From the NCBI GenBank assembly GCA_963707865.1, contig OY970175.1, positions 489,493 through 553,492 on the forward strand: a stretch of 64,000 nucleotides of DNA, read 5' to 3'. The stretch is from an uncultured bacterium (lineage in GTDB: Bacteria > Patescibacteriota > Minisyncoccia > UBA6257 > 2-01-FULL-56-20). The notes under the pieces were generated by a model. The model did not search any database, was not told the DNA's origin, and worked only from the letters and a program-made list of their open reading frames with translations. The position numbers and the translations under genes are program-made. Positions 1 to 64,000 of the stretch are shown here, one piece after another (the first letter of the stretch is position 1; every line of letters begins with the position of its first letter).

Positions 1-1785
1 GCAAGCACCAATTCTTTCGCATACGCCACGACGACCATAAGCGAATATCTCACCCGCAATGCCAATAATATTTATGACCAGAGCGATTGGTCGGGCGGAT
101 CCGGGCAAGACACCCCCGTCACTGTCGCGGGCAATACCTTCGCAACGTCCACTAAAATAGTCACAAATGCCGCGGGACAGCTCACGCTGTCAACAGCACC
201 TAGCGGCCTCGTCGGCTGGTGGACCTTTGACGAGGGGACGGGGACAACGGCGTATGATTCAAGCGGAAACGGGAACAACGGAACGTTTAGTTCACCCGCG
301 CCCACTTGGACGACCGGGGAAGTAGGGAGCGGCGCTTTGAGTTTCAATGGTACGAGTAGTTATGTAAGCGTACCTTCGGGTCCCACCCTTACATATAATC
401 CGATTACGTTCGCGGTATGGGTTAATGAACCAACAAGCACACTCGGAACTTTTATGATCGGGAAATCGACGTATGGAGGATTTTTGAGGGATTACGGGAA
501 CGGTCAATACGAATGGGATATATACTCAGGGGGCGAGCATAATATCTTTGCGACGATCCCGTCTTATAATCAATGGCATTTTATTGTCGGCACCTACGAC
601 GGGAGCGTCCAAAAATTGTATGTTGACGGCACCCTCGCGACATCGACAAATTTGTCCGTCACTCCTCAAACGACTTCTGATTTCGGTATAGGCGCGTGCA
701 TATTCTGCGGCCCTTCTCAATTCACAAAGGGGTTGCTCGACGACGCCCGCATCTATAACCGCGCCCTTTCGGCTACCGAGGTTCAGAGGCTCTACAACGC
801 GAGCGGAACGCTGGATTCGGCAACCTTTGGGGTGACCACGGGGAACCAATTGAACTCGGTTACGTGGCTCGGAAGTACGAGTATAAGCAACGGGACGGTA
901 AAATTTCAATTCGCGGTGAGCAATTCGAGCGCCTCAAGCACGCTCACGAGTTTTCTGGGGCCCGACGGGACCTCGCTCTCCTATTTCGGCGGGACGAGCG
1001 GAGCCACCGAGGGCGCCCCCGTTACCCTTGTTTCCAGTTCCACCTCCAATGGCTATTCCCTTTTCAGTGGCTACCTCTACTTCCGTTATCGCATCACCCT
1101 CCTTTCAAACGCGTCAACCCCCCCCATGAGCGGCCTGGTCGGCTGGTGGACATTTGACGAGGGCACGGGCACGACGGCGTATGATTCCAGCGGAAATGGG
1201 AACAACGGGAGCTGGCATGGGACGGCTGGGGGAACGAGTGGATACTACTCCGCGGGCAAGGTGGGACAGTGGGCGGGGTATTTCGACGGAACCGACAATT
1301 ATATACTCATGACTAGTAGCAGCATACTTTCGAGTTTTTCTGTTGCGGCATGGATAAATCCCACCTCTCTTGCTAGTCGGTCTGATATTCTTGGTTACGC
1401 CGACATCTTTTTTAATATACAAAATGGAAAAATTTGTCAGTATGTCGCGGGAGTAAACTCAAGCTATTTGTGTGGAAATACATCAGTTCCTACTAGTAGT
1501 TGGTCGTTTGCTGTTGCGACGTGGGACGGTAGCACCGAGAAAATATTTTATAATGGTTCACTGGATGGCTCAGTAGTTCTATCTGGGACTCCGGCCAGTT
1601 GGAATTCTCCCGATATCGGTGTTTGTGGCTCTGGATGTGGATTCCTAGGTTATTTCCCAGGCCTCATCGACGACGTCCGCATTTACAACCGCGCCCTCTC
1701 CCCTACCGAGGTTCAGGCACTCTATAGCAGTTATAGCAGTGGCAGTCCGACGGTAAATCAGGTTATCATAAACTGGAGTCCGTGA
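1..1785 (+). CDS. Laminin-G-3/concanavalin-A-like lectin domain repeat protein (5-prime partial, continues upstream of window)
   Basis: Frame 1 is open from position 1. Two LamG_3-like modules are present, each with LVGWWTFDEGTGTTAYDSSGNGNNG... and ...DD(A/V)RIYNRALS.TEVQ.LY. The ORF track shows only the internal Met at 337. Confidence 0.7.
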   Translation, partial: ASTNSFAYATTTISEYLTRNANNIYDQSDWSGGSGQDTPVTVAGNTFATSTKIVTNAAGQLTLSTAPSGLVGWWTFDEGTGTTAYDSSGNGNNGTFSSPAPTWTTGEVGSGALSFNGTSSYVSVPSGPTLTYNPITFAVWVNEPTSTLGTFMIGKSTYGGFLRDYGNGQYEWDIYSGGEHNIFATIPSYNQWHFIVGTYDGSVQKLYVDGTLATSTNLSVTPQTTSDFGIGACIFCGPSQFTKGLLDDARIYNRALSATEVQRLYNASGTLDSATFGVTTGNQLNSVTWLGSTSISNGTVKFQFAVSNSSASSTLTSFLGPDGTSLSYFGGTSGATEGAPVTLVSSSTSNGYSLFSGYLYFRYRITLLSNASTPPMSGLVGWWTFDEGTGTTAYDSSGNGNNGSWHGTAGGTSGYYSAGKVGQWAGYFDGTDNYILMTSSSILSSFSVAAWINPTSLASRSDILGYADIFFNIQNGKICQYVAGVNSSYLCGNTSVPTSSWSFAVATWDGSTEKIFYNGSLDGSVVLSGTPASWNSPDIGVCGSGCGFLGYFPGLIDDVRIYNRALSPTEVQALYSSYSSGSPTVNQVIINWSP

Positions 1786-1848
1786 CGGCAGTCATTTAAT
1801 AAATTTTTTAGAGGATTTTAATGCCTCGCGTGGTAGGGTGGAAGTGCA

Positions 1849-2580
1849 ATGAAAACTGCACTTCGTAAAAGAGCGCGAGAGCTAAGAAGAAAAGGATTAA
1901 GCTATAAGGAAATTAAGGAGGAAGTGGGAATCGCGAAAAGTACCTTGAGTTTGTGGCTTAAGGACATTTTGCTTGCTCCCGAACAGAGAGGGCGTTTGTA
2001 TACCAAGCGAATTGAGGTCCTGTGCCGCGGGCCGAAGAGCCAGAAAGAACGGCGGGCACGCGAAGTAGATTCGATTATTCAAGGGGCGCTGCGAGAAGTA
2101 AAACTTCCGCTTTCCGAAGAAGCCTACAAATTATTCGGCGCGGCGCTATACTGGGCGGAGGGCAACAAAGGAAAAAGTTTTGAGATCACAAATTCCGATC
2201 CATATATGATTGCCTTTATGGTGCAATGGTTGAAAAGGGTTTTCAACAAAAATCCATCCGATCTGAAGGCTCGTCTCAATGTTTATCCCCAGCAAGATGA
2301 GTTGGCTCTAAAAATTTTTTGGTCCGAACTCACTGGAATTCCATTGGCCAATTTTGGAAAAAGCTTCGTTAAACCGCCCAGTAAGAATTACAAGAAAAAT
2401 AATCTTTACTACGGAACGATGCGAATTTACGTATGCAGAGGAACCGACATGAAATACACTGTGTATGGTTGGCATAAGGCGGTTTTACAAGATCTAGAAA
2501 ATACGGTACGTTTGGTAGAGCGAAAGTGGATTTCGCTCAAAGAAACTCGTCGGCCTGTCAATCTCGCCCCCATAACTTAA
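1849..2580 (+). CDS. HTH-containing hypothetical protein, possibly LAGLIDADG-type homing-endonuclease-like
   Basis: N-terminal HTH (LSYKEIKEEVGIAKSTLSLWL). The internal segment FGAALYWAEGNKGKSFEITNSDPYMIAFMVQWLKR resembles a single LAGLIDADG motif with an acidic residue (AALYWAEG vs LAGLIDADG) followed by a beta-strand pattern. The 3-prime end overlaps tRNA-Lys. Confidence 0.35.
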   Translation: MKTALRKRARELRRKGLSYKEIKEEVGIAKSTLSLWLKDILLAPEQRGRLYTKRIEVLCRGPKSQKERRAREVDSIIQGALREVKLPLSEEAYKLFGAALYWAEGNKGKSFEITNSDPYMIAFMVQWLKRVFNKNPSDLKARLNVYPQQDELALKIFWSELTGIPLANFGKSFVKPPSKNYKKNNLYYGTMRIYVCRGTDMKYTVYGWHKAVLQDLENTVRLVERKWISLKETRRPVNLAPIT

Positions 2581-2637
2581 AGGCTAAAGTAGCTGCCTCT
2601 TAAGCAGTAAATCCAGGTTCGAGTCCTGGTGGGGGCA
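2566..2637 (+). tRNA. tRNA-Lys (anticodon CTT)
   Basis: Hand-folded cloverleaf. Acceptor GCCCCCA/TGGGGGC, D-stem ACTT/AAGT, anticodon stem GCTGC/GCAGT, loop CTCTTAA, T-arm CCAGG-TTCGAGT-CCTGG, discriminator A. CCA is not encoded. Confidence 0.7.
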
Positions 2638-2682
2638 CAAAACACCTATCCACAGTCCTACCGCTCTGCCCAGGCGGCTCTG

Positions 2683-2692
2683 CGTGGTATAA
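2683..2692 (+). promoter_or_regulatory. Extended -10 promoter element (TGgTATAAT) upstream of the 2748 gene
   Basis: The sequence gcgtggtataat lies ~55 nt upstream of the ATG at 2748. Confidence 0.35.
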
Positions 2693-2747
2693 TTTCTAAA
2701 AAGGAAGAGGCTAAACAAAGGCCGGAAGATAGCAGGAAATAAAAACA

Positions 2748-5192
2748 ATGGAAAAAAGGTTAAATAAAAACTTACTAATAAAAATTATGAAAAAAACAAT
2801 AGTTTTTGTGTCAGTGTTTGCCTTATTCGGAAGCAGCGTAGGTCTTGCGGTCGCCCAGACTACCGCCCTGAGCCAGACACTCATCGCTGACGGCGTTAAG
2901 ATTACTTTCCCGAGCGCCGGATATGAACAGTGGCTGACAAGCAGTTGGGAAGGAACTTCGGTACAGATGGCAGATGCCGTAACGGGGCAGCCCGTGTCGG
3001 CTGGGTATTGGAATATCACGCTTGCATCGCCGGGCCAGACCGAAATGGACCTTTTGGTAAACTCTAATGGTGGCGGATCTGGAATCGTTGGCGGTAGCAT
3101 TTTCATCCCCAGGGCTGGAACATGGATGGCAACCGGGATTGAGCCGGTATCGGAAGGCTCTAGTCCCCTCCCGACCGGCTACACCGCGGGAGAGCTGATC
3201 CCGGCAACTTCAAACGCTCTTACGGTCCTCAGTCCTCCCGCTCCCTATCACGTAACCGTCTCTCCTACGACCTTCGGTGAATATAATGCCGGGGGAGGCG
3301 GTCCCCATATTCCCTCCAGCGAGCTGACCGTCTCCATCACGGATCCATCCGGCAACAGGCCGCCCGATGGTGTATATGGGTTGTGGTTTGGAACGCCCGG
3401 GGGCTCGGATGAATGGCAAATAGCGGTATCGAACGGTGAAGTACCGATATGGAATTGCTGGAATGCTTCGGGAACGGCGTTTCTGGATTATCCGGCTGGG
3501 GAATGGGCAACAGGCGAAATAAACTGTTTCGACGGCAATCCCAATTATGGCTGGGGAGTACTGGGTAATGGCGATACCTACCAAGTTGTTGACGTAACGC
3601 TCCCGAGTAATTCTCCGACCTATGGAAACTACCCAGGTGGACAAACGGTGCCAGCAACCTCCAATAGTTTTCAGGTGGCCGCGACCGTAGCAGGCCAGAA
3701 TCCCAATTCACGGCCCGTTTCCTCGAGTGGCTCCGCTGGCGGCACTAGCAGCGGCGGAACCAGCAACACTGGCGCTGGCTCCTCGCAGACCTCGGGGGCG
3801 ACGACGCTTTCAGAGACTATGAATACGCTCTCGCAATTGCTCGCCAAGCTCTCGCAAACCAACGCGACACTCTACACGCAAGCCCTGGCAATCTTAAACC
3901 AGCTCATAAAACTCTTGGGAGGCACGGGCGGTTCCGTAATCACCACACCTATTACTCCATCGCCAACGCCATCTTCGCCCACGTCCCCTCCCGCGCAATC
4001 GTGTGCTACGACGTATTCCCTCGGCAACCTTGGAGCAAACGCCTACTCGAGCGGCATCGCCTTCGACGGGACCAATATGTGGACATCAAACATGAGCAGT
4101 GACGGTGGCAGCGTGACGAAGATCACGCCGTCGGGCGTCACGACGACGTACCCCATCGGAGCAGGCCTTGCCCCTGAAGGCATCGCCTTTGACGGCACCA
4201 ACATGTGGACGGCGAACTACAGCGGCAGCGTGACGAAGATCACGCCGTCAGGCGCCACGACGACGTATTCCGTCGGAGGAACTCTTTATCGCATTGCCTT
4301 TGACGGCACCAACATGTGGACGACAAACGTAGGCGGTATCGGTGGCAGCGTGACGAAGATCACGCCCACGGGTGCCGCGACGACGTATTCCGTCGGCGCA
4401 GCATTTACTTACCCTGAAGGCATCGCCTTTGACGGGACCAACATGTGGACGGCGAACTATGTAATCAGTGGCGGCGGTAATGTGACGAAGATCACGCCGT
4501 CAGGTGTTGCGACGACGTATCCCATCGGATTATCAGCAAGAGAAAGCAATATCCCTCTTCGCATCGCCTTCGACGGGACCAATATGTGGACGGCGAATGG
4601 GCTCAGCGCCTACGTAAGTAGTGGCAGCGGCAGCGTGACGAAGATCACGCCGTCGGGCGCCGCGACAACGTATTCCCTCGGAGCAGGCATTAACCCTGCA
4701 GGCATCGCCTTCGACGGGACCAATATGTGGACGATGGACGGTAATAGCGGCAGTGTGACGGAGATCACGCCGTCAGGCGCCATGACGACGTATTCCGTCG
4801 GCGCAGTAGGCCCTAGCATCGCCTTTGACGGGACCAACATGTGGACGGAGAGCAGCGACGGCGTGACGAAGATCGCGATCGGCGCTTGTTCACTTTCCTC
4901 GTCCGCCGCTTCAAGCGGTACCACGGCATCGACACCAAGCACTTCATTTAGCTACACCTGGAACACGGACTTGCAGTATGGCATGTACAACAACGCTGAC
5001 GTGAGCGCGCTTCAGCAAGCGCTCACGCTGCAAGGAGTATATAGCGGCCCCGTGACCGGAAACTTCTTGAGCGCGACAGAGGATGCCGTTGTGCTCCTCC
5101 AGCAAAAGTATGGCATCCCCGGGACGGGGTACGTCGGACCGCAAACGCGCGCTGAGTTGAACACGCTGTACGGGAGGGGGCAAGTTCCATAG
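2748..5192 (+). CDS. Secreted beta-propeller repeat protein (NHL/Vgb-lyase-like repeats) with C-terminal peptidoglycan-binding domain (PG_binding_1)
   Basis: Signal peptide MKKTIVFVSVFALFGSSVGLAVAQ (alternative start at 2787). About 8 repeats of ...GIAFDGTNMWT.N...GSVTKITPSG..TTY.... The C-terminus LQQALTLQGVYSGPVTGNFLSATEDAVVLLQQKYGIPGTGYVGPQTRAEL is PG_binding_1-like. Confidence 0.7.
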   Translation: MEKRLNKNLLIKIMKKTIVFVSVFALFGSSVGLAVAQTTALSQTLIADGVKITFPSAGYEQWLTSSWEGTSVQMADAVTGQPVSAGYWNITLASPGQTEMDLLVNSNGGGSGIVGGSIFIPRAGTWMATGIEPVSEGSSPLPTGYTAGELIPATSNALTVLSPPAPYHVTVSPTTFGEYNAGGGGPHIPSSELTVSITDPSGNRPPDGVYGLWFGTPGGSDEWQIAVSNGEVPIWNCWNASGTAFLDYPAGEWATGEINCFDGNPNYGWGVLGNGDTYQVVDVTLPSNSPTYGNYPGGQTVPATSNSFQVAATVAGQNPNSRPVSSSGSAGGTSSGGTSNTGAGSSQTSGATTLSETMNTLSQLLAKLSQTNATLYTQALAILNQLIKLLGGTGGSVITTPITPSPTPSSPTSPPAQSCATTYSLGNLGANAYSSGIAFDGTNMWTSNMSSDGGSVTKITPSGVTTTYPIGAGLAPEGIAFDGTNMWTANYSGSVTKITPSGATTTYSVGGTLYRIAFDGTNMWTTNVGGIGGSVTKITPTGAATTYSVGAAFTYPEGIAFDGTNMWTANYVISGGGNVTKITPSGVATTYPIGLSARESNIPLRIAFDGTNMWTANGLSAYVSSGSGSVTKITPSGAATTYSLGAGINPAGIAFDGTNMWTMDGNSGSVTEITPSGAMTTYSVGAVGPSIAFDGTNMWTESSDGVTKIAIGACSLSSSAASSGTTASTPSTSFSYTWNTDLQYGMYNNADVSALQQALTLQGVYSGPVTGNFLSATEDAVVLLQQKYGIPGTGYVGPQTRAELNTLYGRGQVP

Positions 5193-5231
5193 CCACACCG
5201 CTCTCTCACGTCCGCTGGCAGTGGCAATCTG

Positions 5232-5696
5232 CTAAAACTCTCCGGTGCGAGGAGGGATGTAGTATTGCGTGTTTTTATTTAAGAATTCCAGCAAGAAGTT
5301 GCAGTATTTGGCATATTGAGTGAGCGCCTTACCAACCGAAACGTAAATTTTTTTGAGATCAACGTCATCATATTCGTGTACGAGAACATTACGCAAGCCG
5401 GCCGACGGGGCAATCTCATCGGCGAAGTCGCTCGGATAGACGTTCAGTTCAGCCAGCGTCCGAAAGGTATCTTCGTAGGTTCTCACCTTTTCATTGCCCG
5501 CGCCGAGTTCCGCGATCAGGTGCCGATTAATGTCTATCGCACGCGTAACGATGCGCTCCAAAAGCCGCTCGGTCGCCGCATAGCTCACAGAATCCTTGTC
5601 CAGCGCTTCAAGTGAAAAATGCCCCAAAGGTTCCAACCGCGACAGATCTTCTTGAATGAGCTTGATTTTCCTTACTATAAAATCTTTATTAAGCAT
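5232..5696 (-). CDS. hepT: HepT-family toxin (DUF86, RNase of HepT/MntA type VII TA system)
   Basis: Rx4HxY motif (RNVLVHEY). About 150 aa. Overlaps the upstream mntA by 8 nt. Confidence 0.75.
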   Translation of the reverse strand: MLNKDFIVRKIKLIQEDLSRLEPLGHFSLEALDKDSVSYAATERLLERIVTRAIDINRHLIAELGAGNEKVRTYEDTFRTLAELNVYPSDFADEIAPSAGLRNVLVHEYDDVDLKKIYVSVGKALTQYAKYCNFLLEFLNKNTQYYIPPRTGEF

Positions 5697-6129
5697 GGCG
5701 TTGGTTCAAATACACCTGAAATTTGCGCGCCAGATGTTCCTCCAGCTCCAGCAAAGGCCTGGCATCTTCGTATGCTCTCGTCGCAAACGCTTTAAATTCT
5801 TCGTAATCGGCCGCGTTGCCATACAGCAGTTTCCCGGTGCGGACAACTTCGTACCGAAACAGCGGGTCCACCTTATCCAGGGTTTTCAAGTCCAGATCGC
5901 GTGAACACGCCACCGGGAGGGCATCGCGCAAGGCAACATCAAGATCTAACAACTGCTCAAAAGATATTTCCCTGTATCCCAAAACAGCGATATCAACATC
6001 GCTATCGCTGCGGGAAAACCCCGTGACGAAAGAGCCATGCAGAATGACGAACTTGAGCCTAAAATCCTTGACTACTTTCGCCAGCCGCGCGGTGTTAATT
6101 TTGATTTCCATGACCTTATGATACCGCAT
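5689..6129 (-). CDS. mntA: MntA-family nucleotidyltransferase antitoxin
   Basis: Minimal nucleotidyltransferase motif ILHGSFVTGFSRSDSDVDIAV (GSx10DxD). Immediately upstream of hepT. Confidence 0.75.
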   Translation of the reverse strand: MRYHKVMEIKINTARLAKVVKDFRLKFVILHGSFVTGFSRSDSDVDIAVLGYREISFEQLLDLDVALRDALPVACSRDLDLKTLDKVDPLFRYEVVRTGKLLYGNAADYEEFKAFATRAYEDARPLLELEEHLARKFQVYLNQRHA

Positions 6130-6191
6130 GTTCTATATTTTGCAATCACAAAATCCTCTAGGGGTGGGAATGTGCTATACTATGGGCACCA

Positions 6192-8402
6192 ATGACCCAG
6201 GTTACTCTTGAGGCTCCCCTCTTTGAAGTTATCGGCGCACGTGTCCCGCTCCTTCGGCAGTTGGAAAAGCTCGGCGTCACGACCGTCGGCGACCTTCTCT
6301 ATTATTTCCCGTTCCGCTACGAAGATTTTTCAAAGATCTACGCCATCGCGGACCTTGAACCGGGCCAGCAGGCAACCATCCAAGCGACCATTGAAGAAAT
6401 CTCCTTCCGGCATACCTGGAAGAAGCGGATGAGCATCGTGGAAGCAATACTCGCGGACGCCTCCGGTTCTCTCCGCGCCGTATGGTTCAACCAGCCCTAT
6501 GTGGCAAACGTCCTCAAAGTCGGCCGCCTCGCGAACTTCGCGGGAAAAATTTCGCTTTCCGAAGAGGGCGAAGTGTATTTGAGCCATCCGGCGTATGAAC
6601 TGATACGGCGTCTGCCCAGCACCACTTCTGCATCTGTTGCAGATGCAGAAGTGGTGCTGGGCGGGACCAAACACACCGCGCGGCTCGTACCCATTTACCC
6701 GGAAACGCGCGGCCTTACCTCCCGCGGCATCCGCTTCGTCATGCAATCGGTCCTCCGGCGGAAGCCGCTACTCACGGAGTGGATCCCACCCGCCATCCTC
6801 GCCGAATTCCTCCTTCCCGAGATACGCGAGGCAATCGCATCGGTCCATTTTCCAAAACATCTCGACGACGCCCTCACCGCAAAAAAACGGTTTGCTTTTG
6901 AAGACCTTTTTCTTCTCCAACTTTTCAATCTCCAGCAGAAACTCACACTTTCCCGGGAACAAGCGCCGGCCATCGCCGTCGATATTCCAAAAGTAAAGAG
7001 GGTGCTTTCCGCGCTGCCGTTCACGCTCACCGCGTCACAGAAGAAATCGCTCTGGGAAATTATGCAAGACATGGCGCGGCCACGGCCGATGAACCGCCTG
7101 CTCCAGGGAGACGTGGGCTCCGGAAAAACCGTCATCGCGGCCATCGCCGCGATGGGCGCAGCCGACCACGGATTCCAAACCGCCTTCATGGCACCCACGG
7201 AAATCCTTGCGCACCAGCATTTTGAAACCATGAAGAAACTTTTTCTGGATACCGCGGAGCACGGCATCGCGATCGGCCTTCTCACGGCGAGCGGCGGCAC
7301 CGCCTTCTATGAAAACGGCGTTGAGGCGAAGATGCCGAAGCGCGAGTTGCACGCGAAGGCCGCGCGCGGAGAAATCGCAATCGTGTTCGGCACGCATGCG
7401 CTCATCCAAAAATCAGTGCATTTCAAAAATCTCGGTTTTGTCATCGTGGACGAGCAACATCGCTTCGGCGTGCGCCAGCGCGCCGAACTCTCCGCGAAAA
7501 AGGGCGGGCTCACGCCGCATTTCTTAAGTATGTCGGCGACGCCGATCCCGCGGACGCTTATGCTCACGGTGTTCGGCGATCTGGACCTCTCACTCATCAC
7601 GGAACTCCCGGCGGGCAGGAAACCGATTGCGACAAAGCTCGTCCCGCCGCTTGGGCGGACCGCCGCCTACGCCTTTGTGCGCGGCGAGATCACGCAGGGC
7701 CGGCAGGCATTCGTCATCTGCCCGCGCATTGAACCGGCCGAAGGGCACGAAGGGCAAAAATCGGCCGAAGCGCGAACCGCGAGAAGCGGCGAGCTCAAGC
7801 AAATAAAAACGCTGGAACTAAAATCGGTGAAAGAAGAATATGAAAAATTGTCGGAAAACGTTTTCCCCAATCTCGCGATCGCAATGCTCCACGGCCAGAT
7901 GAAAGCGAAGGAAAAAAATGACGTCATGCGGCAATTCAAGGACAAACAATTTGATATTATCGTCACGACCTCCGTCGTGGAAGTCGGCGTGGACATCCCG
8001 AACGCGACAATCATGATGATAGAGGGCGCCGAACGGTTCGGCCTCGCCCAGCTCTATCAGTTCCGCGGCCGCGTGGGGCGGGGCGAGCACCAATCCCATT
8101 GCTTCCTCATGGCGGATACGAACGCAAAAACCGCGCACGCGCGGCTCAAAGCAATCCTTGAAGCGAAAAACGGGTTTGAACTCGCAGAGAAGGACCTCGC
8201 CCTGCGCGGTCCCGGCCAATTTTTCGGAGAAATCCAAACAGGACTCCCCGACATCGCCATGGAAGCGCTCCGCGATCCGGAACTTGTGAAAACCAGCCGC
8301 GACGCGGCGATCAAGACCATCCAAGCCGACCCTTCGTTAAAAACCCATCCCCTGCTCAAAGCCAAACTGGAACAATTCCGAGACAGGATCCATCAGGAGT
8401 AA
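6192..8402 (+). CDS. recG: ATP-dependent DNA helicase RecG
   Basis: N-terminal wedge region. Helicase motifs GDVGSGKT, DEQHRFGV, SATPIPRT, and FRGRVGRG with the Q motif region. Confidence 0.9.
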   Translation: MTQVTLEAPLFEVIGARVPLLRQLEKLGVTTVGDLLYYFPFRYEDFSKIYAIADLEPGQQATIQATIEEISFRHTWKKRMSIVEAILADASGSLRAVWFNQPYVANVLKVGRLANFAGKISLSEEGEVYLSHPAYELIRRLPSTTSASVADAEVVLGGTKHTARLVPIYPETRGLTSRGIRFVMQSVLRRKPLLTEWIPPAILAEFLLPEIREAIASVHFPKHLDDALTAKKRFAFEDLFLLQLFNLQQKLTLSREQAPAIAVDIPKVKRVLSALPFTLTASQKKSLWEIMQDMARPRPMNRLLQGDVGSGKTVIAAIAAMGAADHGFQTAFMAPTEILAHQHFETMKKLFLDTAEHGIAIGLLTASGGTAFYENGVEAKMPKRELHAKAARGEIAIVFGTHALIQKSVHFKNLGFVIVDEQHRFGVRQRAELSAKKGGLTPHFLSMSATPIPRTLMLTVFGDLDLSLITELPAGRKPIATKLVPPLGRTAAYAFVRGEITQGRQAFVICPRIEPAEGHEGQKSAEARTARSGELKQIKTLELKSVKEEYEKLSENVFPNLAIAMLHGQMKAKEKNDVMRQFKDKQFDIIVTTSVVEVGVDIPNATIMMIEGAERFGLAQLYQFRGRVGRGEHQSHCFLMADTNAKTAHARLKAILEAKNGFELAEKDLALRGPGQFFGEIQTGLPDIAMEALRDPELVKTSRDAAIKTIQADPSLKTHPLLKAKLEQFRDRIHQE

Positions 8403-8696
8403 CTGCTTACTGCCACCACTCAACGATCACTATGCCGTCGGCGCCGCCGTTCGCCGTTACCGTCTGGAAGCGAGGGACGCCCTACGTCAAATATTCCCCG
8501 AAAGCTTTACAATGATAACTGCCGGAACTGCGTTTCGCCAAAAACCGAACGCGGGCGCGCCTTGGTTTTCCTGGGTTCCAGTCCCTGATTGAAAAATCAG
8601 GATAGAGTTCAGCGGCGTTTCTCTTTAATGAAGAACCTCACGCTTACGGGCGAGAAGTTCACGCGCGAATTAGAAATAGCCTGCTTATAAGAACTG

Positions 8697-8851
8697 GAAT
8701 GTTCCCTTCCCATGTACAACGGCAACAACAACGTTGTAGCGACGATATTCGGCAATGGTGGCTGTAATTACGCCAACTACGGCAACGTCGGCAACAACAA
8801 CGGCAACGAGAATAGCTACAACTTCCGTTGCGCGCGCTAGCCCTTCAGCCA
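8697..8851 (+). repeat. DGR template repeat (TR)
   Basis: About 155 bp, ~88% identical to the VR at 10420-10575 when VR is taken on the minus strand. All 18 mismatches are A in TR (AAC codons) against non-A in VR. Includes the shared GC-rich 3-prime end ttgcgcgcgctagcccttcagccag. It lies inside a 42-codon + strand ORF from the ATG at 8712; the + strand stops upstream at TAA 8688 and at the shared TAG at 8839. Confidence 0.85.
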
Positions 8852-10024
8852 GGAAAACAACTCAAACACCCGCGGATAATATTCTTTAATCCAAGGGTGT
8901 TTTTGTTTTGTTTTTAAAATCAAATTATACGTATCGGCATGAACAAGGTGCCCAAAATAAGAAGCGATGGAATTTCTGACATCCGAATGCTCCATTACAT
9001 CGCGGTAATTTTCAAAAAGCCACATCTTATGTTTGAATTTTTTGACTATCCGCCGGCGCACATAAACGCGCCACGGCTTCACGAAATAACCGATAAAATC
9101 CATGCCGTAAGACAATGGTTGCATATGGCATTTTTTTAAATTCAATTCAAGAAAAAGACTTTCTTTTAAAAATACTTTAATCGCGCCGAAAAACTCTTTC
9201 AATTTTTCCTTGTCTTTGTGAATAATGTAAAAATCATCCACATATCTGCCGTAAAATTCGCATTTTAATTTTCTTTTTACGAACTGGTCCAGTTCGTTCA
9301 AATAAACATTGGCGAAAAATTGCGATGTTAAATTACCGATAGGCAAACCAACATCTTCGCGAATACCAAAAAGAGATTTTTGCCTCGGCACGATTTTTAA
9401 AAGGTCGCTATCACCTTTTATTATGTAATTTTTCGTCGGGTCGTAAAAAATTATCGTTTCTGCGAGCCACTGCAATTCATCTTTTATATTTTCGGAAAAC
9501 AAGGTTGATGCTATTTTCTTGAAAACCAATTCGCGCAAAATCCCTTTGTTGATATGCATAAAGAATCCCGAGATGTCGGCTTTCAGATAATACCAATTAT
9601 TGTAATGTTCCGGATCTGAATTTTGAATGCGCCTGATGAATTTTTGAAGCCGCTTCATCGCGAAAAGCGTTCCCTTGCCTTTTCGGCAAGCGTAACTGTC
9701 ATAAATAAAGGATTTTTCAAAATAAGATTCAACTGTTCTGACAAAAAGATGGTGGACAACGCGATCGCGGAAATCGGCGGCGAAAACTTCCCGTATCACC
9801 GGCTCTTTCACGGCAAAGCAAATAGATACGCCCGGAGAATAGGCACGTTCGCGCAAATCTTCCAATAGCCGCCACAGATTATCCTCCAGATTACACTCAA
9901 ACCGCAAGGCGTTGATGGTATTTCTTTTTCTTTTTCGGCAATCAAGATACGCGTAATACAGATTTTCAAACGTGAACAGCGACTCTTGGGGGTCAGGTTT
10001 CATTGTTTTACGCTTTTCAGCCAT
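8837..10024 (-). CDS. DGR reverse transcriptase
   Basis: RT domain with YVDD-type motif (GRYVDDFYII) and the DGR-typical IGNLTSQ ([ILV]GxxxSQ) motif. N-terminal LFTFENLYYAYLDCRKRKR. Adjacent to avd and TR. Confidence 0.9.
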   Translation of the reverse strand: MAEKRKTMKPDPQESLFTFENLYYAYLDCRKRKRNTINALRFECNLEDNLWRLLEDLRERAYSPGVSICFAVKEPVIREVFAADFRDRVVHHLFVRTVESYFEKSFIYDSYACRKGKGTLFAMKRLQKFIRRIQNSDPEHYNNWYYLKADISGFFMHINKGILRELVFKKIASTLFSENIKDELQWLAETIIFYDPTKNYIIKGDSDLLKIVPRQKSLFGIREDVGLPIGNLTSQFFANVYLNELDQFVKRKLKCEFYGRYVDDFYIIHKDKEKLKEFFGAIKVFLKESLFLELNLKKCHMQPLSYGMDFIGYFVKPWRVYVRRRIVKKFKHKMWLFENYRDVMEHSDVRNSIASYFGHLVHADTYNLILKTKQKHPWIKEYYPRVFELFSWLKG

Positions 10025-10347
10025 CCTTCGTTTTGCCTGCTTATCTCCACCAGGATTGCGCTTAGTCTTTCATAATGCTTTAGATCTTTTAGGCATTTCA
10101 GGTCAAAAGCCAAGCGGACCAGCAATTTTAATTTTTCCAGTTTTATCCACAATTCCTCCAGATACTTTCTCTTTTCGCAATGATTGTTCGCGATCATGAT
10201 GAGGGAAGGAATTTCATGGCTAATCTGGCGGATCTCCGTTCCGATCGTGTATCGGTAATCCCGGGAAAAACTTCTTGCCTGCAATTCAATTTCAAGGCAT
10301 AGATCGTATGCTTTCTTGAATATCGGCAAATGATCGTAGCGCGCCAT
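10000..10347 (-). CDS. avd: Avd (accessory variability determinant)-like four-helix-bundle protein
   Basis: A 115-aa basic helical protein (IFKKAYDLCLEIELQARSFSRDYRYTIGTEIRQIS...). It sits between the target gene and the RT and overlaps the RT start by 25 nt. Confidence 0.7.
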   Translation of the reverse strand: MARYDHLPIFKKAYDLCLEIELQARSFSRDYRYTIGTEIRQISHEIPSLIMIANNHCEKRKYLEELWIKLEKLKLLVRLAFDLKCLKDLKHYERLSAILVEISRQNEGWLKSVKQ

Positions 10348-10419
10348 CGTATGATTTTAAAAATTATCAAAGCCTCCGCCCAGCCCAAAAACGGCGGGAC
10401 GGAAATAATAAAATAATCA

Positions 10420-10575
10420 ATCTGGCTGAAGGGCTAGCGCGCGCAACGGAAGGAGTAGCTATACCCGGCGCCGTAGTTGGCGCCGACGGGGCCGTAGGTG
10501 GCGTAATTACAGCCACCACCGCCGAATATCGCCGCTACAACGGCGCTGTTGCCGTTGTACATGGGAAGGGCAGTA
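10420..10575 (-). repeat. DGR variable repeat (VR) at 3-prime end of target gene
   Basis: Reverse complement matches TR 8697-8851. VR carries G, C or T at every TR adenine that differs. Homology extends ~14 nt past the stop codon (cccttcagccag). Confidence 0.85.
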
Positions 10576-11174
10576 TTGCTCGCCCATTCGTTGTTCGTCG
10601 TCATCGTGGATAAACCCCACGTACTTGAGTTGTTGCAGGAAAGTTGCCACTCGAACGGTTCCGGCAGGCGCATATTGTTCTGAAGGCAAATCTGCTTTGC
10701 CTGCGTCCAATATTGGGCGGAACGCTCGCCCGCTTCAATAATGAAACCGACATTGCCGACCGAACAATTGCCGCTGCCGGTGGCCACGCCCGCGCTGCGT
10801 TTGTCGTAGTTCGTCATACCGCCATTGAAACAGACCTCGGTATACGCTGCGGGCGGATTCATCGCCACGATCGCGTTGTTATATATACCGTTGTTGGCGC
10901 TCATTGAATTCGTCGTTGTGCTGATACTGGACAACGCCGCGTTGAGGGTCGACGTGCTGATGCCGGCGTTGAGAACGGCGTTATCAACATACGCCTTCGT
11001 TGCCGCATCGCTCGCCGCCGTAGTCGTCGTGAGCCCCGTGATGCGGCCGGGAATCGTAATCACGCCGCTCACAGAAGCGTTCACCTCGTTCAGGCGGCTG
11101 TAAAGGTAAAGCGCTGCCACGAATGCGACCATCGCGAACGTTACCACGATAAAAACCTTGTACTTCGTTTCCAT
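10434..11174 (-). CDS. DGR target protein, membrane-anchored, C-type-lectin/DUF1566-like fold with C-terminal variable region
   Basis: N-terminal TM helix. The C-terminus ...QICLQNNMRLPEPFEWQLSCNNSSTWGLSTMTTNNEWASNTALPMYNGNSAVVAAIFGGGGCNYATYGPVGANYGAGYSYSFRCAR shows the typical FRCAR end of DGR VRs. Confidence 0.85.
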   Translation of the reverse strand: METKYKVFIVVTFAMVAFVAALYLYSRLNEVNASVSGVITIPGRITGLTTTTAASDAATKAYVDNAVLNAGISTSTLNAALSSISTTTNSMSANNGIYNNAIVAMNPPAAYTEVCFNGGMTNYDKRSAGVATGSGNCSVGNVGFIIEAGERSAQYWTQAKQICLQNNMRLPEPFEWQLSCNNSSTWGLSTMTTNNEWASNTALPMYNGNSAVVAAIFGGGGCNYATYGPVGANYGAGYSYSFRCAR

Positions 11175-11252
11175 TGTTGTGCAGTATTCGTTCTCCTTTA
11201 GTATAGCATCCCCGGAAAGGAGTCCCCTGTGGATATCCGCGGCGAGGTTAGG

Positions 11253-12557
11253 TCAGGCGCTTTCATCAAGAAGCCATTTCCATAACGGTTTGAACGTTAT
11301 GATCTTCCCGTCCTTTTTTACTTCCCGTTCGTCATCCCAAGTCAGCACCGTGAGTTTCCTTGCTTTTAATTCGTTGCTTGCCTCCGTGAGCGCCCGTACC
11401 TCTCGTTCTCCGGCATCTGTATCTTTGGCTTCAAAGCAAACCTGAATCAACTCCGCTATTTCCGTCCCTTTTTTTACGACAAAATCCACCTCGTGATCAT
11501 TGCGGCTTTTATAGTAGAAAAGCTCCTGATTCGGTTTCATCCCGCGCTTCGCGAGCTCCATGAAAACAAGATTTTCCATAAGCTTGCCTTTATCCGGCGA
11601 ATGTTGAATCGCTTTCGCGCTTACGAATCCGTTGTCAACGACATACGCTTTCTTGGGCGACTTTATGCGCTGAACCGACTTTGCGGAGTAGCGGAACAAG
11701 GAGAATATCAAATAGGCTTCTTCCAGATATTTCGTGTACTTTTCCGTCGTCGCTACACTTTTGAGGCCGAGAATCTCCTGCAATTTGCGGAGGCTGTACG
11801 GGTTAGCAAAATTATTCACCAAATGCGATCCCAGGCTGCTTATTTGTGCCGAAAACTTGACCCTGTGCCGCCTTACCACATCCTTGAAAAGCAACGAATC
11901 ATACAGGACTTCCAGATAATCTTTTGGGTCAAGTTTTTCCACTGTCACCTCAGGGAATCCGCCGTTCAGCAAGTACTCTTCTACCAGCCGCAAAAGCTCT
12001 CCGCGCTTTTGAGGCAAGGAGCCATATTCAGAATCAACGGCGAAATTTTTCGCGCGGAGGAATTCGCCAAAATCGAACGGCAATATTTCTATGGGAATAT
12101 GCCTGCCGGTAAGATGCGTGGCAAGTTCCCGCGAAAGCAGATGGGCATTGGATCCGGTAAGCATCAGGTTGTATCCCTCTCGGTGTAAGCGATTGGCGAA
12201 CAGTTCCCAGTTGGGCAGATTCTGAATTTCATCAAAGAGAATAGTTTTTATGTTGCCGTAGGCGGCGTGCAATTTTTTCATGAGATCGTCGGTCGCTATG
12301 CCGCCGGCGGCAGCCAAAACCTCATCGTCAAAATTGAAGTACATAAAAGGCCGCTCTTTCAAAAGCATGAGTGAAAAAACAGATTTGCCTGCACGCCTCG
12401 GCCCTAAAACGACTTTTATCAACCGCGAATCCAGCCACTTCTTGCCGAAACTTTCCTTTGTTCTTGCCACATACCGCAAGCGCAGAAGCTGCTCCTTTTC
12501 CAGCTTTTGCTTTAAAACTATGTCATCAAGCATAATTTTTGTAGTGGTCAAAAACAC
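11253..12557 (-). CDS. AAA-family ATPase with DUF4143 C-terminal domain
   Basis: Walker A VLGPRRAGKS and Walker B ILFDEIQ. Architecture matches the archaeal-ATPase/DUF4143 family. Confidence 0.7.
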   Translation of the reverse strand: MFLTTTKIMLDDIVLKQKLEKEQLLRLRYVARTKESFGKKWLDSRLIKVVLGPRRAGKSVFSLMLLKERPFMYFNFDDEVLAAAGGIATDDLMKKLHAAYGNIKTILFDEIQNLPNWELFANRLHREGYNLMLTGSNAHLLSRELATHLTGRHIPIEILPFDFGEFLRAKNFAVDSEYGSLPQKRGELLRLVEEYLLNGGFPEVTVEKLDPKDYLEVLYDSLLFKDVVRRHRVKFSAQISSLGSHLVNNFANPYSLRKLQEILGLKSVATTEKYTKYLEEAYLIFSLFRYSAKSVQRIKSPKKAYVVDNGFVSAKAIQHSPDKGKLMENLVFMELAKRGMKPNQELFYYKSRNDHEVDFVVKKGTEIAELIQVCFEAKDTDAGEREVRALTEASNELKARKLTVLTWDDEREVKKDGKIITFKPLWKWLLDESA

Positions 12558-12575
12558 GTTATTTTGACCACTACA
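12541..12575 (+). promoter_or_regulatory. Perfect 13-bp inverted repeat (gtagtggtcaaaa / ttttgaccactac) at the start of the ATPase gene, putative operator
   Basis: Read directly from the sequence. A further tggtcaaaa copy follows. Confidence 0.3.
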
Positions 12576-12637
12576 GTTAGTATACTGGTCAAAATACAGA
12601 ATGCAAGCTGGAACTTAAACCTACCCGACCCCCTCAA

Positions 12638-12916
12638 TTAGGACCCCTTGGCTTTCAGATAATTTTCCACCTCATAAATATCCCGAATCGGCGCATCAAT
12701 TTTTTTATGCGCCGCGATTGCTTCCACTTGGCGGATATTGAGTGCATTGCCCTCAATCTTCGTAGAGGCGTGCGTCATGCGGATTAAGGCCTGTGTGCGC
12801 AAACGAAGTTCCTGTTTCGGCAATAACCGGGCGCGTGCAATAACCGCTTTCGCCTCAGCGATTGCGGTGAGCATTGTGACGATTTTGTTGCTCAACTTGT
12901 ACCGCGGATGGAACAT
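12638..12916 (-). CDS. Fic N-terminal domain fragment (Fic_N only)
   Basis: MFHPRYKLSNKIVTMLTAIAEAKAVI...STKIEGNALNIRQVEAI... is Fic_N-like. It lacks the HPFx[DE]GNGR core. It lies divergent to an intact fic gene. Confidence 0.55.
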   Translation of the reverse strand: MFHPRYKLSNKIVTMLTAIAEAKAVIARARLLPKQELRLRTQALIRMTHASTKIEGNALNIRQVEAIAAHKKIDAPIRDIYEVENYLKAKGS

Positions 12917-12984
12917 ACGCTCATTATATCGCTCAGTGCATAATCGCGCAAGAATCGCGCAAACGTTCGAGGACGGTAACTTTA

Positions 12985-13023
12985 TAAAGTTCGCCCGCTT
13001 TGCACAACTTTATAAAGTTTGGT
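12985..13023 (+). promoter_or_regulatory. Two copies of the 14-bp palindrome aactttataaagtt separated by 12 bp, putative operator
   Basis: Self-complementary 14-mers at 12985-12998 and 13011-13024, in the divergent region between the Fic_N fragment and fic, overlapping the fic start. Confidence 0.35.
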
Positions 13024-13686
13024 AATATAAATTATGCTCATGAATATGCGTCAAAAACTGGAAATTATTCAAAAAATGCTGGCATTGAAGGCAGCACGCT
13101 CACCGAACCGGATACGGCAGCGATTCTTTTTGACAATGCCGCACTGCCCAACAAAAGCTTAACCGAGCAATTGGAGGCGAAAAATCATCAAACAGCCCTG
13201 AATTACCTCTTTGATCATATTGCAAAGAAAGAAAAGGTTGACGAGGGACTTGTGCGCAAGCTCCATAGCATTCTCATGAATGGCGTCCGGCCGGACGCCG
13301 GCAGGTACCGCACCCACGCCGTAAGAATTACCGGAGTTAATTTGCCGACCGCCAATTACGCGAGCGTCCCTAAATTAATGACAGAGGTAATGAGCAAGAT
13401 TACTGAAAAAGAAGATGTCATTGCATTGTCCGCCGACGTTCACGGCGAATTTGAGCAGATTCACCCATTTTCCGATGGCAACGGACGTATCGGCCGCCTC
13501 CTTATAAACGCAATGTTACTTCAAACGAATCTCGCCCCTGCAATAATCCGTGAGGGACAAAAACGGCTTTATTACGCATATCTTTATAAGGCACAGACCA
13601 AAAACGACTACAGCCAATTGGAAAACTTTCTCTGTGAGGCGATCGCGGATGGATTCAAAATTCTGGAGCGTGCGAATGTGACGTAA
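13000..13686 (+). CDS. Fic/Doc family protein (AMPylase-type)
   Basis: Fic core motif HPFSDGNGRIGRLL. An upstream IEG-containing N-terminal region is also present. Confidence 0.8.
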   Translation: MHNFIKFGNINYAHEYASKTGNYSKNAGIEGSTLTEPDTAAILFDNAALPNKSLTEQLEAKNHQTALNYLFDHIAKKEKVDEGLVRKLHSILMNGVRPDAGRYRTHAVRITGVNLPTANYASVPKLMTEVMSKITEKEDVIALSADVHGEFEQIHPFSDGNGRIGRLLINAMLLQTNLAPAIIREGQKRLYYAYLYKAQTKNDYSQLENFLCEAIADGFKILERANVT

Positions 13687-13711
13687 TGTAGCGGCCCTTA
13701 GCTCACGTTGG

Positions 13712-14377
13712 CTATGGTGCCGCGGGCTCCGTTGCGGACCCTGCTATGAGGTCCACCTTCCCCTTGAAATCGCCGGCGCTTGCAAGACCGAACCACGTGC
13801 TGTCAATACTCCCCGCCGGGTTATTCCCTAAAACAAGATAGGCGTCGGCCGGAATGACGCCGCCCTGATCACCCACGTAGAGCGCAAGCATCCGGCGCGC
13901 GGCATCCGACACGAGATAGGTTTCCCCTTGCGCGTTCGCAAGCGGCGCGCCGTTCACGAGGATGTGCCACCTTGAACCGCTCTTTTGGAACGCGAGCATA
14001 TCCCCCGGCACTCCCATCACACTTTTTACAAGATCCTCCGCCCCGCCGTAATCGTAATCAACGATGTCCCCGCGCGCCACCGCGTGGCAGGCGTAATAAT
14101 TCTCCAAAACCGTGATATGCTCCCCGTCAGAGAGAATCCCCTCCATGGAAGTCCCGCGCACCGTCATAGTTTCCTCCCGCACCGCGCAATCCGCGGTTTG
14201 CGGAATCATCGCGGCGGCCGATGCCGCACTCGCCGCCGCGGCCGAAAACAGCGCGTCTCTGCCGTTTTGAAGCACGAATGAATTTCTGAAAACAACCAAG
14301 GCAACGAGCGCGAACGCCGCGCCCACCGCGATGCCGAGCGCGCTGCATTTCGTTGCTGATTTAAAAAATCCGCGCAT
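13712..14377 (-). CDS. Signal peptidase I (S26 family)
   Basis: GTSMEGIL (GTSMxPTL box) and an N-terminal TM helix. Last gene of the pilin/GT2 cluster. Confidence 0.65.
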   Translation of the reverse strand: MRGFFKSATKCSALGIAVGAAFALVALVVFRNSFVLQNGRDALFSAAAASAASAAAMIPQTADCAVREETMTVRGTSMEGILSDGEHITVLENYYACHAVARGDIVDYDYGGAEDLVKSVMGVPGDMLAFQKSGSRWHILVNGAPLANAQGETYLVSDAARRMLALYVGDQGGVIPADAYLVLGNNPAGSIDSTWFGLASAGDFKGKVDLIAGSATEPAAP

Positions 14378-14403
14378 GAAAAATCTGCCGCATGAGCCGA
14401 GCG

Positions 14404-15861
14404 CTACGGCTTCACGGGAACCGAGATTCCCGGCGTAATCGCATCATCGGAAGTGTTGGGCCATTGCTGTGAATCAAACCGCGGCGCGGTCAGGCGGTAG
14501 CTCACTTCAAGCGAACCCGGAGCCGAAGCCAGCGACGAAGCCGACGAACCGGGAACGGCGTATACGGTCAGGCGGTCGTTCACGGCATCCTTCTCGTACC
14601 AAGCGTTGCCGTCAAACGCCGGCGTGAGGAGCACCGACAAATTGCTCAATCCTTGGCCGAAATCCGTCACCTGCGAGAAGAGCCAGAGGTCGGAGCCCTT
14701 TTTCAGGTTGCCGAAATCAATCACCGCCTTCCACGTGCCATTTGCCGCTGTACCATCTGCCGCTGTGCCGTTTGCCGCCGGTTGCAGCTGAAGCACACCC
14801 GTCGTTTCTTCTTTCTCCCCCGTCATCCCCGCGCCGTAGGTCGCATATTTCTCCCCGCTGATGCTGTAGATCGGATCGTAGGTGCCCGCGGTGATCTTGC
14901 CCGCGCCGCCGCCGACGACCACCGTGTCGGCCGCGGCGGTGCCGAAGCGCGCCGTTGTGGCGCCGGCGCTTGCAACGTCAAGCTTATACGACGGCGGAGT
15001 CGTCGTCCCTATGCCAATGCCGACATTGCCACCGCTTTGAATAAATAAATTGACAGTGCCTCCCTCGGTGAACTCAATGCCATTTCCTGCTGCAGTGCCA
15101 AGTCGTGTATTATCGTCAGTGAATTTTCCAAGCATATTGCGGATAGTTCCTTCAACGTCATACCCTTGAATATATTGGCCATTATCCAAAAGAATCCCGC
15201 CGCCACTTACTTGCAATTTCGCCGCAGGCGCCGTCGTCCCGATGCCGACGTTCGTGCTGCCGTTCACAAAATTAATGATGCCGTTCAGGGATGTCCACAT
15301 GTTGGTCTGGTTTCCCAGGGTGAAATTCTCCGCCGTGGAAGAAGGGTAAACGCTTGAGTCAAAGGTCGCCGCGGAAACCCTCGCCACGGATGTCTGGAAC
15401 AGCTCTGAAAACGCCTGGAGGGGATTTGACGGGTTATAGGTCATCGTGAACGCGACGCTCACCGTATCGTGCGCCGGAGGGTTTGACCGCTTCGTAAACG
15501 ATAGATTGGTGACTGCCACTTTTGGGGAAGTGAGCGCCTGCAGCGCGCCGCTCCCCTGTTGGAGGTACACCGTGCCGCTCGCGCTCACGGTAAAGTACGT
15601 GGGGTCGGACGAACTGGCCGCCATCCGCAATTCCAACGTCGTAGAGGACGTGTCCGGCGACATCTGAATCAAACTGGACTGCTGAACTTGAAACTGGATT
15701 TGCTGCAGGAGAAACTGGCTTTGCGCCTGCACTTCCGCGGCTGCGGTCTGGCTCGTCTGCACCCGCGTTATGGTAACGAATGTGCCCACGGCAACCACCA
15801 TGACCGCGGCAAAAATCGCCGCGTACAGCAAAAGCTCAACTATCGTAAAGGCCCTGTTCAT
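14404..15861 (-). CDS. Type IV pilin-like protein with large C-terminal domain
   Basis: Prepilin N-terminus MNRAFTIVELLLYAAIFAAVMVV (class III signal/N-methylation motif). 485 aa. Confidence 0.7.
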   Translation of the reverse strand: MNRAFTIVELLLYAAIFAAVMVVAVGTFVTITRVQTSQTAAAEVQAQSQFLLQQIQFQVQQSSLIQMSPDTSSTTLELRMAASSSDPTYFTVSASGTVYLQQGSGALQALTSPKVAVTNLSFTKRSNPPAHDTVSVAFTMTYNPSNPLQAFSELFQTSVARVSAATFDSSVYPSSTAENFTLGNQTNMWTSLNGIINFVNGSTNVGIGTTAPAAKLQVSGGGILLDNGQYIQGYDVEGTIRNMLGKFTDDNTRLGTAAGNGIEFTEGGTVNLFIQSGGNVGIGIGTTTPPSYKLDVASAGATTARFGTAAADTVVVGGGAGKITAGTYDPIYSISGEKYATYGAGMTGEKEETTGVLQLQPAANGTAADGTAANGTWKAVIDFGNLKKGSDLWLFSQVTDFGQGLSNLSVLLTPAFDGNAWYEKDAVNDRLTVYAVPGSSASSLASAPGSLEVSYRLTAPRFDSQQWPNTSDDAITPGISVPVKP

Positions 15862-15916
15862 CTCTTGCTCTTATTGTACCACCCGGCGCCCTTTTTGCCT
15901 GTGGACAAGCTTCTCC

Positions 15917-17416
15917 CTACCCTCGCCGTCCTTTGGGCGTTACCCAGAAGCCCAAACGCCACCGCCCGCCGAGCATGAGCCGCGTTTGCGCCTCCAGCCC
16001 GGGAAAGGCGCCGAAAATAATCAGCGTGAGCGGCATAAGCGCCCACTGGAGAAGATACACGAGGTAATCGTGCCATCGGAGGCCGCCGGACGACTTCGGC
16101 GGCAGAAGGAGAATGGCGAGGATCGCGGAACTCGCGATACCGATCATGGAAAGCGAGACGATGAACCGCGTGATCCGTGGCAGGTTATAGGAAAGCAGCG
16201 TGTAGTTGAAGTGAGCACCGCCGAGGAAAAGCGGCAGCCAGCCCAGAGCGAAAATCATAAGCGAGTTCGTGGCCCATGAATGAAACCCTTCAATCACATT
16301 GAACGTCCAGTAACGTTTTTTCGCGGGCGGAATCGCAGGATCGCGGCGGAATCCCGTGAGCATATAAGGAATGTTCTCGCAGCCCCATCCCCACCGCCGC
16401 TGCTGGCGGTAGAGATTTTTCATCGTGGCCCAAAGGGTCGGCGCCACGTTCGCGTCCATAGAAATCGGATACAAAAGCGGCTCCACGCGGAAATCGCCGT
16501 GATAGTGGAGGTAACCCTGCCAGAAAATCCGCGAATCCTCGGACACGATGTCTTTCTGCCAGAAACCGATGTCCAAAAGCACCCGGAACGGAATGGATTG
16601 CGAAGAAAATGACGTCAGGCGCTCCGGCCGTGATTGTTGCATCATCTGCCAGAAGGTCGTGGAGAACGCGACGACGCGGGCAAGTGCCGGCGCCTCGTGG
16701 ATATTGTTCGTGAAAAGCGGGATCGGCTGGTAAATGGCGCGCAGGCGATTTCCGGCGTTCAAAAACACATAGGTGAGCCGGCCGAAATATTCCGGGAAGA
16801 CCTGCGTGTCCACGTCAAATACCGACACGAGGACATTTTCATACCGCAATTTCAACGGATCAATGAGCGCTTCTTTTGCGCGGAGCGCCGCCCACGTTTC
16901 GTTGGAGCCCTTGCCGGGAATCTCGCCCGGAAGGTCCGCCGGATGCACCGTGAGAAGGAAGCGGAAGAACCGCGCGCCGAATTCTTCTTTGATCCGCTCC
17001 CCCACCGCCCGCGCCGCCTCTCCGCCGCGCGCCTCCACTGCGAGCACGACCAATAATTTTTCTTTCGGATAATGCGCTTCCGCGAGCCGCGCGAAGCTTT
17101 CGCGCACCACCTCATACGGCTCGTGGTACATCGGGAAGACGACTACATGATACACGTCTTCCCATGAAATATCCTTCGTAACATCCTTTCCCGCCTCGGA
17201 AAGCTTCTCGCGCCAATTGACATCCATATTACGCTTCATCGCGGAAAACGACGCGCGGAGATGGAGCGACAGATACACGGTCTTCAAAAGCCAATAGATA
17301 TCAAAGAGGATGATGAAAACGGAAACCCACACGGGCAGGAACCGCGAAAGCAAAACCATAAGGACGATCGTTGCCCACGCAAGACCGCCGGGAAGGATCT
17401 CAAAAAACCGTTTCAC
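15917..17416 (-). CDS. Processive family-2 glycosyltransferase (cellulose-synthase-like, multi-TM)
   Basis: GT2 core with a QRRRW (QxxRW) motif. N- and C-terminal TM helices. Confidence 0.7.
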   Translation of the reverse strand: MKRFFEILPGGLAWATIVLMVLLSRFLPVWVSVFIILFDIYWLLKTVYLSLHLRASFSAMKRNMDVNWREKLSEAGKDVTKDISWEDVYHVVVFPMYHEPYEVVRESFARLAEAHYPKEKLLVVLAVEARGGEAARAVGERIKEEFGARFFRFLLTVHPADLPGEIPGKGSNETWAALRAKEALIDPLKLRYENVLVSVFDVDTQVFPEYFGRLTYVFLNAGNRLRAIYQPIPLFTNNIHEAPALARVVAFSTTFWQMMQQSRPERLTSFSSQSIPFRVLLDIGFWQKDIVSEDSRIFWQGYLHYHGDFRVEPLLYPISMDANVAPTLWATMKNLYRQQRRWGWGCENIPYMLTGFRRDPAIPPAKKRYWTFNVIEGFHSWATNSLMIFALGWLPLFLGGAHFNYTLLSYNLPRITRFIVSLSMIGIASSAILAILLLPPKSSGGLRWHDYLVYLLQWALMPLTLIIFGAFPGLEAQTRLMLGGRWRLGFWVTPKGRRG

Positions 17417-17820
17417 AATCCAAAGAGGAATAACCGGTCCAACGAATAGGCCCCTGCGCCGTTCAGAGCAAGCATAAGAAGGGCAGCGAGGATGAGAAGG
17501 TCAAATTCCCATCCACCCACAAAGGGCTGCTTCTTCGCAAGCTTCCAAACGACGATCGTCACGAACTGAAGCGCAAGCAGGGCAGCGATAGTAGGGGTGA
17601 AAATCCCGAGGAGCAGTCCGATGCCGCCGCCCACAAATTCAAGGAGTGCGACGATCGTCCCCCAGAAAAATCCCGGTCTGAACCCCATCCCATCAAACGC
17701 CGTGGCCGTCTGTTTCAAATTTCTTATTTTTTGTGAACCGTGGACGAGGAAAATGAGCGCGAGCGCGATGCGCAGCGCAAGGATCCCCATGCCACCGTAA
17801 AAGAAATAAATGGAAAGCAT
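17413..17820 (-). CDS. DoxX family membrane protein
   Basis: DoxX-like 4-TM profile (LALIFLVHGSQKI...). Overlaps the GT2 start (ATGA). Confidence 0.6.
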   Translation of the reverse strand: MLSIYFFYGGMGILALRIALALIFLVHGSQKIRNLKQTATAFDGMGFRPGFFWGTIVALLEFVGGGIGLLLGIFTPTIAALLALQFVTIVVWKLAKKQPFVGGWEFDLLILAALLMLALNGAGAYSLDRLFLFGL

Positions 17821-17888
17821 AATAGCAGTACAAAAGCGAACCGACCTTTCAAAATGTGTAACTCTATTATATTATAGCAAGCGTAGTA

Positions 17889-18030
17889 GCAAACAGCCCA
17901 GCAATACTTTTGCACCTGCAACCGCTGCAAAAGTATTGCGGAGGGCGGCACCCCGTGTCGGAAGGAGGTCGCGAAGCGACCGAGTGGGGAAACCGAGGGT
18001 TTTCCCAGACCGGGGGTCGGGGTGCCGCGG
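17889..18030 (+). other. Cluster of GC-rich stem-loops upstream of tRNA-Glu
   Basis: A 14-bp perfect hairpin gcaatacttttgca/tgcaaaagtattgc, then ggtcgcgaagcgacc, then ggggaaaccgagggttttccc. Similar hairpins recur at 18190-18320. Confidence 0.4.
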
Positions 18031-18102
18031 GGCCTCATCGTCTAATGGCTAGGACGACGCCCTTTCACGGCGTAAATCCGGGTTCGATTCCCGGTGGGGC
18101 TA
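18031..18102 (+). tRNA. tRNA-Glu (anticodon TTC)
   Basis: Hand-folded. Acceptor GGCCTCA/TGGGGCT (two G-U pairs), D-stem GTCT/GGAC, anticodon stem ACGCC/GGCGT, loop CTTTCAC, T-arm CCGGG-TTCGATT-CCCGG, discriminator A. Confidence 0.65.
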
Positions 18103-18106
18103 CGGC

Positions 18107-18169
18107 AAAACAAAAAGGGTTTGGAAAGAGTACTCAGAAGGGCTCTTTCCAAACCCTTTTTGTTTTGCT
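18107..18169 (+). terminator. Long perfect hairpin (25-bp stem) directly after tRNA-Glu, bidirectional terminator-like
   Basis: The arm caaaacaaaaagggtttggaaagag has an exact reverse complement ctctttccaaaccctttttgttttg, with a ~12-nt loop. Confidence 0.5.
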
Positions 18170-18318
18170 TGTGATCTCATCTGGGAATCGAACGAGGAAA
18201 GGGGTCGGGGAAACCTTAGGTTTCCCCGTGGAGGAGGGTCGCGCGTTGCGCGCGACAGTTCGGCACCGTGGGTGCCGAAAGCGCAGGGCAGCGAAGCTGC
18301 CCGAGCAGCGAGATTCCC

Positions 18319-18342
18319 CGGTGGGGCTACGAAAGTTTTGCA
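18319..18342 (+). repeat. Direct-repeat copy of the tRNA-Glu 3-prime end (att-like duplication)
   Basis: gagattccccggtggggctacga versus the tRNA 3-prime end cgattcccggtggggctacgg at 18085-18106. Confidence 0.5.
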
Positions 18343-18754
18343 GCCGCCGGAGCAGATTTGGATGATGTGCTAAATCGAGTATGGTATCGAAGTGGCGCAA
18401 GAATTGCCAGGGAAAGTATTACGTTTATTGTACCCCGAATGCCCCCTGTAAATGCGAAATTGTGGATAAGTGTTCTCGGATGGCGAATGTCGCTGCGGAA
18501 CTGGGGCGAAATCGTGAGCCAGCTCGTGATCCTCTGAAGCGTGGGGGAGGGCAACGGAGCGGTATTGGAGATTTCTATCCCAGGCCCTGACGCCATCCAA
18601 CCTAACCGCCATATCTCCCTCCACTCCCCCATTTCCCTCATAATCTGGTTCCAACTATATACACAGGACGTGTATTTGACAGCGTTTTGATCTTGCCCTA
18701 GCATGTAAGTACTAACACCACCGCCACTGCCGCAAGGCAAGGGCGGTTTTCGTT

Positions 18755-19351
18755 TTGGGGCTATATGACAATTTCAAAATCACATTATATACTGTTCGCA
18801 TGATACAACCGAGTTCGCCAGAACGAGTGGTTGTTTACATTGATGGAGCAAATTTTTTTAGGAGGCTTAAGGATCCTCAAATCAATCTTCCCTCAGGAAA
18901 GATTTTTGATTATTCGAAATTCGCTAACTACTTAGCGAATGGAAGAAAATTGGTATCTAAAAGGTATTACGTCGGGGTCGTGAGAAACGTGGATGGTACA
19001 AAGAGGAGCGCCGATTTAGTAAGACACCAACAGAAATTTTTAACAGAAATTGAGAATGAGGGTTTTGCAGTAAAAAGAGGCAGAATTGTTTACGACAATA
19101 CAATTCGTGAAAAAGGCGTTGATGTTAAGCTTGCGACAGATTTGTTGATCGGCGCGATAGACAATCTCTACGATACAGCAATTATCGTGAGCTCGGACAC
19201 CGATTTAGTTCCTGCTATTGAATATATAAAATTTAAGAAGAAAAAGATTGAGTATGTAGGTTTTTCTCACAGACCGTCCCTAGGAATGCAAAAATATGCC
19301 GATATTAGTGTTTTATTACAGAAAAAAGATATTGACGCCTGCTTGCACTGA
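18755..19351 (+). CDS. NYN (LabA-like/PIN-like) domain protein
   Basis: VVVYIDGANFF...AIIVSSDTDLVPAIE is typical NYN/DUF88. Confidence 0.65.
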   Translation: MGLYDNFKITLYTVRMIQPSSPERVVVYIDGANFFRRLKDPQINLPSGKIFDYSKFANYLANGRKLVSKRYYVGVVRNVDGTKRSADLVRHQQKFLTEIENEGFAVKRGRIVYDNTIREKGVDVKLATDLLIGAIDNLYDTAIIVSSDTDLVPAIEYIKFKKKKIEYVGFSHRPSLGMQKYADISVLLQKKDIDACLH

Positions 19352-19412
19352 TACCTCGGATCCGGTCCAAGGAGTTAAATAGAAACGCCGATCACTCTAT
19401 CCCCACCACCCA

Positions 19413-19440
19413 GGTTCTCACGTCGTCCAGCCGCCGGAGC
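19413..19440 (+). repeat. 28-bp tRNA-3-prime-like repeat, copy R1 (outlier)
   Basis: ggttctcacgtcgtccagccgccggagc. Confidence 0.8.
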
Positions 19441-19478
19441 GAGAAAAGCAAGATTATCTTTTATATGAGAAAGGTCCC

Positions 19479-20387
19479 CTAATGTTGATTGAGTTTTATC
19501 TGAAGTTGCTGAATCTGTAGAAGTAGGGCAGCTATTTGGGACTGAAGTTGTGTTTTCAAAACGAGATCCTCCACAACACACGATGTCTTATTTTGATTCC
19601 ATTCGTAACCGCTCTGACACCCACAATTTAGCTGACCATCGCTAGTCTTTGTACCGTCCCAATTGCTGTTTGACCCATAGGTATCCTGGCACGCCTGATC
19701 ATTTGTTTTTGTTGGCACCGCCGTACAACCATCCTTTGCTAAATTGGCTTGAAAACCGCTGTCGCATTGGCATTTGGTTAGATCGGTGGGCGAAGCGTGA
19801 GAGTTAATGGGGCAATTGCTTGAGTTAGTCGAATATGCGGGAGGATAGTAGTAATTGGTTGTCTTGTAGGTGCAACTTGAGCCATCAAATTCATAGCCAA
19901 TCATGCATTCACACTGTTTAGACAGACTATTATATTGAGACATTAACCCCAACTTACTGGAACAATAACTATTGCCGCTTACACACTGCCCTGAAGCACC
20001 TATTACGTAACCGTAATTACACTTACAAGAAGAGATACCGTCATAATATGAATTTAGTGGACACGAAGGCGTGGTCGGATACGAATAGTCATAACTATTG
20101 TAGGTCGGAGAATAGCTACCACCCGATGACTGACCATAATAGTTATTTAGATACGTATCTGGATTCCCTCCGGTTATCTTCCCAGTGTTGGGATTATAAT
20201 TTCCGGGAAAGCTGTAATTGTTATACGGATTACTATCTGGAGCTGTACGTTCATAGCCATTAACGTAGGTACCGTTACTGCGAAAATAACCGTTTACATA
20301 GACGGCGCTGGCCTGAAAAGCTGTGAGGCCGACACTGATGATTGCAATAGCGCTTGCTAAGACAAGCAACCGCCTGCTAGAAGTCAT
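19479..20387 (-). CDS. Secreted Cys/Tyr/Asn-rich protein with C-terminal coiled coil
   Basis: Signal peptide MTSSRRLLVLASAIAIISVGLTAFQASA. More than 20 Cys. No recognisable family. Confidence 0.5.
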   Translation of the reverse strand: MTSSRRLLVLASAIAIISVGLTAFQASAVYVNGYFRSNGTYVNGYERTAPDSNPYNNYSFPGNYNPNTGKITGGNPDTYLNNYYGQSSGGSYSPTYNSYDYSYPTTPSCPLNSYYDGISSCKCNYGYVIGASGQCVSGNSYCSSKLGLMSQYNSLSKQCECMIGYEFDGSSCTYKTTNYYYPPAYSTNSSNCPINSHASPTDLTKCQCDSGFQANLAKDGCTAVPTKTNDQACQDTYGSNSNWDGTKTSDGQLNCGCQSGYEWNQNKTSCVVEDLVLKTQLQSQIAALLLQIQQLQIKLNQH

Positions 20388-20460
20388 ATTTAAAGTCTAC
20401 TCTCCCTATTTCCAGGCGTCCCTTTCCCGTACCCAAAAAAGGAAATAGAACTTTTGATCT

Positions 20461-21960
20461 TTACTCTATGACGGGAATATTCCGTCCCTGAAGTTTATAG
20501 CATAGCGCCATATACTTCCGGGCTGAATTCTTCCAGGAGAAATCTTGCGCCATGGCACGTTCCACCAATCTTGCCCATTCGCGCTTGTTTTGATAGCTTT
20601 CATGCGCGCGGACCATGGTGATCATAAGTGCCTGCGGATCAAACTTTTCAAATACAAATCCGGTTCCTTTACTGTGATGAGGATCAAAATCAATGACGGT
20701 ATCGGCGAGGCCGCCCGTTTTACGCACAATGGGGATCGCTCCGTACCGCATAGCCTCAAGCTGCACGAGGCCGGCGGGCTCAAAACGCGACGGCATAAGG
20801 ATCGCGTCGGCTCCAGCATAGATAGCCCGCGGCAATTTTTCGTCATATTCCAGATAAGTGCCAACGCGCCCAGGATAATCTTCTTCAAGTTTCTTGAAGA
20901 ATTTTTTGTATTCCGTAGCGCCGTCGCCCAGTAGCACGAATTGAAATACAAGATTATCGAGCAGCGGCCGCATGATGTCTTCGAGGAGCGATAATCCCTT
21001 TTGTTCGTCGAGCCGCCCATTGTATCCGATCACCATCGCATCCTTCTCCTCGCGGAGGCCGAAATGCTGCTGAAGGATTATTTTGTTCTTCGCGCGGGCG
21101 TCGACGTGATGTACGTTGTAATGAACGGCGATCAGAGGGTCGGTGGCGGGATCAAAGCGTTCGTCATCGATGCCGTTCAAGATACCCACAAGACTTCCCC
21201 GTCGTTCTTGAAGCACTCCCTCTAAATTTTCTCCGTATTCGGGAGAGAGAATCTCCCGCGCATAGGTCGGGGAGACAGTCACAATCTCGTCAGCATAGAG
21301 TATCCCCCGCCGCATTCCGTTCAGGTATTTCATATCCGAGAAGAACGGCGGAATCGGCTCGCGGCCGAAATCGGCGTCCATCTCCGACACGAATGCGGCA
21401 TCGAACGTTCCTTGATTGCGGAGATTATGGATGCAGAAAATGACGCCGATCCCTTTGAGCGCCGGATTGTCCTTATGTTCCGTCTTCATGAGATTCGGCA
21501 CGAATCCGGCCATCCAGTCGTTCGCAATGATAAAATCCGGCTTCCATTTAGACCGTTTTACGAACTCAAGCACGGCGCGGGAGAGGAGCACCCAGCGCAT
21601 CGTGTCATCTGTGTAGTCGTAGACGTTCGCGCGCTTTTCGAAGCACTCCATGTTTTCCAGAAAATAGGTCACGCTCTTATCCTTCCCGACATGTTCCAAG
21701 ACGTTTGAGACGAGGAGGCCATGTGGGTCTTCCTCCTTGGACGCGACACGCATATGCTCCACGACAAGCTTCATCGGGAATTCTTCCGCGTCGACGATGC
21801 CATATTTGGGAAGGAATACGCGTGCATCGCAGCCGAGCTTGCGCATGGCTCTCGGCAAAGCGCGGAGTACTTCGCCCAATCCCCCTACTTTCGCGAAGGG
21901 CGCCGCCTCAGTACTCACAAAAAGAACCCGCAAGGGCTTCTGCACAAAAGGGATCTTCAT
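20461..21960 (-). CDS. glgA: Glycogen/starch synthase (GT5, GlgA-like)
   Basis: N-terminal KVGGLGEV motif and GT-B fold. About 500 aa. Confidence 0.75.
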   Translation of the reverse strand: MKIPFVQKPLRVLFVSTEAAPFAKVGGLGEVLRALPRAMRKLGCDARVFLPKYGIVDAEEFPMKLVVEHMRVASKEEDPHGLLVSNVLEHVGKDKSVTYFLENMECFEKRANVYDYTDDTMRWVLLSRAVLEFVKRSKWKPDFIIANDWMAGFVPNLMKTEHKDNPALKGIGVIFCIHNLRNQGTFDAAFVSEMDADFGREPIPPFFSDMKYLNGMRRGILYADEIVTVSPTYAREILSPEYGENLEGVLQERRGSLVGILNGIDDERFDPATDPLIAVHYNVHHVDARAKNKIILQQHFGLREEKDAMVIGYNGRLDEQKGLSLLEDIMRPLLDNLVFQFVLLGDGATEYKKFFKKLEEDYPGRVGTYLEYDEKLPRAIYAGADAILMPSRFEPAGLVQLEAMRYGAIPIVRKTGGLADTVIDFDPHHSKGTGFVFEKFDPQALMITMVRAHESYQNKREWARLVERAMAQDFSWKNSARKYMALCYKLQGRNIPVIE

Positions 21961-22040
21961 ACTCTATAGTATAACCCTTCCGAGAATCGAACCGAAATTT
22001 GAAATAAAAATAGATTCTACGGGGATAAATCAAAGCGGCG
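21961..22040 (-). other. Conserved ~60-nt element with tRNA T-arm-like segment immediately upstream of glgA
   Basis: Minus-strand sequence ccgctttgatttatccccgtagaatctatttttatttcaaatttcggttcgattctcgg is ~80% identical to the element at 33861-33945 upstream of arsR. Confidence 0.4.
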
Positions 22041-22055
22041 ATATTCCCTGCGCAG

Positions 22056-22442
22056 CTATTGGATGGTCTGCCACGAAACGACGCTTGGCTGGTCTGTAGC
22101 GGTATTTATCGTAACGACGACGCTTATCTTCCTTGTATGCCCCGAAACCGTCGCCACGGATAGGATTGTTGCAGACCCGGCCGCCTGGGTAACACTAACC
22201 GTTGCCGCTGAGCTCCCCACTGCCACTTGATAACTGCTTGTGGCGAAAGCGGAATTACGGTCAAGCTGGAGCAGCGCGTCTTCCGCCCCTGATGTCGCTA
22301 CCGCCTCTGCCTGCGCCGACGCCTGATAGCCATAGCCGGTGTCAACGGACGAGTTGGCAAGAAACGCAAGGGTAAGACTGACGATAATAACTATCGCGCC
22401 GACCAAAAGCATGAATGTCAAAAGCATCTGGCCACGATTCAT
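22056..22442 (-). CDS. Pilin-like protein (minor/pseudo-pilin)
   Basis: Start chosen at MNRGQMLLTFMLLVGAIVIIVSL (hydrophobic prepilin-like N-terminus). The ORF-track start includes an unlikely N-terminal extension. Confidence 0.45.
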   Translation of the reverse strand: MNRGQMLLTFMLLVGAIVIIVSLTLAFLANSSVDTGYGYQASAQAEAVATSGAEDALLQLDRNSAFATSSYQVAVGSSAATVSVTQAAGSATILSVATVSGHTRKISVVVTINTATDQPSVVSWQTIQ

Positions 22443-22548
22443 CTCGTTGATTATACCATTCGGCCGGGCCAGGCCGCAGGACCCCGCGCCGAAGGTCCGG
22501 GCCCGCAGGGCTATAGCGCCGCAGGGCAGCGCCGAGACCGAACTCAAC

Positions 22549-23028
22549 TCAATAGCTCACGGCTCCGGACGAAGCAACGGAGATAGTGGAGGAAAGCGAC
22601 GCAGTGCCCCGCGAGTAAAGCCCAATGCTTGTTGAAACCGAAGCGGTGCCGGTGATCTGTGAAAACGTGATGTCGATCGCCGCGCCGGAAGCGAGCGTCG
22701 CGGTGGCATAGGCAACGGACGACGGCAGGGGGTAATATCCCATGATCGCGGACGTAGCATAGGTAGAGGAGGCAAAGAGGGCATAGAACGGCGTGGTCGC
22801 TGTCGCATTCTCAAGATGCACGCCCCACGAAACGCTTTGCTCCTGCGCCATTGAATCACTTTGTGCTTCGCGGAGCAGCGCCGCAATATTTTTCGTGGCG
22901 CTATTAAAATCCGCCTCGTTGCGGCCTCCAAACAAATTGGCGGTGTTGAGTAGGACAATGAGAGCGGCGAGGAGCGCAATTGTGATGACAATCTCTATGA
23001 GCGTAAATCCCGCGCGGAGAGTTTTCAT
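22549..23028 (-). CDS. Type IV pilin
   Basis: MKTLRAGFTLIEIVITIALLAALIVLL is a canonical GFTLIE prepilin motif. Confidence 0.75.
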   Translation of the reverse strand: MKTLRAGFTLIEIVITIALLAALIVLLNTANLFGGRNEADFNSATKNIAALLREAQSDSMAQEQSVSWGVHLENATATTPFYALFASSTYATSAIMGYYPLPSSVAYATATLASGAAIDITFSQITGTASVSTSIGLYSRGTASLSSTISVASSGAVSY

Positions 23029-23037
23029 TTCCTTTCG

Positions 23038-24039
23038 CTAAATGGATCTTGCCCGATACGCCTTCGGCGCCTTGCGCAAAAATTGCATGAGCTTCGCTTT
23101 TGTGAGCAATCCCGTCTGCGCCCCAAAAAACTGGACTACGTGCATGGATTCGATCGGCGCCCAGCACAACGCTTCATGCACCGGGAGACCGTAGATGAGC
23201 GCACAGAGAAAGCCGGTGGAGAATGCGTCACCCGCGCCCGTGCGCGAGATCGGCGGTTTGGGATCCGGATACGGCGGCATGAAATACCGCGAGGTCCCGT
23301 TGGAGGCATAAGCACCCTTGGGCCCATCCGTGATCGCGACGATCGTGGGACCTAGTTTGTGGAGCGCTTCAAAGAGCACGCGGATGTCGGTGCCTTCCTT
23401 TTTCTTTGCCACAAGCTCCGCTTCTTCACGATTCACAAAAAGAACGTAGGTATGCTTGTAAACGTCTTTCAGCTTGTCCGCCCCGAAGCGCAGCTGGAAC
23501 GTGCCCGGGTTGAACCCCATCCGCACCTCGGGATGCCGCTTCATATACGCCGCGAGCTTGTGATGGAGCGGCAGCGTATGCTCACCGATGGAAGAGAAAT
23601 AAAGCCAATCGGTCCGCCGGTCCAACGCGCGCGGATCCACGTACTCGTAATCCTGGTGCTTGATCAAAATCGTCCGTTCGGCCCGGAACGTGAGCACAAA
23701 ATGATAGTTCGTCGGCTTCCGCGGATTTATCTTCACGAACTCCGGCGATACGCCCTCTTTCCGATATACGTCAAGGATCTCCTCGCCGTAGTGATCCTTC
23801 CCGATGGCGGCGAGCATTGCCGTAGCAAGCCCGAGGCGGCTCGCGCCCACGGCAACGTTGGAAGCATTACCCACCGCCGGCGCAACAACGAGCGACTCGT
23901 ACGGGACCTTGTTCGCGAACGACATGCAAAGTTGGCAACGCTCGTGGTTCAGATCGCAATGCACCGACGCTTCGTGCAGCTGGATGAAAGCGTCAATCAC
24001 CACATCGCCCACGCACACCAGGTCATATTTTCGCTTCAT
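23038..24039 (-). CDS. PfkB-family carbohydrate kinase (ribokinase-like)
   Basis: GAGDAFSTGFL anion-hole/ATP motif. PfkB fold. Confidence 0.7.
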   Translation of the reverse strand: MKRKYDLVCVGDVVIDAFIQLHEASVHCDLNHERCQLCMSFANKVPYESLVVAPAVGNASNVAVGASRLGLATAMLAAIGKDHYGEEILDVYRKEGVSPEFVKINPRKPTNYHFVLTFRAERTILIKHQDYEYVDPRALDRRTDWLYFSSIGEHTLPLHHKLAAYMKRHPEVRMGFNPGTFQLRFGADKLKDVYKHTYVLFVNREEAELVAKKKEGTDIRVLFEALHKLGPTIVAITDGPKGAYASNGTSRYFMPPYPDPKPPISRTGAGDAFSTGFLCALIYGLPVHEALCWAPIESMHVVQFFGAQTGLLTKAKLMQFLRKAPKAYRARSI

Positions 24040-24052
24040 AAGTATCGTATGG

Positions 24053-25045
24053 CTATTTTTTTCTGCGCAACACTCTCTTTACTGCCGCTTTAATGTCTTT
24101 CACGCCCATTCCATATTTCTCAATCAGCGCATCCGGCGGGCCGGATTCCCCGAATACATCATGCAAACCGACAAACTCCATGGGCACGGGCGCGTGTTTC
24201 GCAAGCACCTCCGCGACCGCGCCGCCCAATCCTCCATTTATCTGATGCTCCTCCACAGTCACGACTGCGCCAATCTTTTTTGCAAGCTCCGCGATCTTCT
24301 TTTCGTCCAGCGGCTTTATCGTATGGCAGTTCAGAACGACCGTGCCGATTTTTTCCTTCTCCAATTCCCGCGCGGCAACGAGCGCATTATAGAGAAGCCC
24401 ACCGCAACCGACCACCAGCACCAAGGGTTTCTTTGATTCCCAAAAAATTTCCGCTTTGCCGGGCACGTAGGGCGTCTCCTCGGTCGTCACAATTGGCATC
24501 TTCTCGCGCCCAAAGCGCAGATATACCGGCCCCCAAATCCGCGCCGCCGCGAGCGTTGCCTTCTTCGCTTCCACCGCATCGCACGGCACGAACACTTTCA
24601 TATTCGGCATCGCCCGCATTATAGCGATATCCTCCGTCGCCTGATGCGTCGCCCCGTCGGGGCCCGTGGAAATCCCCGCATGGTGCCCCGCGATTTTCAC
24701 GTTTGCATCATTATAGGCGATCGTCGTCCTGATTTGCTCCCAATTCCTGCCCGGCGAAAAAGTAGCGAAAGACGCGATAAACGGAATTTTCCCCGAAACG
24801 CCGAGTCCCGCCGCGATCGCCGCCATATTCTGTTCCGCAACGCCCACTTCTATAAATCGCTCCGGGAACCTCTTTGCAAACGCCTCGGTGCGCGTGGATT
24901 CTGTAAGGTCGGCGCAAAGTGCGACGATATTCCAGTTACTCTCCCCTGCCGCGAGCAAGCCGTCGCCGTATCCGTCGCGCGTCGGTTTCCGTTCCACATC
25001 GGCATCAAACAATTTCGGATTCAGTTTTGCCTCCGGATTAAGCAT
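24053..25045 (-). CDS. Transketolase, C-terminal subunit (pyrimidine-binding + C-terminal domain)
   Basis: Split-transketolase C-terminal part (...AEQNMAAIAAGL...). Confidence 0.75.
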   Translation of the reverse strand: MLNPEAKLNPKLFDADVERKPTRDGYGDGLLAAGESNWNIVALCADLTESTRTEAFAKRFPERFIEVGVAEQNMAAIAAGLGVSGKIPFIASFATFSPGRNWEQIRTTIAYNDANVKIAGHHAGISTGPDGATHQATEDIAIMRAMPNMKVFVPCDAVEAKKATLAAARIWGPVYLRFGREKMPIVTTEETPYVPGKAEIFWESKKPLVLVVGCGGLLYNALVAARELEKEKIGTVVLNCHTIKPLDEKKIAELAKKIGAVVTVEEHQINGGLGGAVAEVLAKHAPVPMEFVGLHDVFGESGPPDALIEKYGMGVKDIKAAVKRVLRRKK

Positions 25046-25391
25046 TTTCTTTGTCTTTTCTAATCACACTCCAGTGGTAAAGGTAAAGCGGAACACCAAC
25101 AATGATCATTGCCAAAGCGGTGGCTGCGTCGCGTTCGCGCTGGCTTGTAATTTGGTTATTCTGGAAAACCTCCAGGTCGGCTTGGCTCGGCTGCTGCACC
25201 ACCGCCGCTTTTCCATCCGGCGACGAAACCGGCGCCGCCATCGGATATTGATAGACCTGATCTGCCTTTGTGAAAACGAACGCCCTGAGACCCAAATTGA
25301 CAAGCTGAACGCAGCCAATGACGACCAAAATCAAACCGATAAACGAGAACGTATAGAGATATATTTTCCTTATTAAAGGATACTTATTCAT
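25046..25391 (-). CDS. Small membrane protein
   Basis: Start taken at MNKYPLIRKIYLYTFSFIGLILVVIGCV. The ORF-track N-terminal extension overlaps the upstream gene. Confidence 0.4.
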
Positions 25392-26943
25392 GTTCGCTTT
25401 TGATCTTCCCCCGCAGCGTCCGGAGTTCGGCGAGCGCTTTTTGCGCTTCCCCGGGTTTGAATGGCTTTGCATGCCAACGGTAATCGTTCTCCATAAAATC
25501 AACGCCCTTGCCGGGAATTGTGTGCGCAATGATGCAGGTCGGCATCTCGTAAATGGCCTTCGCTTCATTAACCGCCGCGATGATTTCTTCAAAACTGTGG
25601 CCATCAATTTCCAAAACATGCCAGTTGAACGCTTCATACTTCGCGCGCAAGGGCTCTAAAGGCATCACGTCCTCGGTAAAGCCGTCTATTTGGATATTAT
25701 TGCGGTCCACGATGACGGTGAGGTTGTTCAAACGATGTTTCCCTGCGAGCATAATCGCCTCCCAGGTGTTGCCTTCCTCGTGCTCTCCGTCGGAGGTCAA
25801 ACAATATGTTCGCCATTTCTTGCCGTCCATACGCGCCGCGAGTGCGATACCCACGCTCTGCGAGATACCGGAACCAAGCGGACCGGAGGTCGTTTCAATG
25901 CCGGGGAGGGCGGTGCGATGCGGATGGCCCTGCAGCCGCGTACCAAGCTGCCGCAGCGTCTTCAATTCCTCCACCGAAAAATATCCCGCGTGGGCGAGCG
26001 CCGCATACTGAACCGGGCAAATATGGCCATTGGAAAGTACCACACGGTCACGCTCCGGCCAGCCGGGCCGCTTGGGATCGTATCGCAAAATATGGAAATA
26101 CAGCGCGGTAAAAATTTCGGCCATGCCGAGCGGCCCCGCAATATGGCCGGAACCCGCATGCGAGACCATTTCAATCACGTCCTCGCGCAGGCGGTTCGCC
26201 ATGCGCTCCATCTCCTGTAATTTTTTTTCGGTGAGCGACTCCATATGTTCATTGCGCGCATGCGCCTCAACCGTCGCACGGTACCACTCCGAACGCGGAA
26301 GGCGGAGATGGACGAGATTGCCGTACGCCGCGGCCGGATCATCATTCCCGAAAATGTAGTTTCCCGACACCACGACGTCCGCGCCAGCCGCCTTCGCGCG
26401 CCGCGCGGTCTGCGGCACGATCCCGCCATCCACCTCAATTATAGCGTGAGGCATCTTTCGCCTCAAAAACCTGACCTTCGCGAGCGTGAGAGGAAGAAAT
26501 TTCTGTCCCGCAGGACCGGGGTAGACCGCAAGCACCTGAAACCGCGCGATTTTCCCAAAATAGGGTTCCAATTTTTTCACGGAGGTCTCGGGATTGAGCG
26601 CCAGCATCACCTCCGCGCCGTGCGCCACGCATTTCTCGCGGATCGCGTTGAATGTTTTTTCCTTTATGGTCTCTACGTGCATGATGAAACGCCTGGCGCC
26701 TACCGCGAGCCACCGGTCAATGTATGTTTCCGGCCGTTCCACCATCAGGTGCACTTCCAGATTGAACGGCGCGCGGAGATTCGCCCATTCTGTGGGACTT
26801 GCCCATGTTTTGTGGCGCGTGAACGCCCCGTCGGCGACATCAAGATGAAAAAATGTGCCGTTTTCTAAAAATGCTTTCGCGGCGTCCACGCGCTCCCGCA
26901 CGCAGCGCAGATTGGGACAATTGATAACAGGAAGAACTTCCAT
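25384..26943 (-). CDS. Fusion protein: ribulose-phosphate 3-epimerase (N-terminal) + transketolase N-terminal (TPP-binding) subunit
   Basis: First ~215 aa are RPE TIM-barrel (HLDVADGAF..., ...IEVDGGI...). The rest is the transketolase N-terminal part (GSGHIAGPLGMAEIFTALYFHILRYDP...SNGH). Confidence 0.75.
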   Translation of the reverse strand: MEVLPVINCPNLRCVRERVDAAKAFLENGTFFHLDVADGAFTRHKTWASPTEWANLRAPFNLEVHLMVERPETYIDRWLAVGARRFIMHVETIKEKTFNAIREKCVAHGAEVMLALNPETSVKKLEPYFGKIARFQVLAVYPGPAGQKFLPLTLAKVRFLRRKMPHAIIEVDGGIVPQTARRAKAAGADVVVSGNYIFGNDDPAAAYGNLVHLRLPRSEWYRATVEAHARNEHMESLTEKKLQEMERMANRLREDVIEMVSHAGSGHIAGPLGMAEIFTALYFHILRYDPKRPGWPERDRVVLSNGHICPVQYAALAHAGYFSVEELKTLRQLGTRLQGHPHRTALPGIETTSGPLGSGISQSVGIALAARMDGKKWRTYCLTSDGEHEEGNTWEAIMLAGKHRLNNLTVIVDRNNIQIDGFTEDVMPLEPLRAKYEAFNWHVLEIDGHSFEEIIAAVNEAKAIYEMPTCIIAHTIPGKGVDFMENDYRWHAKPFKPGEAQKALAELRTLRGKIKSEHE

Positions 26944-26944
26944 G

Positions 26945-27397
26945 TCAGTGATTTGCTTCTATGGCCCTCACTTTTTCCAGTCGGCGCGCGTACTTTTCTT
27001 CCTTCGCGAACGGCGTCGTAAGAAACACCTTGACAATCTTCACGGCGGTTTCTTCGTCCACAAAGTCAGCTGCAAGCGCGAGCACATTCACATCGTCGTC
27101 ATGGCGACCTTGATACGCATGATCGGATGACATCGCAAGCCCCGCGCGGACGCCATCCACCTTGTTCGCCACAATATCCACCCCAAACCCAGAACCGCAG
27201 ATCACAATGCCGCGGCCCTGCATCGGATCCGCGCCCACTTTTTTCGCCACCGCAAGCGCGTAATCGGGATAATCGTCGTCCGGCGTGAGCGTCGCGGCGC
27301 CGAAATCCGTAACCACATACCCCTCGTCCACAAGCACCGCCTTCAGGCGCTCCTTTAAGTTGAACCCACGATGGTCTGCACCGATATAAATTGTCAT
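26945..27397 (-). CDS. rpiB: Ribose-5-phosphate isomerase B
   Basis: MTIYIGADHRGFNLKERL...IVICGSGFG is the RpiB/LacAB family. Confidence 0.8.
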   Translation of the reverse strand: MTIYIGADHRGFNLKERLKAVLVDEGYVVTDFGAATLTPDDDYPDYALAVAKKVGADPMQGRGIVICGSGFGVDIVANKVDGVRAGLAMSSDHAYQGRHDDDVNVLALAADFVDEETAVKIVKVFLTTPFAKEEKYARRLEKVRAIEANH

Positions 27398-27406
27398 GAA
27401 AGTTCC

Positions 27407-28438
27407 TTACAACAATGCCGCGATTTTCTCCACGTGTCTCACAAGTGTGGAAACATATCCGGCTTCGTTGTCGTACCAGCTCAACACCTTTACGAGATCG
27501 CCGTCAACCACTTTGGTGAAATTGAGGTCTACGATCGCGCCGTACGGATCGCCCACAATGTCCGAAGAAACCAGCTGGTCGTCGGTCACCTTCAATATTC
27601 CCTGCCAGCGGGGTGACGCAGCCGCGTCGGTGAGGATCTTATTGATCTCTTCCACGGAGGTTTTCCGTTTCGCTACGAATGTAATGTCCGAGACGGAACC
27701 CGCGACGGAGGGCACGCGGAACGCCATACCGTCAAACATCCCTTTGAGCGACGGAATCGCGCGCGTGACCGCGATCGCGGCGCCCGTCGTGGACGGAGAA
27801 ATGTTCTGCGCCGCCGCACGCCCACGCCGATAATCTTTACCTCCGCGAATCGGCCCGTCCACGATGCTCTGTGTCGCAGTATACGAATGCACGGTGGAAA
27901 GCATCGCCTTCGCGATACCCGGATTCTCTCCAAGCACCTGGATTACGGGCGATGCCGAGTTCGTGGTGCACGAACCGTTGGAAGTGATGGCGCAGGTCTT
28001 TATGTCATCCTCATTCACGCCCATCAATATCGTTTTCCCATCCGGTCCATCCTCGTCCTTCGCCGGCGCCGTAATCACGACGCGCTTCGCGCCTGCCGCG
28101 AGGTGTACTTTGTTTTTCTCGTACGATTCAAAAATTCCCGTGGACTCAACGACAATATCAACGCTCATCTCCTTCCATGGAAGCTGTGCTGCGTCTTTAA
28201 TCTGTAAAAACTTTATTTCCGTGCCGTTCACGGTAAGTTTTCCATTCGCAAGGTCCGCCTTCACTTCCTTATCGTAACGGCCGTAAACTGTATCGTATTT
28301 TAAAAGATATGCAAGATTCTCCACATCGCCCAGATCATTGATCGCAACGATCTCCAAATCCGGCGACCCGAATGCTGCTCTCATAAACAACCGACCAATC
28401 CGCCCAAACCCGTTTATCGCGACGCGTGCTTTTGCCAT
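27407..28438 (-). CDS. gap: Glyceraldehyde-3-phosphate dehydrogenase
   Basis: MAKARVAINGFGRIGR N-terminus and catalytic SNGSCTTN. Start chosen at MAKARV; the ORF track starts 7 codons earlier at 28459. Confidence 0.85.
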   Translation of the reverse strand: MAKARVAINGFGRIGRLFMRAAFGSPDLEIVAINDLGDVENLAYLLKYDTVYGRYDKEVKADLANGKLTVNGTEIKFLQIKDAAQLPWKEMSVDIVVESTGIFESYEKNKVHLAAGAKRVVITAPAKDEDGPDGKTILMGVNEDDIKTCAITSNGSCTTNSASPVIQVLGENPGIAKAMLSTVHSYTATQSIVDGPIRGGKDYRRGRAAAQNISPSTTGAAIAVTRAIPSLKGMFDGMAFRVPSVAGSVSDITFVAKRKTSVEEINKILTDAAASPRWQGILKVTDDQLVSSDIVGDPYGAIVDLNFTKVVDGDLVKVLSWYDNEAGYVSTLVRHVEKIAALL

Positions 28439-28480
28439 TTCTCTATTATATACCATCAATGGGCGAAGCGAGAGCCCGGT

Positions 28481-28984
28481 TCAGCTGCCGAGCGACCCAA
28501 TCTGCACTATATCGCCTACCTTTATGTTGTCTTTAGCAACCATCCCCGCGACCACTTCAAGCACTTTGTCCGTACCGCCAGGCGAATGATATATAGTAAG
28601 CCCCCACAAGGAAGTACCCGGTTGCGGCTCCGCATTTTGGGCGAAGCCGAGCACTTCGTCTCCGTTCTTGCCCGGACCGATCCAAATCATGTCCAGTGGA
28701 AAATTCATGTCCTTCATCCAAAAGCTTTGAATGGACGGCGTATCAAACAGGAATAGCATCCCCTTGCCCGCTCCCAAACCCGCGCGGAAGGAGAGACCGC
28801 GGGCTTTTTCCATTGTGGTAGAAGCGATTTCCACTTCAAAGGTCGCCCCATTGATGCGCACCTCATTTTTTGCAAGCGGCGAATTCGCTTTTCTGAAAAC
28901 AAAAAAATACGAAATGGTGGTCGCCGCTCCTACTACTGCAATGCCAAGCAAAACCCAGAGCATCATCGCCCACTTCAAATTCAT
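28481..28984 (-). CDS. DUF192 domain protein
   Basis: TM anchor plus a DUF192-like core (GLSFRAGLGAGKGMLFLFDTP...FWMKDMNFPLDMIWIG). Confidence 0.55.
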   Translation of the reverse strand: MNLKWAMMLWVLLGIAVVGAATTISYFFVFRKANSPLAKNEVRINGATFEVEIASTTMEKARGLSFRAGLGAGKGMLFLFDTPSIQSFWMKDMNFPLDMIWIGPGKNGDEVLGFAQNAEPQPGTSLWGLTIYHSPGGTDKVLEVVAGMVAKDNIKVGDIVQIGSLGS

Positions 28985-28989
28985 TTTCC

Positions 28990-30639
28990 TTATGGTACCA
29001 CAAAGAAGTCGTTCGCGTTGTCGTTGGTATCTATCGGCGCGCCGTCCGCCGCGGATTTTCTTTCAAGCACTTGGCTCGCCTCGGGATTTGCCGGATACGC
29101 TGCGCCTTCCACATACTGTCCAGTCCCCTCGCCCCAGGCGACGGCGTCAATTATCGTCCCGCTCGCATTAAGGAGCGCCGCGCTGTTATCCGCCGCGAGC
29201 GTCGCCGTACTTGTCGCGTTCGCGGCGATGGAATCGCCAAAGCCGTTTTCTGAATTCGCCCACATAAAATATCCGCCCGCCCCAACGGAACTGCCGCTCG
29301 GGAAAACGCGGAGCGAATAGTCGGCGCCGCTTTTTGATTTTTTACGGAGCTTCCAACCGCTCATGTCCACCGCACCCGCCGTCGGATTGAAAATCTTTAC
29401 GAAATCATTCGTGCTGGACGCGCCCGCGATCTGAACCGCCACGATCACGAGGTGGCTCGCGGCAGCCGTACTCACGTTCGTGTTTGTGCTCGCGTTTGTA
29501 CTCGTATCCGTAGATGACGCCGCGGTTGTGGTCACAGTTGTTGTTGTGCCGGCATTGGTGTCAGTACTAGTACTAGTACTCGTGCTAGTGCTGGTATTGA
29601 TGTTGGAATTTGTACCGGTATTAGTGGCAGTCGCAACATCAGCAATCGTGACGGCACTTCCTGATGTCCCCGCCGCCGCAATTGTTGTGGTCGTTGTAGT
29701 CGGGATCTTCGCCACCGGCACGGAATTTTCCGCCTTCGGCGTGCCGCCAGGCGCCACGCTCGTATGCCATCCTAAGCCGTCTGCGTCACGCTCACACGTC
29801 TGTTTCGTTTCATTGTTTCCCGCCGACCAGCCGAATGATGAATCCAGAATATCCGACGCGCCGCATGCGACATCAACAATCGCAAGCGCCGTGCCCGCAT
29901 TGGAAAGCGCGCCGGAATATGTCGCATCTACCTGTACCGAAGAAACCGCGTCACCGTGTTCAAGAAGCACCAATCCTCCTGCGGGCACGATCGTCCCTGT
30001 GTCAAAAATGATTTTTATGCTTCCCTTCGCATCAAGAACCTGCCAGCCAGAAATATCAAGCGCGGCACCCGAAATATTTTTGAGTTCCATCCATTCGCGA
30101 CCGCTTGCCGCGAGGGCGCTTTCCCCTATCCGTTGCGGCGATCCCATCCATGCAATCTCATTGAAAATAAGTTTTCGTGAGAGCGGTGCAGACACGGCTA
30201 CCGTGCACACCGCAGGCACGGGCGTATTGACAACGGCTGGCGTTCCAGTGGCGGCGGAACCAGAGTCGGTCGCCGTGTCGTTTTGCGTCATACTGTTTTG
30301 CGCGCCGCTCCCCGTCACAGAAATTCCCGTGTCAAATATGACCGTCGGACTCGCGGGAACTTCCGGCGTGGGAGCTTCCGGCATGCGAGCGGCCGAATCG
30401 GAATCGGAAGAAGACGTGCCGCCTGATCCAAGGTCAATCACCGAAACCTGCTCGTCGGGCGGACCGCCGAAGGTGTCATTCCATGATTGCGCGACGATCG
30501 CGGCGGTATTCGTAAGCATGCGCGCGGGCGCGGACGGGAAAAATATCCATGCGGCAGCTATCGCCACAATAGCCGTGCCCACCGCAACGCCGATGAAAAT
30601 CCTTTTTATGCTGATAGGGGTTCTTGTGCACATGCGCAC
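28990..30639 (-). CDS. Secreted protein with two lamin-tail domains (LTD) and Thr/Ser-rich linker
   Basis: LTD signatures LIFNEIAWMG...EWMELKNISGAALDISGWQVLD and VKIFNPTAGAVDMSGWKLRK. Low-complexity TS-rich spacer. Confidence 0.65.
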   Translation of the reverse strand: MRMCTRTPISIKRIFIGVAVGTAIVAIAAAWIFFPSAPARMLTNTAAIVAQSWNDTFGGPPDEQVSVIDLGSGGTSSSDSDSAARMPEAPTPEVPASPTVIFDTGISVTGSGAQNSMTQNDTATDSGSAATGTPAVVNTPVPAVCTVAVSAPLSRKLIFNEIAWMGSPQRIGESALAASGREWMELKNISGAALDISGWQVLDAKGSIKIIFDTGTIVPAGGLVLLEHGDAVSSVQVDATYSGALSNAGTALAIVDVACGASDILDSSFGWSAGNNETKQTCERDADGLGWHTSVAPGGTPKAENSVPVAKIPTTTTTTIAAAGTSGSAVTIADVATATNTGTNSNINTSTSTSTSTSTDTNAGTTTTVTTTAASSTDTSTNASTNTNVSTAAASHLVIVAVQIAGASSTNDFVKIFNPTAGAVDMSGWKLRKKSKSGADYSLRVFPSGSSVGAGGYFMWANSENGFGDSIAANATSTATLAADNSAALLNASGTIIDAVAWGEGTGQYVEGAAYPANPEASQVLERKSAADGAPIDTNDNANDFFVVP

Positions 30640-30713
30640 CGCATCCTACCACACTACCCATTAAAACCTTCTTAAAGGAAACTTGCGCGCGGGGATTTTG
30701 CTACAATGGACAT

Positions 30714-31349
30714 ATGAAAACCGACCGGTTGAAAATGACGCTTGTCGTCCTCTCTGCTGCGGCACTTGCCCTCGCCGTACTCGCAGGTTTTATTGTTTTC
30801 TATCCCACCGGTTCTTACCAGCCCGTCGTGGTACAAAACCACGGCGCCACTTCTTCTGCTGCGGTTCTCCTACCCTCCTCAACCGCCTTGTCAACAAGCA
30901 CGACTTCCCAAACACCAGTACTTCCCGCAACCGTCGGCGGTTTCTCAAGCGAATATTCGTCGCCCTACCCCGTCCAATGGTCCGAGGGCGGCGAATCGTT
31001 CTCCATCACCGGCGCCGCGCTCCAAAACAACCAGCTCGCGCTTTCACTCGCCATCAAAATGGGCATTGTTTCGGAATGCGTGCCGGTTAACCTCCGCCTC
31101 GTCGCGGACGAATTCGGAACGCTCCGACCACCGAGCGCGCCACCCGCGAGTACGTTCACGTTTCCCGATACCCAATCTTGTAACGGCACGCCCGGCGCGA
31201 CGTACAGTGAATCGGCTGTCTTCAGTATTGATCCCTCAATCTTCTCCCCGTTTCTCCTCACGACCGGCGGCGCATCAAATGTTTTCTTCAGTGTCGCAAC
31301 GGACACTGCGGGCGGCGTGGATGTCACGCTGCCGTCACATTCGGGATAA
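30714..31349 (+). CDS. Secreted/membrane-anchored hypothetical protein
   Basis: Start at MKTDRLKMTLVVLSAAALALAVLAG (signal anchor). TACAAT lies 6 nt upstream. Confidence 0.5.
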   Translation: MKTDRLKMTLVVLSAAALALAVLAGFIVFYPTGSYQPVVVQNHGATSSAAVLLPSSTALSTSTTSQTPVLPATVGGFSSEYSSPYPVQWSEGGESFSITGAALQNNQLALSLAIKMGIVSECVPVNLRLVADEFGTLRPPSAPPASTFTFPDTQSCNGTPGATYSESAVFSIDPSIFSPFLLTTGGASNVFFSVATDTAGGVDVTLPSHSG

Positions 31350-31431
31350 TCGTCCTAACGCAACCGTGCCGCGGCGGCGCCGAAACGTGGTGCTTGAAAC
31401 CCCGCATGTTTCTGCTACACTACTATCGTAT

Positions 31432-31713
31432 TCCGGCGTAGCTCAATGGTAGAGCGGCTCCCTGTCAAAGAAGGCAGCGCGCACTGGAAACGGTGCGATG
31501 AACATCTTGGGATAACGGTGAAGGCTAAACCGTATGGTATGCGAACACCGTGGGAACCCTGCGAAAGCGGGGGCTCCGTAGAGACTAGATACCGAGACGC
31601 CTAATGTTCGCTTTTGGTTTTCGCGGACGACGGCGATGATATAGTCCACGCCTTTTGGAAACATTGGGATTCGTGTAAGGAGATGGTTCCAGGTTCGAGT
31701 CCTGGCGCCGGAG
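31432..31713 (+). tRNA. Intron-containing tRNA (anticodon ambiguous: Asn-GTT or Thr-TGT depending on splice site)
   Basis: The 5-prime half TCCGGCG-TA-GCTC-AATGGTA-GAGC-G-GCTCC is interrupted in the anticodon loop. The 3-prime half GGAGA-TGGTT-CCAGG-TTCGAGT-CCTGG-CGCCGGA-G follows. Acceptor stem TCCGGCG/CGCCGGA is perfectly complementary. Confidence 0.7.
31464..31675 (+). ncRNA. Group-I-like intron (~215 nt) in tRNA anticodon loop
   Basis: The insert separates the anticodon stem halves. It contains a P7-like AGACTAGATACCGAGACGCC resembling the cyanobacterial tRNA-Leu group I intron core. Exact boundaries are uncertain by 2-3 nt. Confidence 0.5.
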
Positions 31714-31747
31714 CACCTAGTAAAAGTATCGGACAGACCGGGACGCG
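31686..31747 (+). other. Putative attachment-site core: tRNA 3-prime end plus ~30-bp downstream flank
   Basis: aggttcgagtcctggcgccggagcacctagtaaaagtatcggacagaccggg has near-copies after repeats R5 (37823-37878) and R9 (43286-43343), and a degenerate copy at 33925-33975. Confidence 0.55.
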
Positions 31748-31847
31748 TCGGTTTTACGCGCCTTCCAGAGCGTCGTTTCGAGTCCTTGACACGTCACCCC
31801 AGCAGGACTAGAACCGGAGTTCTATATGAAGTGGGTTTCTGTTTTTA

Positions 31848-32255
31848 TCAGTCGCAGGTGGATTGTGTTCCTGCACAAGTTTTTTTGCCTTGCGCCTGCA
31901 GACCGGCAAACCCACCGGCATTGCGGACATTCGTAAAACCGTTCTCTTGAAGTATTTTGAGCGCCTCTCCGGCACGGATTCCCGTGCGGCAATACAAGGC
32001 AATCGGCGCATCTTTTGACAGATCGGGCAGCTCGCCCCGTTGAAGCCATACCAAGTCGAAGTGCAACGCACCGTCAAGGTGGCCGGCATTCCACTCCCCG
32101 TCCGTCCTCACGTCAATAAATGTTTCCGGATTTATCACAATTCCTATGATAGCGCTTCCCCCGGTAATCATGCGGTACGCCCCGCCGTGCCAAAGGATGG
32201 CGCCCGCCGTTGCGACTCCGAGCACGATCACCAAAAAGGCGAGGCGTCTCTTCAT
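31848..32255 (-). CDS. Rhodanese-domain protein
   Basis: Active-site Cys loop ALYCRTGIRAG. N-terminal signal/TM. Start taken at MKRRLAFLVIVLG. Confidence 0.65.
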   Translation of the reverse strand: MKRRLAFLVIVLGVATAGAILWHGGAYRMITGGSAIIGIVINPETFIDVRTDGEWNAGHLDGALHFDLVWLQRGELPDLSKDAPIALYCRTGIRAGEALKILQENGFTNVRNAGGFAGLQAQGKKTCAGTQSTCD

Positions 32256-32301
32256 ATCTCTTGTTATATAACGGTGTTGTTTTGCGTGCAAGAACGGTTT
32301 T

Positions 32302-33261
32302 TTAAAGAATCGCGTTGAATAAATAGCCTGTGAAGATAATTCCGATCCCTACGATTCCGGCAAAAATCGCGATGAGCTTCGGCTTCATGACTTTTTTCAA
32401 AATCATGAATTCCGGCAGCGAGAGCGCTGTCACCGCCATCATGAACGCGAGCGTGGTTCCCATTGCCACGCCTTTTTCAGTGAGGACGCTGACAAGCGGA
32501 ATGACCCCCGCAGCGTTCGAGTAGAGCGGGATGCCGACGAGAACTGCAAGCGGCACGGCGTACCAGCGGTCCGGCCCGGCGTACCGCGCGAGGAACTCCA
32601 TCGGCACATAGCCGTGGATCCACGCGCCCACGCCGATGCCAATGACAATATACGGCCAGATTTTTTTGATGATGTCCAAAGTGTAATCTTTGGCGTAAGC
32701 GAGCCTTTCCCTCCAGGCCATCGCGGGCAGACCGATCTGTCCGTTGGCCGCTGCTTGGCCCGCGAAAGATTCAACGAGATTTTCCACTCTCATCTTGCCA
32801 ATCAATATCCCCGCAAGGATCGCGATCACAAGGCCGCTTACGATATATATCGTCGCGATCTTCCAGCCGAACAAACTGAAAAGAAGTCCCAGGGCAACCT
32901 CATTTATCATCGGTGACGCGACCAGAAACGAGAATGTTACGCCGAGCGGCACTCCGGCCTGCACGAATCCGAGAAAAAGCGCGATCGCCGAGCAGGAGCA
33001 GAACGGTGTCACAATGCCGAGAAGCGAAGCAAGGATATTCCCAGTGAATTCATGCTTATGGGACAGGATCGCGCGGACCTTCTCTGCTGGCAGGAACGAG
33101 CGGATGACCGATACGGTAAAAATGATCGCCGAAAGCAGAATGAATATCTTTATCGTGTCAAAGATGAAGAAATCCAATGCCTGGCCGAGCATCGATTCGG
33201 GAAGGACGCGCAGGACAGTATAGACAAGCCAGTCCGCGAAGATCTGTATCGGATAGAACAT
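32302..33261 (-). CDS. arsP: ArsP-like permease (COG0701, TPFCSC motif)
   Basis: VTPFCSCSAIALFLGF matches the conserved TPFcSC motif of organoarsenical efflux permeases. Multi-TM. Confidence 0.6.
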   Translation of the reverse strand: MFYPIQIFADWLVYTVLRVLPESMLGQALDFFIFDTIKIFILLSAIIFTVSVIRSFLPAEKVRAILSHKHEFTGNILASLLGIVTPFCSCSAIALFLGFVQAGVPLGVTFSFLVASPMINEVALGLLFSLFGWKIATIYIVSGLVIAILAGILIGKMRVENLVESFAGQAAANGQIGLPAMAWRERLAYAKDYTLDIIKKIWPYIVIGIGVGAWIHGYVPMEFLARYAGPDRWYAVPLAVLVGIPLYSNAAGVIPLVSVLTEKGVAMGTTLAFMMAVTALSLPEFMILKKVMKPKLIAIFAGIVGIGIIFTGYLFNAIL

Positions 33262-33516
33262 CTACGATGATTGCCCGATCGCTTGGGCGATAAGCTCTTT
33301 TATTTTCTCTACATCCGGCACGCGGCCCGCGAGGACGGGTTTGCCGTCCACCGCTAAGACTGGACTGGACATCAGGCCCATCGCCACGATCTTCTGGATA
33401 TCCGTTACATATTCAACCTCGGTTTTTATGGCTAATTCTTCGACCGCTTTTTGGGTCAGTTCAAACAGCTTTTTACAGGTCGCGCAGCCGGAACCCAATA
33501 CTTGTATTTGCATCAT
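33262..33516 (-). CDS. Thioredoxin-fold redox-active disulfide protein (small Trx-like)
   Basis: MMQIQVLGSGCATCKKL contains a CxxC. This family is commonly ars-operon associated. Confidence 0.6.
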   Translation of the reverse strand: MMQIQVLGSGCATCKKLFELTQKAVEELAIKTEVEYVTDIQKIVAMGLMSSPVLAVDGKPVLAGRVPDVEKIKELIAQAIGQSS

Positions 33517-33517
33517 G

Positions 33518-33847
33518 TTATGGATTGAGCGCGGCTATGGCTTTTACCAGCTTCCGGCCTTTTTCGGTCAGGGAATAATCCACGAATGCGCCGCTCTTCT
33601 CGCTCTGCACGAGTCCCGCCTCGTTAAGATTTGAGAGATGATGCGAGACAAGGGTTTGGGAGAGTTTTGTGTGTGCCATGAGATCGCAGACGCAATGAGG
33701 CGTTTTCATGAGGAGCATGAGTATTTTTGCCTTGCTGGACACGGAGGCGATTTTAAGCTGCTTGGCCGTGGCCGGGTGCAGATCGATAATCCGTTCTGCT
33801 TTATGGCCACCTTCGCAACTACACCTCTTATATGAACGCATATTCAT
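33518..33847 (-). CDS. arsR: ArsR/SmtB family metalloregulator
   Basis: HTH plus metal-binding Cys cluster HCVCDLMAHTKLSQTLVSHHLSNLNEAGLV. Confidence 0.75.
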   Translation of the reverse strand: MNMRSYKRCSCEGGHKAERIIDLHPATAKQLKIASVSSKAKILMLLMKTPHCVCDLMAHTKLSQTLVSHHLSNLNEAGLVQSEKSGAFVDYSLTEKGRKLVKAIAALNP

Positions 33848-33871
33848 ATGATATACCTATGCGGCCAGCTC
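33844..33871 (-). promoter_or_regulatory. Putative sigma70-type promoter of arsR operon (TTGACG-16-TATATC)
   Basis: Minus strand reads ttgacggagctggccgcataggtatatcat about 25 nt upstream of the arsR ATG. Confidence 0.3.
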
Positions 33872-33945
33872 CGTCAACCCGTCCAGGATTCGAACCGAAA
33901 TCGGAAACAAAAAAGCAGATTTTACGGGGCTAAACCGAAAGCGGT
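33861..33945 (-). other. Conserved ~60-nt element with T-arm-like GGTTCGAATCC (second copy), upstream of arsR
   Basis: ccgctttcggtttagccccgtaaaatctgcttttttgtttccgatttcggttcgaatcctgg is ~80% identical to the copy at 21961-22040. Confidence 0.4.
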
Positions 33946-33975
33946 GAGAACACTAGTGTCGGAGCACTCAATATT
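33925..33975 (+). repeat. Degenerate att-like remnant closing the ars island
   Basis: gagaacactagtgtcggagcactcaatatttagtatcagacagaccggagag resembles the tRNA-flank copy gccggagcacctagtaaaagtatcggacagaccgggacg. Confidence 0.4.
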
Positions 33976-34024
33976 TAGTATCAGACAGACCGGAGAGCGT
34001 AGTTAATTCGGTATACTTAAGATC

Positions 34025-34375
34025 ATGGATCAAAAACAATTTGTGCCTGTTATCGTCATTGTTGGTGCTATCGCCATGCTGGTCGGGGCACTTGATCCAT
34101 TGGAAGGGTCGGTCGTCATCCTTGTAGGCAGTGGCTTGGTGGCGCTCGGCACATTCCTGAGCAACGCCAGCCGACGCTTGCGTGTTTACTGGATATGGAC
34201 TTTCCTCTTGATAGCGTTCGGAGTTGGCGTGATGTTTGGAGCGAGCGCGATGGGAGGTTTTGGCGGCGCTACTGGACGTTCGATATGGTGGGCAGTTCTA
34301 GCCCTACCCTATCCCGTTGGTTGGGTAATGGGTGTCGTCAATCTGTTTTACAGACTTAGAAGAAAACGCGGTTGA
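34025..34375 (+). CDS. Small Gly-rich membrane protein (4 TM)
   Basis: A hydrophobic 116-aa ORF bounded by att-like repeats. Confidence 0.45.
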   Translation: MDQKQFVPVIVIVGAIAMLVGALDPLEGSVVILVGSGLVALGTFLSNASRRLRVYWIWTFLLIAFGVGVMFGASAMGGFGGATGRSIWWAVLALPYPVGWVMGVVNLFYRLRRKRG

Positions 34376-34403
34376 GATTATCAGCACATCTGACAATTTT
34401 AGG

Positions 34404-34431
34404 TGAGACAGGAGGTTCTAACGTCGTCCAG
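34404..34431 (+). repeat. 28-bp repeat, copy R2
   Basis: ggttctaacgtcgtccagccgccggagc. It shares an extra ~25-bp left flank (tgacaattttaggtgagacaggagg) with R3. Confidence 0.8.
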
Positions 34432-34489
34432 CCGCCGGAGCGGAGATGTTTTGCGGAAATAACTCGCTTATTACCAGGGTAATTTTCAT

Positions 34490-34522
34490 TGACAGTCATT
34501 TGGATAAGTGAAATAGTGCTAG
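34490..34522 (+). promoter_or_regulatory. Putative promoter (TTGACA-17-AATAGT) with strong RBS for GalT-like cassette gene
   Basis: ttgacagtcatttggataagtgaaatagtgct, then gaggaggcaaatcATG. Confidence 0.4.
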
Positions 34523-34555
34523 AGGTTATTTCGCAGATAAGCGAGGAGGCAAATC

Positions 34556-35575
34556 ATGGCATCGGAAATTCGACGGAACCCGATAACCAAGAAGTACGTT
34601 GTAATTGCAACAGACCGGGGTAATCGCCCGTTTGACTTTAAGGACGACTCAGTCGCAAACGACGACTCTCCCGAAGAGTGCCCGTTTTGCCCCGGACACG
34701 AAGGGAAAACTCCACCGACCATTTGGGCATATGGAACGCCTACTAACTGGACGGAAAGAGTGTTCGCCAATAAGTTCGGCGCTTTCAAGATCGAGGGCAA
34801 ACTTGAAAAACGGCGGCGCGGTCTTTTTCGGCTAATGAACGCCAGGGGCGCACACGAGGTCATTGTAGCCACGCCGCGACACGCAGGTCTGTATACCTTG
34901 ACCGACGAAGAAGCAACGAGGACCCTAATCGCATGCAGGGAAAGGATTAACGACCTGAAACTAGCGAGGGAAGAAAACAACGGGGACAAGCCGGGGGACC
35001 TGCTGCTCGCCTACATCATTGTTTTTGGAAACGAGGGGAGGGACGCGGCGGCTTCCAAAAAACACGGACATTTCCAGCTCATCGGCTTGCCGATCATCCC
35101 AGGAGACCTCTGGGAAGAATACCGGCGCGCAGAAGAGTATTGGGAAGATGAAAACACGTGCCTCTTCTGCGACCTCGTGAAGCAAGAAAGAGCGGAGGGA
35201 GAACGCGTTGTGACGGAAAACGACGTATTTCTTTCCGTCTGTGCGTACGCGCCACGGGTTCCTTTCGAAACATGGCTTCTGCCAAAGAGCCACCTCCCCA
35301 TCTTTGAAGATGGGAACGAAAGGACCATGACGGCACTCGCGGAGGTTCTCATGAATACCTTGCGTCGCATGGACAAAGCTCTCCATGGCGTCGCGTTCAA
35401 CCTCTACCTGAAAAACACGCCGTTGTTTGACCGAAATCACGATCGCAGAGTTGACTTTCGTATTGAGATCGTGCCTCGGTTAACAAAGCCCGCCGGATTC
35501 GAGTTCGGTACCGGGGTTTACATCAACCCGGTGCCCCCGGAAACTGCGGCCCAAACCTTGCGAGACGCTGGATGA
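34556..35575 (+). CDS. Galactose-1-phosphate uridylyltransferase-like (HIT superfamily branch III, GalT family)
   Basis: ECPFCPGHEG zinc motif and HGHFQLIG (HxHxQ) active site. Confidence 0.65.
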   Translation: MASEIRRNPITKKYVVIATDRGNRPFDFKDDSVANDDSPEECPFCPGHEGKTPPTIWAYGTPTNWTERVFANKFGAFKIEGKLEKRRRGLFRLMNARGAHEVIVATPRHAGLYTLTDEEATRTLIACRERINDLKLAREENNGDKPGDLLLAYIIVFGNEGRDAAASKKHGHFQLIGLPIIPGDLWEEYRRAEEYWEDENTCLFCDLVKQERAEGERVVTENDVFLSVCAYAPRVPFETWLLPKSHLPIFEDGNERTMTALAEVLMNTLRRMDKALHGVAFNLYLKNTPLFDRNHDRRVDFRIEIVPRLTKPAGFEFGTGVYINPVPPETAAQTLRDAG

Positions 35576-35689
35576 CGTCCAAAAACACGGAGGGATAGAT
35601 GAAGAGAGAATCAAGGGCGCTGACTGAAAGGAGGCAGCGCCCGCTCACCTAAGATTATCGCCAGACTGACAATTTTAGGTGAGACAGGA

Positions 35690-35717
35690 GGTTCTCACAT
35701 CGTCCAGCCGCCGGAGC
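35690..35717 (+). repeat. 28-bp repeat, copy R3
   Basis: ggttctcacatcgtccagccgccggagc, consensus copy. Confidence 0.85.
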
Positions 35718-35720
35718 CGA

Positions 35721-35759
35721 GAAAAAAAGTAGCTGCGAGAAACATCATTTCGCAGCTAC
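35721..35759 (-). terminator. Rho-independent terminator of metallopeptidase cassette gene
   Basis: Hairpin gtagctgcg...cgcagctac followed on the minus strand by T7. Overlaps the last codons. Confidence 0.5.
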
Positions 35760-36317
35760 TTGAGCTATACGCAGCCACTTTCTGATCAGTGCCTGCTGTT
35801 CATCGTCCGGCGGTGGTCCCAGGCGACTTCGAAACTTCTTACCGGGTCCTTGTAGGGTCCAACTCACTGACTCCGCAAAATCCCCGGCGCCGAAGAGATA
35901 GTCTGGACAAGTCCTGCTTAACGACGGCGGATACCAAGGCGTATTCGGTGGCAACTTGCGAAGTGCAAGCCACCCATGTCGCATCTCGGCAGTAAGGAAT
36001 CGCACATCGAAGCCGTGTGCAAGCTCGTGGACGATCGTCGTAGCCACGGCTTCCGGCGACTGTGAGGAACGAATCCAGATATCGATAGTATGTCGCTCGG
36101 GATCGCAAAGACCCAAGAGGTGGGGCCGCCCTTGATGGAACTTAATTTTCCACTCAGGAAATATGGGCCGCCAGTCCCAATTCACTTTCTTCAGAGCTTC
36201 TTGACCAACCTGTTTGTGACGAAGAACCGATAGGGTTTTCTGAGAATGGATTATTTGGGCAAACGACGATGTCGTCGCTATGCCCACAAGAAATACAAGC
36301 ACGACGGGACGCCTCAT
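35745..36317 (-). CDS. Secreted HExxH zinc-metallopeptidase-like protein
   Basis: Signal peptide MRRPVVLVFLVGIATTSSFAQ and IVHELAHGFD. About 80% identical paralog at 50910-51479. Confidence 0.6.
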   Translation of the reverse strand: MRRPVVLVFLVGIATTSSFAQIIHSQKTLSVLRHKQVGQEALKKVNWDWRPIFPEWKIKFHQGRPHLLGLCDPERHTIDIWIRSSQSPEAVATTIVHELAHGFDVRFLTAEMRHGWLALRKLPPNTPWYPPSLSRTCPDYLFGAGDFAESVSWTLQGPGKKFRSRLGPPPDDEQQALIRKWLRIAQVAAK

Positions 36318-36404
36318 CGTTAGCCTCCTCTAGTGAATTTGTTTCCAAGACCTATATTCCTTGTAGCTTGCTATTGATTAACCCGTCAAGGGACAAAGTA
36401 AATA

Positions 36405-36432
36405 GGTTCTAACATCGTCCAGCCGCCGGAGC
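36405..36432 (+). repeat. 28-bp repeat, copy R4
   Basis: ggttctaacatcgtccagccgccggagc. Confidence 0.8.
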
Positions 36433-36526
36433 GGTGATGAGATAATCAAGGATTTCAGCTTCTTGTGGTAGCCAGGCGTGGTAATTCGCCGTTTTCTTTT
36501 AACCGATTCCGAGATACTATGAGCGT

Positions 36527-37813
36527 ATGAAGCCGGTCTACATTATGGAGGATATTGTGCGTCCCAAGCCAGTTGCCAAATCCAACGGCGCGAAGTTTGT
36601 TAAAACGGTTTTGAAATTATCCGGCGTAAAGATCCCCTTTTTTATTTGGTTCGTCATCATCCTTGCCGAAACGGTTGGCATGGTGAGAATCGCGAAGGTA
36701 TCTCAACCGGACGTGGCGATGGATGTCCCCCAAGCGGCGATTATGGTGCAAAACGTCGCCGCGCCTCTCGCTTCTATTTCCACTTCTTCTACTTCTACCG
36801 TCATCTCTACTTCTACTACGGCCACCACAAGTTTTGGATCATTGCCGGTAGTCCAGGTGCCTCCCTTCAAGGCGACGAGTACGGCGACATCCAGCAGAAA
36901 AACCGCCACGCAACCAAGCCAGCCAAAGTCAGCACAAATTCCAACAGCAGTTACCGCGAGGTCGCTCTTGGACGCTACCACGCTTTCCGTGAGCGAGGAG
37001 CATGACGGTCCCTATAAAGTTACATTCGTAACGGACGCGGGCACATACGGCAAGATACCATGGAGTCTGGACGATGCTACGCTCACGGTGAGCGAATCCA
37101 TGCCGAGCTTCTCCGTTTCTTTCTCTTGCAATCCGTTACCAAACACGCCAAATCCCAGCGCACCTGACCAAAATCCGACGTTCGACGTAAGGGCTTCCTA
37201 TACCTGCACTATAGATTTCACTCCTACTTCTGGAAGCGATCATCGGACACAATCCAAGCAATTCTCTTTCGCGACCGGTGCCGGTCAACTCATTATTACA
37301 CCGCCGTCGTCCATGAATACCATGCTTAATAACAACGCAAACTTCGGAGGATTTATTTTCAGGAACGATGATACCCAACCAATCACTATTACCGGGTTGG
37401 ATATTGATGTTTCGTATAGGGGCTTAAATATTATAAATACCCCTTTGGTTTTGAGAGTTGAAAATCCCGCCACCGGAGTTTCACTTGTCGATTACCATTT
37501 AGAGAAACTGGCGGCAGATCCGTCCTCTTCTTATGCGTATGCCGGGACGGACATTCACATCCCGCTTTCCTTTACGCTCGGCGCCACGAGCCAGAAGATG
37601 CTCCCGGTTGATATTTTGGGTGTACAGAGATTGAGTATCTATGGGATTAATCCAACTATCGCTGTCACGCTGCGTGGGGTGACGACAAACCAAAATATGA
37701 ACAAGATAGTGCTCAGCTCCCCTAAAATTTCGTGGTCATGCATCGTTCCCCTTGGCGCATACGATCCCAATGCAACCAGCGGCCCATATGCAACTGGTCA
37801 AGCATGTCAGTAG
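36527..37813 (+). CDS. Secreted/membrane-anchored hypothetical protein with Ser/Thr-rich linker
   Basis: N-terminal TM IPFFIWFVIILAETVGMV. No recognisable domain. Confidence 0.5.
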   Translation: MKPVYIMEDIVRPKPVAKSNGAKFVKTVLKLSGVKIPFFIWFVIILAETVGMVRIAKVSQPDVAMDVPQAAIMVQNVAAPLASISTSSTSTVISTSTTATTSFGSLPVVQVPPFKATSTATSSRKTATQPSQPKSAQIPTAVTARSLLDATTLSVSEEHDGPYKVTFVTDAGTYGKIPWSLDDATLTVSESMPSFSVSFSCNPLPNTPNPSAPDQNPTFDVRASYTCTIDFTPTSGSDHRTQSKQFSFATGAGQLIITPPSSMNTMLNNNANFGGFIFRNDDTQPITITGLDIDVSYRGLNIINTPLVLRVENPATGVSLVDYHLEKLAADPSSSYAYAGTDIHIPLSFTLGATSQKMLPVDILGVQRLSIYGINPTIAVTLRGVTTNQNMNKIVLSSPKISWSCIVPLGAYDPNATSGPYATGQACQ

Positions 37814-37822
37814 CAAACCCGA

Positions 37823-37878
37823 GGTTCTCACGTCATCCAGCCGCCGGAGCACCTGGTAAAAGCATCGGACAGACCGAG
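37823..37878 (+). repeat. Repeat copy R5 with extended tRNA-flank homology
   Basis: ggttctcacgtcatccagccgccggagcacctggtaaaagcatcggacagaccgag parallels the tRNA 3-prime end plus flank at 31686-31747. Confidence 0.85.
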
Positions 37879-37951
37879 AGGGATAGCCCTCGGTATGGGT
37901 AAAAGAAAAAGTGCCTTTCTCAAGGCACTTTCTTCTTGGGGAACAAGACTG

Positions 37952-38182
37952 TTACATCTTCCCTTCATGCTGCGCACAACAACCGCAGGATCTCTTAGCC
38001 AACTTCACACATCCCGCGATGATAATAAGAATCGGCCAGATAATATTGACGAATCCCCACGTAATGACGCCGAGCGCCCCGAGCAGGAAATCAAACCCGA
38101 ACAGGATAACGAGAGCCGGTATGGCCTGGTGACATCCGCACCCACAGGTCTTTCCGCCCATTTTTACACCATCATTTTCCAT
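37952..38182 (-). CDS. Small Cys-rich membrane protein
   Basis: MENDGVKMGGKTCGCGCHQAIPALVILFGFDFLLGALGVITWGFVNIIWPILIIIAGCVKLAKRSCGCC. The longer ORF-track version runs through repeat R6 and is rejected. Confidence 0.35.
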   Translation of the reverse strand: MENDGVKMGGKTCGCGCHQAIPALVILFGFDFLLGALGVITWGFVNIIWPILIIIAGCVKLAKRSCGCCAQHEGKM

Positions 38183-38228
38183 GGTACGTAGTCTTGAGCA
38201 CACTCGACCTTTCTGTTCCATTATATCA

Positions 38229-38256
38229 GTTTTAACATCGTCCAGCCGCCGGAGTC
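38229..38256 (+). repeat. 28-bp repeat, copy R6 (degenerate)
   Basis: gttttaacatcgtccagccgccggagtc. Confidence 0.7.
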
Positions 38257-38261
38257 GAACA

Positions 38262-39584
38262 TCAAAGATTTTTCTTTCGTTTTTTTCTTCGCGAGCTCGA
38301 AGGAAAGTCCGTACCTGCGAACAATTTATTATTCGTAATCGCCTCATGGACGAGACGCGTTACCGCATCATATCCAAGTTTTGGAATAAGGAAAGTTGCG
38401 TACGCCGTTGAACGCTGAAGGAGTTCTCTGCAGCGATCGGGGTCGGCCGTGATGAGGGCAAAACATCGGCGCGAAGCCTGCGTAAGTACTTCATTAATAA
38501 GTTTCCCGGATGCAAGCAATCGATCGGCGATGAGTGGCGTCATTACGCTCAATTCAAGTTGGGCCGCTTGGGCTGCTTCGCGTATTGCAAGGTCGTTTCC
38601 CATCACGAAAAAATGCAACTGATTGAGCGCTTCAAGGAGCACCGGATTTACCTTCCCTGGCATGATCGAGGAACCCGCCTGGAGTGGAGCAATTTCAATC
38701 TCGTGAATGCCACCACGCGGACCGCTTGCAAGAATGCGGAGGTCGTTCGCAATCTTTGAAAGATCAATGGTGAGCATCACGAATGCTGAGGATAGCATAC
38801 AAAAATCAGTGGCACTCATCGTTTGCGCAGAGAGATTCTTGGCGGGACGAAGCGGCAAGTGAAGTGAACTTCGCAAGTCACGATAGAGAACTGCCCTAAA
38901 ACGGGGTGTCACATTTACGCCATTCCCCACCGCACTACCACCCAGATTAAGCTCATAGAGATATTGTATTGCACTCGCAATGCGCTGCCGGTCCCGTTCA
39001 ATAAGCGCCGCGTATGCCGCAAATTCCGCGCCAAGCGTGATAGGAACCGCGTCCTGGAGATGAGTACGTCCAAGCTTTTTTATTTTCCGAAATTCACTTG
39101 CTTTTCGCGTGAGCGTCAGTACGGCCATGTCAGCATTCCGCATCATTTCCTTGGCAATATTAAGACAAGCGATCTTGAGCGCCGAAGGAACCACGTCGTT
39201 CGTGGACTGACCGACATTGACATGATCGTTGGGATGAATAGGAACTTTCCGAGAATGCTTCCTGCGGGACAATAGTGCCATTCCTCTTGCGGCGAGCACT
39301 TCGTTTATATTCATATGGACGGAAGTCCCTGCCCCTCCTTGAAACGAAGGGGTTACAAATTGATCATCCAGTTTTCCGGCTAGGGCCTCTCTGCACGCAC
39401 GAATGATCGCCCGTGCCCGAGGTCGATCAAGAAGCCCTGCGGCAAGGGCTGCATGGGCTGCGGAACGCTTGATCCATATGATGCTTTGGATCAATTCTCG
39501 ACTAACCGGCGGCACCGAAAACGGAAAATTACGAAGTGCTGCTTCGGTTTGCTCACCATAATAATGACGATTTTTTGATGCCAT
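38262..39584 (-). CDS. Aspartate ammonia-lyase/class II fumarase family lyase
   Basis: Fumarate-lyase signature GSSIMPGKVNP, TNDVVPSA, and N-terminal ...ALRNFPFS. Confidence 0.75.
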   Translation of the reverse strand: MASKNRHYYGEQTEAALRNFPFSVPPVSRELIQSIIWIKRSAAHAALAAGLLDRPRARAIIRACREALAGKLDDQFVTPSFQGGAGTSVHMNINEVLAARGMALLSRRKHSRKVPIHPNDHVNVGQSTNDVVPSALKIACLNIAKEMMRNADMAVLTLTRKASEFRKIKKLGRTHLQDAVPITLGAEFAAYAALIERDRQRIASAIQYLYELNLGGSAVGNGVNVTPRFRAVLYRDLRSSLHLPLRPAKNLSAQTMSATDFCMLSSAFVMLTIDLSKIANDLRILASGPRGGIHEIEIAPLQAGSSIMPGKVNPVLLEALNQLHFFVMGNDLAIREAAQAAQLELSVMTPLIADRLLASGKLINEVLTQASRRCFALITADPDRCRELLQRSTAYATFLIPKLGYDAVTRLVHEAITNNKLFAGTDFPSSSRRKKRKKNL

Positions 39585-39639
39585 AAATGTCCGTATAAAT
39601 CCAGTATATCAAAGTTAGATTTTTTCCAGCTCCCACGCA

Positions 39640-39668
39640 GGTTCTCACGTCGTCCAACCGCCGGGAGC
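39640..39668 (+). repeat. 28-bp repeat, copy R7
   Basis: ggttctcacgtcgtccaaccgccgggagc. Confidence 0.75.
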
Positions 39669-39698
39669 GGCTATTTGATGCGGACAAGAGCTCCATTC

Positions 39699-42608
39699 TT
39701 AATGCATGTAGTTTGAAACCACGTCGTGCACGGTTTTCACGAGGATCTGGCCGGTTCCCGTTCCTTGTTTGCTTTGCAAGTATGCTACGGTGTCTTGCAG
39801 TACCGCTTTTGTCGTGCCTTCCGGCTCGCTTGCGAGCGCGCTGGTTGACGTTTCAATCTGGTGCAGCATCAGCGTGAGCCACACTTTGTTCTGTGCCGCA
39901 TAATCTATCCAGGAATGGATCGTGCTCGTCGTAACCGTGGCATCCACGCTCTGAATTTTGAGCTCAAGCCGATTCGTTACGGTAAAGTTATATCCCACAT
40001 TCACGCTACGAGCGGCGACGATGCCGTTCGCGGTCAAATCCGCTTCAACGATACTGTTACCCGAGCCGTCGCCGTACGGATATGCGAAAGTGTCTACGGG
40101 GGAAACACCGATCGCAAGGAGCGCGGTGCGAGCGTTCCCGATCTCTTGGTTTGCCGAAAGCGGGTCAGGTGAGTTCGGCGGATCGCCATCCGGGCAGAGT
40201 CCCGTCAAGAGATCACAGTGGAACACGGTGTGGTCACCGATCTCTTCGCCATAGGTTTTTTGGAGCGCAAGGACGGTGGATGCGTTCATGTAATCATTGC
40301 CCTCATTGCCAGCCATCGCATCCGAGATGATATAGAATGTAGCGTGCATGCCCGCGGCGTTCAAGATCGGCACGGCATTATTGAACTGCGACTGCCAGCC
40401 GTCGTCAAAAGTAAGGGAGACCAACCCTTGCGGGAAGAGATCTGCGGTTGAGGAGCCGAGTGGCGCGAGCGAGTAGTGTGCGGTACTGAGCGACCCAACG
40501 CCGGCAATCAAATGATAAATTGTAACTGAAGCGGCGTTTGCGGGCGCAACGACCTGCTGGGTCGTTGATGCCCATCCGGACGTGGGACCGAACCCCGAAA
40601 TATAGTTGGCCGCCGTCCCACCATTCGTGAGCGTCCATAAGGCATCGATTTCGGTGGTAGCGGTCGAGTTATACCAGTCGGAGAAAACGTAGGTCGCGTT
40701 CGGTGTCACGGGCACATTGTCAAAAACCCAGGTCGCATCACCGTTGGTATAACTCGATATGGCAACTTTCTCGGCTTTGTCGGTACCGTTCGGCCCCGCG
40801 ACGGGATACGTGTAGGTAGCAGTGTTCGTGCCATAACCCCCATGTGACCAATGATCGGGCACCGTACTTGAAACTGTTGCGTTAGCGAGGTCGGGATTTA
40901 AAATAAGATTCGTAGGCGGCGGGGGCGGTGGCACCGCGGCTGCGATATTCACCGTATAACTTTGCGTTGAAGAACTCGTGCCATTCGTCGCCTTAACCGA
41001 GAATGTTGAGGTGGCGTTCGTGGTCGGGGTCCCAGAGATCTTGTCGGTTGCACTGGTTGAGGTGCCAAGAGAAAGGCCGCTCGGCAGACTACCAGACGCG
41101 ATGCTCCACGTGAAAGGTCCCGCTGCCGTCGTCGAAGCCGTGAGGGTTTGCGAATATGCGACGCCCACGGTGCCGTTGGGCAGCGTGGATGGGTTGATCG
41201 TGAGCGCGGGGGAGGGGGCGGGCGCCGCACTCACCGTGAAGGTAATGTGATTGGAGGTGGTGGAAGAGAGATTGGAAAACACGTATTGTTCGTCATAGGT
41301 GCCGACATAACTTGAGAGGAGCTTTTGCTGCATGCTCCAGTTACCGTTTGCGTCCGTGCTGCTGTAATTGAGAAGTGGGGGCTGCGCCACGCCGTTCAGG
41401 GTATAGTCTATGCTGAAATTCGTACTGGGGATATTTGAAGTCACCGCGTAGGTCACGGTCTGGCCTACGGTGAAGCTGCCGCTCGTCGCATTATTGATCG
41501 TGAGGGCAGCCAAGGGGACCGGGACCGGCATGATAATTGTGGCCGTGGCAGAACCGCCCAGACCTGTAACGGTATAGTTTATAGTAGCGGCATAGCCAGC
41601 CTCACAAGTCGGTATAATGCCACTAGTACTCATACCCGCATTATTAGCGACCCACCCACCACTAGAACCCCAGAAACAGGACCAGGGCGGGGAAGCCGGA
41701 GCTATGGTGAAATTAGAAGAATAGCTGCTGCCATTGCTGGAGGACCAGGTATATTTTATAGTGTCGCCCACATTCACTGTTAGGGTAGGTTTGGTGGTAC
41801 CGTTGGTATCGCTGATGGTTTTGCCGGTTGTTATGTCAGTGGCCGAGAGGGTGGCGGTGGGCAGCGTCCCGCTCGCCGTGATCGCGATATTCACCGTATA
41901 GCTTTGCGTTGAAGAACTCGTGCCATTCGTCGCCTTAACCGAGAATGTTGAGGTGGCGTTCGTGGTCGGGGTCCCAGAGATCTTGTCGGTTGCACTGGTT
42001 GAGGTGCCAAGAGAAAGGCCGCTCGGCAGACTACCAGACGCGATGCTCCACGTGAAAGGTCCCGCTGCCGTCGTCGAAGCCGTGAGGGTTTGCGTGTACG
42101 CGACGCCCACGGTGCCGTTGGGCAGCGCGGATGGGTTGATCGTGAGCGCGGGGGGAGGCGGCGTTACCGTCCCGACGGTCACTGCGTTATTCAGCGTGAA
42201 GGTAGCACTCGGTCCGGCATTGGATACTGAAGTGCAGTTCATACCACTGTAAGCAACGAAATAGGCGTTGTACGTGCCTGTGCTTGTCGGAGCTTTTACG
42301 TTGAAACTTGCCGAATACGTCCCGGCAGAAAGTCGCAAACCAGTATTGACGCAGGCGAACGCTCCCGGACTCGCAGCTATTCTCCACCCGGTCGATATCC
42401 AATCGCCGGCCCATCCGAATCCCGTCGTTTGTACGGTCACCTTGGCCGAAACGGTCGCTCCCCCATTCACCGCAACTGAAGTTGCACCGTTTAATGTAGC
42501 AGAAAGAACTGTCCGCGCGGCATTGGCCGCAAGCGGCATACCCACGAGTATTACCGCTCCACTAAGGAAAAGCGATGAGATCAATAAAGAATACTTGCGC
42601 TTTAACAT
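39699..42608 (-). CDS. Large secreted protein with duplicated putative-Ig (He_PIG-like) domains and C-terminal polysaccharide deacetylase (NodB) domain
   Basis: Signal peptide. Two ~93-aa near-identical repeats (...GPFTWSIASGSLPSGLSLGTSTSATDKISGTPTTNATSTFSVKATNG...). NodB motif LTFDDGWQSQ. Confidence 0.65.
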   Translation of the reverse strand: MLKRKYSLLISSLFLSGAVILVGMPLAANAARTVLSATLNGATSVAVNGGATVSAKVTVQTTGFGWAGDWISTGWRIAASPGAFACVNTGLRLSAGTYSASFNVKAPTSTGTYNAYFVAYSGMNCTSVSNAGPSATFTLNNAVTVGTVTPPPPALTINPSALPNGTVGVAYTQTLTASTTAAGPFTWSIASGSLPSGLSLGTSTSATDKISGTPTTNATSTFSVKATNGTSSSTQSYTVNIAITASGTLPTATLSATDITTGKTISDTNGTTKPTLTVNVGDTIKYTWSSSNGSSYSSNFTIAPASPPWSCFWGSSGGWVANNAGMSTSGIIPTCEAGYAATINYTVTGLGGSATATIIMPVPVPLAALTINNATSGSFTVGQTVTYAVTSNIPSTNFSIDYTLNGVAQPPLLNYSSTDANGNWSMQQKLLSSYVGTYDEQYVFSNLSSTTSNHITFTVSAAPAPSPALTINPSTLPNGTVGVAYSQTLTASTTAAGPFTWSIASGSLPSGLSLGTSTSATDKISGTPTTNATSTFSVKATNGTSSSTQSYTVNIAAAVPPPPPPTNLILNPDLANATVSSTVPDHWSHGGYGTNTATYTYPVAGPNGTDKAEKVAISSYTNGDATWVFDNVPVTPNATYVFSDWYNSTATTEIDALWTLTNGGTAANYISGFGPTSGWASTTQQVVAPANAASVTIYHLIAGVGSLSTAHYSLAPLGSSTADLFPQGLVSLTFDDGWQSQFNNAVPILNAAGMHATFYIISDAMAGNEGNDYMNASTVLALQKTYGEEIGDHTVFHCDLLTGLCPDGDPPNSPDPLSANQEIGNARTALLAIGVSPVDTFAYPYGDGSGNSIVEADLTANGIVAARSVNVGYNFTVTNRLELKIQSVDATVTTSTIHSWIDYAAQNKVWLTLMLHQIETSTSALASEPEGTTKAVLQDTVAYLQSKQGTGTGQILVKTVHDVVSNYMH

Positions 42609-42689
42609 AAAGTATTTGCGGTCTTTGATTGACCGATGCGCACATGATAATTTAGTTTGGCAATTTTTGTCAAATCAAGGGCCTACAAA

Positions 42690-42717
42690 GGTTCTCACAT
42701 CCTCCAGCCGCCGGAGC
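42690..42717 (+). repeat. 28-bp repeat, copy R8
   Basis: ggttctcacatcctccagccgccggagc. Confidence 0.8.
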
Positions 42718-42786
42718 ACCTAAGTAGTAATCACTAAGTTATTGTGATAATATACACAAGTTCGTTTTATTTAGAAAAGAAAAGGC

Positions 42787-43236
42787 ATGAGCAAGAAAAG
42801 TTTTGAAAATAGGGTTGTGGACGCGCAGGGCATCGAAAAGGGAACTGACCCCGAAAACAGTTACCAACACTATCTGGAATTGGGAGGGATTATCAACGAA
42901 AAAGATTATCGGGGTGCTCTTGATAGGATTAATATAACACGCACACCCGACAGAGAGAATCAGCAAGTAAGAAATTCTATACAGCAGGCATTGGAAATGG
43001 CAGGACACGCAGGGATTAAATTAAATGATTCAGAAGACATCCTCGATCCAAAGATTGTATTGTATGTAACACTACGTAGCGACACCAAGCCCGAGGGTGT
43101 AAAATACCACCACAGTCAAATGAGCGACCAGCGCATATTTGGAGAAGCTCTGAGAATGTTGGGAGATGCTGATTCTCTTGATAAATTGATTAAAGCTTAT
43201 CCGAATATTTCCTTCAAATATAAAAGAGGAGAATAG
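42787..43236 (+). CDS. Hypothetical protein
   Basis: A 149-aa ORF with good RBS context, followed by a terminator. Confidence 0.45.
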   Translation: MSKKSFENRVVDAQGIEKGTDPENSYQHYLELGGIINEKDYRGALDRINITRTPDRENQQVRNSIQQALEMAGHAGIKLNDSEDILDPKIVLYVTLRSDTKPEGVKYHHSQMSDQRIFGEALRMLGDADSLDKLIKAYPNISFKYKRGE

Positions 43237-43250
43237 GTTTCTCGGAGTGT

Positions 43251-43276
43251 ATGCCGACTTAATGTCGGCTTTTTCG
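43251..43276 (+). terminator. Rho-independent terminator
   Basis: gccgacttaatgtcggc followed by ttttt. Confidence 0.6.
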
Positions 43277-43285
43277 TCCCAAACA

Positions 43286-43343
43286 GGTTCTCACATCGTC
43301 CAGCCGCCGGAGCACATAGTAAAAGCATTGGGCAGACCGGGAG
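43286..43343 (+). repeat. Repeat copy R9 with extended tRNA-flank homology
   Basis: ggttctcacatcgtccagccgccggagcacatagtaaaagcattgggcagaccgggagg. Confidence 0.85.
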
Positions 43344-43468
43344 GCCATAATAAAACCTGTGAATAAGAACTTACAGCCGGGATCACATCGAAAGCATCGC
43401 CTGCCCTTTTTGTTTTTCAAAAATAAGGGTGGTACGCCTTGGTCTACTAGGGCGAATTAGAGAATGAA

Positions 43469-43873
43469 ATTATTTTGCGCCGCCGTGAAGCTTTCGCCTT
43501 TTGGCTTCGGCTTGGCGTACGCGGGATTCGTCCATGCCAAAATGGTGGGCAATTTCATGCCAAACCGTATCTCTCACAATCCTTTTAATGTCTTCCTTAT
43601 TGGTAGCCTCGTCTTCAATTGACTTTTGAAAGATAGTATTTTATCGGGGAGCACGGCAGTATAGTTCGCCCCTCGCGATACCTGCGGCACTCCTTCGTAT
43701 AAGCCATAGAGTGTCCAGCTTGGATGGATGTTCAGCTTCTTTTTCTGGGCCGGTGTTGGCTCGTCGTCAATCACGATCGCTACATTGTCCAATTTCCGCA
43801 GGAACTTTTCCGGAACCGCGCGTATTCCTTCCTCTATAATTTTCTCAAATTCGTCACGATTTAATTTCAGCAT
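43469..43873 (-). pseudogene. COG3824/DUF1025-type minimal zinc-metallopeptidase-like gene, frameshifted
   Basis: The 43574-43873 ORF covers the N-terminal part (...LYGLYEGVPQVSRGANYTAVLPDKI...). The HExxH part VRDTVWHEIAHHFGMDESRV... continues in another frame at 43469-43573. Confidence 0.5.
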
Positions 43874-43999
43874 AAATTGATTTTGCCGATTCGTCGTTCA
43901 TTGATTTATATAGAACCCGTTTACAAGCTACCAAAAATAATACTATTAGTAAAGATTATCTATTTTCACGAAGTTCAGTGATGGGCTAGACACAAAGAA

Positions 44000-44938
44000 A
44001 TGCTCGGCAGCGTCAAATTTTGTTATTATAAATTAACTATGGGTGGAAATATTGAAGGATTTATTCCTCTTCGCGGAGGTAGGGTATGGTATAAGATTGT
44101 CGGAAAGTCCCACACCATTCCAATTATTGTGGTTCACGGAGGACCTGGGTATCCGCACGATTATCTTGAACCCTTAGAGGATCTAGGAGCGAAGCGACAG
44201 GTAATTTTTTATGACCAACTTGGCTGTGGCAATTCTCACAAAACAATCGATCCTGCGCAATGGACCATCGAGCAATTTGTTGTCGAGCTTCAAAAAATCA
44301 TTGAATTTCTTAACTTGGAGAAATATTATGTTCTTGGCCAATCATGGGGTTCGGCTCTGGCCGTCGCTTTTGCTCTCACGAAACCAAAAGGGCTTGAGAG
44401 TCTCATTTTCTCTGATCCTTATATGAGCACTCCGTATTGGGTCAAAGATGCCGAGCGACTCATCCAATCACTCCCAAGAGAGATGCAGGTTGCACTTAAA
44501 AATTTGCCGAGCGATTCCGAGGGGTACAAACAAGCATCAAAGGAATATGACGTACGATTTGTGCGCCATTTAGATCCATACCCGGAAGCCTGCAAAAGAT
44601 CAGACATAAAAATGAACCGAGCGATGTATCACTATATGTGGGGACCGGAAGAATTTCTGCTGAACGGAACCCTCATGAATTTCGACCCAACGCCGCAATT
44701 TTCAGAAATCAACATTCCAGTGTTGTTCTTATGTGGACGACATGATGAGGCAACCCCTGAAACAACAGAGTACTTCAAAAGCCTTTTTCCAAACGCTCAA
44801 ATCAAAGTTTTTGAAAACAGCGCCCACTTTCCTTTCTGGAACGAGCGAAAACATTATATGCAGACAATCAAAAATTTTCTTGAGACCATCGAGGGGCGCC
44901 CCAAATCTCTTACTTTCTGGCCATTAAGCAGGTTCTAA
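44000..44938 (+). CDS. Proline iminopeptidase (S33 alpha/beta hydrolase)
   Basis: IIVVHGGPGYPHDYL, catalytic GQSWGS, and a C-terminal His region. Confidence 0.75.
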   Translation: MLGSVKFCYYKLTMGGNIEGFIPLRGGRVWYKIVGKSHTIPIIVVHGGPGYPHDYLEPLEDLGAKRQVIFYDQLGCGNSHKTIDPAQWTIEQFVVELQKIIEFLNLEKYYVLGQSWGSALAVAFALTKPKGLESLIFSDPYMSTPYWVKDAERLIQSLPREMQVALKNLPSDSEGYKQASKEYDVRFVRHLDPYPEACKRSDIKMNRAMYHYMWGPEEFLLNGTLMNFDPTPQFSEINIPVLFLCGRHDEATPETTEYFKSLFPNAQIKVFENSAHFPFWNERKHYMQTIKNFLETIEGRPKSLTFWPLSRF

Positions 44939-44958
44939 TGTCGTTCAGCCGCCGGAGC
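44931..44958 (+). repeat. 28-bp repeat, copy R10 (overlaps stop codon of iminopeptidase)
   Basis: ggttctaatgtcgttcagccgccggagc. Confidence 0.75.
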
Positions 44959-45325
44959 GGATAGTTTTGAGAAATGGGCTTACATCGCAAACCCCCTGCC
45001 CAGGTCGAACATGGGGCAGAGGGTTTGGATATAAATATGATTAAGTTATAAGGTGTTGGTAAGATGGCGGGAAAGCGATAACGAAGCGCTAAGAACAACG
45101 AGGGGTTCTCCGAAGCCGTGGCGTTCATTTACCCGGCTTTGCTTAAGAACCTTGCTTGACCGAATCGGCCAGATTAGTTGTTCAGCGAGCTTTCCCACGA
45201 TCGCTCATAGCATGAAGTTGTTGTCTTTTGTTTTATTTTTAGGACCTTTGGTTGCTCCACCCGGCTCCATGGCGCCGGCATACCTATTACTACTTACTAC
45301 AACGGCCCGGCGCGTTTCTTTCACC

Positions 45326-46000
45326 CTATAGGCCGATCTTTTTAACCCCGAAGGGGTGGATGGTCCTGCTCGCATCCGAATTGCCGAAAACCACGACAGG
45401 ATCGCCTACCCCAAGCATCCCAAAGGAACTCGTAGGCACTAGTATGACCGTCGTAGTCTCTCCGTCAGAATCCCGCAATATGAACCCGTTCTCAAGAAAA
45501 GAAACGATCTGGCCCCGATGCACGGCGCTCGGAATTGATTCCTCGAGTTCGTAGAATCCATTGATAAAAGGAATGTGGTCCTCCGCGGCATAATTGATGA
45601 TCGCGTAGTGAAGAGACGCAGGGATGATAAGAAATCCAGCTACCGCAGGGAGACCGGCGATGATCACTAATAGGTAGAGCATTGGGCGGTGATAGATAAA
45701 GGCGTACCGCCACGCGAATATGGCGATCGCCAGGGCGAAGAGAAGGGATAAGAAGACGAGGATGAGCGGCAGGGATTGGAGAAAAAGATACCAACCGGAG
45801 AACCCGAAGTCGCGAGCAAACCACGCGCCGCTCTCGTGCAGGGCAAAGATGATAAAGCTCACGATAAAGATGAGGCACAAGAAGAGAACGACGCCGACCG
45901 CCGCCACAAGCACTGCTTGCAAAACAAAATACCACTTCGGCCGCATCTTTGCTTTGCCGCCTTTGATCGTTTCCAAAACTTTTTCTTCAACGTCGTTCAT
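45326..46000 (-). CDS. Multi-TM membrane protein, putative anti-sigma factor (by context)
   Basis: Downstream of the ECF sigma gene and overlapping it by 4 nt. Three to four TM helices. Function is inferred only from gene order. Confidence 0.4.
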   Translation of the reverse strand: MNDVEEKVLETIKGGKAKMRPKWYFVLQAVLVAAVGVVLFLCLIFIVSFIIFALHESGAWFARDFGFSGWYLFLQSLPLILVFLSLLFALAIAIFAWRYAFIYHRPMLYLLVIIAGLPAVAGFLIIPASLHYAIINYAAEDHIPFINGFYELEESIPSAVHRGQIVSFLENGFILRDSDGETTTVILVPTSSFGMLGVGDPVVVFGNSDASRTIHPFGVKKIGL

Positions 46001-46566
46001 ATATGGTGTTCTTGCTCGATGAGCTTCTTGAGCATAATTCTCCCCCGCTGCAGACGCACGCCCACCGTGGAGATTGGAATGTGTAAAATATCCGCGATCG
46101 CCTTATAATCCATCTCCTCAAAATAATACAAGACAAGTGGCTCTTTGTACTTTTGGCCGAGTTGGTCAAGCGACCGGTCAAGCATTTTTTTCGCTTCTTG
46201 GTGGTTGATATTCCCGTCGGCGGTTTCCTTGGCGACCAGGTGGGGGAAAAGGATGTCGAAATCAAAAAGGGAAGTATTCCTTTTTTCTTTTTGTTTCTTC
46301 TTGAGCGCGTTTATGAACTCATTATGGGCAATCCGATACAGCCACGGCGAAAACCGCTGGGTGCTGTCAAAGCTCTGTATATTCGCGTACGCCTTAATGA
46401 AAACCTCCTGCACAAGATCTTTCGTCTCTTCACCGTCGAAAAGAAAACGCTTTGCGTAGCGGGTCATCTTTGGCGCATATCGCTCCACAAGGACACGAAA
46501 CGATTCAACGTCGCCGGCTTGCACTTGCCTCGCGATATTCTCATCTTTTGGTTGGTGCATACCCAT
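45997..46566 (-). CDS. ECF-subfamily RNA polymerase sigma-70 factor
   Basis: Region 2 (DLVQEVFIKAY...WLYRIAHNEFIN) and region 4 HTH (MDYKAIADILHIPISTVGVRLQRGR). Confidence 0.8.
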   Translation of the reverse strand: MGMHQPKDENIARQVQAGDVESFRVLVERYAPKMTRYAKRFLFDGEETKDLVQEVFIKAYANIQSFDSTQRFSPWLYRIAHNEFINALKKKQKEKRNTSLFDFDILFPHLVAKETADGNINHQEAKKMLDRSLDQLGQKYKEPLVLYYFEEMDYKAIADILHIPISTVGVRLQRGRIMLKKLIEQEHHI

Positions 46567-46627
46567 TCATGCATAGACACCCGCTCTTAATACTACAACC
46601 AAACCCCTGTTTTGTTTCACCACGTGC

Positions 46628-46654
46628 GGTTCTCCCGTCGTCCAGCCGCCGAGC
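46628..46654 (+). repeat. 28-bp repeat, copy R11 (1-nt deletion)
   Basis: ggttctcccgtcgtccagccgccgagc. Confidence 0.7.
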
Positions 46655-46665
46655 CGTTAATTTCA

Positions 46666-47460
46666 CTACTGTTCCATAAACCCAACCGTAGCGGGAATAT
46701 CCCCCTTAAATGACACTTGGTCGCCGGCTCCGATGTGAGCCGACTCGCTTTTGATTCCTGCTTCATCCAAACGGTTCTGCGCAAAATCCAAAATCACTTT
46801 TTGATTATCGGTGAAAACGCTCACTGGCACCGGTAGCCGGCCTATTTCCAGCTTCTGCAGTCCACCACTTATTTCCCCGTTCGCCACATCCACACTCCCT
46901 TTAATATAAATAGGCGGGTTGGGGGCAAAGACGCTTACCTTATCCAGCCAAAATTTGACATCATTCATACTGATACCAGTTGCGGCGGCATAGCCGTAGA
47001 TCCTGTCGGTGCGCAATATTCCGGAAAGTTCCGCCGTTCCGTCAGAATTGAAACGAACTTGCGCATCGGAAATCGGATAGTATTTCCACATTTTTTCCTG
47101 CAGAGCCATCAATGCCGTCAACTCTTTATCGGTAAATGTTGCGTCTATCGCCTTGCTTCCCGTCAATGAATACGTTGCGATTGACCCGGTCGGCAATGAC
47201 ATGTAGCGAATGCCTGTTTTTGCCTGGATTGACCCGCTATCCCCGGAATCGGGCACAACACCCAAATCCCTGGGCTTATCGGACCCGAAAATTTTGGATA
47301 CTCCCGGCACGAATCCTAGATAACCTAGCACCAACACGAGAACCACCAAAACGGTGATTACTGCATAAAGTAATTTTTTTGCTATCCCTCCTCTCCGGGA
47401 TGTTACCGCCAATTGTTCATTCATGGTGCGAGAGTGAATACTATTTTTGCCCTTGCTCAT
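46666..47460 (-). CDS. Membrane-anchored hypothetical protein
   Basis: Start moved to MSKGKN. The ORF-track N-terminus MKHAPAAGRYES is simply the reverse translation of repeat R12. TM helix LLYAVITVLVVLVLVLGYLGF. Confidence 0.45.
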   Translation of the reverse strand: MSKGKNSIHSRTMNEQLAVTSRRGGIAKKLLYAVITVLVVLVLVLGYLGFVPGVSKIFGSDKPRDLGVVPDSGDSGSIQAKTGIRYMSLPTGSIATYSLTGSKAIDATFTDKELTALMALQEKMWKYYPISDAQVRFNSDGTAELSGILRTDRIYGYAAATGISMNDVKFWLDKVSVFAPNPPIYIKGSVDVANGEISGGLQKLEIGRLPVPVSVFTDNQKVILDFAQNRLDEAGIKSESAHIGAGDQVSFKGDIPATVGFMEQ

Positions 47461-47474
47461 AGTATACCACCTTG

Positions 47475-47502
47475 GGCTCTCATATCGTCCAGCCGCCGGA
47501 GC
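47475..47502 (+). repeat. 28-bp repeat, copy R12
   Basis: gggctctcatatcgtccagccgccggagc, directly abutting the IS481-family element. Confidence 0.75.
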
Positions 47503-48505
47503 ATGTTTCATGTCCGTACATTTGTCCCCTCGATAGATTGAAGATATTCGACCGGCGTCTTTCCGGCAAGGGCAAGGTGAGGACAGATGGTATTGTACCA
47601 GGCACAGTAAGCGGCCTGTTTTTGTTTTGCCTCGGCCACGGTGCGGAACGCCACCTTGTTCCAGAACCGTTCCCGGTCGTTGCGGTGGGAACGTTCCACC
47701 TTGCCGTTCTGCGCGGGATGCCCGGGAGCGATGAGATAGTGGACCATCTTCTGTTTTGCGCAGGCGAGGTCGAACGGATGCAACCGCGGCTTCATGGGGT
47801 CAGCTGATTTCGGATATCCTATGTAGCGATTCGTAAAGATGGATCCGTTGTCGGTCTTCACCGCACGGATGCGGAACGGTGCGGCCGCAATGACCCTTTC
47901 GAGAAACAGGATCGCGGTTCTCGTGGATTGTTCCTGGGTTACCCACAGATGCCGCCACCGGGTGCAGCAGTCGATCGCGGTGAACTGGTAGAGCCAGTTG
48001 CCCTTGAATTTCCTCACGTAGACGACGTCGATCTCCACCATCTCGCCGGGGAACGTGGCCGTCGGTTTCCACTTTTCCTTGGGCGTGAGACGCTTCTTCG
48101 TACGCGAGAGGCCTTCACGCTTCAATACTTTTGCAATGCCGCGTGCCGAGAGCCGCATGCCTTCGCGGGCGAGGAGGTGTACGAGCACGTCCGGACCGAG
48201 ATCGGTCTCCGTTCTCATAGTCCGGATCTTTTTCACGATATCTCGCGAAAACTGTTTTGGGTGTGCGTGCGGCCTGCGCGATCTGGGCACGAGGGCGCTC
48301 GCCCCGCCACTGCGATATGCCGCCACCCAACGCTTCAGCGTACGGTATGAAAATGGTGCGTGGGCAGCAATGGCCTTGATGCTCATCTCTTTTTCAAGAT
48401 GCGGCCTGATCCACCGCATTCGTTCCTCCGCTGCGTCTTTGGCAAGTGTTTGTGGCATATTCCCCAGCTTACGCTTCGAGGGGCCATATGTATGTGCAGA
48501 GTACC
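47495..48505 (-). mobile_element. IS481-family insertion sequence (distinct from the 57.4/63.1 kb copies)
   Basis: Carries the 316-aa DDE transposase. Imperfect terminal inverted repeats of the type TGTCCGTACAT / ATGTATGTGCA. Exact ends are uncertain. Confidence 0.5.
47508..48458 (-). CDS. IS481-family DDE transposase
   Basis: N-terminal HTH, integrase catalytic core with DNGSIFTN...NGKVERSH. Confidence 0.85.
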   Translation of the reverse strand: MPQTLAKDAAEERMRWIRPHLEKEMSIKAIAAHAPFSYRTLKRWVAAYRSGGASALVPRSRRPHAHPKQFSRDIVKKIRTMRTETDLGPDVLVHLLAREGMRLSARGIAKVLKREGLSRTKKRLTPKEKWKPTATFPGEMVEIDVVYVRKFKGNWLYQFTAIDCCTRWRHLWVTQEQSTRTAILFLERVIAAAPFRIRAVKTDNGSIFTNRYIGYPKSADPMKPRLHPFDLACAKQKMVHYLIAPGHPAQNGKVERSHRNDRERFWNKVAFRTVAEAKQKQAAYCAWYNTICPHLALAGKTPVEYLQSIEGTNVRT

Positions 48506-48616
48506 AGCACTAATTGACGGATTAACGGCCTTGTGCTACAACACTAAATCACGGGATCGTGGCGGCGAGGACGCCTGATTCATCAAAAAAGAGTCTTTCT
48601 ATAATACAATAACGAC

Positions 48617-50452
48617 ATGTGCGGAATCGTTGGCTATATCGGAGATAGAGATGCCCTGCCCATTCTTATGGATGGCATCAAAAAGTTGGAGTATCGAGGA
48701 TACGATTCCGCCGGGATCGCGATCCTTTCAGAGAGCGGTGTACGAACGGCCAAAGCAGTGGGCCGCGTGTCAAACCTTGAGGCAAAAATAAAAAACGGAG
48801 ATTTTTCTGGCAGATCCGGGATCGTCCATTCGCGCTGGGCGACGCACGGTGGAGCGACGGAAAAGAACGCGCATCCTCATGCGGACTGCAACGAACTATT
48901 ATGGATCGTCCACAACGGCATCATAGAAAACCACAAAGAGCTGAGGGCGCACCTTATAAAATCAGGACATGTCTTCCGCTCCGAGACGGACACGGAGGTG
49001 CTCGCGCACCTGATCGAAGAAAAGCGCAAAGGGAAAACAATCCCGCTTGAAGAGGCGGTGAGCGAGGCACTCAAGGAGATCCGTGGAACCTACGGCATCG
49101 TGGTCCTCGATGTCCAAGATAAGAACAAACTTGTCGCGGCGCGCAATTTTAGTCCCCTTCTTGTTGGTCTCGGCAAAAATGAATACTTCGTGGCTTCCGA
49201 CGCCTCGCCTATCATTCGGCATACAAGGGACGTGGTATATCTACAGAACGGGGAGATGGCGATCCTCGAGCGGAACGGCTATCGGATCGTAACGCTCGAC
49301 AATCAAAGCGTAAACCGCCCTGCTTCAGTCATAGAATGGAGCACGGAAGAGGCGGAAAAGGGCGGTTATCCTCATTTCATGCTGAAAGAGATCATGGAAC
49401 AGCCTGAGGCGATCCAAAACTCGCTTCGCGGCAGGCTGGTCGCGGATCAGGGCCTTGCGAAGCTCGGCGGGTTGGACAGTGTAGTCGAACGCGTTCGCGA
49501 GATCCGGCGGCTGTTCATCGTCGGATGCGGGACGGCCTATTTCGCGGGACGAGTGGGCGAATACATGCTTGAAGAATACGCGGGAGTCCCCGTCAAAACC
49601 GATATTGCTTCCGAATTCCGCTATCGCAAACCCGTTTTCCGCGAAGGAGACGCCTTGCTAGTCCTTTCCCAATCGGGAGAAACCGCCGACACGCTTGCGG
49701 CCCTCGGCGAAGCGAAACGAAAGGGCGTGCTCACGCTTGGGATCGTGAACGCCGTCGGTTCGACGATCACTCGGGAAACGGATGCGGGCATCTATCAGCA
49801 CATTGGCCCCGAGATCGGGGTTGCCTCCACCAAGGCATTCACTTCCCAAGTCTCCCTCCTTGCCCTGCTCACGGTCTTCATGGGACGCCAGCGGGAAATG
49901 TCCCTCGCAACGGGCAAGCGCATCGTTGAGGAACTTGCCCTGATCCCGGAAAAAATAGCGCGCATCCTCTCGCAGCGGGACCGCATCAAAGAGATCGCAA
50001 AACGACACGTGGGAGCGCGGAATTTTTTCTATCTGGGACGGAAATACAATCTTCCCGTCGCGCTCGAAGGCGCTCTGAAAATAAAGGAGATCTCGTACGT
50101 GCATGCGGAAGGCTGTGGCTCTGGCGAACTGAAGCACGGCCCCATTGCGCTCATCGAGCCGGGATTCCCTTCGGTATACATCGTGCCGCACGATTCCGTA
50201 CGTGATAAGAACCTTTCGAACCTGCAGGAGATCCGGGCCCGGGGCGGGACGATACTCGCCGTCGCGACGGAAGGAGACAAAGAAATTGAAGAGTTTGCGG
50301 AGGATGTTATCTATATACCGAAAACGCTTGAAATGCTCACTCCGATCCTCGCGGTAGTTCCTTTGCAACTACTCGCCTACGAGTCGGGAGTCGCTCGGGG
50401 ACACGACGTAGACAAGCCCCGGAATTTGGCGAAGAGTGTGACTGTCGAGTGA
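48617..50452 (+). CDS. glmS: Glutamine--fructose-6-phosphate aminotransferase
   Basis: N-terminal MCGIVGYIG (Ntn Cys). Two SIS domains. C-terminal ...KSVTVE. Confidence 0.9.
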   Translation: MCGIVGYIGDRDALPILMDGIKKLEYRGYDSAGIAILSESGVRTAKAVGRVSNLEAKIKNGDFSGRSGIVHSRWATHGGATEKNAHPHADCNELLWIVHNGIIENHKELRAHLIKSGHVFRSETDTEVLAHLIEEKRKGKTIPLEEAVSEALKEIRGTYGIVVLDVQDKNKLVAARNFSPLLVGLGKNEYFVASDASPIIRHTRDVVYLQNGEMAILERNGYRIVTLDNQSVNRPASVIEWSTEEAEKGGYPHFMLKEIMEQPEAIQNSLRGRLVADQGLAKLGGLDSVVERVREIRRLFIVGCGTAYFAGRVGEYMLEEYAGVPVKTDIASEFRYRKPVFREGDALLVLSQSGETADTLAALGEAKRKGVLTLGIVNAVGSTITRETDAGIYQHIGPEIGVASTKAFTSQVSLLALLTVFMGRQREMSLATGKRIVEELALIPEKIARILSQRDRIKEIAKRHVGARNFFYLGRKYNLPVALEGALKIKEISYVHAEGCGSGELKHGPIALIEPGFPSVYIVPHDSVRDKNLSNLQEIRARGGTILAVATEGDKEIEEFAEDVIYIPKTLEMLTPILAVVPLQLLAYESGVARGHDVDKPRNLAKSVTVE

Positions 50453-50457
50453 GTTAA

Positions 50458-50862
50458 TTGGAGCTTAGTTCGAGCATCGGCGCCGGAGCGGATATTGTAA
50501 TAGTTTGGAAAATAGCTCAGAATGAATTTATGAAAACCTCCCCTCGAACCGTCGGATTCGTTCAGGCTGCCGGTTTGACATTATACGTGAGTCTTTTCGC
50601 CGTGTTCATCCAGCAAGCGCAAAGTTGGTTCTTATTTCACGGCGTTCAAGCTAGTCCTGCTATGAGCATCGTCCTTTTCCTGCTCGCCTTTGTCATCTCG
50701 GCGCTCATCTGTGGCTCGCTGATCCTGGGCTACCCGCTTCTGCTTTTCTCTTCCGGCCAGCACAACGAGGCGATGAAAATCGTTCTCTGGAGTCTCCTTT
50801 GGCTCGTCGTCCTAGCCCTCTGCATCGCGCTTATTGGTTTCTCTTTCCTGTCGAGGTTCTAA
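50458..50862 (+). CDS. Small membrane protein (4 TM)
   Basis: A hydrophobic 134-aa ORF. Its stop codon lies within repeat R13. Confidence 0.45.
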   Translation: MELSSSIGAGADIVIVWKIAQNEFMKTSPRTVGFVQAAGLTLYVSLFAVFIQQAQSWFLFHGVQASPAMSIVLFLLAFVISALICGSLILGYPLLLFSSGQHNEAMKIVLWSLLWLVVLALCIALIGFSFLSRF

Positions 50863-50882
50863 CGTCCTCCAGCCGCCGGAGC
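50855..50882 (+). repeat. 28-bp repeat, copy R13
   Basis: ggttctaacgtcctccagccgccggagc. Confidence 0.8.
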
Positions 50883-50909
50883 GGAGAAAAAAAGTAGCCG
50901 CGGGAAACA

Positions 50910-51479
50910 TCATTTCGCAGCTACTCGAGCCATACGCAGCCACTTTCCGATCAGTGACTGCTGTTCATTGTCCGGTGGCGGTCCCAGGCGACTTCGAAAC
51001 TTCTTGCCAGGTCCTTGCAGAGTCCAACTCACCGACTCCGCAAAGTCCCCGGCGCCAAAGAGGTAATCCGGACAAGTCCTGCTCAACGACGGCGGATACC
51101 AAGGCGTATCCGGTGGCAACTTGCGAAGTGTAAGCCACTCGCGCCGCATCTCGGCAGTAAGGAATTGTATATCAAAGCTGTGTGCAAGCTCATGAACAAT
51201 CGTCGCAGCCACAACTTCCGGCGACTGTGAGGGACGAATCCAGATATCAATAGTACGTCGCTTGGGATCACAAAGACCAAGGAGATTGGGCCGCCCTTGG
51301 TAGAATTTAATTTTCCACTCAGGAAGTATGGGCCACCAATCCCAATTTACTTTCTTCAGGGCTTCCTGGCCCACGTGTTCATAACGAAGAGCTGATGGGG
51401 GTTTCTGAAAATTTGTTTGGGCAAACGACGATATCGTCGCTATACCCACAAGAAGCATAAGCAGGACTGGACGCTTCAT
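50910..51479 (-). CDS. Secreted HExxH zinc-metallopeptidase-like protein (paralog of 35745-36317)
   Basis: MKRPVLLMLLVGIATISSFAQ...IVHELAHSFD. The whole repeat-to-repeat cassette is duplicated. Confidence 0.6.
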   Translation of the reverse strand: MKRPVLLMLLVGIATISSFAQTNFQKPPSALRYEHVGQEALKKVNWDWWPILPEWKIKFYQGRPNLLGLCDPKRRTIDIWIRPSQSPEVVAATIVHELAHSFDIQFLTAEMRREWLTLRKLPPDTPWYPPSLSRTCPDYLFGAGDFAESVSWTLQGPGKKFRSRLGPPPDNEQQSLIGKWLRMARVAAK

Positions 51480-51566
51480 CGTTGGCCTCCTCTAGTGAAT
51501 TCGTTTCCAAGACCTATCTTCCTTGTAGCTCGCTATTGATTAACTCGTCAAGGGATAAAGTAAGCA

Positions 51567-51594
51567 GGTTCTCACATCGTCCAGCCGCCGGAGC
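51567..51594 (+). repeat. 28-bp repeat, copy R14
   Basis: ggttctcacatcgtccagccgccggagc, consensus copy. Confidence 0.85.
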
Positions 51595-51652
51595 ATATGT
51601 GCTATAATGAGCGTCAAGGTCGAAAAGATAATTTTCGAAAGTAAATACTATT

Positions 51653-51847
51653 ATGAAAGCACTTGCTTGCAGGGATATGGGTGTAGATTGCGATTTTGTT
51701 GCCAAAGCCGATACCGCAGAAGAGACAGTGAAAATGGCAACGGATCATGCACTGAAGGCTCATGCGGAAAAGATTGCCGAGATGTCAAAAACGATGTCTC
51801 AAGATGAAATGACAAAGGTAATGATGTCCAAGGTAAAGGATGTGTAA
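51653..51847 (+). CDS. DUF1059 small metal-binding protein
   Basis: MKALACRDMGVDCDFVAKADTAEETVKMATDHALKAH is the characteristic DUF1059 pattern. Confidence 0.6.
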   Translation: MKALACRDMGVDCDFVAKADTAEETVKMATDHALKAHAEKIAEMSKTMSQDEMTKVMMSKVKDV

Positions 51848-51851
51848 ATAA

Positions 51852-51883
51852 AAACCGCCGGAATCCCCCGGCGGTTTTTTTAA
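51852..51883 (+). terminator. Rho-independent terminator
   Basis: aaaccgccggaatcccccggcgg followed by ttttttt. Confidence 0.65.
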
Positions 51884-51916
51884 TTCTTTTAGATTGATGT
51901 TCGTCAACCTCGCCCA

Positions 51917-51944
51917 GGCTCCCACATCGTCCAGCCGCCGGAGC
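51917..51944 (+). repeat. 28-bp repeat, copy R15
   Basis: ggctcccacatcgtccagccgccggagc. Confidence 0.75.
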
Positions 51945-51970
51945 CACGATCGTGGTGGTACAATTAATCC

Positions 51971-52864
51971 GTGAACAAGTCACCACTTAATTGGAGGAGG
52001 GTGTCTTTGGCCTCGGTGGGAGGAACACTCGTGGTCATGGCAATACTCTTCGGAGCATACCGCTACTCAAAACTCGAGCAACAGAAAACTGCTCTTGAAC
52101 AAAGCGTCGCGGTGCTGCAAACAGAAGTTGCGGGACTTGAACAATCACTTACGACGAGCCGCACAACGCTCAATGAGACCATTCAAACATTGCAGGCGGA
52201 GCAAAATAGAAACAATGCCTTCTCATCCCAAATCAACCAACTTTCGGGAACGGTGACAACCCTGCAAAGATTGACCGCAACAGACCCACAGCTTCTTGAA
52301 AAATACTCCAAGGTCTACTTTTTGAATGATAACTACGTACCCGCTTCGCTCTCGGCCATTGACTCCCAATACCTCTTTGACAAGAACAGGCCGGAACTTG
52401 TCCTCGGGGGAGTGCTGCCGTATCTCCAAGGACTTCTTGCAGCGGCCGCGCGCGATGGCGTCACACTGCAGATCGTCTCGGCGTACCGCTCCTTCTATGA
52501 ACAAGCATCCTTGAAATTGGGCTACAAGATCGTATATGGAGCGGGAACGGCAAACCAGTTCTCGGCCGAACAAGGTTATTCCGAGCACCAGCTGGGCACG
52601 GCGGTGGACTTCTCCACTCCAGAGGTCAAAAACACCTTTTTGGACTTCGCGACGTCGACCGCATACCGATGGCTCACGGATAACGCGTATCGATATGGAT
52701 TCATCCTTTCCTATCCGCCGAACAATACCTATTATCAATTTGAACCATGGCACTGGCGCTTTGTGGGCGTTACGCTCGCGACCATGCTCCATGTGAACAA
52801 TGAATACTTCTACAACTTGAGCCAGCGCGACATCAATCAGTATCTCATTTCATTTTTTGACTAG
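51971..52864 (+). CDS. M15B-family D-Ala-D-Ala carboxypeptidase (VanY-like) with N-terminal TM and coiled coil
   Basis: LAS metallopeptidase motifs ...YSEHQLGTAVDF... and ...EPWHW.... Confidence 0.65.
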   Translation: MNKSPLNWRRVSLASVGGTLVVMAILFGAYRYSKLEQQKTALEQSVAVLQTEVAGLEQSLTTSRTTLNETIQTLQAEQNRNNAFSSQINQLSGTVTTLQRLTATDPQLLEKYSKVYFLNDNYVPASLSAIDSQYLFDKNRPELVLGGVLPYLQGLLAAAARDGVTLQIVSAYRSFYEQASLKLGYKIVYGAGTANQFSAEQGYSEHQLGTAVDFSTPEVKNTFLDFATSTAYRWLTDNAYRYGFILSYPPNNTYYQFEPWHWRFVGVTLATMLHVNNEYFYNLSQRDINQYLISFFD

Positions 52865-52968
52865 AACCCATCTCAAAAATAGACACATGAGGATTATGAA
52901 CTATTTTCCAGCGAGAAACGTGAATCCCGACGAAGGAATACCTTCTCACGGGAATACAATATGAGGAT

Positions 52969-53493
52969 ATGAATAGAAAAATTATCTTGTTGATCGCTCT
53001 CGCTGTCGTCGTCATCTCAGGAGGGGCGTATTGGTATCTTACCCAAACCGAACCGGTGCGTACGGCATGCACCCAGGAAGCAAAACTGTGTCCTGATGGG
53101 AGTTACGTAGCGCGACAGGGTCCGAATTGCGAGTTCGCCGCATGCCCCGGCGTATCATCCACCGCAACGTCCGCGAAACCCATGGGAAGCGGCATCCACG
53201 GCACGGTAATGCTTGGGCCAACCTGCCCGGTGGAACGCATCCCTCCGGATCCGAACTGCGCCGATAAACCTTACCAAACGCTCGTTGCGATTTTCCGCGC
53301 GAGCGATCCAGTGCATGCCGTCGTAATCACGGAGAGCGATGCGAGTGGAACTTTCTCGGCATCTCTACCGCCAGGCGAATACCTAATAGGCGCGGGTGAA
53401 AGTAATTTACCGCGCTGCAACCAGGTCCAGATTGCGGTTCCAGAGAACAGTTACACCTCAACGACCATATCGTGCGACACGGGTATACGATAG
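52969..53493 (+). CDS. Secreted hypothetical protein
   Basis: Signal/TM MNRKIILLIALAVVVISGGAYWYL. Cys-containing. No family recognised. Confidence 0.45.
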   Translation: MNRKIILLIALAVVVISGGAYWYLTQTEPVRTACTQEAKLCPDGSYVARQGPNCEFAACPGVSSTATSAKPMGSGIHGTVMLGPTCPVERIPPDPNCADKPYQTLVAIFRASDPVHAVVITESDASGTFSASLPPGEYLIGAGESNLPRCNQVQIAVPENSYTSTTISCDTGIR

Positions 53494-53505
53494 GGCCTGC
53501 ACGCA

Positions 53506-54771
53506 CTATCTCCTCCACCTGGCATTACCAAATTGGCGCGAGCCGGAAGGTGATCGCCGTGGAGGGCCGGAGCGCGGGCTTGAGCGCGAACCCGAGTGCG
53601 GACGGCCGAAACGAGAATGAAATGGTTGGCGGTCCGAAGGCGCAATTGCGCGCACAGGGGGAAGCTCGGGAAGTTTTGAAAGGGGCAGCGTGGAACGGAT
53701 AAGGTGTTCAATGGCGCGCACGTCGCCTTTTTGGTCCGGAGTGGCGAAGGAAATTGCATGCCCCGCGCCGCCTGCGCGCGCCGTGCGGCCGATGCGGTGA
53801 ACGTAATCTTCCGAACTCTGCGGAAGGTCGTAATTCAAAACAAGCTCTATCCCCTGCACGTCAATGCCGCGCGCCGCGATATCGGTTGCGACAAGCACGC
53901 GATACTTGCCGTTTCGAAATCCCTCAAGCGCTTCTTTGCGCTGACCGAGCGAGCGGTTGGCATGCAGTTCCGCAGACGCATAACCCAAGCTGCGTATTCC
54001 CGCCGCGATCTTTTTCGCTCCGTGCTTCGTACGGGAAAATACGAGGACTGAACCGCGATATTCCCCCAGTATTTTTTCCAAGAGTCGCGGCTTGTTGTGC
54101 TTCTCTACAAAGAAAAGCTCTTGGGTAACTTTCTCCACGGTCGTGCCGGACGGCGCGATCTCAACGCGCGTGGGAAGCTTCAAATACACTTGCGCTATCT
54201 TAAGAATGTCGGATGGCATGGTGGCCGAGAAAAGCATCGTCTGCCGCTCGCGGGGAAGAACGGCGAGAATGCGCTTCAATTGCGGCATAAACCCCATGTC
54301 AAGCATCCGATCCGCTTCATCAAGAACAAGAATGCCGACCGATTTCAAGGAGATCGTCTTCTGCTCCAAGTGATCAATGAGCCGCCCCGGCGTGCCGATC
54401 ACGATCTGCGGGTTCCTGCGAAGCGCCTGGATCTGGCGGCCGATGGATTCACCGCCGATCAAAACCGCGGTCCGGATGCCGAGGGGGGTGCCCACCCGGC
54501 GGAACACGTCGTCCACCTGCAACGCGAGCTCACGCGTGGGCACGATGACAAGCTCCTGTTTTCCGCCGAGCGCCGCTTGTATCATGGGCACGCCGAAGGC
54601 AAGCGTTTTCCCCGTTCCCGTCTGTGCGATGCCAATAAGGTCCTTTCCTTCGATAGCCGAAGGGATGCATTTTTCCTGAATGGGCGTGGGAACCGCAAAA
54701 CGAAACTTATCCAACACCTCCAATATGTTCGGAGCGATCCCGAGATTATAAAAGCCAGACGGAGAACCCAT
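53506..54771 (-). CDS. DEAD-box ATP-dependent RNA helicase
   Basis: Q motif, AQTGTGKT, DEAD, SAT, and HRIGRTARAG, with an Arg/Ser-rich C-terminal tail. Confidence 0.85.
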   Translation of the reverse strand: MGSPSGFYNLGIAPNILEVLDKFRFAVPTPIQEKCIPSAIEGKDLIGIAQTGTGKTLAFGVPMIQAALGGKQELVIVPTRELALQVDDVFRRVGTPLGIRTAVLIGGESIGRQIQALRRNPQIVIGTPGRLIDHLEQKTISLKSVGILVLDEADRMLDMGFMPQLKRILAVLPRERQTMLFSATMPSDILKIAQVYLKLPTRVEIAPSGTTVEKVTQELFFVEKHNKPRLLEKILGEYRGSVLVFSRTKHGAKKIAAGIRSLGYASAELHANRSLGQRKEALEGFRNGKYRVLVATDIAARGIDVQGIELVLNYDLPQSSEDYVHRIGRTARAGGAGHAISFATPDQKGDVRAIEHLIRSTLPLSKLPELPPVRAIAPSDRQPFHSRFGRPHSGSRSSPRSGPPRRSPSGSRQFGNARWRR

Positions 54772-54774
54772 TAG

Positions 54775-55170
54775 TTAGTCCACGTTCAACCTCTCGTATA
54801 TTTCACCGGCCAATTTTCTGAACAGTGCCCGTTTTCTCCAGAAAAAGTTGTTCTCGGAAAACTCTTGATTCCGGATCCGACTTAGGTCCCGGACGTTCAT
54901 GTAGCGCGCATGTCCAAGATCCTTATTGGTTTTTATATCAGTATCCTCCAGCCCTTGATAAATTTGCCGCAGATAACCATATTTGGTCGGGATATTGAGC
55001 TCGCGGCTGATCTTCGTGCGGTACGTGAGGCCGTCTGAAAAGGCCGGATTCAGCTCAATATATTCAATAAAACCGTGGATAGCCTCAAAGAGGCCGAATC
55101 CCTCGGGCGCTTGTAAAACCTTTTGAAATTTCTTATCCAGATCAAGTTTTGTCTTTTTAAGGAGTTTCAT
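54775..55170 (-). CDS. Hypothetical protein
   Basis: A 131-aa ORF with no recognisable motif. Confidence 0.4.
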   Translation of the reverse strand: MKLLKKTKLDLDKKFQKVLQAPEGFGLFEAIHGFIEYIELNPAFSDGLTYRTKISRELNIPTKYGYLRQIYQGLEDTDIKTNKDLGHARYMNVRDLSRIRNQEFSENNFFWRKRALFRKLAGEIYERLNVD

Positions 55171-55285
55171 GCTGGTATATGAATACTAACACGTTCCGGA
55201 TCAAAAAGCCACCGGGGTCTCCTCCGCGGCAGATCGCTCTGCTGCGGAGCTTCTTTCCACCTTCTAAGATTGATACAATCAAACC

Positions 55286-55843
55286 ATGGTTGACGAAAGG
55301 GTTCTAGTCATTCCGGGGGCGTTCCAGCTTGTGAAGAACTATGGCGGCTTTGATGGTATTGATATTTGGGTTGCGGACAACGTTCGGAAGAAAATGAAGT
55401 GCCCGACCTTTGTGGTAGCGCACAGTGCCGGGGCAAATTTTGCCCTCACCGCACAGGATTTTTCCAACTGTAAATTCATACTGATAAATCCACTCATAAA
55501 GAAGAGAGGCTTCGCCAACCTCGTGATACGAGACATCCGATACCTGCTCTCCAAAGAGATTGCAATGGAAAAGATCGTACCACCTCATAATTGGTGGTAT
55601 GCACTCAAGAAGGCATATCGATTATCAAAGATAGACGTGCTCGCATGCATCAAGAAAATACCGCGAGAAAATATCGTAATAATAAGAGGAGCAAGGGATA
55701 TTTTTTTCTGCGAAGAGGAATCGGCTGAAATTATCAAAAACGAGAACCTACGGCTCCTCACGGCGGATGCTGGTCATGACTGGAATGAAAATATCGCGAA
55801 TTTGGTCAAAGAAATCGTGAACGCCGGAGAAGATAAAAAGTAA
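55286..55843 (+). CDS. Small alpha/beta-hydrolase-fold serine hydrolase
   Basis: Nucleophile elbow VVAHSAGAN (GxSxG-like) and a C-terminal GHDWN. About 185 aa. Confidence 0.45.
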   Translation: MVDERVLVIPGAFQLVKNYGGFDGIDIWVADNVRKKMKCPTFVVAHSAGANFALTAQDFSNCKFILINPLIKKRGFANLVIRDIRYLLSKEIAMEKIVPPHNWWYALKKAYRLSKIDVLACIKKIPRENIVIIRGARDIFFCEEESAEIIKNENLRLLTADAGHDWNENIANLVKEIVNAGEDKK

Positions 55844-55868
55844 GGATAGCGTGATAAACTAATCTCAA

Positions 55869-56576
55869 TCAAGCCGCCTTGTTCTGCGGATAAATCTTTT
55901 GTCTCACGAGATCGATAAGCTCCTTGGACGGCTGACCGGTCGTAAAATCAATCTTATCGGAAGGAATAACGATAAAATATCCTTTGACGTCGGCGCCAAA
56001 GCTTCTCAGCTTCGTTTTGAACGAGCGGAGGTCGCTGTCAAAAAGCTTTCTGGTTTTCCCGTCCTGAGAGATTTCCACGGGGGCTGGCCCAACCTCGTCC
56101 GTTTCAAAAATGCCGAATGATTCATGAGCGGATCCTTTCACCTGCACTGCATGCTTGGCATCACTCCATAGATCTATTTTTTTGAACGCGTCATCTCTTG
56201 GATGGGAAAATCGTGGCTGAAACCCAAGTTCCTTGAATATCTTATGGGTAGCAACCTGTGTGACGATCCCCCTTTGGAACATATTGAAGTTCTGTTCTTC
56301 TTTCTGGAGCCTCGCCTTCTCCCGCAACCGGCTCCATAGCTCTTTCAATGCAGGAGCGTTCTCCATTTGTGAGGCGACATAGTGCGTTACAAGAAATTGA
56401 TATTCGGTAACATCCTTATATGCCGCGAGAAGCTCTTCTTCGTCTTCTATCTCTTCCATTTTCAATTTTCGCTTGGTCTCTAAGAACGCCGGAAACGAAG
56501 ATATAACCGCAGTCCTTTCTGTAGCTTCTGGAGAGGTTTCCGTTGGTGCGGCAGAAACGGACTTCTCACTAATCAT
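55869..56576 (-). CDS. Hypothetical protein
   Basis: A 235-aa ORF with an acidic N-terminal region. No motif recognised. Confidence 0.4.
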   Translation of the reverse strand: MISEKSVSAAPTETSPEATERTAVISSFPAFLETKRKLKMEEIEDEEELLAAYKDVTEYQFLVTHYVASQMENAPALKELWSRLREKARLQKEEQNFNMFQRGIVTQVATHKIFKELGFQPRFSHPRDDAFKKIDLWSDAKHAVQVKGSAHESFGIFETDEVGPAPVEISQDGKTRKLFDSDLRSFKTKLRSFGADVKGYFIVIPSDKIDFTTGQPSKELIDLVRQKIYPQNKAA

Positions 56577-56601
56577 GTTTATAAGTATACCCCATCAAAC
56601 A

Positions 56602-56629
56602 GGTCCCCACGTCCTCCAGCCGCCAGAGC
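56602..56629 (+). repeat. 28-bp repeat, copy R16 (degenerate)
   Basis: ggtccccacgtcctccagccgccagagc. Confidence 0.65.
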
Positions 56630-56742
56630 CCTGAATTTTAGGTTTGAGTCCGCTCTATTCTATAACCCACGCAAAACCTTACTTAGAATCGAAGAGTGCC
56701 TTGGGGTTGCACACATGAATTCAAATTTGATAGAATGAAGGC

Positions 56743-57108
56743 GTGGTAAACTCACATCATCACGACGGAGTAGAGCATGGCGCGCAGGCCGAACATAAAG
56801 GAAAGAATTCGATAGCGATATTCGCTTATCTCTGGATTCTCATTATTATCCCCTTCCTTACGGGCGTAAAAAATGATCCGTTCGTTAAATATCACCTGAA
56901 ACAAGGCCTTGCGCTGATCGTTTTTGACGTCATTGGCTGGCTGGTCGTTGTGCTGATCGGTTGGTTTCCGATTATCGGATGGCTGATTGTGTGGCTGTTC
57001 TGGATCACTTCTCTCGTCCTCACCATAATCGGCATCATGAACGTCCTGAACGGTGAGGAGAAAGAATTGCCATTGATCGGCCACTACGCAAAAAATTTCA
57101 ATTTCTAA
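56743..57108 (+). CDS. DUF4870-family membrane protein
   Basis: DPFVKYHLKQGLALIVF... with TM helices. Confidence 0.5.
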   Translation: MVNSHHHDGVEHGAQAEHKGKNSIAIFAYLWILIIIPFLTGVKNDPFVKYHLKQGLALIVFDVIGWLVVVLIGWFPIIGWLIVWLFWITSLVLTIIGIMNVLNGEEKELPLIGHYAKNFNF

Positions 57109-57392
57109 GAAACGATAAAAACCGAAGTCTTAAGTTGTTCTGCTCCAGGCTCTGAGGATAATGATATGAAAAGCAACCACAATCCCAATCGGGTGAGGAA
57201 CCGCACCCGTAGAAAGCGTCGGCTGAAGAGGATAGACCGGCGGTGGAAGAACAGGAAAAGGAGGAAGAAATAGAATAACCGCACTCTCACGCGTTACCCA
57301 TCATCCCTGCTGTCCCGCCATCGACATAAGCTGCCACACCAGATCTTCTTTGGAAAATCGCTCGTAATTTATGGCAATGCTGCCGGGTAATG

Positions 57393-58391
57393 TGCACACA
57401 CATATGGCGGACTCCCGTACAATCGGGGAATGTCGATCCATATGGCTGAGAATATCAAACAAGAGCGGGTGCGGTGGGTGGAACCCATTGTAAAAGGTCG
57501 CACAAGCACCACCGAAGTGATGAAGGTGTTTCCGTATGGGAAGCGGACCTTGGAGCGGTGGCTGCAGGCATACCGGCGTGGCGGTGAATCAGCGCTTGAA
57601 CCGCGTTCCACCCGGCCGAAGACCTCGCCCAAGGAAACACCGATCAGCATCAAGGAAGCAATCATCGCGTTGCGCAAGAAGAGAAAGGTCTGCGCGCTCA
57701 AACTGCATTGGAAGCTCGAAAAGGTGGGCATCCATATCCATGAGCGCACCATCGGAAAAATCTTGAAGACAGAAAGGCTCGTGCGGAAGTATCGTACCAA
57801 AAAGATCACGTACAAATATATCAAAGCCACCTGGAAGCCTGGCGACCTCATGGAGATCGACGTGAAGCATGTGCCGGGAACCGTTGCGGGACGTGCATAT
57901 TTTCAATATACGGCGATCGATTGTGCCTCCCGCTGGCGCTACCTCCGGATTTTCGAGGAAGAGTCCACGCAGAACACCCTCCTCTTTCTTGCGGATGTCA
58001 TCCGGCGATTTGAATATCGGATCACCGGCGTGAAGACGGACAACCATGCGACCTTCACCAACCGGTACACGGGCACGTACAAGCGGGCGGATCTTTCGCC
58101 TGCCCATCAACACGCTTTGGACCGCTTCTGCGCCGAACGCGGCATCGTGCACTACCTCATCGATCCGGGGAAGCCCGCGCAGAACGGCAAGGTCGAACGC
58201 TCGCATGGGTCGGACCAGAGAACGCTCTACCACGAAACAACATTTGCTTCGGCAAAGGATTTGCGCCAAAGGGTACGATGGTGGAATACTGAGTACAACA
58301 ACCTTGAACACTGTGGCCTGAATGGCAAGACGCCGAACGAAGCGCTTGCCGAGTTCAAAACCTAGTCCGCCATATGTGTGTGCCTAAAACA
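57393..58391 (+). mobile_element. IS481-family insertion sequence, copy A
   Basis: Terminal inverted repeats GTGCACACACATATGGCGGACT (left) and AGTCCGCCATATGTGTGTGCC (right). Identical inverted copy at 63100 onward. Confidence 0.75.
57430..58365 (+). CDS. IS481-family DDE transposase
   Basis: 311 aa with HTH and a DDE core (DNHATFTN...NGKVERSH). Identical to the ORF at 63126-63974. Confidence 0.85.
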   Translation: MSIHMAENIKQERVRWVEPIVKGRTSTTEVMKVFPYGKRTLERWLQAYRRGGESALEPRSTRPKTSPKETPISIKEAIIALRKKRKVCALKLHWKLEKVGIHIHERTIGKILKTERLVRKYRTKKITYKYIKATWKPGDLMEIDVKHVPGTVAGRAYFQYTAIDCASRWRYLRIFEEESTQNTLLFLADVIRRFEYRITGVKTDNHATFTNRYTGTYKRADLSPAHQHALDRFCAERGIVHYLIDPGKPAQNGKVERSHGSDQRTLYHETTFASAKDLRQRVRWWNTEYNNLEHCGLNGKTPNEALAEFKT

Positions 58392-58769
58392 GCCGTCACT
58401 CACGTAGGTGATTCTATTTCCGAAAACGATCAAGGTAATCCGTAACTTCTCGAAATTGCTGCGTCCAATCCGCTTGGCCGTTTCCTCAAATGCATCAATA
58501 AGTTTCTGCAACTGACGCTGCTCCTTATCGTTGTCTCGAGAGATGAACCCCGCGAAGTCCACGTTCGGATAGCGGATCACTAACTGCTCAAGGCTTGAGA
58601 TGGTCGGGACTGCACCGTGAGGATTTTGCCCTGTTGCCGACGCGTCGCGAGTCAACATCTTCTTAAGATACTCCATGACAAGCTCTTTCTGGGCGCTGGG
58701 GAGGGAAGAGAGTTTCGCTATAAGTTCCTCAAAATCAATTCCCCCATCTTCATGGTGTGGAGAGTTCAC
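58362..58769 (-). CDS. Hypothetical protein (C-terminal 6 codons and stop supplied by IS terminal repeat)
   Basis: A 135-aa ORF. The last residues HTHMAD plus the stop are encoded within the IS right inverted repeat. Confidence 0.4.
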   Translation of the reverse strand: MNSPHHEDGGIDFEELIAKLSSLPSAQKELVMEYLKKMLTRDASATGQNPHGAVPTISSLEQLVIRYPNVDFAGFISRDNDKEQRQLQKLIDAFEETAKRIGRSNFEKLRITLIVFGNRITYVSDGCFRHTHMAD

Positions 58770-58784
58770 CTTTGTAGTATACTC

Positions 58785-60506
58785 CTATTCCCCGGCGTTC
58801 AGCGCCGCGCGCGTGCTTGGGCCGACATAACCAGCCGGATCAATGCCGTGCGCGGTCTGATACTGTCCAACGGCGGTTTCGGTGAGCGCCCCATAAAACC
58901 CCGTGACCGGGCCGGTATAGAATCCTTTTTGCGTGAGATACTTTTGAAGCGCCGTGACCTCCGCGCCTTGCGATCCTGCACTCAAAAATTTGGTGAAGGT
59001 GTACGCATTTGCGGTGGTAGTGGTGGTGGCAACGGATGTGCCGCTTGTTGTTGTTCCGCTGCTCACGTTTCCGGCGAGCTGGGTGAGCGTCGTTGCCATG
59101 GATTGAATCTGCGTCACAATCTGTGCAAGCTCACTTTGCATGGACTGAATTGCGGCGAGAAGCGCGCTCGCCGACGTATTTTGCGTTGCTGTTGTCGTTT
59201 GGCCCGTCACCATAACGTAGAGCGTGTTACAACTGCCGCCCGAGGCGCATACCACAATTGAGTCCGAACCGACGTTCACACCGTAGAGCGTAATCGTGCT
59301 GCCGTTCACGCTCGCCTGTGCGATATTGGAATTCGCATTTGACGAAACATAATAGCTCGCGCTCCCCGAGAGGGAAACATTCATACTCCCCCCGACGGCG
59401 AGGGTCGGGTTTGTAACGCCAAACGATACCTGACTGGTGTTCGTGGTACCGACGGTAATAGGGAGCGAGCCGCAACCGTTGGAAGCGGAACACACCGTGA
59501 TCGTCGTCGCACCGTTTGTGAGCCCGGAGATCGTGAGGATGCTGCCATTCAGGGACTCCGACGCCACGCTGGGACTTGAATTTCCGGTCATATAGTAGCC
59601 GGACCCGCCGGAAATGGTAATAGGAACGATCTGGCCGACTACAATAGATGGATTGGAACTACTGAAATATAGAGAGCCGTTCGTGGCGGTGCTACCGACA
59701 GTAATGTACAGCGTGCCGCAGTTGCCGGATGTGTCGCATACCGTAACGTTCACGCTGCCGAGAGCCGAAGCGGTTACTGTTATGGTATTCCCGCTTAAGA
59801 CGGCAGAAGCAATGCTCGGGTTGGAATTGCTCGTGACGGAATAGCTGCCGCTCCCTCCGGTCACGACGACCGTCGTGCCCTGCCCAATGGCGAGTGTGAA
59901 ATTATTCTGGCTGAAGGAAAGCACGCTTCCGGTCTGGACGACAACATATAAATTCGCGCAGTTGGAAGCCGTGCCGGTGTAACAGATTGTGGCGTTCGTC
60001 CCGCCGGTTTGGTTCGCAGTAATGGTAATCTGCGTTCCGTTCGTCTGGATAGAGGCAACGGATGGATTAGAATTCGTCGCCATGTATACCGACGCGGAAC
60101 TGCCCTTTGAATACACGGAGGCCGACTGCCCGAGGCCGAGCGTGACGCTCGTTTGATTGAGCGACGGCGTTCCCGTAGGGGCGGGCCATGTCTGCATCGC
60201 GGACTGTTGGCCATTCACGATGACGTACACGGACTGGCCCGCATTGATGCCATAGGAAGACACACTAATGGTCGTTGAAAGATACCCGCTTGCATTCGTC
60301 GTACCGAGCGCCATCGTCTGCATCCCCGAGGCACTTGCAATGTTGTAGTAGAACATTACGCTCGCGTTCGGATCTCCCGAAACGCTCACCTGAACGGAAT
60401 TGCCCCCCGTACTGGAAAGCGAAAGCGTCGGCGTCGCCGCATACGCGCTCGTCGCCGCAAGGAGTGAGAGAACCATCCCGACAATCGCTATTTTGATAAA
60501 TTTCAT
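58785..60506 (-). CDS. Secreted protein with repeated Ig-like (Big) domains and C-terminal peptidoglycan-binding domain (PG_binding_1)
   Basis: Signal peptide MKFIKIAIVGMVLSLLAATSAYA. Several ~90-aa beta-rich repeats. The C-terminus VTALQKYLTQKGFYTGPVTGFYGALTETAVGQYQTAHGIDPAGYVGPSTRAAL is homologous to the C-terminus of the 2748-5192 protein. Confidence 0.65.
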   Translation of the reverse strand: MKFIKIAIVGMVLSLLAATSAYAATPTLSLSSTGGNSVQVSVSGDPNASVMFYYNIASASGMQTMALGTTNASGYLSTTISVSSYGINAGQSVYVIVNGQQSAMQTWPAPTGTPSLNQTSVTLGLGQSASVYSKGSSASVYMATNSNPSVASIQTNGTQITITANQTGGTNATICYTGTASNCANLYVVVQTGSVLSFSQNNFTLAIGQGTTVVVTGGSGSYSVTSNSNPSIASAVLSGNTITVTASALGSVNVTVCDTSGNCGTLYITVGSTATNGSLYFSSSNPSIVVGQIVPITISGGSGYYMTGNSSPSVASESLNGSILTISGLTNGATTITVCSASNGCGSLPITVGTTNTSQVSFGVTNPTLAVGGSMNVSLSGSASYYVSSNANSNIAQASVNGSTITLYGVNVGSDSIVVCASGGSCNTLYVMVTGQTTTATQNTSASALLAAIQSMQSELAQIVTQIQSMATTLTQLAGNVSSGTTTSGTSVATTTTTANAYTFTKFLSAGSQGAEVTALQKYLTQKGFYTGPVTGFYGALTETAVGQYQTAHGIDPAGYVGPSTRAALNAGE

Positions 60507-60790
60507 GGTTATCTATTCATGATACCTCGGGCGCGGACAGTCTGCCAATCGCGGAGTCCCGCCTCGCGATTTCTTCATTGGTCGGTTCCAATATCCTATT
60601 TACGATCCAGAAAGCAATAAGGTTGCGCGCCTGCCATGCCCGCCGCATCGCAGCAAAGCCGGGCGCGGAACCTCGCTTGGCAAAAAGGGTTCTGATATAA
60701 TGATGGAATGAAAAAACGTAGGTGCACTCTCAGGCGGCGCGCAGGAAGGCGTCAGACACAGGGAGTAAATTTTCACAAATAAATTCGCCC

Positions 60791-61180
60791 ATGACCGAAC
60801 AAACCAATCCCAAGTACAACCAATCGGAAGAACCATGGGACCGCACAGAAAAATATCGCAAAGCGGCGGAAAAATTTAAAACCAGTGGTCCGTTCGGGGT
60901 AACCGCCGAAGACCACAAAATCGTCGGCAGCACCCCGCCGCCGGAACTCGTGGAAAACCCCGGAAAGACCTTAGCGGATATCATGAGCGACGCGGAAATT
61001 ATTGAATTTCTCAAAAGAGGACAAGAAGCTCTGAAAGAGATTCGCCGCCATCAAGAAGACAACGCCATCCCGCCGGGAAGTTCTCAAATTGCGGAGAAGA
61101 TGCTAGAACGGACTGTCCATTACCTTGCGGCTATAGGACGCCTGCCGAAAGAATTCGCCAGCCCGGAAAACACGCCCTAG
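60791..61180 (+). CDS. Hypothetical protein
   Basis: Start taken at MTEQTNPKYNQ. About 129 aa. Confidence 0.4.
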   Translation: MTEQTNPKYNQSEEPWDRTEKYRKAAEKFKTSGPFGVTAEDHKIVGSTPPPELVENPGKTLADIMSDAEIIEFLKRGQEALKEIRRHQEDNAIPPGSSQIAEKMLERTVHYLAAIGRLPKEFASPENTP

Positions 61181-61494
61181 TGCAGTTTAATGGCATGACC
61201 CTCCGCGTCAATAATCTCCAATACAATTTGACCGACCTCGCCCGTACGTTGGGTTACCGACCTCTCGGCTATACCGAGAAAGGCGAACTGAACTGTGTCC
61301 GGCCGCTGGGCGCTACCTATCCCCGCTTCCACATCTACCTCACGACCACTCCCGAGATTGTTACCATGAACGTCCATCTTGACCAGAAAAAGGTTTCATA
61401 TGAAGGCACCACGGCGCACAGCGGCGACTATGACAGCGATACGGTGAAAGAAGAAGTGACGCGGATCAAGGAAATCATCTTCCGGATGCACTAG
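61180..61494 (+). CDS. Hypothetical protein (GTG start or ATG at 61195)
   Basis: A 104-aa ORF abutting the previous stop. Confidence 0.35.
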   Translation: MQFNGMTLRVNNLQYNLTDLARTLGYRPLGYTEKGELNCVRPLGATYPRFHIYLTTTPEIVTMNVHLDQKKVSYEGTTAHSGDYDSDTVKEEVTRIKEIIFRMH

Positions 61495-62602
61495 GAGCTG
61501 GCTCGATGCCTTCAAGTATCCTGACGAGCGTTTCTGCGATGGCCGGCGCCACATTGACCTCTTCCACGCGTCCACCCGTGGAACCCTCATATTCGGTTTC
61601 GTTAAACCCCCGCGGCCTCGTGTTGCCAAGCCAAATAGCGTCAAAGGGCTGCGGCTCGTTATGGGGGAACAGTTTCATTTTCCAGCCCGGAGAGCAAACG
61701 GGGTGGGTTGCCGCGAGCCGGACGCTTTTTGCTCCTATTTCGCGTAGTTTGTACGCCGTCATAACAGCGGTTCCGCCGGTATCCACCTCGTCCTCCCGCA
61801 TTATGACGTTCATGCCGCGGAGGTCGTTCATGTCGCAGGTCACGGGGGCATCGGCGCCATATCTCTTGCGAATGGCATCCAAAAAATCCTTACTTTCCAT
61901 CGGTGTAATGCGTCCATTGATTCGCTTCTTCGGCGTCGCGACCACCGCGATACCGAGCTCCTTTGCGAGCGCGATCGCCCGGCCCACCGAACCAAAATCC
62001 GGCGAATAGATCCTCACCTCGTCGGCTCCTCCCAACGTTTCTACGACGCCGCGCAATTTCTCCACAAAAAGTTTTGTAGGATCGCTTATGTAAAGCTCTA
62101 ATCCGAACTCTTTGCAGTATTCTTCGGTGCGAACCACCGAGTGCGGCTCGCAGACGATGAGCTTCGTCGCACCCCAGTGTTTGAGATTGCTTATGAACCA
62201 ACGGAGCCGCGTTATCTCGTGGCCATTCTCCGACCGATCCTGTCGCCGGTAGCGGAGGAATGGCAACACCACCATAACGGAACGTGCTCCATATTGTTTC
62301 TTCGCGCCCGTCACAAGGTCCATAAGCTCGCTCTCAAGCTTAACCGTGACAGGAGAAGAAAAAATGATCACGTGCCGGTCTTTTATCCGTTCAGGATTTT
62401 CGGGGCGGAACCCCGGCTCCCCATCCGGCCAGACATGGTACCACAGATGACCGAACCGGATGCCAAGGCCGGTTGTGGCATTCACGAGCTTCAATATTTC
62501 GTCGTCAAGCTTATGGTGACCCGTGCCTCCGTACACGATGAATTTTTCTCTCGGCGGCATAGAACATATGATAGCAAAAAGCGAGGGTTGTTGCATCGTC
62601 AT
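61475..62602 (-). CDS. Ribose-phosphate pyrophosphokinase (PRPP synthetase)-like protein, divergent
   Basis: PRPP-binding loop IMREDEVDTGGT and a Prs-like N-terminal domain (KFIVYGGTGHHKLDDEI...). Start uncertain (62602 or 62653). Confidence 0.55.
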   Translation of the reverse strand: MTMQQPSLFAIICSMPPREKFIVYGGTGHHKLDDEILKLVNATTGLGIRFGHLWYHVWPDGEPGFRPENPERIKDRHVIIFSSPVTVKLESELMDLVTGAKKQYGARSVMVVLPFLRYRRQDRSENGHEITRLRWFISNLKHWGATKLIVCEPHSVVRTEEYCKEFGLELYISDPTKLFVEKLRGVVETLGGADEVRIYSPDFGSVGRAIALAKELGIAVVATPKKRINGRITPMESKDFLDAIRKRYGADAPVTCDMNDLRGMNVIMREDEVDTGGTAVMTAYKLREIGAKSVRLAATHPVCSPGWKMKLFPHNEPQPFDAIWLGNTRPRGFNETEYEGSTGGRVEEVNVAPAIAETLVRILEGIEPAPSASGR

Positions 62603-63057
62603 GCTAACAACCCTCCACAAAAGCAATCTTCGATAGTGAGCCAGAATGCCCACCTTGATGTCACCTCAACATTCAAGGTAGGCTGTCCCCGGCGGACTTT
62701 TCCCAAACCCACGGAAACAACATACGCATTCATGAGCTCCCCTTTGGCACTGTCCTCATTAAAGAGGACAACGAGTTCCCCAATGGAGAGCTGGCGGCTC
62801 AGCGGAATGTCGGGGAGCCGCACTGCTCCATCTTTTCCCAGGATCCGCCAATGCTTCTGGCGGACCCAAATTTCCTGAGACGCCGACTGCAGCTCTACTG
62901 GTTGTCCGTCAACGGCGCAGAGAGCTCTCTCTTCTTCTGCTGCCGCCTCTTCCCTTTCCCCTTTTTCCGACTCGCTCGGAGAAAGGTCTAAGTCCAGTTC
63001 CTCCAAAAGAAACGTTGGCAAGTCTCTCTCTAAGTCTTCTCTTCTTCTGTTATGCAT
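62599..63057 (-). CDS. Acidic hypothetical protein
   Basis: The ORF-track start at 63117 lies inside the IS terminal repeat. A more likely start is MHNRRREDL at 63057. Confidence 0.35.
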   Translation of the reverse strand: MHNRRREDLERDLPTFLLEELDLDLSPSESEKGEREEAAAEEERALCAVDGQPVELQSASQEIWVRQKHWRILGKDGAVRLPDIPLSRQLSIGELVVLFNEDSAKGELMNAYVVSVGLGKVRRGQPTLNVEVTSRWAFWLTIEDCFCGGLLA

Positions 63058-63099
63058 ATGATATCCTCCTCTCTCCATATGATAGCACGCAAAAGCGGG

Positions 63100-64000
63100 T
63101 GTTTTAGGCACACACATATGGCGGACTAGGTTTTGAACTCGGCAAGCGCTTCGTTCGGCGTCTTGCCATTCAGGCCACAGTGTTCAAGGTTGTTGTACTC
63201 AGTATTCCACCATCGTACCCTTTGGCGCAAATCCTTTGCCGAAGCAAATGTTGTTTCGTGGTAGAGCGTTCTCTGGTCCGACCCATGCGAGCGTTCGACC
63301 TTGCCGTTCTGCGCGGGCTTCCCCGGATCGATGAGGTAGTGCACGATGCCGCGTTCGGCGCAGAAGCGGTCCAAAGCGTGTTGATGGGCAGGCGAAAGAT
63401 CCGCCCGCTTGTACGTGCCCGTGTACCGGTTGGTGAAGGTCGCATGGTTGTCCGTCTTCACGCCGGTGATCCGATATTCAAATCGCCGGATGACATCCGC
63501 AAGAAAGAGGAGGGTGTTCTGCGTGGACTCTTCCTCGAAAATCCGGAGGTAGCGCCAGCGGGAGGCACAATCGATCGCCGTATATTGAAAATATGCACGT
63601 CCCGCAACGGTTCCCGGCACATGCTTCACGTCGATCTCCATGAGGTCGCCAGGCTTCCAGGTGGCTTTGATATATTTGTACGTGATCTTTTTGGTACGAT
63701 ACTTCCGCACGAGCCTTTCTGTCTTCAAGATTTTTCCGATGGTGCGCTCATGGATATGGATGCCCACCTTTTCGAGCTTCCAATGCAGTTTGAGCGCGCA
63801 GACCTTTCTCTTCTTGCGCAACGCGATGATTGCTTCCTTGATGCTGATCGGTGTTTCCTTGGGCGAGGTCTTCGGCCGGGTGGAACGCGGTTCAAGCGCT
63901 GATTCACCGCCACGCCGGTATGCCTGCAGCCACCGCTCCAAGGTCCGCTTCCCATACGGAAACACCTTCATCACTTCGGTGGTGCTTGTGCGACCTTTTA
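63100..64000 (-). mobile_element. IS481-family insertion sequence, copy B (inverted, truncated by window end)
   Basis: Sequence identical to copy A in reverse orientation, including GGCACACACATATGGCGGACT at 63107-63127. Confidence 0.75.
63126..64000 (-). CDS. IS481-family DDE transposase (3-prime complete, N-terminus beyond window)
   Basis: Protein identical to the 57430-58365 transposase. The ORF continues to the window edge. Confidence 0.85.
   Translation of the reverse strand, partial: KGRTSTTEVMKVFPYGKRTLERWLQAYRRGGESALEPRSTRPKTSPKETPISIKEAIIALRKKRKVCALKLHWKLEKVGIHIHERTIGKILKTERLVRKYRTKKITYKYIKATWKPGDLMEIDVKHVPGTVAGRAYFQYTAIDCASRWRYLRIFEEESTQNTLLFLADVIRRFEYRITGVKTDNHATFTNRYTGTYKRADLSPAHQHALDRFCAERGIVHYLIDPGKPAQNGKVERSHGSDQRTLYHETTFASAKDLRQRVRWWNTEYNNLEHCGLNGKTPNEALAEFKT

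Follow-up and report, generated by a model that had tools for sequence, protein, structure and literature searches.

The window analysed here, a 64,000-nt stretch of contig OY970175.1, carries three adjacent minus-strand genes whose coordinates agree with those given in an earlier interpretation made from the letters alone (the sequence-only reading): a target gene encoding 246 aa (10434–11174), avd encoding 115 aa (10000–10347) and a reverse transcriptase (RT) gene encoding 395 aa (8837–10024), for which an alternative start at 10003 would create an ATGA overlap with the avd stop. They are joined by a variable repeat (VR) at 10422–10570 on the minus strand, which comprises the last 45 codons of the target, its stop codon and 12 nt beyond, and by a template repeat (TR) at 8704–8852, whose adenine-bearing sense strand is the plus strand. 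The relatives of the window's RecG are named Minisyncoccia or Paceibacterota, and the host thus belongs to the CPR/Patescibacteria, a lineage in which diversity-generating retroelements (DGRs) are known to be enriched. Relatives of the RT are named Wolfebacteria, Falkowbacteria, Brennerbacteria, Staskawiczbacteria and Moranbacteria, and an identical protein of 388 aa is encoded on an NCBI contig of 898,885 bp.

The RT matches RVT_1 (1.8e-17) and contains a YVDD motif as well as IGNLTSQ, which had been pointed out as the [ILV]GxxxSQ signature of DGR enzymes. Its best solved relative is the bRT of BPP-1 (8ub7, E 4.8e-39), whereas the top-scoring group II RT reaches 4e-9 and retron-type RTs match more weakly, so that these E values place it with the DGR RTs rather than with group II intron or retron enzymes. 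Avd, found where the sequence-only reading had located it, is recognised by the Pfam family bAvd (PF22296; 1.7e-12, 48.2 bits, cut-off 40), and reaches 55.5 bits with the NCBIfam model DivGenRetAVD, under its cut-off of 80. Partial, sub-threshold NCBIfam matches to group II, retron and Drt models could be taken to mean that the gene encodes a group II intron, retron or defence RT lying beside a chance inverted repeat. However, these matches fall far under their cut-offs (e.g. 92.6 versus 300 bits), among solved structures the bRT of BPP-1 leads by 30 orders of magnitude, and an avd gene adjoins the RT.

The repeats themselves also speak against such a coincidence. An ungapped alignment of TR 8704–8852 (plus strand) with the reverse complement of 10422–10570 covers 149 positions, of which 131 are identical and 18 mismatched; an independent repeat search likewise reports an inverted repeat of 149 nt and 88%. 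At each of the 18 mismatches the TR has an adenine, where the VR shows G in 8 cases, C in 7 and T in 3; non-adenine differences are absent over the entire 149 nt. With 42 adenines in the TR, the probability of this pattern arising by chance is about 1.3e-10 (binomial) or 5e-12 (hypergeometric). The changes affect codon position 1 (nine) or 2 (nine) in 12 codons, ten of which are AAC or AAT, bearing out the earlier observation that every mismatch lies at a TR adenine, mostly in AAC codons. Read in the frame of the VR, the TR holds 11 AAC and three AAT codons, none of which can mutate to a stop. The boundaries proposed before (TR 8697–8851, VR 10420–10575) were correct in location and slightly too wide. 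No second VR was found within the window. As the adenine-only pattern (P ~1e-10) is the same in every relative, its recurrence, together with the bRT match, effectively refutes a non-DGR origin, to which we assign a negligible probability.

The target begins with a hydrophobic helix (~11094–11162), in agreement with the N-terminal transmembrane (TM) helix noted previously, which is followed by a stalk with a DAATKAYVD motif and by a C-type-lectin-fold domain (~10437–10880) that ends in the VR. The protein has no Pfam domain. The matches of its terminal domain are C-type-lectin folds, TvpA and Mtd among them, in support of the assignment that had been made from the terminus SYSFRCAR. The element is a genuine, complete DGR, which would remodel the tip of a binding protein anchored in the membrane. 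The DGR reading proposed before is supported throughout, as the adenine-only mismatches, the DGR-type RT, Avd, the anchor helix and the CPR host all held; its description as a complete cassette stands in so far as all parts are present, but the layout is not the canonical co-linear one, because the TR is inverted.

Since the TR matches the reverse complement of the plus-strand VR sequence, its sense strand is the plus strand, opposite to target, avd and RT. The TR is therefore antiparallel to the VR, avd and RT, and stands tail-to-tail with the RT, whose ORF overlaps the last 16 nt of the TR on the other strand. A CTAG palindrome at 8837–8840 serves both as the RT stop and as the TR copy of the target stop. 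The inverted TR is kept in the window and in nine distinct relatives (L002, L006, L009, L095, L097, L099, L100, L101 and L103), the tail-to-tail CTAG arrangement recurs in most of them, and their adenine-specific mismatches always lie on the strand opposite the RT. A scan of the contigs of representative genomes, which do not include the source genome, with the single RT as query returned five distant loci. In a set of 60 more distant loci with TR/VR pairs, TR and VR point the same way in every case, in 47 loci along the RT strand and in 13 against it, and the antiparallel layout occurs in none. According to the literature, TR and RT need no common transcript, and TR and VR can, rarely, lie on opposite strands (myDGR, Wu et al.). 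The opposite-strand TR is thus a known rare variation and not a defining DGR feature. Being inverted, the TR must be transcribed on its own.

A candidate –10 box, TACAAT (8508–8513, plus strand), lies upstream of the TR, and relatives have TGTTATAAT, GCTATAAT or similar boxes ~5–10 nt ahead of the conserved start of the leader described below. Because a consensus promoter scan of the plus strand upstream of the TR called no sigma-70-like promoter, we infer this box from its position and its counterparts. Directly 5' of the TR follows a structured leader RNA of 186 nt (8518–8703, plus strand), composed of a 5' hairpin, a long-range helix 3 (8575–8582 with 8693–8700), a CCTGA/TCAGG hairpin (8584–8588 with 8597–8601) and an inner helix. 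RNAalifold on 10 relatives predicts 28 leader pairs, 18 of which show compensatory changes. In an alignment of 19 sequences, the source of the strongest covariation count, which had been fitted to the covariance model, 95% of cells pair and 25 of the 28 pairs show double changes, compared with ~40% paired when the partners are slid. The covariance model R1 scores the window leader at 122 bits, and in a search with filters off it finds the leader directly 5' of the TR in 14 further distant loci with a detected TR, in either TR orientation relative to the RT, with matches that are individually weak (E 6e-5 to 0.6). In these other layouts the leader follows the orientation of the TR rather than that of the RT. 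No Rfam 15 family matches the leader at E up to 10 other than chance miRNA-like hairpins.

A second set of covarying pairs links the leader to the far end of the TR. The leader segment GUUUUCCUGG (8565–8574, plus strand) pairs with the TR 3' boundary CCAGGAAAAC (8849–8858), and this duplex of 9–10 bp is found in 10 of 10 relatives with compensatory changes, for example TTTTCCTAG/CTAGGAAAA, GTTTTTCTGG/CCAGAAAAAC and ACGAACTAG/CTAGTTCGT. Distant loci have duplexes of unrelated sequence at the same place. We also considered a pairing of the GC block of the leader (GCGGGCGCGCC) with the GC-rich 3' block of the TR, and dropped it when inspection by eye showed that complementarity fails in L009 and L002; it is the U-rich segment adjoining this GC block that covaries with the TR end.

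On the 3' side of the TR, within the C-terminal codons of the RT, a hairpin (8862–8872 with 8894–8904) and a U-rich tract (together 8862–8915, plus strand) may serve the TR RNA as an intrinsic terminator or as a 3' element. The hairpin has an MFE of –21.6 kcal/mol (z –3.9), and its stem of 11 bp is the consensus in 10 relatives. Its presence varies among distant loci of other layouts, which leaves it unsupported as a general DGR element, and we therefore treat it as a clade-specific, terminator-like feature. A structured spacer RNA of the BPP-1 type, 3' of the TR and on the RT strand, was not found: this flank has no Rfam match and consists of a single hairpin antisense to RT codons.

An alternative is that the template is read from the RT strand, by read-through of a target-avd-RT transcript, in which case the leader and hairpin of the plus strand would have no connection with it and might be, for instance, a UTR and a bidirectional terminator. 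One transcript would be the simplest form of expression, and in some sequences the 3' hairpin also forms on the RT-sense strand. However, the variable positions of such a transcript would read U instead of A, in contradiction to the chemistry of adenine-specific DGR RTs. The G-U pairs of the hairpin, helix 3 and the leader-TR duplex favour the plus strand; for the hairpin, both strands yield 90 Watson-Crick cells, but there are 11 G-U cells on the TR-sense strand and 1 on the RT-sense strand, and 8 and 18 mismatched cells, respectively. Moreover, the leader always tracks the TR and not the RT when the layout changes, and an RT-sense hairpin would end transcription ahead of the RT stop codon. 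We thus consider a template on the RT strand highly improbable and retain a separate plus-strand RNA.

At the recipient site, a GC-rich block of 31 nt at the 3' end, identical between TR and VR, may correspond to the IMH, and an AT-rich motif follows the VR in place of a GC-rich inverted repeat. This motif, ATTGATTATTTTATTATTTCCG (10400–10421, minus strand), lies directly past the VR end and is conserved in relatives where TR/VR homology stops; (G)ATTGATTATTTnnTTATTT is present past the VR end in 7 of 9 loci, independent of the distance to avd. It may mark the recipient site. A canonical GC-rich GRNA hairpin was not found after the VR, and a stem-loop 30–50 nt past the VR is weak (z –0.8). Wu et al. 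2018 reported a hairpin after the VR in only 34% of DGRs.

Comparison with sibling genomes suggests how the element came to lie here. In two siblings, L105 and L109, RecG is 89–90% identical to that of the window, and nucleotide identity runs from recG up to window position 8437/8446. Matching resumes from 10971 in L105 and, at the nucleotide level, only from 12649 in L109. The intervening cassette (8438–10970), which spans two-thirds of the target at its 3' side together with avd, RT and the gene for the TR RNA, is missing in the siblings; neither RT nor avd was found in their loci, and both have another C-terminal domain on the same N-terminal anchor. At the left junction, the stretch 8405–8437 (minus strand) still belongs to the part that matches L105 and L109 and represents what is left, at the 3' end, of the displaced resident gene, which in L105 is a minus-strand gene of 356 aa. 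The RT region has a GC content of 0.39, against ~0.53 in its neighbours. As judged from these alignments, the DGR cassette evidently took the place of the C-terminal domain in an anchored protein already resident here, by an in-frame graft. Since the cassette is missing from genomes that are ~89% identical, its acquisition appears fairly recent.

Current activity of the DGR is likewise read from its sequence. The sequence-only reading had suggested looking for VR polymorphism confined to TR-adenine positions; a metagenome scan for VR variants with the TR pattern (A -> N) gave no matches, and the assembled VRs of relatives are identical across samples. This lack of population-level variation in the sampled material is what would be expected of a fossil DGR, in which the parts are still recognisable, retrohoming has ceased and the VR preserves the outcome of earlier diversification. 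The consensus scan that called no promoter for the TR RNA and the missing canonical hairpin past the VR point the same way. However, the repeats have accumulated no non-adenine differences over 149 nt and remain identical over 31 nt at the 3' end, and all three ORFs are intact with their catalytic motifs. Leader, duplex and hairpin are also intact and score as well as those of relatives, and the acquisition is fairly recent. On balance a fossil seems unlikely, and the element may well be active. The target is co-directional with the inferred direction of replication (plus-strand GC skew –0.029, genes 2:1 on the minus strand), the orientation reported to be favoured for DGR editing (PMC12875486).

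Taken together, these data describe what is very probably a chromosomal CPR-type DGR made of two convergent transcription units. The first, on the minus strand, would express the membrane-anchored protein with its C-terminal C-type-lectin domain ending in the VR, followed by Avd and RT. The second, on the plus strand, would be a non-coding RNA gene of ~400 nt consisting of the promoter (~8508), the leader, the TR and the hairpin with its U tract, the latter embedded antisense in the last RT codons. We propose that RT-Avd binds the leader-TR RNA, in which the leader pairs with the TR 3' boundary and helix 3 abuts the TR 5' end; because these two duplexes are adjacent, the TR would be looped out between them. 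cDNA synthesis would start at a position predicted to lie near 8848 and would run to the TR 5' end with misincorporation opposite adenines. The cDNA would then replace the VR, which is on the opposite chromosomal strand at a distance of 1.6 kb. In this way up to 23 codons for the exposed face of the lectin fold would be recoded, allowing ~1e22 variants of the protein.

Extended beyond this locus, the model suggests that CPR-type DGRs use a circularly permuted RNA, in which a leader of ~150–185 nt located 5' of the TR supplies both the partner strand of the TR 3' boundary, giving a primer/template duplex, and a helix closing at the 5' end of the TR, giving the stop for cDNA synthesis; in BPP-1 these tasks fall to the 3' spacer. 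We put this forward tentatively, with confidence just short of even. A self-contained promoter-leader-TR module that can be placed in either orientation would explain the inverted, convergent TR of this subclade as well as the other layouts.

The BPP-1 DGR (mtd-VR, avd, TR, spacer, brt) resembles the element in having Avd, an RT that belongs to the same clade, a C-type-lectin target with a C-terminal VR, adenine-specific transfer from TR to VR and AAC-rich template codons. The predicted RNA topology is also alike, with the TR ends held by two adjacent duplexes; the BPP-1 spacer forms one duplex with the TR and one with an upstream segment. In contrast, all BPP-1 components lie on one strand, whereas the TR is antiparallel to VR and RT here. 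In BPP-1 the spacer (Rfam/Weinberg RT-10 motif) is the essential structured RNA; it follows the TR on the 3' side, where the pairing strand is joined too, whereas in the window both the large structured RNA and the pairing strand are 5' of the TR, only a short hairpin lies past the TR and a GC-rich GRNA hairpin past the VR is missing. Finally, the BPP-1 element is phage-borne and that of the window is chromosomal.

Kinship also exists with the CPR DGRs (the 'CPR set' of Wu et al. 2018; DGR clade 2 of Roux et al. 2021), which have the same host lineage, related RTs, the leader RNA and small, uncharacterised targets without Pfam domains. However, 90% of the CPR set is arranged as TR-(avd)-RT (B3; Wu et al. 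2018), unlike the VR-avd-RT-(TR) order of the inverted subclade, and CPR targets usually have no TM segment (Roux et al. 2021), unlike the target in the window. The leader would have escaped the published survey, in which only 40 nt upstream of TRs were examined. The 'inverted' DGRs of Schillinger et al. 2012 (group 4) resemble the present element in that the TR is transcribed separately from the RT, yet there TR, VR and target lie together opposite the RT, whereas here the TR RNA gene alone is inverted and shares a CTAG with the RT. When compared with TvpA of Treponema denticola, other variable proteins of C-type-lectin fold and the C-terminal domain of Legionella Lcl, the target domain shows only 18–21% identity and no Pfam match; it is compact (~147 aa) and Cys-rich, with the signatures EWASN and FRC[AV]R.

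As a DGR, the element is one more among thousands, of a kind already well known and in a lineage known to be rich in them. What is distinctive is the opposite-strand template, which forms a small RNA gene of its own, headed by a folded leader that is conserved. Retained throughout the clade, the inverted TR presents the donor RNA gene as an autonomous module. The sibling comparison catches a DGR cassette grafted in frame on a resident surface-protein anchor, a route to chimeric targets that Roux et al. 2021 proposed from modularity alone. The covarying pairing of leader and TR 3' end offers a concrete, testable RNA model for CPR DGRs, naming the RNA to supply with RT-Avd and the compensatory mutants to make. 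To our knowledge, no CPR DGR has been reconstituted to date. If the model is true, circular permutation of the RNA would extend to the CPR-type DGRs, the largest group of cellular DGRs.

The template repeat (TR, 8704–8852, + strand) pairs with the reverse complement of 10422–10570 (the variable repeat, VR, - strand) in a best ungapped register of 149 nt, and a repeat search independently recovered the same pair as an inverted repeat of 149 nt at 88%. Homology stops sharply at both ends; the sequence-only reading had found the right pair and set its limits a few bases too wide. Pairwise alignment bore out the adenine-specific pattern it had claimed: all 18 mismatches in the 149 nt have A in the TR copy (opposite G in 8, C in 7 and T in 3 cases), which, with 42 adenines among the 149 TR positions, gives a P of about 1e-10. 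The changes are confined to codon positions 1 and 2 and hit 12 codons, 10 of them AAC or AAT. The template holds 11 AAC and 3 AAT codons, none able to turn into a stop, and the ~23 variable codons allow about 1e22 possible proteins. A scan of the window for matches at non-adenine positions found no further TR/VR copies.

The reverse transcriptase (RT, 8837–10024, - strand) is a 395-aa RVT_1 protein containing LPIGNLTSQFFANVYL and YVDD. Among all PDB sequences, the Bordetella phage DGR RT (8ub7 and relatives) matches it best, with E 4.8e-39 over two stretches; group II intron and retron-type RTs rank behind at 4e-9 and worse. The group II, retron and Drt models of NCBIfam match only partially and far below threshold. 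The proposed DGR-type RT is upheld by its motif and by the PDB match. The product of avd (10000–10347, - strand, 115 aa), also called earlier, lies above the Pfam bAvd threshold and under the NCBIfam Avd cut-off in model searches; its stop codon and an internal ATG of the RT ORF overlap as ATGA, as read from the sequence. Together, adenine-only mismatches, the RT match and Avd support the original reading of a complete DGR. On sequence grounds the host genome is CPR, a lineage for which DGR enrichment has been reported. The adjoining recG (6192–8402) encodes a protein whose relatives are named Minisyncoccia, Paceibacterota or Patescibacteria, and the RT relatives bear CPR names (Wolfebacteria, Falkowbacteria, Brennerbacteria, Staskawiczbacteria, Moranbacteria).

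The VR codes on the - strand, and its sense sequence (the reverse complement of the + strand) is what the TR matches, which places the variable adenines of the TR on the + strand. Because misincorporation by DGR RTs occurs opposite adenines of the template, the template RNA has to be transcribed from the + strand, in a unit that converges with the RT gene. The TR 3' end overlaps the last 16 nt of the RT ORF. Here, and in most relatives compared, the four bases of the palindrome CTAG (8837–8840 in the window) close both reading frames: on one strand they hold the stop codon of the RT ORF, and on the other the target's stop codon as copied in the TR. An inverted TR directly follows the RT in the window and in nine distinct relatives (L002, L006, L009, L095, L097, L099, L100, L101 and L103; RT identity 56–77%), which show the layout target-avd-RT-(inverted TR) wherever the VR is present on the contig, and mismatches at adenines of the strand opposite the RT. 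We also surveyed 85 distant loci (RT identity 34–54%), 60 of them with a detectable TR/VR pair. In 47 of these 60, TR and VR both lie on the RT strand and in 13 both lie opposite it; the TR was antiparallel to the VR in none. Opposite-strand TR/VR pairs are known but rare (PMC6602519, PMC3521204, PMC5758913), and CPR DGRs are usually arranged as TR-(avd)-RT according to Wu et al. (PMC5758913), unlike the window and its close relatives. Given this rarity and the usual layout, we regard the inverted-TR layout as a rare arrangement already on record, here in a form specific to one clade.

A structured leader RNA (8518–8703, + strand) immediately precedes the TR. When the 220 nt upstream of the TR were aligned across relatives in the TR sense, they proved strongly conserved, with covariation visible, and RNAalifold predicted 28 pairs, 18 with compensatory changes. 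The 3' arm of the long-range helix 3 (8575–8582 with 8693–8700, + strand) stops 3 nt short of the TR; the two arms read TTCCAGT/ACTGGAA in the window and, among relatives, TTTCGGC/GCCGAAA, TTTTGGC/GCCAAAA and CCTGTT/AACAGG. The same ten sequences were used for a covariance model, which scored 122 bits on the window leader. Weaker matches came from 14 more distant loci in which a TR had been detected, found with default filters (L028, L031, L065, L019, L027, L076, L017, L034, L018) or with filters off (L033, L045, L029, L039, L036). All 14 matches lie directly 5' of the TR in the TR sense, whichever way the TR faces the RT. In a 19-sequence alignment, which was fitted to the model and so leans towards it, 95% of cells pair, against 37–46% in slid controls, and 25 of the 28 pairs show double changes. 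No family of Rfam 15 matches the leader. In relatives, a TATAAT-like box (often TGnTATAAT) lies a few nt upstream of the leader start; its candidate counterpart in the window is TACAAT (8508–8513, + strand), which a simple promoter scan did not call. The leader RNA may represent an undescribed general feature of CPR DGRs.

In the reference system of Bordetella phage BPP-1, the RT-10 motif of Weinberg et al. is, by their assignment, the spacer 3' of the TR, whereas the structured RNA of the window lies 5' of it. Just 5' of helix 3, the leader segment GUUUUCCUGG (8565–8574, + strand) is complementary to the TR 3' boundary CCAGGAAAAC (8849–8858, + strand). This duplex comprises 9–10 bp in all ten relatives, with compensatory changes (TTTTCCTAG with CTAGGAAAA; GTTTTTCTGG with CCAGAAAAAC; TTATCCTAG with CTAGGATAA; ACGAACTAG with CTAGTTCGT), and distant loci have duplexes at both corresponding positions, made of unrelated sequence. 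The BPP-1 spacer forms two adjacent duplexes, with the 3' part of the TR (the template:primer duplex) and with a segment upstream of the TR. The topology predicted here is the same, except that the strand which pairs is attached upstream of the TR. As modelled, the window RNA reads as a circular permutation of a DGR RNA, in which cDNA synthesis would begin near 8848 and end at helix 3.

Directly after the leader/TR duplex, a hairpin (8862–8904, + strand; -21.6 kcal/mol, z -3.9) is located within the codons of the KHPW...PRVF tail at the RT C-terminus. An 11-bp consensus stem followed by a U-rich tract is present in 10 of 10 relatives; the hairpin is not consistently present in distant loci with other layouts. 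G-U pairing separates the two strands: the stem cells comprise 90 Watson-Crick, 11 G-U and 8 mismatched pairings in the TR sense and 90, 1 and 18, respectively, in the RT sense, and 7 of 10 sequences fold better in the TR sense. Read in the RT sense, the hairpin would end transcription ahead of the RT stop codon. We interpret it as a candidate terminator for the convergently transcribed TR RNA; a protein-binding role is possible.

The last 31 nt are identical between TR and VR, so donor and recipient must be distinguished by their flanks. Downstream of the VR there is a weak stem-loop. Exactly where homology stops, the VR is followed by the AT-rich motif (G)ATTGATTATTTnnTTATTT (10400–10421, - strand), which is conserved there in 7 of 9 related loci at any distance to avd; in the close relative L103, strong GC hairpins take its place. 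GC skew is negative on the + strand over the whole window, and genes lie 2:1 on the minus strand. The target (10434–11174, - strand) appears to be co-directional with the inferred direction of replication. Co-directional orientation favours DGR editing in E. coli (PMC12875486), and the target would have this favoured orientation.

Two sibling genomes, L105 and L109 (RecG 89–90% identical), lack RT and avd. Their nucleotide identity to the window is about 88–89% from recG to 8437/8446; it picks up again within the target gene, at 10971, in L105, and not until 12649 in L109. The neighbouring gene of the siblings encodes the same N-terminal ~70 residues as the target (TM helix and DAATKAYVD stalk; 57–72% protein identity over the aligned stretch, 89% DNA identity for L105), followed by a different C-terminal domain with no VR. 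Comparison with this gene identifies 33 nt (8405–8437) as a remnant of the resident gene's 3' end, and GC content is 0.39 in the RT/avd region versus about 0.53 around it. From these identity breaks, the different sibling domain, the remnant and the GC content, we infer that a 2.5-kb cassette (8438–10970; leader-TR RNA gene, RT, avd and lectin-VR module) took the place, in frame, of the C-terminal domain that a resident anchored protein had carried. Roux et al., reasoning from modularity, proposed that chimeric targets form in this manner.

The target stalk motif ITGLTTTTAASDAATKAYVD (10990–11070, residues ~36–62) resembles a phage tail-fibre segment (PDB 23sh gp9) at an E value of only 0.15 and, as DAATK[AGS]YVDA, recurs in many members of the family whose N-termini are otherwise unrelated. 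Adjoining the DGR is a second variable island (11236–13747), missing in L105 and partly present in L109, with an AAA_14/DUF4143 ATPase gene (11253–12557), a family also found near the DGR in Falkowbacteria loci L006–L008, and Fic/DOC genes or fragments (12638–12916, 13000–13686). A signal peptidase I (Peptidase_S26) gene (13712–14377) is a recurrent DGR neighbour (L002, L006, L009, L095); in relatives it and the TR RNA gene are divergently oriented, and in the siblings it adjoins the anchored-protein gene. This neighbourhood may reflect a preferred insertion site or a functional link to target secretion. Tandem coding repeats of about 110–150 nt (at least 7 units, 4030–4880) within an 814-aa ORF (2748–5192), and two 80-nt repeats 927 nt apart (202–281, 1129–1208), probably belong to repeat-domain surface proteins. 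The 27–28-nt motif GGTTCTCACRTCGTCCAGCCGCCGGAGC occurs in 16 copies within 19406–56651 (19414, 34415, 35691, 36406, 37824, 38229, 39641, 42691, 43287, 44932, 46629, 47476, 50856, 51568, 51918, 56603), all on the + strand, mostly intergenic, between genes of both orientations and irregularly spaced by 350–5000 nt. Its flanks differ save in two duplicated cassettes (35688–35987 and 50853–51152; 36251–36432 and 51413–51594; 90%); the motif could serve as a site for recombination in a cassette array, or be a regulatory or REP-like element. A perfect 905-nt inverted repeat (57491–58395 and 63096–64000, 4.7 kb between), whose second arm reaches the window edge, could represent IS copies, an invertible segment or an assembly feature.

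Non-adenine drift is absent and the ORFs and RNA elements are intact, which points to activity; the apparently fairly recent acquisition of the cassette was also counted in favour of predicted activity. The metagenome scan found no variant VRs, and the relatives' VRs are identical across samples, counted as against activity or neutral. An independent assembly of the same avd-RT (L001, Logan ERR10755942, 1629 nt) has both ends in 30 nt common to TR and VR, which shows only that the repeat breaks assemblies; short-read assemblies may systematically fragment this element. As judged from sequence, the element is a real, complete DGR of known kind whose TR RNA gene is inverted, a trait specific to its clade. 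As a DGR it is ordinary; what merits attention is the RNA model and the grafting event.

Follow-up and report, generated by a model that had tools for sequence, protein, structure and literature searches.

The window, which is the whole 64-kb stretch of DNA analyzed here, encodes what looks like a working diversity-generating retroelement (DGR) from a clade of candidate-phyla-radiation (CPR) bacteria. Its target, avd and reverse transcriptase (RT) genes are on the minus strand, and its template repeat (TR) would form a separate, convergent transcription unit on the plus strand. We give this reading a probability of about 0.75. The evidence shows which strand holds the template, that relatives keep the layout, and that the elements flanking the TR are conserved and covary. 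The features are listed in Table 1.

Table 1. Features of the DGR locus, by position in the window
Feature	Position	Strand	Basis or remark
recG	6192-8402	+	Co-directional with the TR, 300 nt upstream
Putative -10 box (TACAAT) of TR-RNA promoter	8508-8513	+	Conservation; predicted start near 8520
Structured 5' leader of TR RNA (~180 nt)	8520-8703	+	RNAalifold, pair counts
Leader segment GGCGCGC, predicted H1 partner of the GC-rich 3' end of the TR (8832-8838)	8554-8560	+	RNAalifold, alignment A4
Helix H2	8573-8582 with 8693-8707	+	Leader fold, 5' edge of TR
Helix H3	8584-8588 with 8597-8601	+	Leader fold
Helix H6	8617-8622 with 8672-8677	+	Spotted by eye; register then checked
Template repeat (TR)	8704-8852	+ (sense)	149-nt repeat, A-only mismatches
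DGR reverse transcriptase gene	8837-10024	-	RVT_1 (1.8e-17)
Hairpin H5 and U-tract	H5 8863-8903; U-tract 8900-8915	+	Antisense in the last ~25 RT codons
bAvd (accessory variability determinant)	10000-10347	-	PF22296 (1.7e-12, exceeds cut-off)
GC-rich hairpin downstream of VR	10375-10403	-	DNA fold; putative role
Variable repeat (VR)	10422-10570	-	3' end of target gene
Target gene	10434-11174	-	246-aa ORF; N-terminal hydrophobic segment; C-terminus VR-encoded

The TR and VR form the only inverted repeat found. It is 149 nt long (about 155 bp in an earlier, sequence-only reading of this DNA) and 88% complementary. Its arms are 1,569 nt apart and flank avd and RT. Compared base by base, the copies differ at 18 sites, and all 18 fall at an A of the plus-strand copy (8 A to G, 7 A to C, and 3 A to T). 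With A making up 28% of the TR copy, such a pattern would arise by chance with a probability of about 1e-10. Because the mismatches are adenine specific on the plus copy, the template RNA must be plus sense, and the TR cannot be the sense 3' UTR of an avd-RT mRNA. This comparison and the ORFs bear out the strands assigned by the sequence-only reading, with an A-rich TR sense strand on plus and the RT, avd and VR-bearing target on minus.

The VR takes in the final 45 codons of the target ORF together with its stop, and the homology extends 12 nt farther. The TR meets the RT gene tail to tail, as had been noticed, with a 16-nt overlap (8837-8852). The TR-side and RT stop codons share the palindrome CTAG (8837-8840). 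The last 31 nt of the repeats (TR positions 8822-8852) are identical and GC rich, with their internal A's unchanged, and may be an IMH/IMH*-type 3' end. An AT-rich motif, ATTGATTATTT (10411-10421), is specific to the VR side, where it precedes the GC-rich hairpin. The motif is conserved in the relatives described below; of these, L098 alone shares a GC-rich hairpin with the window. The searches of the 64-kb window turned up no second VR. The 42-codon plus-strand ORF over the TR, reported earlier, exists (8712-8840) but carries no significance of its own. It is trivial because the TR copies the last codons and stop of the target, and the relatives carry the same pseudo-ORF.

By its sequence, the RT is a DGR-clade reverse transcriptase. 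It contains the motif IGNLTSQ, whose residues are invariant in alignment A1; IGxxxSQ is a hallmark of DGR RTs. Its top PDB match was 8ub7_A (328 aa, "Reverse transcriptase"; 4.8e-39), which we take to be the Bordetella phage bRT, and group II intron RTs matched at 4e-09. Its homologues carry the names of Wolfebacteria, Falkowbacteria, and further CPR groups. The Avd also matched the NCBIfam model DivGenRetAVD (5.7e-15) at 55.5 bits, under the curated cut-off of 80. The target protein had no match in Pfam, NCBIfam, or PDB sequence searches. Between the repeats, only the RT and avd ORFs matched a protein family.

A small CPR (Patescibacteria) clade shares the layout, which is neither an assembly artefact nor a one-off. 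A survey of related DGR loci, an idea from the sequence-only reading, found target(VR)-avd-RT-(TR) in nine related RT lineages (L081, L082-84, L085-87, L092, L094, L095/96, L097, and L098). Their RTs are 56-77% identical to that of the window, and they come from independent assemblies in NCBI, ENA, JGI, and Logan. Their TRs have the same position and orientation and are 73-79% identical to the window TR. A TR/VR pair was detected in five lineages (L081, L082-84, L085-87, L096, and L098). In these, 89-100% of the 18-23 mismatches are at A. At nearly all non-A sites, each VR agrees with the diverged TR of its own locus, which speaks for recent retrohoming in every one of these lineages. A search of metagenomes with the RT by itself added no members to the clade; its four hits were distant loci.

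The sequence-only reading had offered a plus-strand promoter in the spacer after recG as one option, and the comparative data favour it. Homology between the window and its relatives starts at 8507. At the aligned -10 site, which is 4-6 nt upstream of a conserved yTGCCnGAA box, 8 of 9 relatives have a TATAAT-like hexamer (TATAAT in four; TATACT, TATGCT, TATTAA, and TAATAT in one each). Five of these have an extended TGn. A generic promoter/terminator scan called no plus-strand promoter or terminator at the TR unit. It missed both the -10 box and H5, whose 11-nt loop is above the limit of the tool. The promoter and terminator of the TR RNA are most likely these elements; both are putative and argued from consensus and conservation.

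Downstream of the box, the predicted leader and 3' hairpin contain 95.7% paired cells in the alignment (RNAalifold, pair counts). They have 12 compensatory pairs, a number reached in 0 of 500 shuffles and compared with 0-4 in slid controls, although the shuffle statistics overstate the significance, as there are only nine relatives and these are not independent of one another. G-U pairs occupy 28 cells and A-C pairs 1, and this 28:1 asymmetry assigns the fold to a plus-strand RNA. The hairpin reported earlier at 8581-8600 is real and corresponds to H3 (8584-8601), one of the leader helices. An insertion specific to the window (8636-8667) falls in the loop of H6. H1 is paired in 94% of cells but has a single compensatory change, and pairing comes easily to GC-rich segments. 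The analogy to the TR:Sp duplex in the Bordetella phage DGR makes it a candidate template:primer or positioning duplex. Helix H4 (8683-8692) was dropped because the window leaves too few nucleotides for its loop.

The leader covariance model, R1, matched clade members only. It had no hits in the other DGR loci to which it was applied, and these searches give no link between the leader and other architectures. A viral-contig scan with the leader pattern gave three chance matches, with poor model scores and no RT or avd.

The leader is conserved although the neighboring upstream gene differs. The window has recG there, co-directional; five of the related lineages have a divergent Peptidase_S26 gene. 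The block was considered as a leader or promoter of Peptidase_S26 and rejected; it is kept in the window, which lacks that gene there, and its G-U asymmetry speaks for the strand of TR sense. The neighbors also bear on whether the TR RNA of the window lacks its own promoter and is made by read-through from recG. recG lies 300 nt upstream and reads in the direction of the TR, and no plus-strand terminator was called between the two. Read-through is impossible as the source in the five lineages with the divergent gene, and the -10 box and leader are still conserved in the window. We consider it unlikely.

On the 3' side, H5 has a predicted fold of -21.2 kcal/mol. Compensatory changes occur at 4 of its 14 pairs, and 9 cells are G-U. 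The fraction of identical codons peaks over RT codons 372-395, at 0.80-0.83 compared with 0.34-0.78 in the other codon intervals with data. H5 is also kept where it is non-coding: the RT ORFs of L092 and L096 end before the 5' arm of the hairpin. A permissive Rfam search gave only spurious miRNA-precursor matches on H5, due to the long hairpin. H5 may serve the TR RNA as a terminator-like 3' end, as an Avd-binding stem-loop, or as both. The RT mRNA and TR RNA would then overlap in antisense by at least ~67 nt (8837-8903). H5 was rejected as a terminator of the RT mRNA, since it would stop transcription ahead of the RT stop codon.

The sequence-only reading had also raised recombination between TR and VR, which would flip avd-RT. 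The present layout would then alternate with a co-directional TR-avd-RT order; this could work as a switch, or it could be how the arrangement arose. The inverted repeat does flank avd-RT, and the RT ORF would survive the event because its stop and last five codons lie within the 31-nt run identical in both arms. The flip nevertheless appears quite improbable. A single isomer was present in 10 of 10 lineages, window included (16 contigs from different assemblers), and the flipped isomer was not seen. The longest runs of perfect identity are short (31, 24, and 20 nt) and are broken by 18 mismatches that change at each homing. In L098 the segment contains two unrelated genes, which would have to be carried too. 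The conserved unit of promoter, leader, TR, and terminator suits the present orientation, and no recombinase ORF was found among the window ORFs in or beside the segment.

We see very little chance that the TR is an unused relic, inverted by a rearrangement in a decaying or inactive cassette. The VRs are identical among three contigs in each of two strains (that is, between samples of one strain), and the generic scan gave no plus-strand promoter. A relic would gather non-A differences, however. The window has 0 of 18, and the five paired relatives have 0-2 each, although their TRs are 21-27% diverged from that of the window. Every lineage has intact ORFs for RT and avd, and the non-coding flanks of the TR are conserved with covariation.

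Misorientation of the segment by an assembler has a negligible probability: inverted repeats can confuse de Bruijn assemblers and the window comes from a metagenome-type assembly, but the longest exact repeat (31 nt) is below typical final k-mers and reads, the same junctions occur in contigs from different assemblers (judged by contig names) and four data sources, and the unique sequence on both sides of the TR is conserved and continuous with it.

The arrangement is unusual but not unprecedented. Novelty had been implied by the sequence-only reading, but a TR opposite the RT and a TR opposite the VR are each on record as rare (2012, 2018, and 2019). What is most likely new, judged from the comparative sequence data, is a clade-specific layout in which the TR has its own transcription unit.

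The Bordetella phage BPP-1 DGR has the order target-avd-TR-RT (B1 of Wu et al. 2018, PMC5758913). The window shares with it a DGR RT, Avd, and a ~150-nt TR/VR pair. Both also restrict TR/VR differences to adenines and have the VR at the 3' end of the target gene, and the GC-rich, unmutated end of the repeats may be a further common feature. Unlike in BPP-1, the TR is neither between avd and RT nor on their strand, and there is no TR-RT spacer. The conserved noncoding RNA is mostly 5' of the TR (the ~180-nt leader), and its short 3' part is antisense within RT coding sequence. The order avd, RT, TR resembles B2 of Wu et al. 2018 (PMC5758913), which tabulates 48 variants; an identical layout may be among them. 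By the figure legend, B2 is avd-RT-TR, written with no parentheses, which places the TR on the RT strand. As described in that legend, it is set apart from the window, where the TR is reversed and overlaps the 3' end of RT.

"Inverted" DGRs (DiGReF Group 4) have the RT on one strand and the TR, VR, and target on the other (Schillinger et al. 2012, PMC3521204). The window is like them in having TR and RT on opposite strands. CPR loci in which the RT converges on target-avd-TR or target-TR-avd include at least L005, L016, L022, L031, L037, L069, and L080. In L022, L037, L069, and L080 the TR is tail to tail with the RT, 47-120 nt from the RT match, and is directly followed by a strong hairpin. 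In Group 4 and in these loci, the VR and target (and Avd where detected on that side) share the strand of the TR. The window differs in that the TR alone is inverted, so that avd-RT is enclosed by TR and VR as an inverted repeat. A TR/VR pair was detected in 57 other loci (L001-L080, L089, and L090), and none of them has the TR opposite its VR.

VRs opposite the TR strand are noted as rare by myDGR (PMC6602519). Pseudogulbenkiania sp. NH8B has four VRs, of which the two more distant are opposite the TR and the two nearer share the strand of TR and RT (PMC3521204). The window is similar in having a TR and a VR on opposite strands. It is unlike NH8B in that its only VR in 64 kb opposes the TR and the layout is fixed across the clade. 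Opposite strands imply a diffusible cDNA or RNP, for which shared orientation is not needed.

Under the favored reading, in which the template is a separate plus-strand unit, the TR RNA would start near 8520, downstream of the -10 box. It would consist of the folded leader, the TR, and the H5 hairpin with its U-tract, where it may end. The target, avd, and RT would be expressed from the minus strand. RT-Avd, made from the other strand, would bind the TR RNA in trans and copy the TR into adenine-mutagenized cDNA, which would replace the VR 1.6 kb away. TR-RNA with bRT-Avd acts in trans on targets in either orientation (PMC12875486). General features of DGR RNA include a stem-loop just 3' of the TR and a duplex at its 5' edge (bioRxiv 10.1101/2023.10.23.563531). 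H2, at the 5' edge, may act like the known "stop" duplex, and pairing of the leader segment with the 3' end of the TR may position priming.

A further step is tentative, and we think it rather doubtful as a whole. The DGR RNA would be a free-standing ~390-nt ncRNA in which the 3' cis elements of the Bordetella type (the priming partner and the stop duplex) have moved to the 5' leader. The obligatory antisense overlap of H5 with the RT mRNA would couple or limit the levels of RT and template. If this is true, the overlap would be a built-in regulator of mutagenesis.

The known DGR mechanism is unchanged by this finding. The clade as a whole offers an example from nature of a DGR whose template RNA must be made from the strand opposite all protein components and must act in trans, and this agrees with recent reconstitution work on TR-RNA. 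It also offers a compact candidate DGR RNA of ~390 nt, with promoter, covarying leader, TR, and terminator hairpin. This RNA suits the question of which RNA elements RT-Avd needs without a TR-RT spacer. Because the TR RNA and RT mRNA are forced to overlap in antisense, regulation by this route is possible.

A single long inverted repeat is present in this region. Its arms lie at 8704-8852 and 10422-10570, are 149 nt long and 88% complementary, and are 1569 nt apart. The + strand of the first arm and the reverse complement of the second differ at 18 positions, and 18/18 of these are adenine in 8704-8852. The probability of this by chance is about 1e-10, given that A makes up 28% of that copy. 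The first arm is therefore the template repeat (TR) of a diversity-generating retroelement (DGR), with its sense strand on +. The bAvd and reverse transcriptase (RT) genes sit between the TR and variable repeat (VR) arms on the minus strand. The RT contains the IGNLTSQ motif. Its closest solved structure is 8ub7_A (4.8e-39), which we take to be bRT, the enzyme of the Bordetella phage DGR. TR and RT are tail to tail with a 16-nt overlap, and the palindrome CTAG at 8837-8840 is common to both stop codons. The locus is a genuine DGR, and the sequence-only reading of its strands, inverted TR and inverted repeat was correct in all material points. Its remark that TR lies within a 42-codon + strand ORF is trivial. 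A second VR was sought in the 64-kb window, and none was found.

Features of the DGR locus (window coordinates)
Feature	Position	Strand	Basis or remark
Putative -10 box TACAAT	8508-8513	+	TATAAT, TATACT, TATGCT or similar in 8/9 relatives
H2 long-range helix	8573-8582 with 8693-8707	+	RNAalifold; closes onto TR 5' edge
H3 hairpin	8584-8601	+	RNAalifold; hairpin also noticed in the sequence-only reading (as 8581-8600)
H6 hairpin	8617-8622 with 8672-8677	+	By eye; loop with lineage-specific insertions in the window and L096
TR	8704-8852	+	Adenine-only differences from VR
RT gene	8837-10024	-	RVT_1, 1.8e-17
H5 hairpin, then U-tract	8863-8903 (H5)	+	RNAalifold
bAvd gene	10000-10347	-	PF22296, 1.7e-12
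VR	10422-10570	-	Ends target ORF
Target ORF	10434-11174	-	VR at its end

About 12 extra nt are present at the TR 3' end (8841-8852, GCCCTTCAGCCA) in the window and two relatives (L092 and L095/L096). The same 12 nt occur in the window VR (10422-10433), where TR/VR homology extends 12 nt beyond the target stop codon. The RT tail of the window (ending FSWLKG) continues beyond the end of the aligned relatives. The GC content is 38.7% for RT and 42.2% for avd, versus 56.8% for the target, 57.4% for recG and 52.4% for the whole window; the low stretch is 8853-10347. Such a difference would fit an avd-RT core acquired from a lineage of lower GC.

[quoted passage not shown] Within it are a tight subclade at 70-77% identity, with named members from Wolfebacteria and Falkowbacteria, and, apart from this subclade, one outlier at 56%. 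We took contigs of nine related lineages from NCBI, ENA, JGI and Logan. Every sufficiently long contig carries a TR homologue opposite the RT strand that abuts the RT 3' end and is 73-79% identical to the window TR. [quoted passage not shown] The order of target (VR), avd and RT with an opposite TR thus recurs in the clade, as the sequence-only reading had proposed to check. TR adenines account for 89-100% of the 18-23 TR/VR differences in these five lineages, and their TRs have diverged 21-27% from the window TR. Differences remain largely confined to A sites despite this divergence, so the TR of each lineage must have served recently to rewrite its VR. Judging from these sequences, the arrangement is probably functional in several lineages independently, or was so until very recently.

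We surveyed 80 genome loci with RTs 38-51% identical to the query, using a script that seeks repeat pairs with A-biased mismatches. In most of them TR directly precedes RT and shares its strand. It is opposite RT in 11, and VR is on the TR strand in 11/11. TR is directly downstream of RT in 9 of these 11, so that RT converges on a target-TR unit, which takes in Avd wherever Avd was detected on that strand. A pair was detected in 57 loci besides those of the window clade, two of them from a metagenome scan, and none of these has TR opposite its VR. The convergent RT/TR junction is common to the window clade and this wider set of mostly CPR elements. The window clade is distinct from that set in that its target and avd have stayed on the strand of RT.

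We aligned the TR-sense strand across ten lineages. Homology to the relatives starts at 8507, directly before the -10 box. An extended TGn is beside the box in five of the eight relatives that have one. A conserved yTGCCnGAA box follows 4-6 nt downstream. A leader of about 180 nt comes next. Standard pairs make up 95.7% of helix cells in the proposed structure, versus 35-49% with partners slid by 1-3 columns (alignment count). Compensatory changes occur in 12 pairs, a number matched by 0/500 shuffles and falling to 0-4 when slid. The helix cells contain 28 G-U versus 1 A-C, which assigns the fold to the + strand RNA and not to its complement. A leader covariance model matched clade members only among 96 sequences searched. 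An Rfam search returned nothing comparable.

The H6 loop contains a window-specific insertion of about 32 nt (8636-8667). A weak minus-strand terminator-like hairpin (8655-8636) lies inside it. L096 has its own leader insertions (about 2240-2330), one of which is a perfect small hairpin at the same H6 site (TTTGTTAAA/TTTAACAAA). Variable insertions are what one would expect of a structured RNA.

H5 with its U-tract overlaps RT codons ~372-395 in antisense. Among identical amino acids, the share encoded by the same codon is 0.80-0.83 in this stretch and 0.34-0.78 in the remaining RT-gene segments with data. The RT ORF of L092 and L096 ends directly after the WIK motif; the other arm of H5 is non-coding there and is still kept with compensatory changes. 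Selection therefore acts on H5 itself. H5 corresponds to the "Avd-binding stem-loop" found downstream of TR in 207/278 Avd-type DGRs by Handa et al. (bioRxiv 10.1101/2023.10.23.563531). Four other convergent CPR loci (L022, L037, L069 and L080) also have a stem-loop directly 3' of TR.

The conserved -10 box and the covarying leader favour an own + strand promoter for TR, one of two alternatives in the sequence-only reading. Read-through from recG, the co-directional upstream neighbour in the window, could add to the TR RNA in this genome but cannot account for the relatives. A divergent Peptidase_S26 gene is the neighbour in five relative lineages, where the block is kept; the block thus accompanies the DGR and not the neighbour. 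The other alternative was that TR/VR recombination flips avd-RT. This is possible on paper, and the RT ORF would survive a flip because its last codons are within the identical part of the repeat. However, no flipped isomer is present among the relatives' contigs, exact-identity runs between the arms are short (the longest are 31, 24 and 20 nt), and L098 carries extra genes within the would-be flipped segment. The idea has no support. The comparative data also contradict an assembly artefact, as such runs are too short to mislead assemblers alike across different pipelines, and a decaying relic.

The template strand, the conserved layout and the covariation are the established part of the mechanism that we consider most likely. 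The target, avd and RT would be expressed from the minus strand. TR would have a + strand transcript of its own, running from about 8520 to about 8910; we infer its promoter and terminator. H2 may serve as the duplex at which cDNA synthesis halts, at the 5' edge of TR. H5 may bind Avd, end transcription or both. The nearly invariant leader segment 8554-8560 may pair with 8832-8838, a helix with minimal covariation. With this pairing, initiation could be placed just 5' of 8832. No A 3' of 8822 is changed and the last substitution is at 8821, which would fit. Since the RT mRNA has to extend to 8837 and the TR RNA to about 8903, the two would overlap in antisense by at least 67 nt. This overlap could, speculatively, be regulatory.

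TR orientation should not affect homing. In the reconstituted Bordetella system, targets of both orientations are edited in trans, and it is target orientation relative to replication that counts (PMC12875486). Over the DGR region (4001-16000) the + strand has negative GC skew (-0.05 to -0.08), a weak signal whose sign changes elsewhere in the window. If the skew reflects replication, the fork and the minus-strand target run in the same direction, which reportedly favours DGR editing (PMC12875486). The AT-rich motif (G)ATTGATTATTT is directly after VR in the window (10411-10421) and five relative lineages (L081, L082, L085, L094 and L096). It is absent after TR. Since TR and VR do not differ over their last 31 nt, we propose this motif as a candidate mark that tells recipient VR from donor TR.

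Schillinger et al. [quoted passage not shown] With the report of Wu et al. (PMC5758913), the general point is therefore already known. Our literature comparison found no description of TR alone inverted, overlapping the RT 3' end and fixed across a clade, nor of such a TR with a promoter of its own, a 5' leader that folds and a terminator hairpin embedded in its 3' flank. An identical cassette may already be listed in supplementary architecture tables.

Directly beyond TR in L085 are genes for a Peptidase_S26 protein and an AAA_14/DUF4143 ATPase (6464-8591). In the window, an AAA_14/DUF4143 gene (Pfam; 11253-12557, minus strand) and an ORF that is signal peptidase-like by eye (13712-14377, minus strand) are upstream of the target. 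These positions suggest that the surroundings of the cassette have been rearranged locally. Two relatives have N_methyl (type IV pilin-like) genes close to the DGR (L085, 1-422; L098, 1428-1976). The window ORF at 14404-15861 (minus strand) begins with a segment, FTIVELL, that is prepilin-like by eye. These neighbours hint at a cell-surface location for the proteins that these DGRs target.

What the first reader, a model, noticed from the sequence alone, without database searches (positions are those of the whole stretch)
19413..56629. Array of 16 same-orientation 28-bp repeats partitioning 22 kb into single-gene cassettes
The consensus aGGTTCTCACaTCGTCCAGCCGCCGGAGCa recurs at 19413, 34404, 35690, 36405, 37823, 38229, 39640, 42690, 43286, 44931, 46628, 47475, 50855, 51567, 51917 and 56602. 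All copies are on the + strand. Spacings are irregular, from 0.35 to 4.7 kb. Almost every interval holds one gene, occasionally two, of either orientation. Each interval has its own promoter and terminator, for example TTGACA-17-AATAGT at 34490 and terminators at 43251 and 51852. Repeats sit in intergenic DNA or just clip a stop codon. Cargo is accessory-like: a GalT-like enzyme, HExxH peptidases, an aspartase/fumarase-family lyase, a giant deacetylase adhesin, proline iminopeptidase, an ECF sigma/anti-sigma pair, DUF1059, and small membrane proteins. Constant repeat orientation that is independent of gene orientation points to a DNA-level site (recombination/att) rather than an RNA-level signal. 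It is not a CRISPR array, because the spacers are far too long and irregular. The architecture is integron-like or tandem-integrative-element-like. No integrase or recombinase gene is present in the window.
Basis: seen in the sequence. Interest (0 to 1): 0.9.

Follow-up and report, generated by a model that had tools for sequence, protein, structure and literature searches.

The report
Serine-recombinase cassette array behind tRNA-Asn
The 28-base repeat is real and is most likely the docking half-site of a large serine recombinase. It marks a variable, integron-like stack of small gene cassettes inserted behind the tRNA-Asn gene of a candidate-phyla-radiation (Patescibacteria-like) bacterium, and I found no published description of such a platform.

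Summary
There are 16 copies of GGTTCTCACATCGTCCAGCCGCCGGAGC, all on the + strand, where chance predicts none. The block is two loci, not one. A mini-array lies behind tRNA-Glu (18.1-19.4 kb). The main array starts at the 3' end of an intron-containing tRNA-Asn(GUU) at 31432-31714 and runs to 56629. About 12 kb of core metabolic genes separate the two.

The last ~15 nt of the repeat copy the tRNA-Asn 3' end. The same repeat forms same-orientation arrays behind tRNA-Asn in at least four other genome lineages, with different cargo. Junction pairs share a left flank or a right flank, never both. One cassette recurs in three contexts, bounded by repeats each time.

The reverse complement of the repeat encodes the C-terminus (LRRLDDVRT) of a large serine recombinase on contig L007. 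A 94%-identical enzyme instead overlaps a real tRNA-Asn. Relics of that gene end follow the tRNA and several repeats.

It is not an integron: no IntI, no attC hairpin, and genes face both ways. It is not REP-like or CRISPR. Its logic is closest to SCCmec. No serine recombinase lies in the window, and current activity is inferred, not shown.

The parts
31432..31714 (+). tRNA-Asn(GUU) gene. Exons are 31432-31465 and 31676-31714, with a group I intron at 31466-31675 (position 35/36). Its 3' end is the anchor (primary attachment site) of the main array.
   Evidence: ARAGORN with the intron option finds it but miscalls it tRNA-Thr(tgt) i(33,210). The exons are identical to the intronless tRNA-Asn of L001. 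Rfam Intron_gpI matches 31451-31668 with E=0.0015. PMC13011429 describes exactly this intron position and this ARAGORN miscall in Patescibacteria.
31715..31760 (+). Right flank of tRNA-Asn (ACCTAGTAAAAGTATCGGACAGACCGGG...). It is a relic of the 3' coding end of a serine recombinase gene (P' arm), which makes this junction look like attL.
   Evidence: The motif recurs after the repeats at 37823 and 43286 and in other loci. tblastn of recombinases P0013 and P0015 (aa 517-552) matches 31761-31678 with E about 0.01. In L009 the same motif lies inside a 120-aa recombinase relic, E=7e-6.
33938..33994 (+). Degenerate junction (..GTGTCGGAGC, ending at 33965) followed by a P'-type relic (TATCAGACAGACCGGA). 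It separates the ars-like operon unit from the next cassette.
34414..34441 (+). 28-mer copy
35690..35717 (+). 28-mer copy (perfect)
36405..36432 (+). 28-mer copy. Both flanks weakly match a recombinase C-terminus.
   Evidence: tblastn of P0021 aa 516-558 matches 36470-36339 with E=0.022.
37823..37850 (+). 28-mer copy, followed by a P' relic at 37851-37895
38228..38255 (+). 28-mer copy (4 mismatches)
39640..39667 (+). 28-mer copy (5 mismatches); its right flank resembles the recombinase coding end
42690..42717 (+). 28-mer copy
43286..43313 (+). 28-mer copy (perfect), followed by a P' relic at 43314-43370
44931..44958 (+). 28-mer copy (4 mismatches); overlaps the stop codon of the hydrolase gene
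46628..46655 (+). 28-mer copy with an altered 3' end (..GCCGCCGAGCC)
47475..47502 (+). 28-mer copy; the end of an IS481-family element abuts it
50855..50882 (+). 28-mer copy
51567..51594 (+). 28-mer copy (perfect)
51917..51944 (+). 28-mer copy
56602..56629 (+). Last 28-mer copy (5 mismatches); distal end of the main array
31715..56629 (.). Main cassette array: 16 units of 350-4685 bp with GC 41-55%. Most hold one or two genes, in either orientation. Cargo includes an ars-like operon, a GalT-like enzyme, two zincin-like paralogues, a Lyase_1 enzyme, a 969-aa deacetylase/Ig protein, an alpha/beta hydrolase, an ECF sigma/anti-sigma pair, GlmS, VanY and a DEAD helicase.
35718..36432 (.). Zincin-like cassette, copy 1. 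Its homology to copy 2 and to L052 stops at the bounding repeats.
   Evidence: (D4, D9)
50883..51594. Zincin-like cassette, copy 2 (90% nt identity to copy 1 over the two stretches matched; 81% aa)
37851..38255. Small membrane-protein cassette. It is 80% identical to L004 5777-6172 (blastn), where its neighbours are different.
18031..18103 (+). tRNA-Glu(UUC), anchor of a second, small array
18311..18353 (+). Duplicate of the tRNA-Glu 3' end (18311-18331), then 8 nt, then the last 14 nt of the repeat (GCAGCCGCCGGAGC)
19413..19440 (+). 28-mer copy that closes a 1.1-kb, low-GC (44%) cassette carrying an NYN-domain gene behind tRNA-Glu

Best explanation
The 28-mer is the conserved left half-site of the attachment site of a Patescibacteria family of large serine recombinases (LSRs), and it carries the crossover near its 3' end. 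These enzymes insert DNA at the 3' end of tRNA genes, here tRNA-Asn. In the recombinase-bearing elements the site lies inside the last codons of the recombinase gene, read antisense. The last ~15 nt of the 28-mer (TCCAGCCGCCGGAGC) copy the T-stem and acceptor end of tRNA-Asn, and that is where strands are exchanged.

Repeated site-specific insertions next to the tRNA stacked up units, each carrying a 28-mer at its distal end. The result is: tRNA | unit | 28-mer | unit | 28-mer, and so on, all in the tRNA's orientation. Most units now lack a recombinase. They are one- or two-gene cassettes that were inserted, duplicated or deleted by recombination at the 28-mers, using an enzyme supplied in trans.

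Shown: the tRNA anchor, the localisation, the recombinant junctions, the coding overlap with the recombinase, and the recombinase relics.

Inferred: that this LSR family is the acting enzyme, the position of the crossover, the order of insertion, and that recombinase-less cassettes move in trans.
For: 1. tRNA anchor. In the window and in L001, L005/L013, L006/L018, L020 and L042, the repeats lie downstream of a tRNA-Asn(GTT) gene and in its orientation. The repeat matches the tRNA 3' end at 21 of 28 positions, and the last 9 nt are identical.

2. Localised and variable.
- Only 5 stretches in 185,579 species genomes and 17 in the metagenome collection carry the repeat, always as clusters or single sites.
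- Window 30942-31471, upstream of the tRNA, is syntenic with L001 at 72%, while nothing downstream is shared.
- Cassette GC runs from 41 to 55%, against 52-54% in the flanks.

3. Recombinant junctions.
- Among 59 distinct junctions, 15 pairs share a left or a right flank, and none share both.
- The zincin-like cassette occurs twice in the window and once in L052. It is bounded by repeats each time, and its right neighbours differ.
- A second cassette is shared with L004, where the neighbours differ.

4. Recombinase link.
- L007 1267-2955 is an LSR with Resolvase, Recombinase and Zn_ribbon_recom domains. Its codons ..MLRRLDDVRT.. are the reverse complement of the 28-mer.
- P0001, 94% identical to it, has its 3' end overlapping a real tRNA-Asn in L028. 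The two loci share the right flank and diverge within TCCA(G/A)CCGCCGGAGC.
- C-terminal fragments of near-identical enzymes carry many different tails, all starting right after ..SQSML. This places the junction at the 3' end of the 28-mer.
- Of 120 homologues, 60 end in an antisense T-loop peptide ([DE]S[ND]) and 11 end in the 28-mer-type peptide.
- In L042 an intact LSR sits inside such an array. The order is tRNA-Asn, two genes, a 28-mer-like site inside the LSR 3' end, a 7.6-kb element, then a 28-mer-like site followed by a copy of the tRNA's downstream flank, which is an attR signature (F1 against F2: 0 of 2000 shuffles reach the score).
- Relics of the LSR 3' end flank array repeats in L009 (E=7e-6) and follow the window's tRNA-Asn.

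5. Coding imprint. The three variable positions (7, 10, 13) are third-codon positions in the recombinase frame. They give V/V, D/D and D/E (read against the frame).
Against: - No serine recombinase gene lies in the window, and I could not check the rest of the source genome.
- Only one full-length LSR gene (L007) carries the canonical 28-mer. Other LSRs carry variants.
- Canonical LSRs recombine attP with attB only. Repeated insertion next to an already occupied tRNA, or 28-mer by 28-mer exchange, needs relaxed directionality, which is untested.
- The right half-sites are not conserved at about half of the junctions.
- Arrays of the same population recovered from different samples have the same order (L004/L009/L010/L017/L022, L003/L021, L012/L020), so no ongoing turnover was seen.
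- Zincin homologues at 49-55% identity in three other genomes are not flanked by repeats.
- The longer units carry housekeeping-type genes (glmS, a DEAD helicase), which is unusual for mobile cassettes.
- The codon-phase argument rests on three positions (chance about 1 in 9).
Confidence: 0.65

Rival explanations
1. Passive graveyard. Each repeat is only the scar (attR) of a complete recombinase-bearing element that once integrated at tRNA-Asn. The recombinase and mobility genes were then lost by ordinary deletion. The sites are no longer used, and cassettes never move on their own.
For: Recombinase 3'-end relics occur beside the tRNA and several repeats. L042 shows a full element inside an array. 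Arrays from different samples are identical in order. No recombinase lies in the window.
Against: The 28-mers are almost invariant in 48 distinct copies, while the adjacent relics have decayed strongly. About half of the junctions go cleanly from the 28-mer into unrelated DNA, which random deletions would rarely produce. A recombinase-less 0.7-kb cassette recurs three times with homology ending at the repeats.
Confidence: 0.22
2. The site is used by a different enzyme, such as a tyrosine integrase that targets the tRNA-Asn 3' end. The overlap with the serine recombinase gene exists only because those elements also sit at tRNA-Asn.
For: By established knowledge, tRNA 3' ends with a shared identity core are the classic targets of tyrosine integrases. 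The repeat and the tRNA share a 9-15 nt identical core.
Against: No tyrosine recombinase gene was found in the window or among the 25 most frequent Pfam families shown for 87 ORFs from the related loci (25 of 78 families are listed, so a weak hit could be hidden). The 28-mer is part of the recombinase reading frame, with synonymous-type variation. Near-identical recombinase genes switch tails exactly at the site, as expected if their own product cuts there.
Confidence: 0.08
3. A true integron or a cluster of attC sites lacking an integrase (CALIN): IntI-type tyrosine recombinase acting on folded attC sites.
For: Same-orientation repeats separate mostly single-gene units.
Against: There is no IntI. 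The repeat is 28-33 nt long, with no conserved hairpin; the consensus fold is -1.3 kcal/mol with no covariation. There are no R''/R' boxes. Genes face both ways, and at least one cassette has a promoter-like site. The array starts at a tRNA gene, not at attI.
Confidence: 0.02
4. A REP-like dispersed intergenic repeat or an RNA-level signal, for example a tRNA-like processing or termination element.
For: The repeat is tRNA-derived and mostly intergenic.
Against: It is confined to regions behind tRNA genes: none in window 1-18,300 or 56,630-64,000, and only two adjacent loci in a 535-kb contig. Its orientation ignores gene orientation. It has no conserved structure. The T-arm cannot form. Homology breakpoints fall at the repeat.
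Confidence: 0.03

Closest known systems
Staphylococcal cassette chromosome (SCCmec and related SCC / pseudo-SCC arrays) with CcrAB/CcrC large serine recombinases
   Same: A large serine recombinase is involved. Insertion is at the 3' end of one conserved gene. Tandem composite arrays form, with every unit bounded by short direct repeats in one orientation. Many units lack a recombinase and depend on one supplied in trans. Among NCBIfam models the best hits for the L007 enzyme are CcrB, XisF, CcrC and CcrA.
   Different: The anchor is a tRNA gene, not rlmH. Units are mostly 0.35-4.7 kb with one or two genes, rather than tens of kb. The site lies inside the recombinase's own C-terminal codons. 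The enzyme is far below the Ccr family cut-offs (95 bits against 900). The host is a candidate-phyla-radiation bacterium.
Integrons (IntI, attI, attC cassette arrays; sedentary chromosomal integrons)
   Same: A long array of mostly single-gene cassettes is separated by a same-orientation recombination site next to a fixed primary site. Cargo is variable between relatives.
   Different: The enzyme class differs (serine, not tyrosine). There is no folded attC. Cassette genes face both directions, and at least one has a promoter-like site. The primary site is a tRNA 3' end. No recombinase gene sits at the head of the array in the window.
tRNA-anchored genomic islands with repeated tRNA 3'-end fragments (for example Prochlorococcus hypervariable islands; tandem integrative elements). 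From my own knowledge, not checked in the library.
   Same: A hypervariable region lies downstream of a tRNA gene, punctuated by direct repeats derived from the tRNA 3' end.
   Different: Those are attributed to tyrosine integrases of phages or islands, with few repeats and large units. Here there are 16 or more closely spaced, highly conserved sites tied to a serine recombinase.
Serine-integrase prophages and elements (phiC31, Bxb1, A118, SPbeta SprA)
   Same: Same domain architecture. The nearest solved structures are SPbeta YokA/SprA and the A118 integrase. The enzyme gene sits at the element's edge next to its site.
   Different: As far as I know, those enzymes mostly target protein-coding genes, with attP and attB sharing little sequence. 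Here tRNA 3' ends are targeted, attP mimics the tRNA end, and attP lies within the recombinase ORF.

Membership tests
Integron / CALIN | IntI-type tyrosine recombinase next to attI | tested here: not met
   Pfam scans of essentially all window ORFs found no Phage_integrase domain. They found only IS481-type rve transposases.
Integron / CALIN | attC sites: 55-140 nt imperfect inverted repeats (R''-L''...L'-R') that fold as single strands | tested here: not met
   The conserved unit is 28-33 nt. The consensus fold of 16 junctions is -1.3 kcal/mol with 4 weak pairs and no covariation.
Integron / CALIN | Mostly promoterless cassettes co-oriented with a platform promoter | tested here: not met
   About half of the genes are on each strand. 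At least some cassettes carry promoter-like sites, e.g. 34489-34517.
SCC-like serine-recombinase cassette array | Units inserted at the 3' end of one conserved gene and each bounded by direct repeats of the integration site | tested here: met
   The tRNA-Asn anchor is seen in six loci or locus pairs, with same-orientation repeats. L042 shows an attR-type duplication of the tRNA flank.
SCC-like serine-recombinase cassette array | Cognate large serine recombinase encoded by some units | tested here: inconclusive
   There is none in the window. One is present in the related array L042 (P0020) and on L007 with the canonical 28-mer in its coding end. Relics occur in L009 and beside the window's tRNA-Asn.
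SCC-like serine-recombinase cassette array | The recombinase belongs to the Ccr families | tested here: not met
   CcrB model 94.9 bits against a cut-off of 900. CcrC 65.5 against 900. CcrA 47 against 700.
Large serine recombinase att site | The recombinase cuts and rejoins at this sequence (central dinucleotide flanked by half-sites) | not testable with these tools
   Indirect evidence only. Near-identical recombinase genes switch downstream sequence exactly at the 3' end of the 28-mer.
REP/BIME-type dispersed repeat | Hundreds of copies spread over the genome's intergenic regions, usually palindromic | tested here: not met
   Copies are clustered behind tRNA genes only, and there is no palindrome.
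CRISPR array | Regular 25-50 nt spacers between repeats | tested here: not met
   Spacings are 350-4685 bp and contain genes.
tRNA gene with group I intron at 35/36 (Patescibacteria tRNA-Asn) | Intron between anticodon positions 35 and 36; exons give a canonical tRNA-Asn(GUU) | tested here: met
   The exons equal the intronless L001 tRNA-Asn. Rfam RF00028 matches with E=0.0015, below the gathering score. The ARAGORN miscall is the one reported in PMC13011429.

The most novel reading that the evidence does not exclude
A serine-recombinase counterpart of the integron. In this reading, Patescibacteria keep a dedicated gene-capture platform at tRNA-Asn (and sometimes other tRNAs). A large serine recombinase, whose own last codons form the attachment site, inserts, excises and shuffles recombinase-less one-gene cassettes marked by a 28-nt half-site. 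This would supply accessory metabolism and surface functions to very small genomes and move them between lineages.
Probability: 0.4. Interest if true: 0.9.

Novelty: new variant of a known kind. Interest (0 to 1): 0.78.

Why it matters
Candidate-phyla-radiation bacteria have tiny genomes, and little is known about how they acquire genes. If this reading is right, it defines a compact and easily recognised gene-acquisition hotspot: tRNA-Asn followed by a 28-nt site. It also defines a large, uncharacterised family of serine recombinases that target tRNA 3' ends and carry their attachment site inside their own coding sequence (6671 homologues at E<=1e-10 among the 8000 candidates scored). Three consequences follow. 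It gives a direct way to mine accessory genes of these organisms. It offers an independent evolutionary route to integron-like cassette arrays. It provides new serine integrases with defined natural sites for genome engineering.

Tried and rejected
- **attC-like structure.** The consensus fold of 16 junctions shows no conserved hairpin.
- **IS end.** The repeat is not the inverted repeat of the IS481-like elements. Their ends are GCACACACATATGGCGGAC-type, and IS-A merely abuts copy 47475.
- **Circular cassette.** L023, a 1306-bp unitig of the GalT cassette with identical 30-nt ends, is explained by a 30-mer repeated at 34390 and 35666, so it is not evidence of a circle.
- **Viral origin.** No viral contig carries the 28-mer. 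Twelve hits to a 19-nt core are chance matches, eight of them in contigs of 61-70% GC; none has an adjacent tRNA-Asn or recombinase.
- **Terminal attR in the window.** The flank after the last repeat (56630 onward) is not significantly similar to the L042 tRNA flank (425 and 825 of 1000 shuffles reach the score).
- **Motif 2 as host flank.** I first read the TATCGGACAGACCGAG motif as the native downstream flank of the tRNA. I rejected that in favour of a recombinase 3'-coding relic.
- **Zincin-like homologues elsewhere.** Three contexts at 49-55% identity have no repeats and no tRNA, so that gene family also exists outside cassettes.
- **Recombinase pseudogenes in the window.** Only tail-sized matches at the tRNA and at 36405 were found.
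- **Rfam.** A gathering-threshold scan of the window found only two tRNAs.
- **Literature.** Searches found no description of such arrays.
- **Source genome.** The source contig (898,885 bp) could not be retrieved, so its recombinase content is unknown.

Full report
**1. Observation**

The consensus GGTTCTCACATCGTCCAGCCGCCGGAGC occurs 11 times with up to 3 mismatches, and no shuffle gave any match. The 15-nt core gives 16 hits against 0.18 expected.

A profile built from 48 distinct copies in the window and related loci extends the unit to about 33 nt: aaACA-GGTTCT[C/A]AC[A/G]TC[G/C]TCCAGCCGCCGGAGC. Only three positions vary freely. Flanks are otherwise unrelated, and there is no conserved secondary structure.

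**2.

At 31432-31714 (+) lies a tRNA gene split by a 210-nt group I intron.
- Rfam RF00028 matches it with E=0.0015, below the family's gathering score.
- ARAGORN with the intron option calls it tRNA-Thr(tgt).
- Its exons are identical to the intronless tRNA-Asn(GTT) of locus L001.
- PMC13011429 reports exactly this arrangement for Patescibacteria: tRNA-Asn with a self-splicing intron at position 35/36, miscalled tRNA-Thr by ARAGORN.

The tRNA's 3' end, GGTTCCAGGTTCGAGTCCTGGCGCCGGAGC, matches the repeat at 21 of 28 positions, and the last 9 nt are identical. The tRNA-Asn of L028 matches the last 15 nt of the repeat at 14 of 15 positions.

All copies from 34414 to 56602 lie downstream of this tRNA and in its orientation. 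A degenerate junction ending at 33965 subdivides the first interval.

The copy at 19413 belongs to a different, small locus. Its order is:
- tRNA-Glu (18031-18103);
- a duplicate of the tRNA-Glu 3' end plus the last 14 nt of the repeat (18311-18353);
- a 1.1-kb, 44%-GC cassette with an NYN-domain gene;
- the 28-mer at 19413.

The 12 kb between 19441 and the tRNA-Asn encode glycogen synthase, transketolase, ribulose-phosphate epimerase, RpiB, GAPDH and pseudopilins. That is core genome, not a cassette.

**3. Distribution**

An exact-pattern scan of one genome for each of 185,579 species found the repeat in only five stretches: two Minisyncoccia MAGs (arrays of 4-8 copies) and single copies in contigs binned as Ratteibacteria and Omnitrophota. 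The metagenome scan gave 17 stretches from peat, sediment and groundwater, again as same-orientation arrays or single sites. The phylum assignments of the two single-copy contigs rest on MAG binning and were not verified.

Wherever the locus reaches far enough, a tRNA-Asn(GTT) lies upstream in the same orientation. This holds for L001, L005/L013, L006/L018, L020 (intron-containing) and L042. In the 535-kb contig of MAG SPRUCE 393 only two loci carry the pattern, and both also fall on one 65-kb metagenome contig. The repeat is therefore not a genome-wide REP-like element.

The gene upstream of the tRNA is conserved between the window and L001 (72% nt, 71.5% aa). Nothing downstream of the tRNA is shared apart from the repeats.

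**4. The repeat is a recombination joint**

- Among 59 non-redundant junctions, 15 pairs share a similar left flank or a similar right flank, and none shares both.
- The 0.7-kb zincin-like cassette occurs at 35718-36432 and at 50883-51594 (90% nt identity). Homology starts at one repeat and ends at the next.
- A third copy lies on an unrelated metagenome contig, L052 (80% nt). It is again bounded by repeats, and a different cassette follows it.
- The small membrane-protein cassette at 37851-38255 recurs in L004 with other neighbours.
- Cassette GC ranges from 41 to 55%, while the surrounding core DNA is 52-54%.

**5. The enzyme**

The window has no tyrosine or serine recombinase. It has three IS481-family DDE transposase genes, and their inverted repeats are unrelated to the 28-mer.

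On contig L007 the 28-mer lies inside the last codons of a 562-aa large serine recombinase with Resolvase, Recombinase and Zn-ribbon domains. The reverse complement of the 28-mer reads L-R-R-L-D-D-V-R-T.

A 94%-identical enzyme, P0001 on L028, instead runs antisense into a genuine tRNA-Asn. The two loci are identical to the right of the site (ATTGATTGAGATCG.GCAAGAG) and diverge within TCCA(G/A)CCGCCGGAGC.

Short C-terminal fragments of near-identical enzymes carry at least eight unrelated tails, all beginning right after ..ARSQSML. This places the exchange point at the 3' end of the 28-mer (GGAGC).

The family is very large: 6671 homologues at E<=1e-10 among the 8000 candidates scored. Where a source names them, they are Patescibacteria, Minisyncoccia or Jorgensenbacteria. 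Of the best 120, 60 end in a [DE]S[ND] peptide, which is the antisense translation of a tRNA T-loop. Another 11 end in the 28-mer-type peptide. This enzyme family therefore habitually sits at tRNA 3' ends with its own reading frame crossing the site.

Elements carrying such enzymes encode Replic_Relax, TrwB/FtsK-like, PDDEXK, HU or small-terminase-like proteins.

**6. Recombinase inside an array, and relics**

In L042 the order is:
- tRNA-Asn;
- two genes;
- a 28-mer-like site inside the 3' end of an intact recombinase (P0020);
- a 7.6-kb element;
- a second 28-mer-like site followed by a copy of the tRNA's downstream flank.

The last feature is the signature of attR. The flank similarity was reached by 0 of 2000 shuffles.

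In L009 a repeat is flanked by a 120-aa relic of the recombinase C-terminus (E=7e-6). This relic contains the motif TATCGGRSAGACCGAG.

In the window the same motif follows tRNA-Asn (31727) and the repeats at 37823 and 43286, and in degenerate form the junction at 33965. It also matches recombinase C-termini weakly (E about 0.01). The window's tRNA-Asn junction therefore looks like an old attL, and several internal junctions look like attP-type sites whose recombinase gene has been lost.

The three variable positions of the 28-mer (7, 10, 13) are third-codon positions in the recombinase frame, giving Val/Val, Asp/Asp and Asp/Glu. This suggests the left part of the site evolves under coding constraint in the recombinase genes. 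The tRNA-matching right part is invariant even at third positions. This argument rests on only three positions.

**7. Mechanism proposed**

The 28-mer is the left half-site of the recombinase's attachment site, with the crossover at its 3' end. Circular elements or cassettes carrying such a site recombine with the tRNA-Asn 3' end, and probably with existing junctions. Each event adds a unit whose distal end carries a 28-mer and keeps the tRNA intact. Repetition gives: tRNA | unit | 28-mer | unit | 28-mer, and so on.

Clean junctions without recombinase relics, and the repeat-bounded duplicate cassettes, argue that recombinase-less units are also moved or deleted by site-specific exchange in trans.

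Four things are inferred rather than shown: the enzyme-site assignment, the exact crossover, relaxed directionality, and current activity. Canonical serine integrases only recombine attP with attB, and I saw no array polymorphism between samples of the same population. The main rival is therefore a passive record of serial integrations followed by decay.

**8. Comparison with known systems**

The array fails all three integron tests: no IntI, no attC structure, and no co-oriented promoterless cassettes.

Its logic is closest to staphylococcal SCC arrays. Those also use a large serine recombinase, insert at the 3' end of a conserved gene, form tandem units bounded by direct repeats, and include many units without a recombinase. 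CcrB is the best NCBIfam hit for the L007 enzyme, but at 95 bits against a cut-off of 900, so the enzyme is not a Ccr. The nearest solved structures are SPbeta SprA/YokA and the A118 integrase.

The array also resembles tRNA-anchored hypervariable islands with repeated tRNA 3' ends. That comparison is from my own knowledge.

The combination found here was not in the literature I could search: a serine recombinase, a tRNA anchor, a site embedded in the enzyme's own coding end, dense one- or two-gene cassettes, and a candidate-phyla-radiation host.

**9. Verdict**

The repeat array is real and non-random. It is best read as a serine-recombinase attachment-site array that forms a variable cassette island behind tRNA-Asn, with a small second one behind tRNA-Glu. 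I rate it a new variant of a known kind and of high interest. The enzyme assignment and present-day mobility still need to be demonstrated.

Noticed in passing
window 8704-11174: A diversity-generating retroelement. The reverse transcriptase gene is at 8837-10024 (-). The template repeat is 8704-8852 and the variable repeat is 10422-10570, at the 3' end of the target gene 10434-11174 (-). The two repeats are 88% identical, and all 18 mismatches fall at adenines of the template copy. They are in inverted orientation.
   Followed up: partly
window 31466-31675: A group I intron at position 35/36 of tRNA-Asn(GUU). [quoted passage not shown] This matches the recently described Patescibacteria introns (PMC13011429). 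The related locus L020 has one too, while L001 has the intronless allele.
   Followed up: yes
window 57394-58395 and 63096-64000; also 47503-48560: Two 100%-identical, inverted copies of an IS481-family element bracket 4.7 kb, which is composite-transposon-like. The second copy runs off the window. A third, about 76%-similar IS481-family element is inserted directly against repeat copy 47475, next to glmS.
   Followed up: partly
window 17960-18353: The tRNA-Glu locus is complex. Sequences flanking the tRNA are G+C-rich and partly inverted. An antisense T-arm fragment lies near 18175-18195. A direct duplicate of the tRNA 3' end (18311-18331) is fused to the last 14 nt of the 28-mer. Read antisense, this gives a recombinase-like tail (LRRLQNFRSPTGE), which suggests an old insertion at tRNA-Glu.
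   Followed up: partly
P0001-P0120, P0166-P0181; loci L024-L029, L042-L045: This is a very large Patescibacteria family of large serine recombinases whose reading frames end inside tRNA genes on the opposite strand. Half of the best 120 end in a DSN/ESN peptide, which is the antisense T-loop. Near-identical enzymes carry many different tails that start at the same residue, so the enzyme's C-terminus changes with each integration.
   Followed up: partly
window 5232-6129: A HepT-like RNase and a MNT/Pol-beta nucleotidyltransferase form a toxin-antitoxin pair on the - strand.
   Followed up: no
window 2748-5192 and 72-1785: These are long secreted proteins with internal DNA tandem repeats. Units of 111-153 nt lie between 4033 and 4847, and two ~930-nt-spaced LamG-type repeats lie between 202 and 1724. 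Such proteins are typical of candidate-phyla-radiation surface proteins.
   Followed up: no
window 51595-51944: A 350-bp, 44%-GC unit lies between two repeats. It has no convincing gene. It contains a strong terminator hairpin (51850-51879) and a TGCTATAAT promoter-like box just after the left repeat. It may be an empty or decayed cassette.
   Followed up: no
L003 1058-1085 / L021 4748-4775: Here a repeat copy is fused directly to the recombinase-relic motif (GTCCAGCAGACCGAGG). This fits a deletion between the two similar direct 9-mers ATCGTCCAG (in the repeat) and ATCGGACAG (in the relic), which lie 31 nt apart.
   Followed up: no
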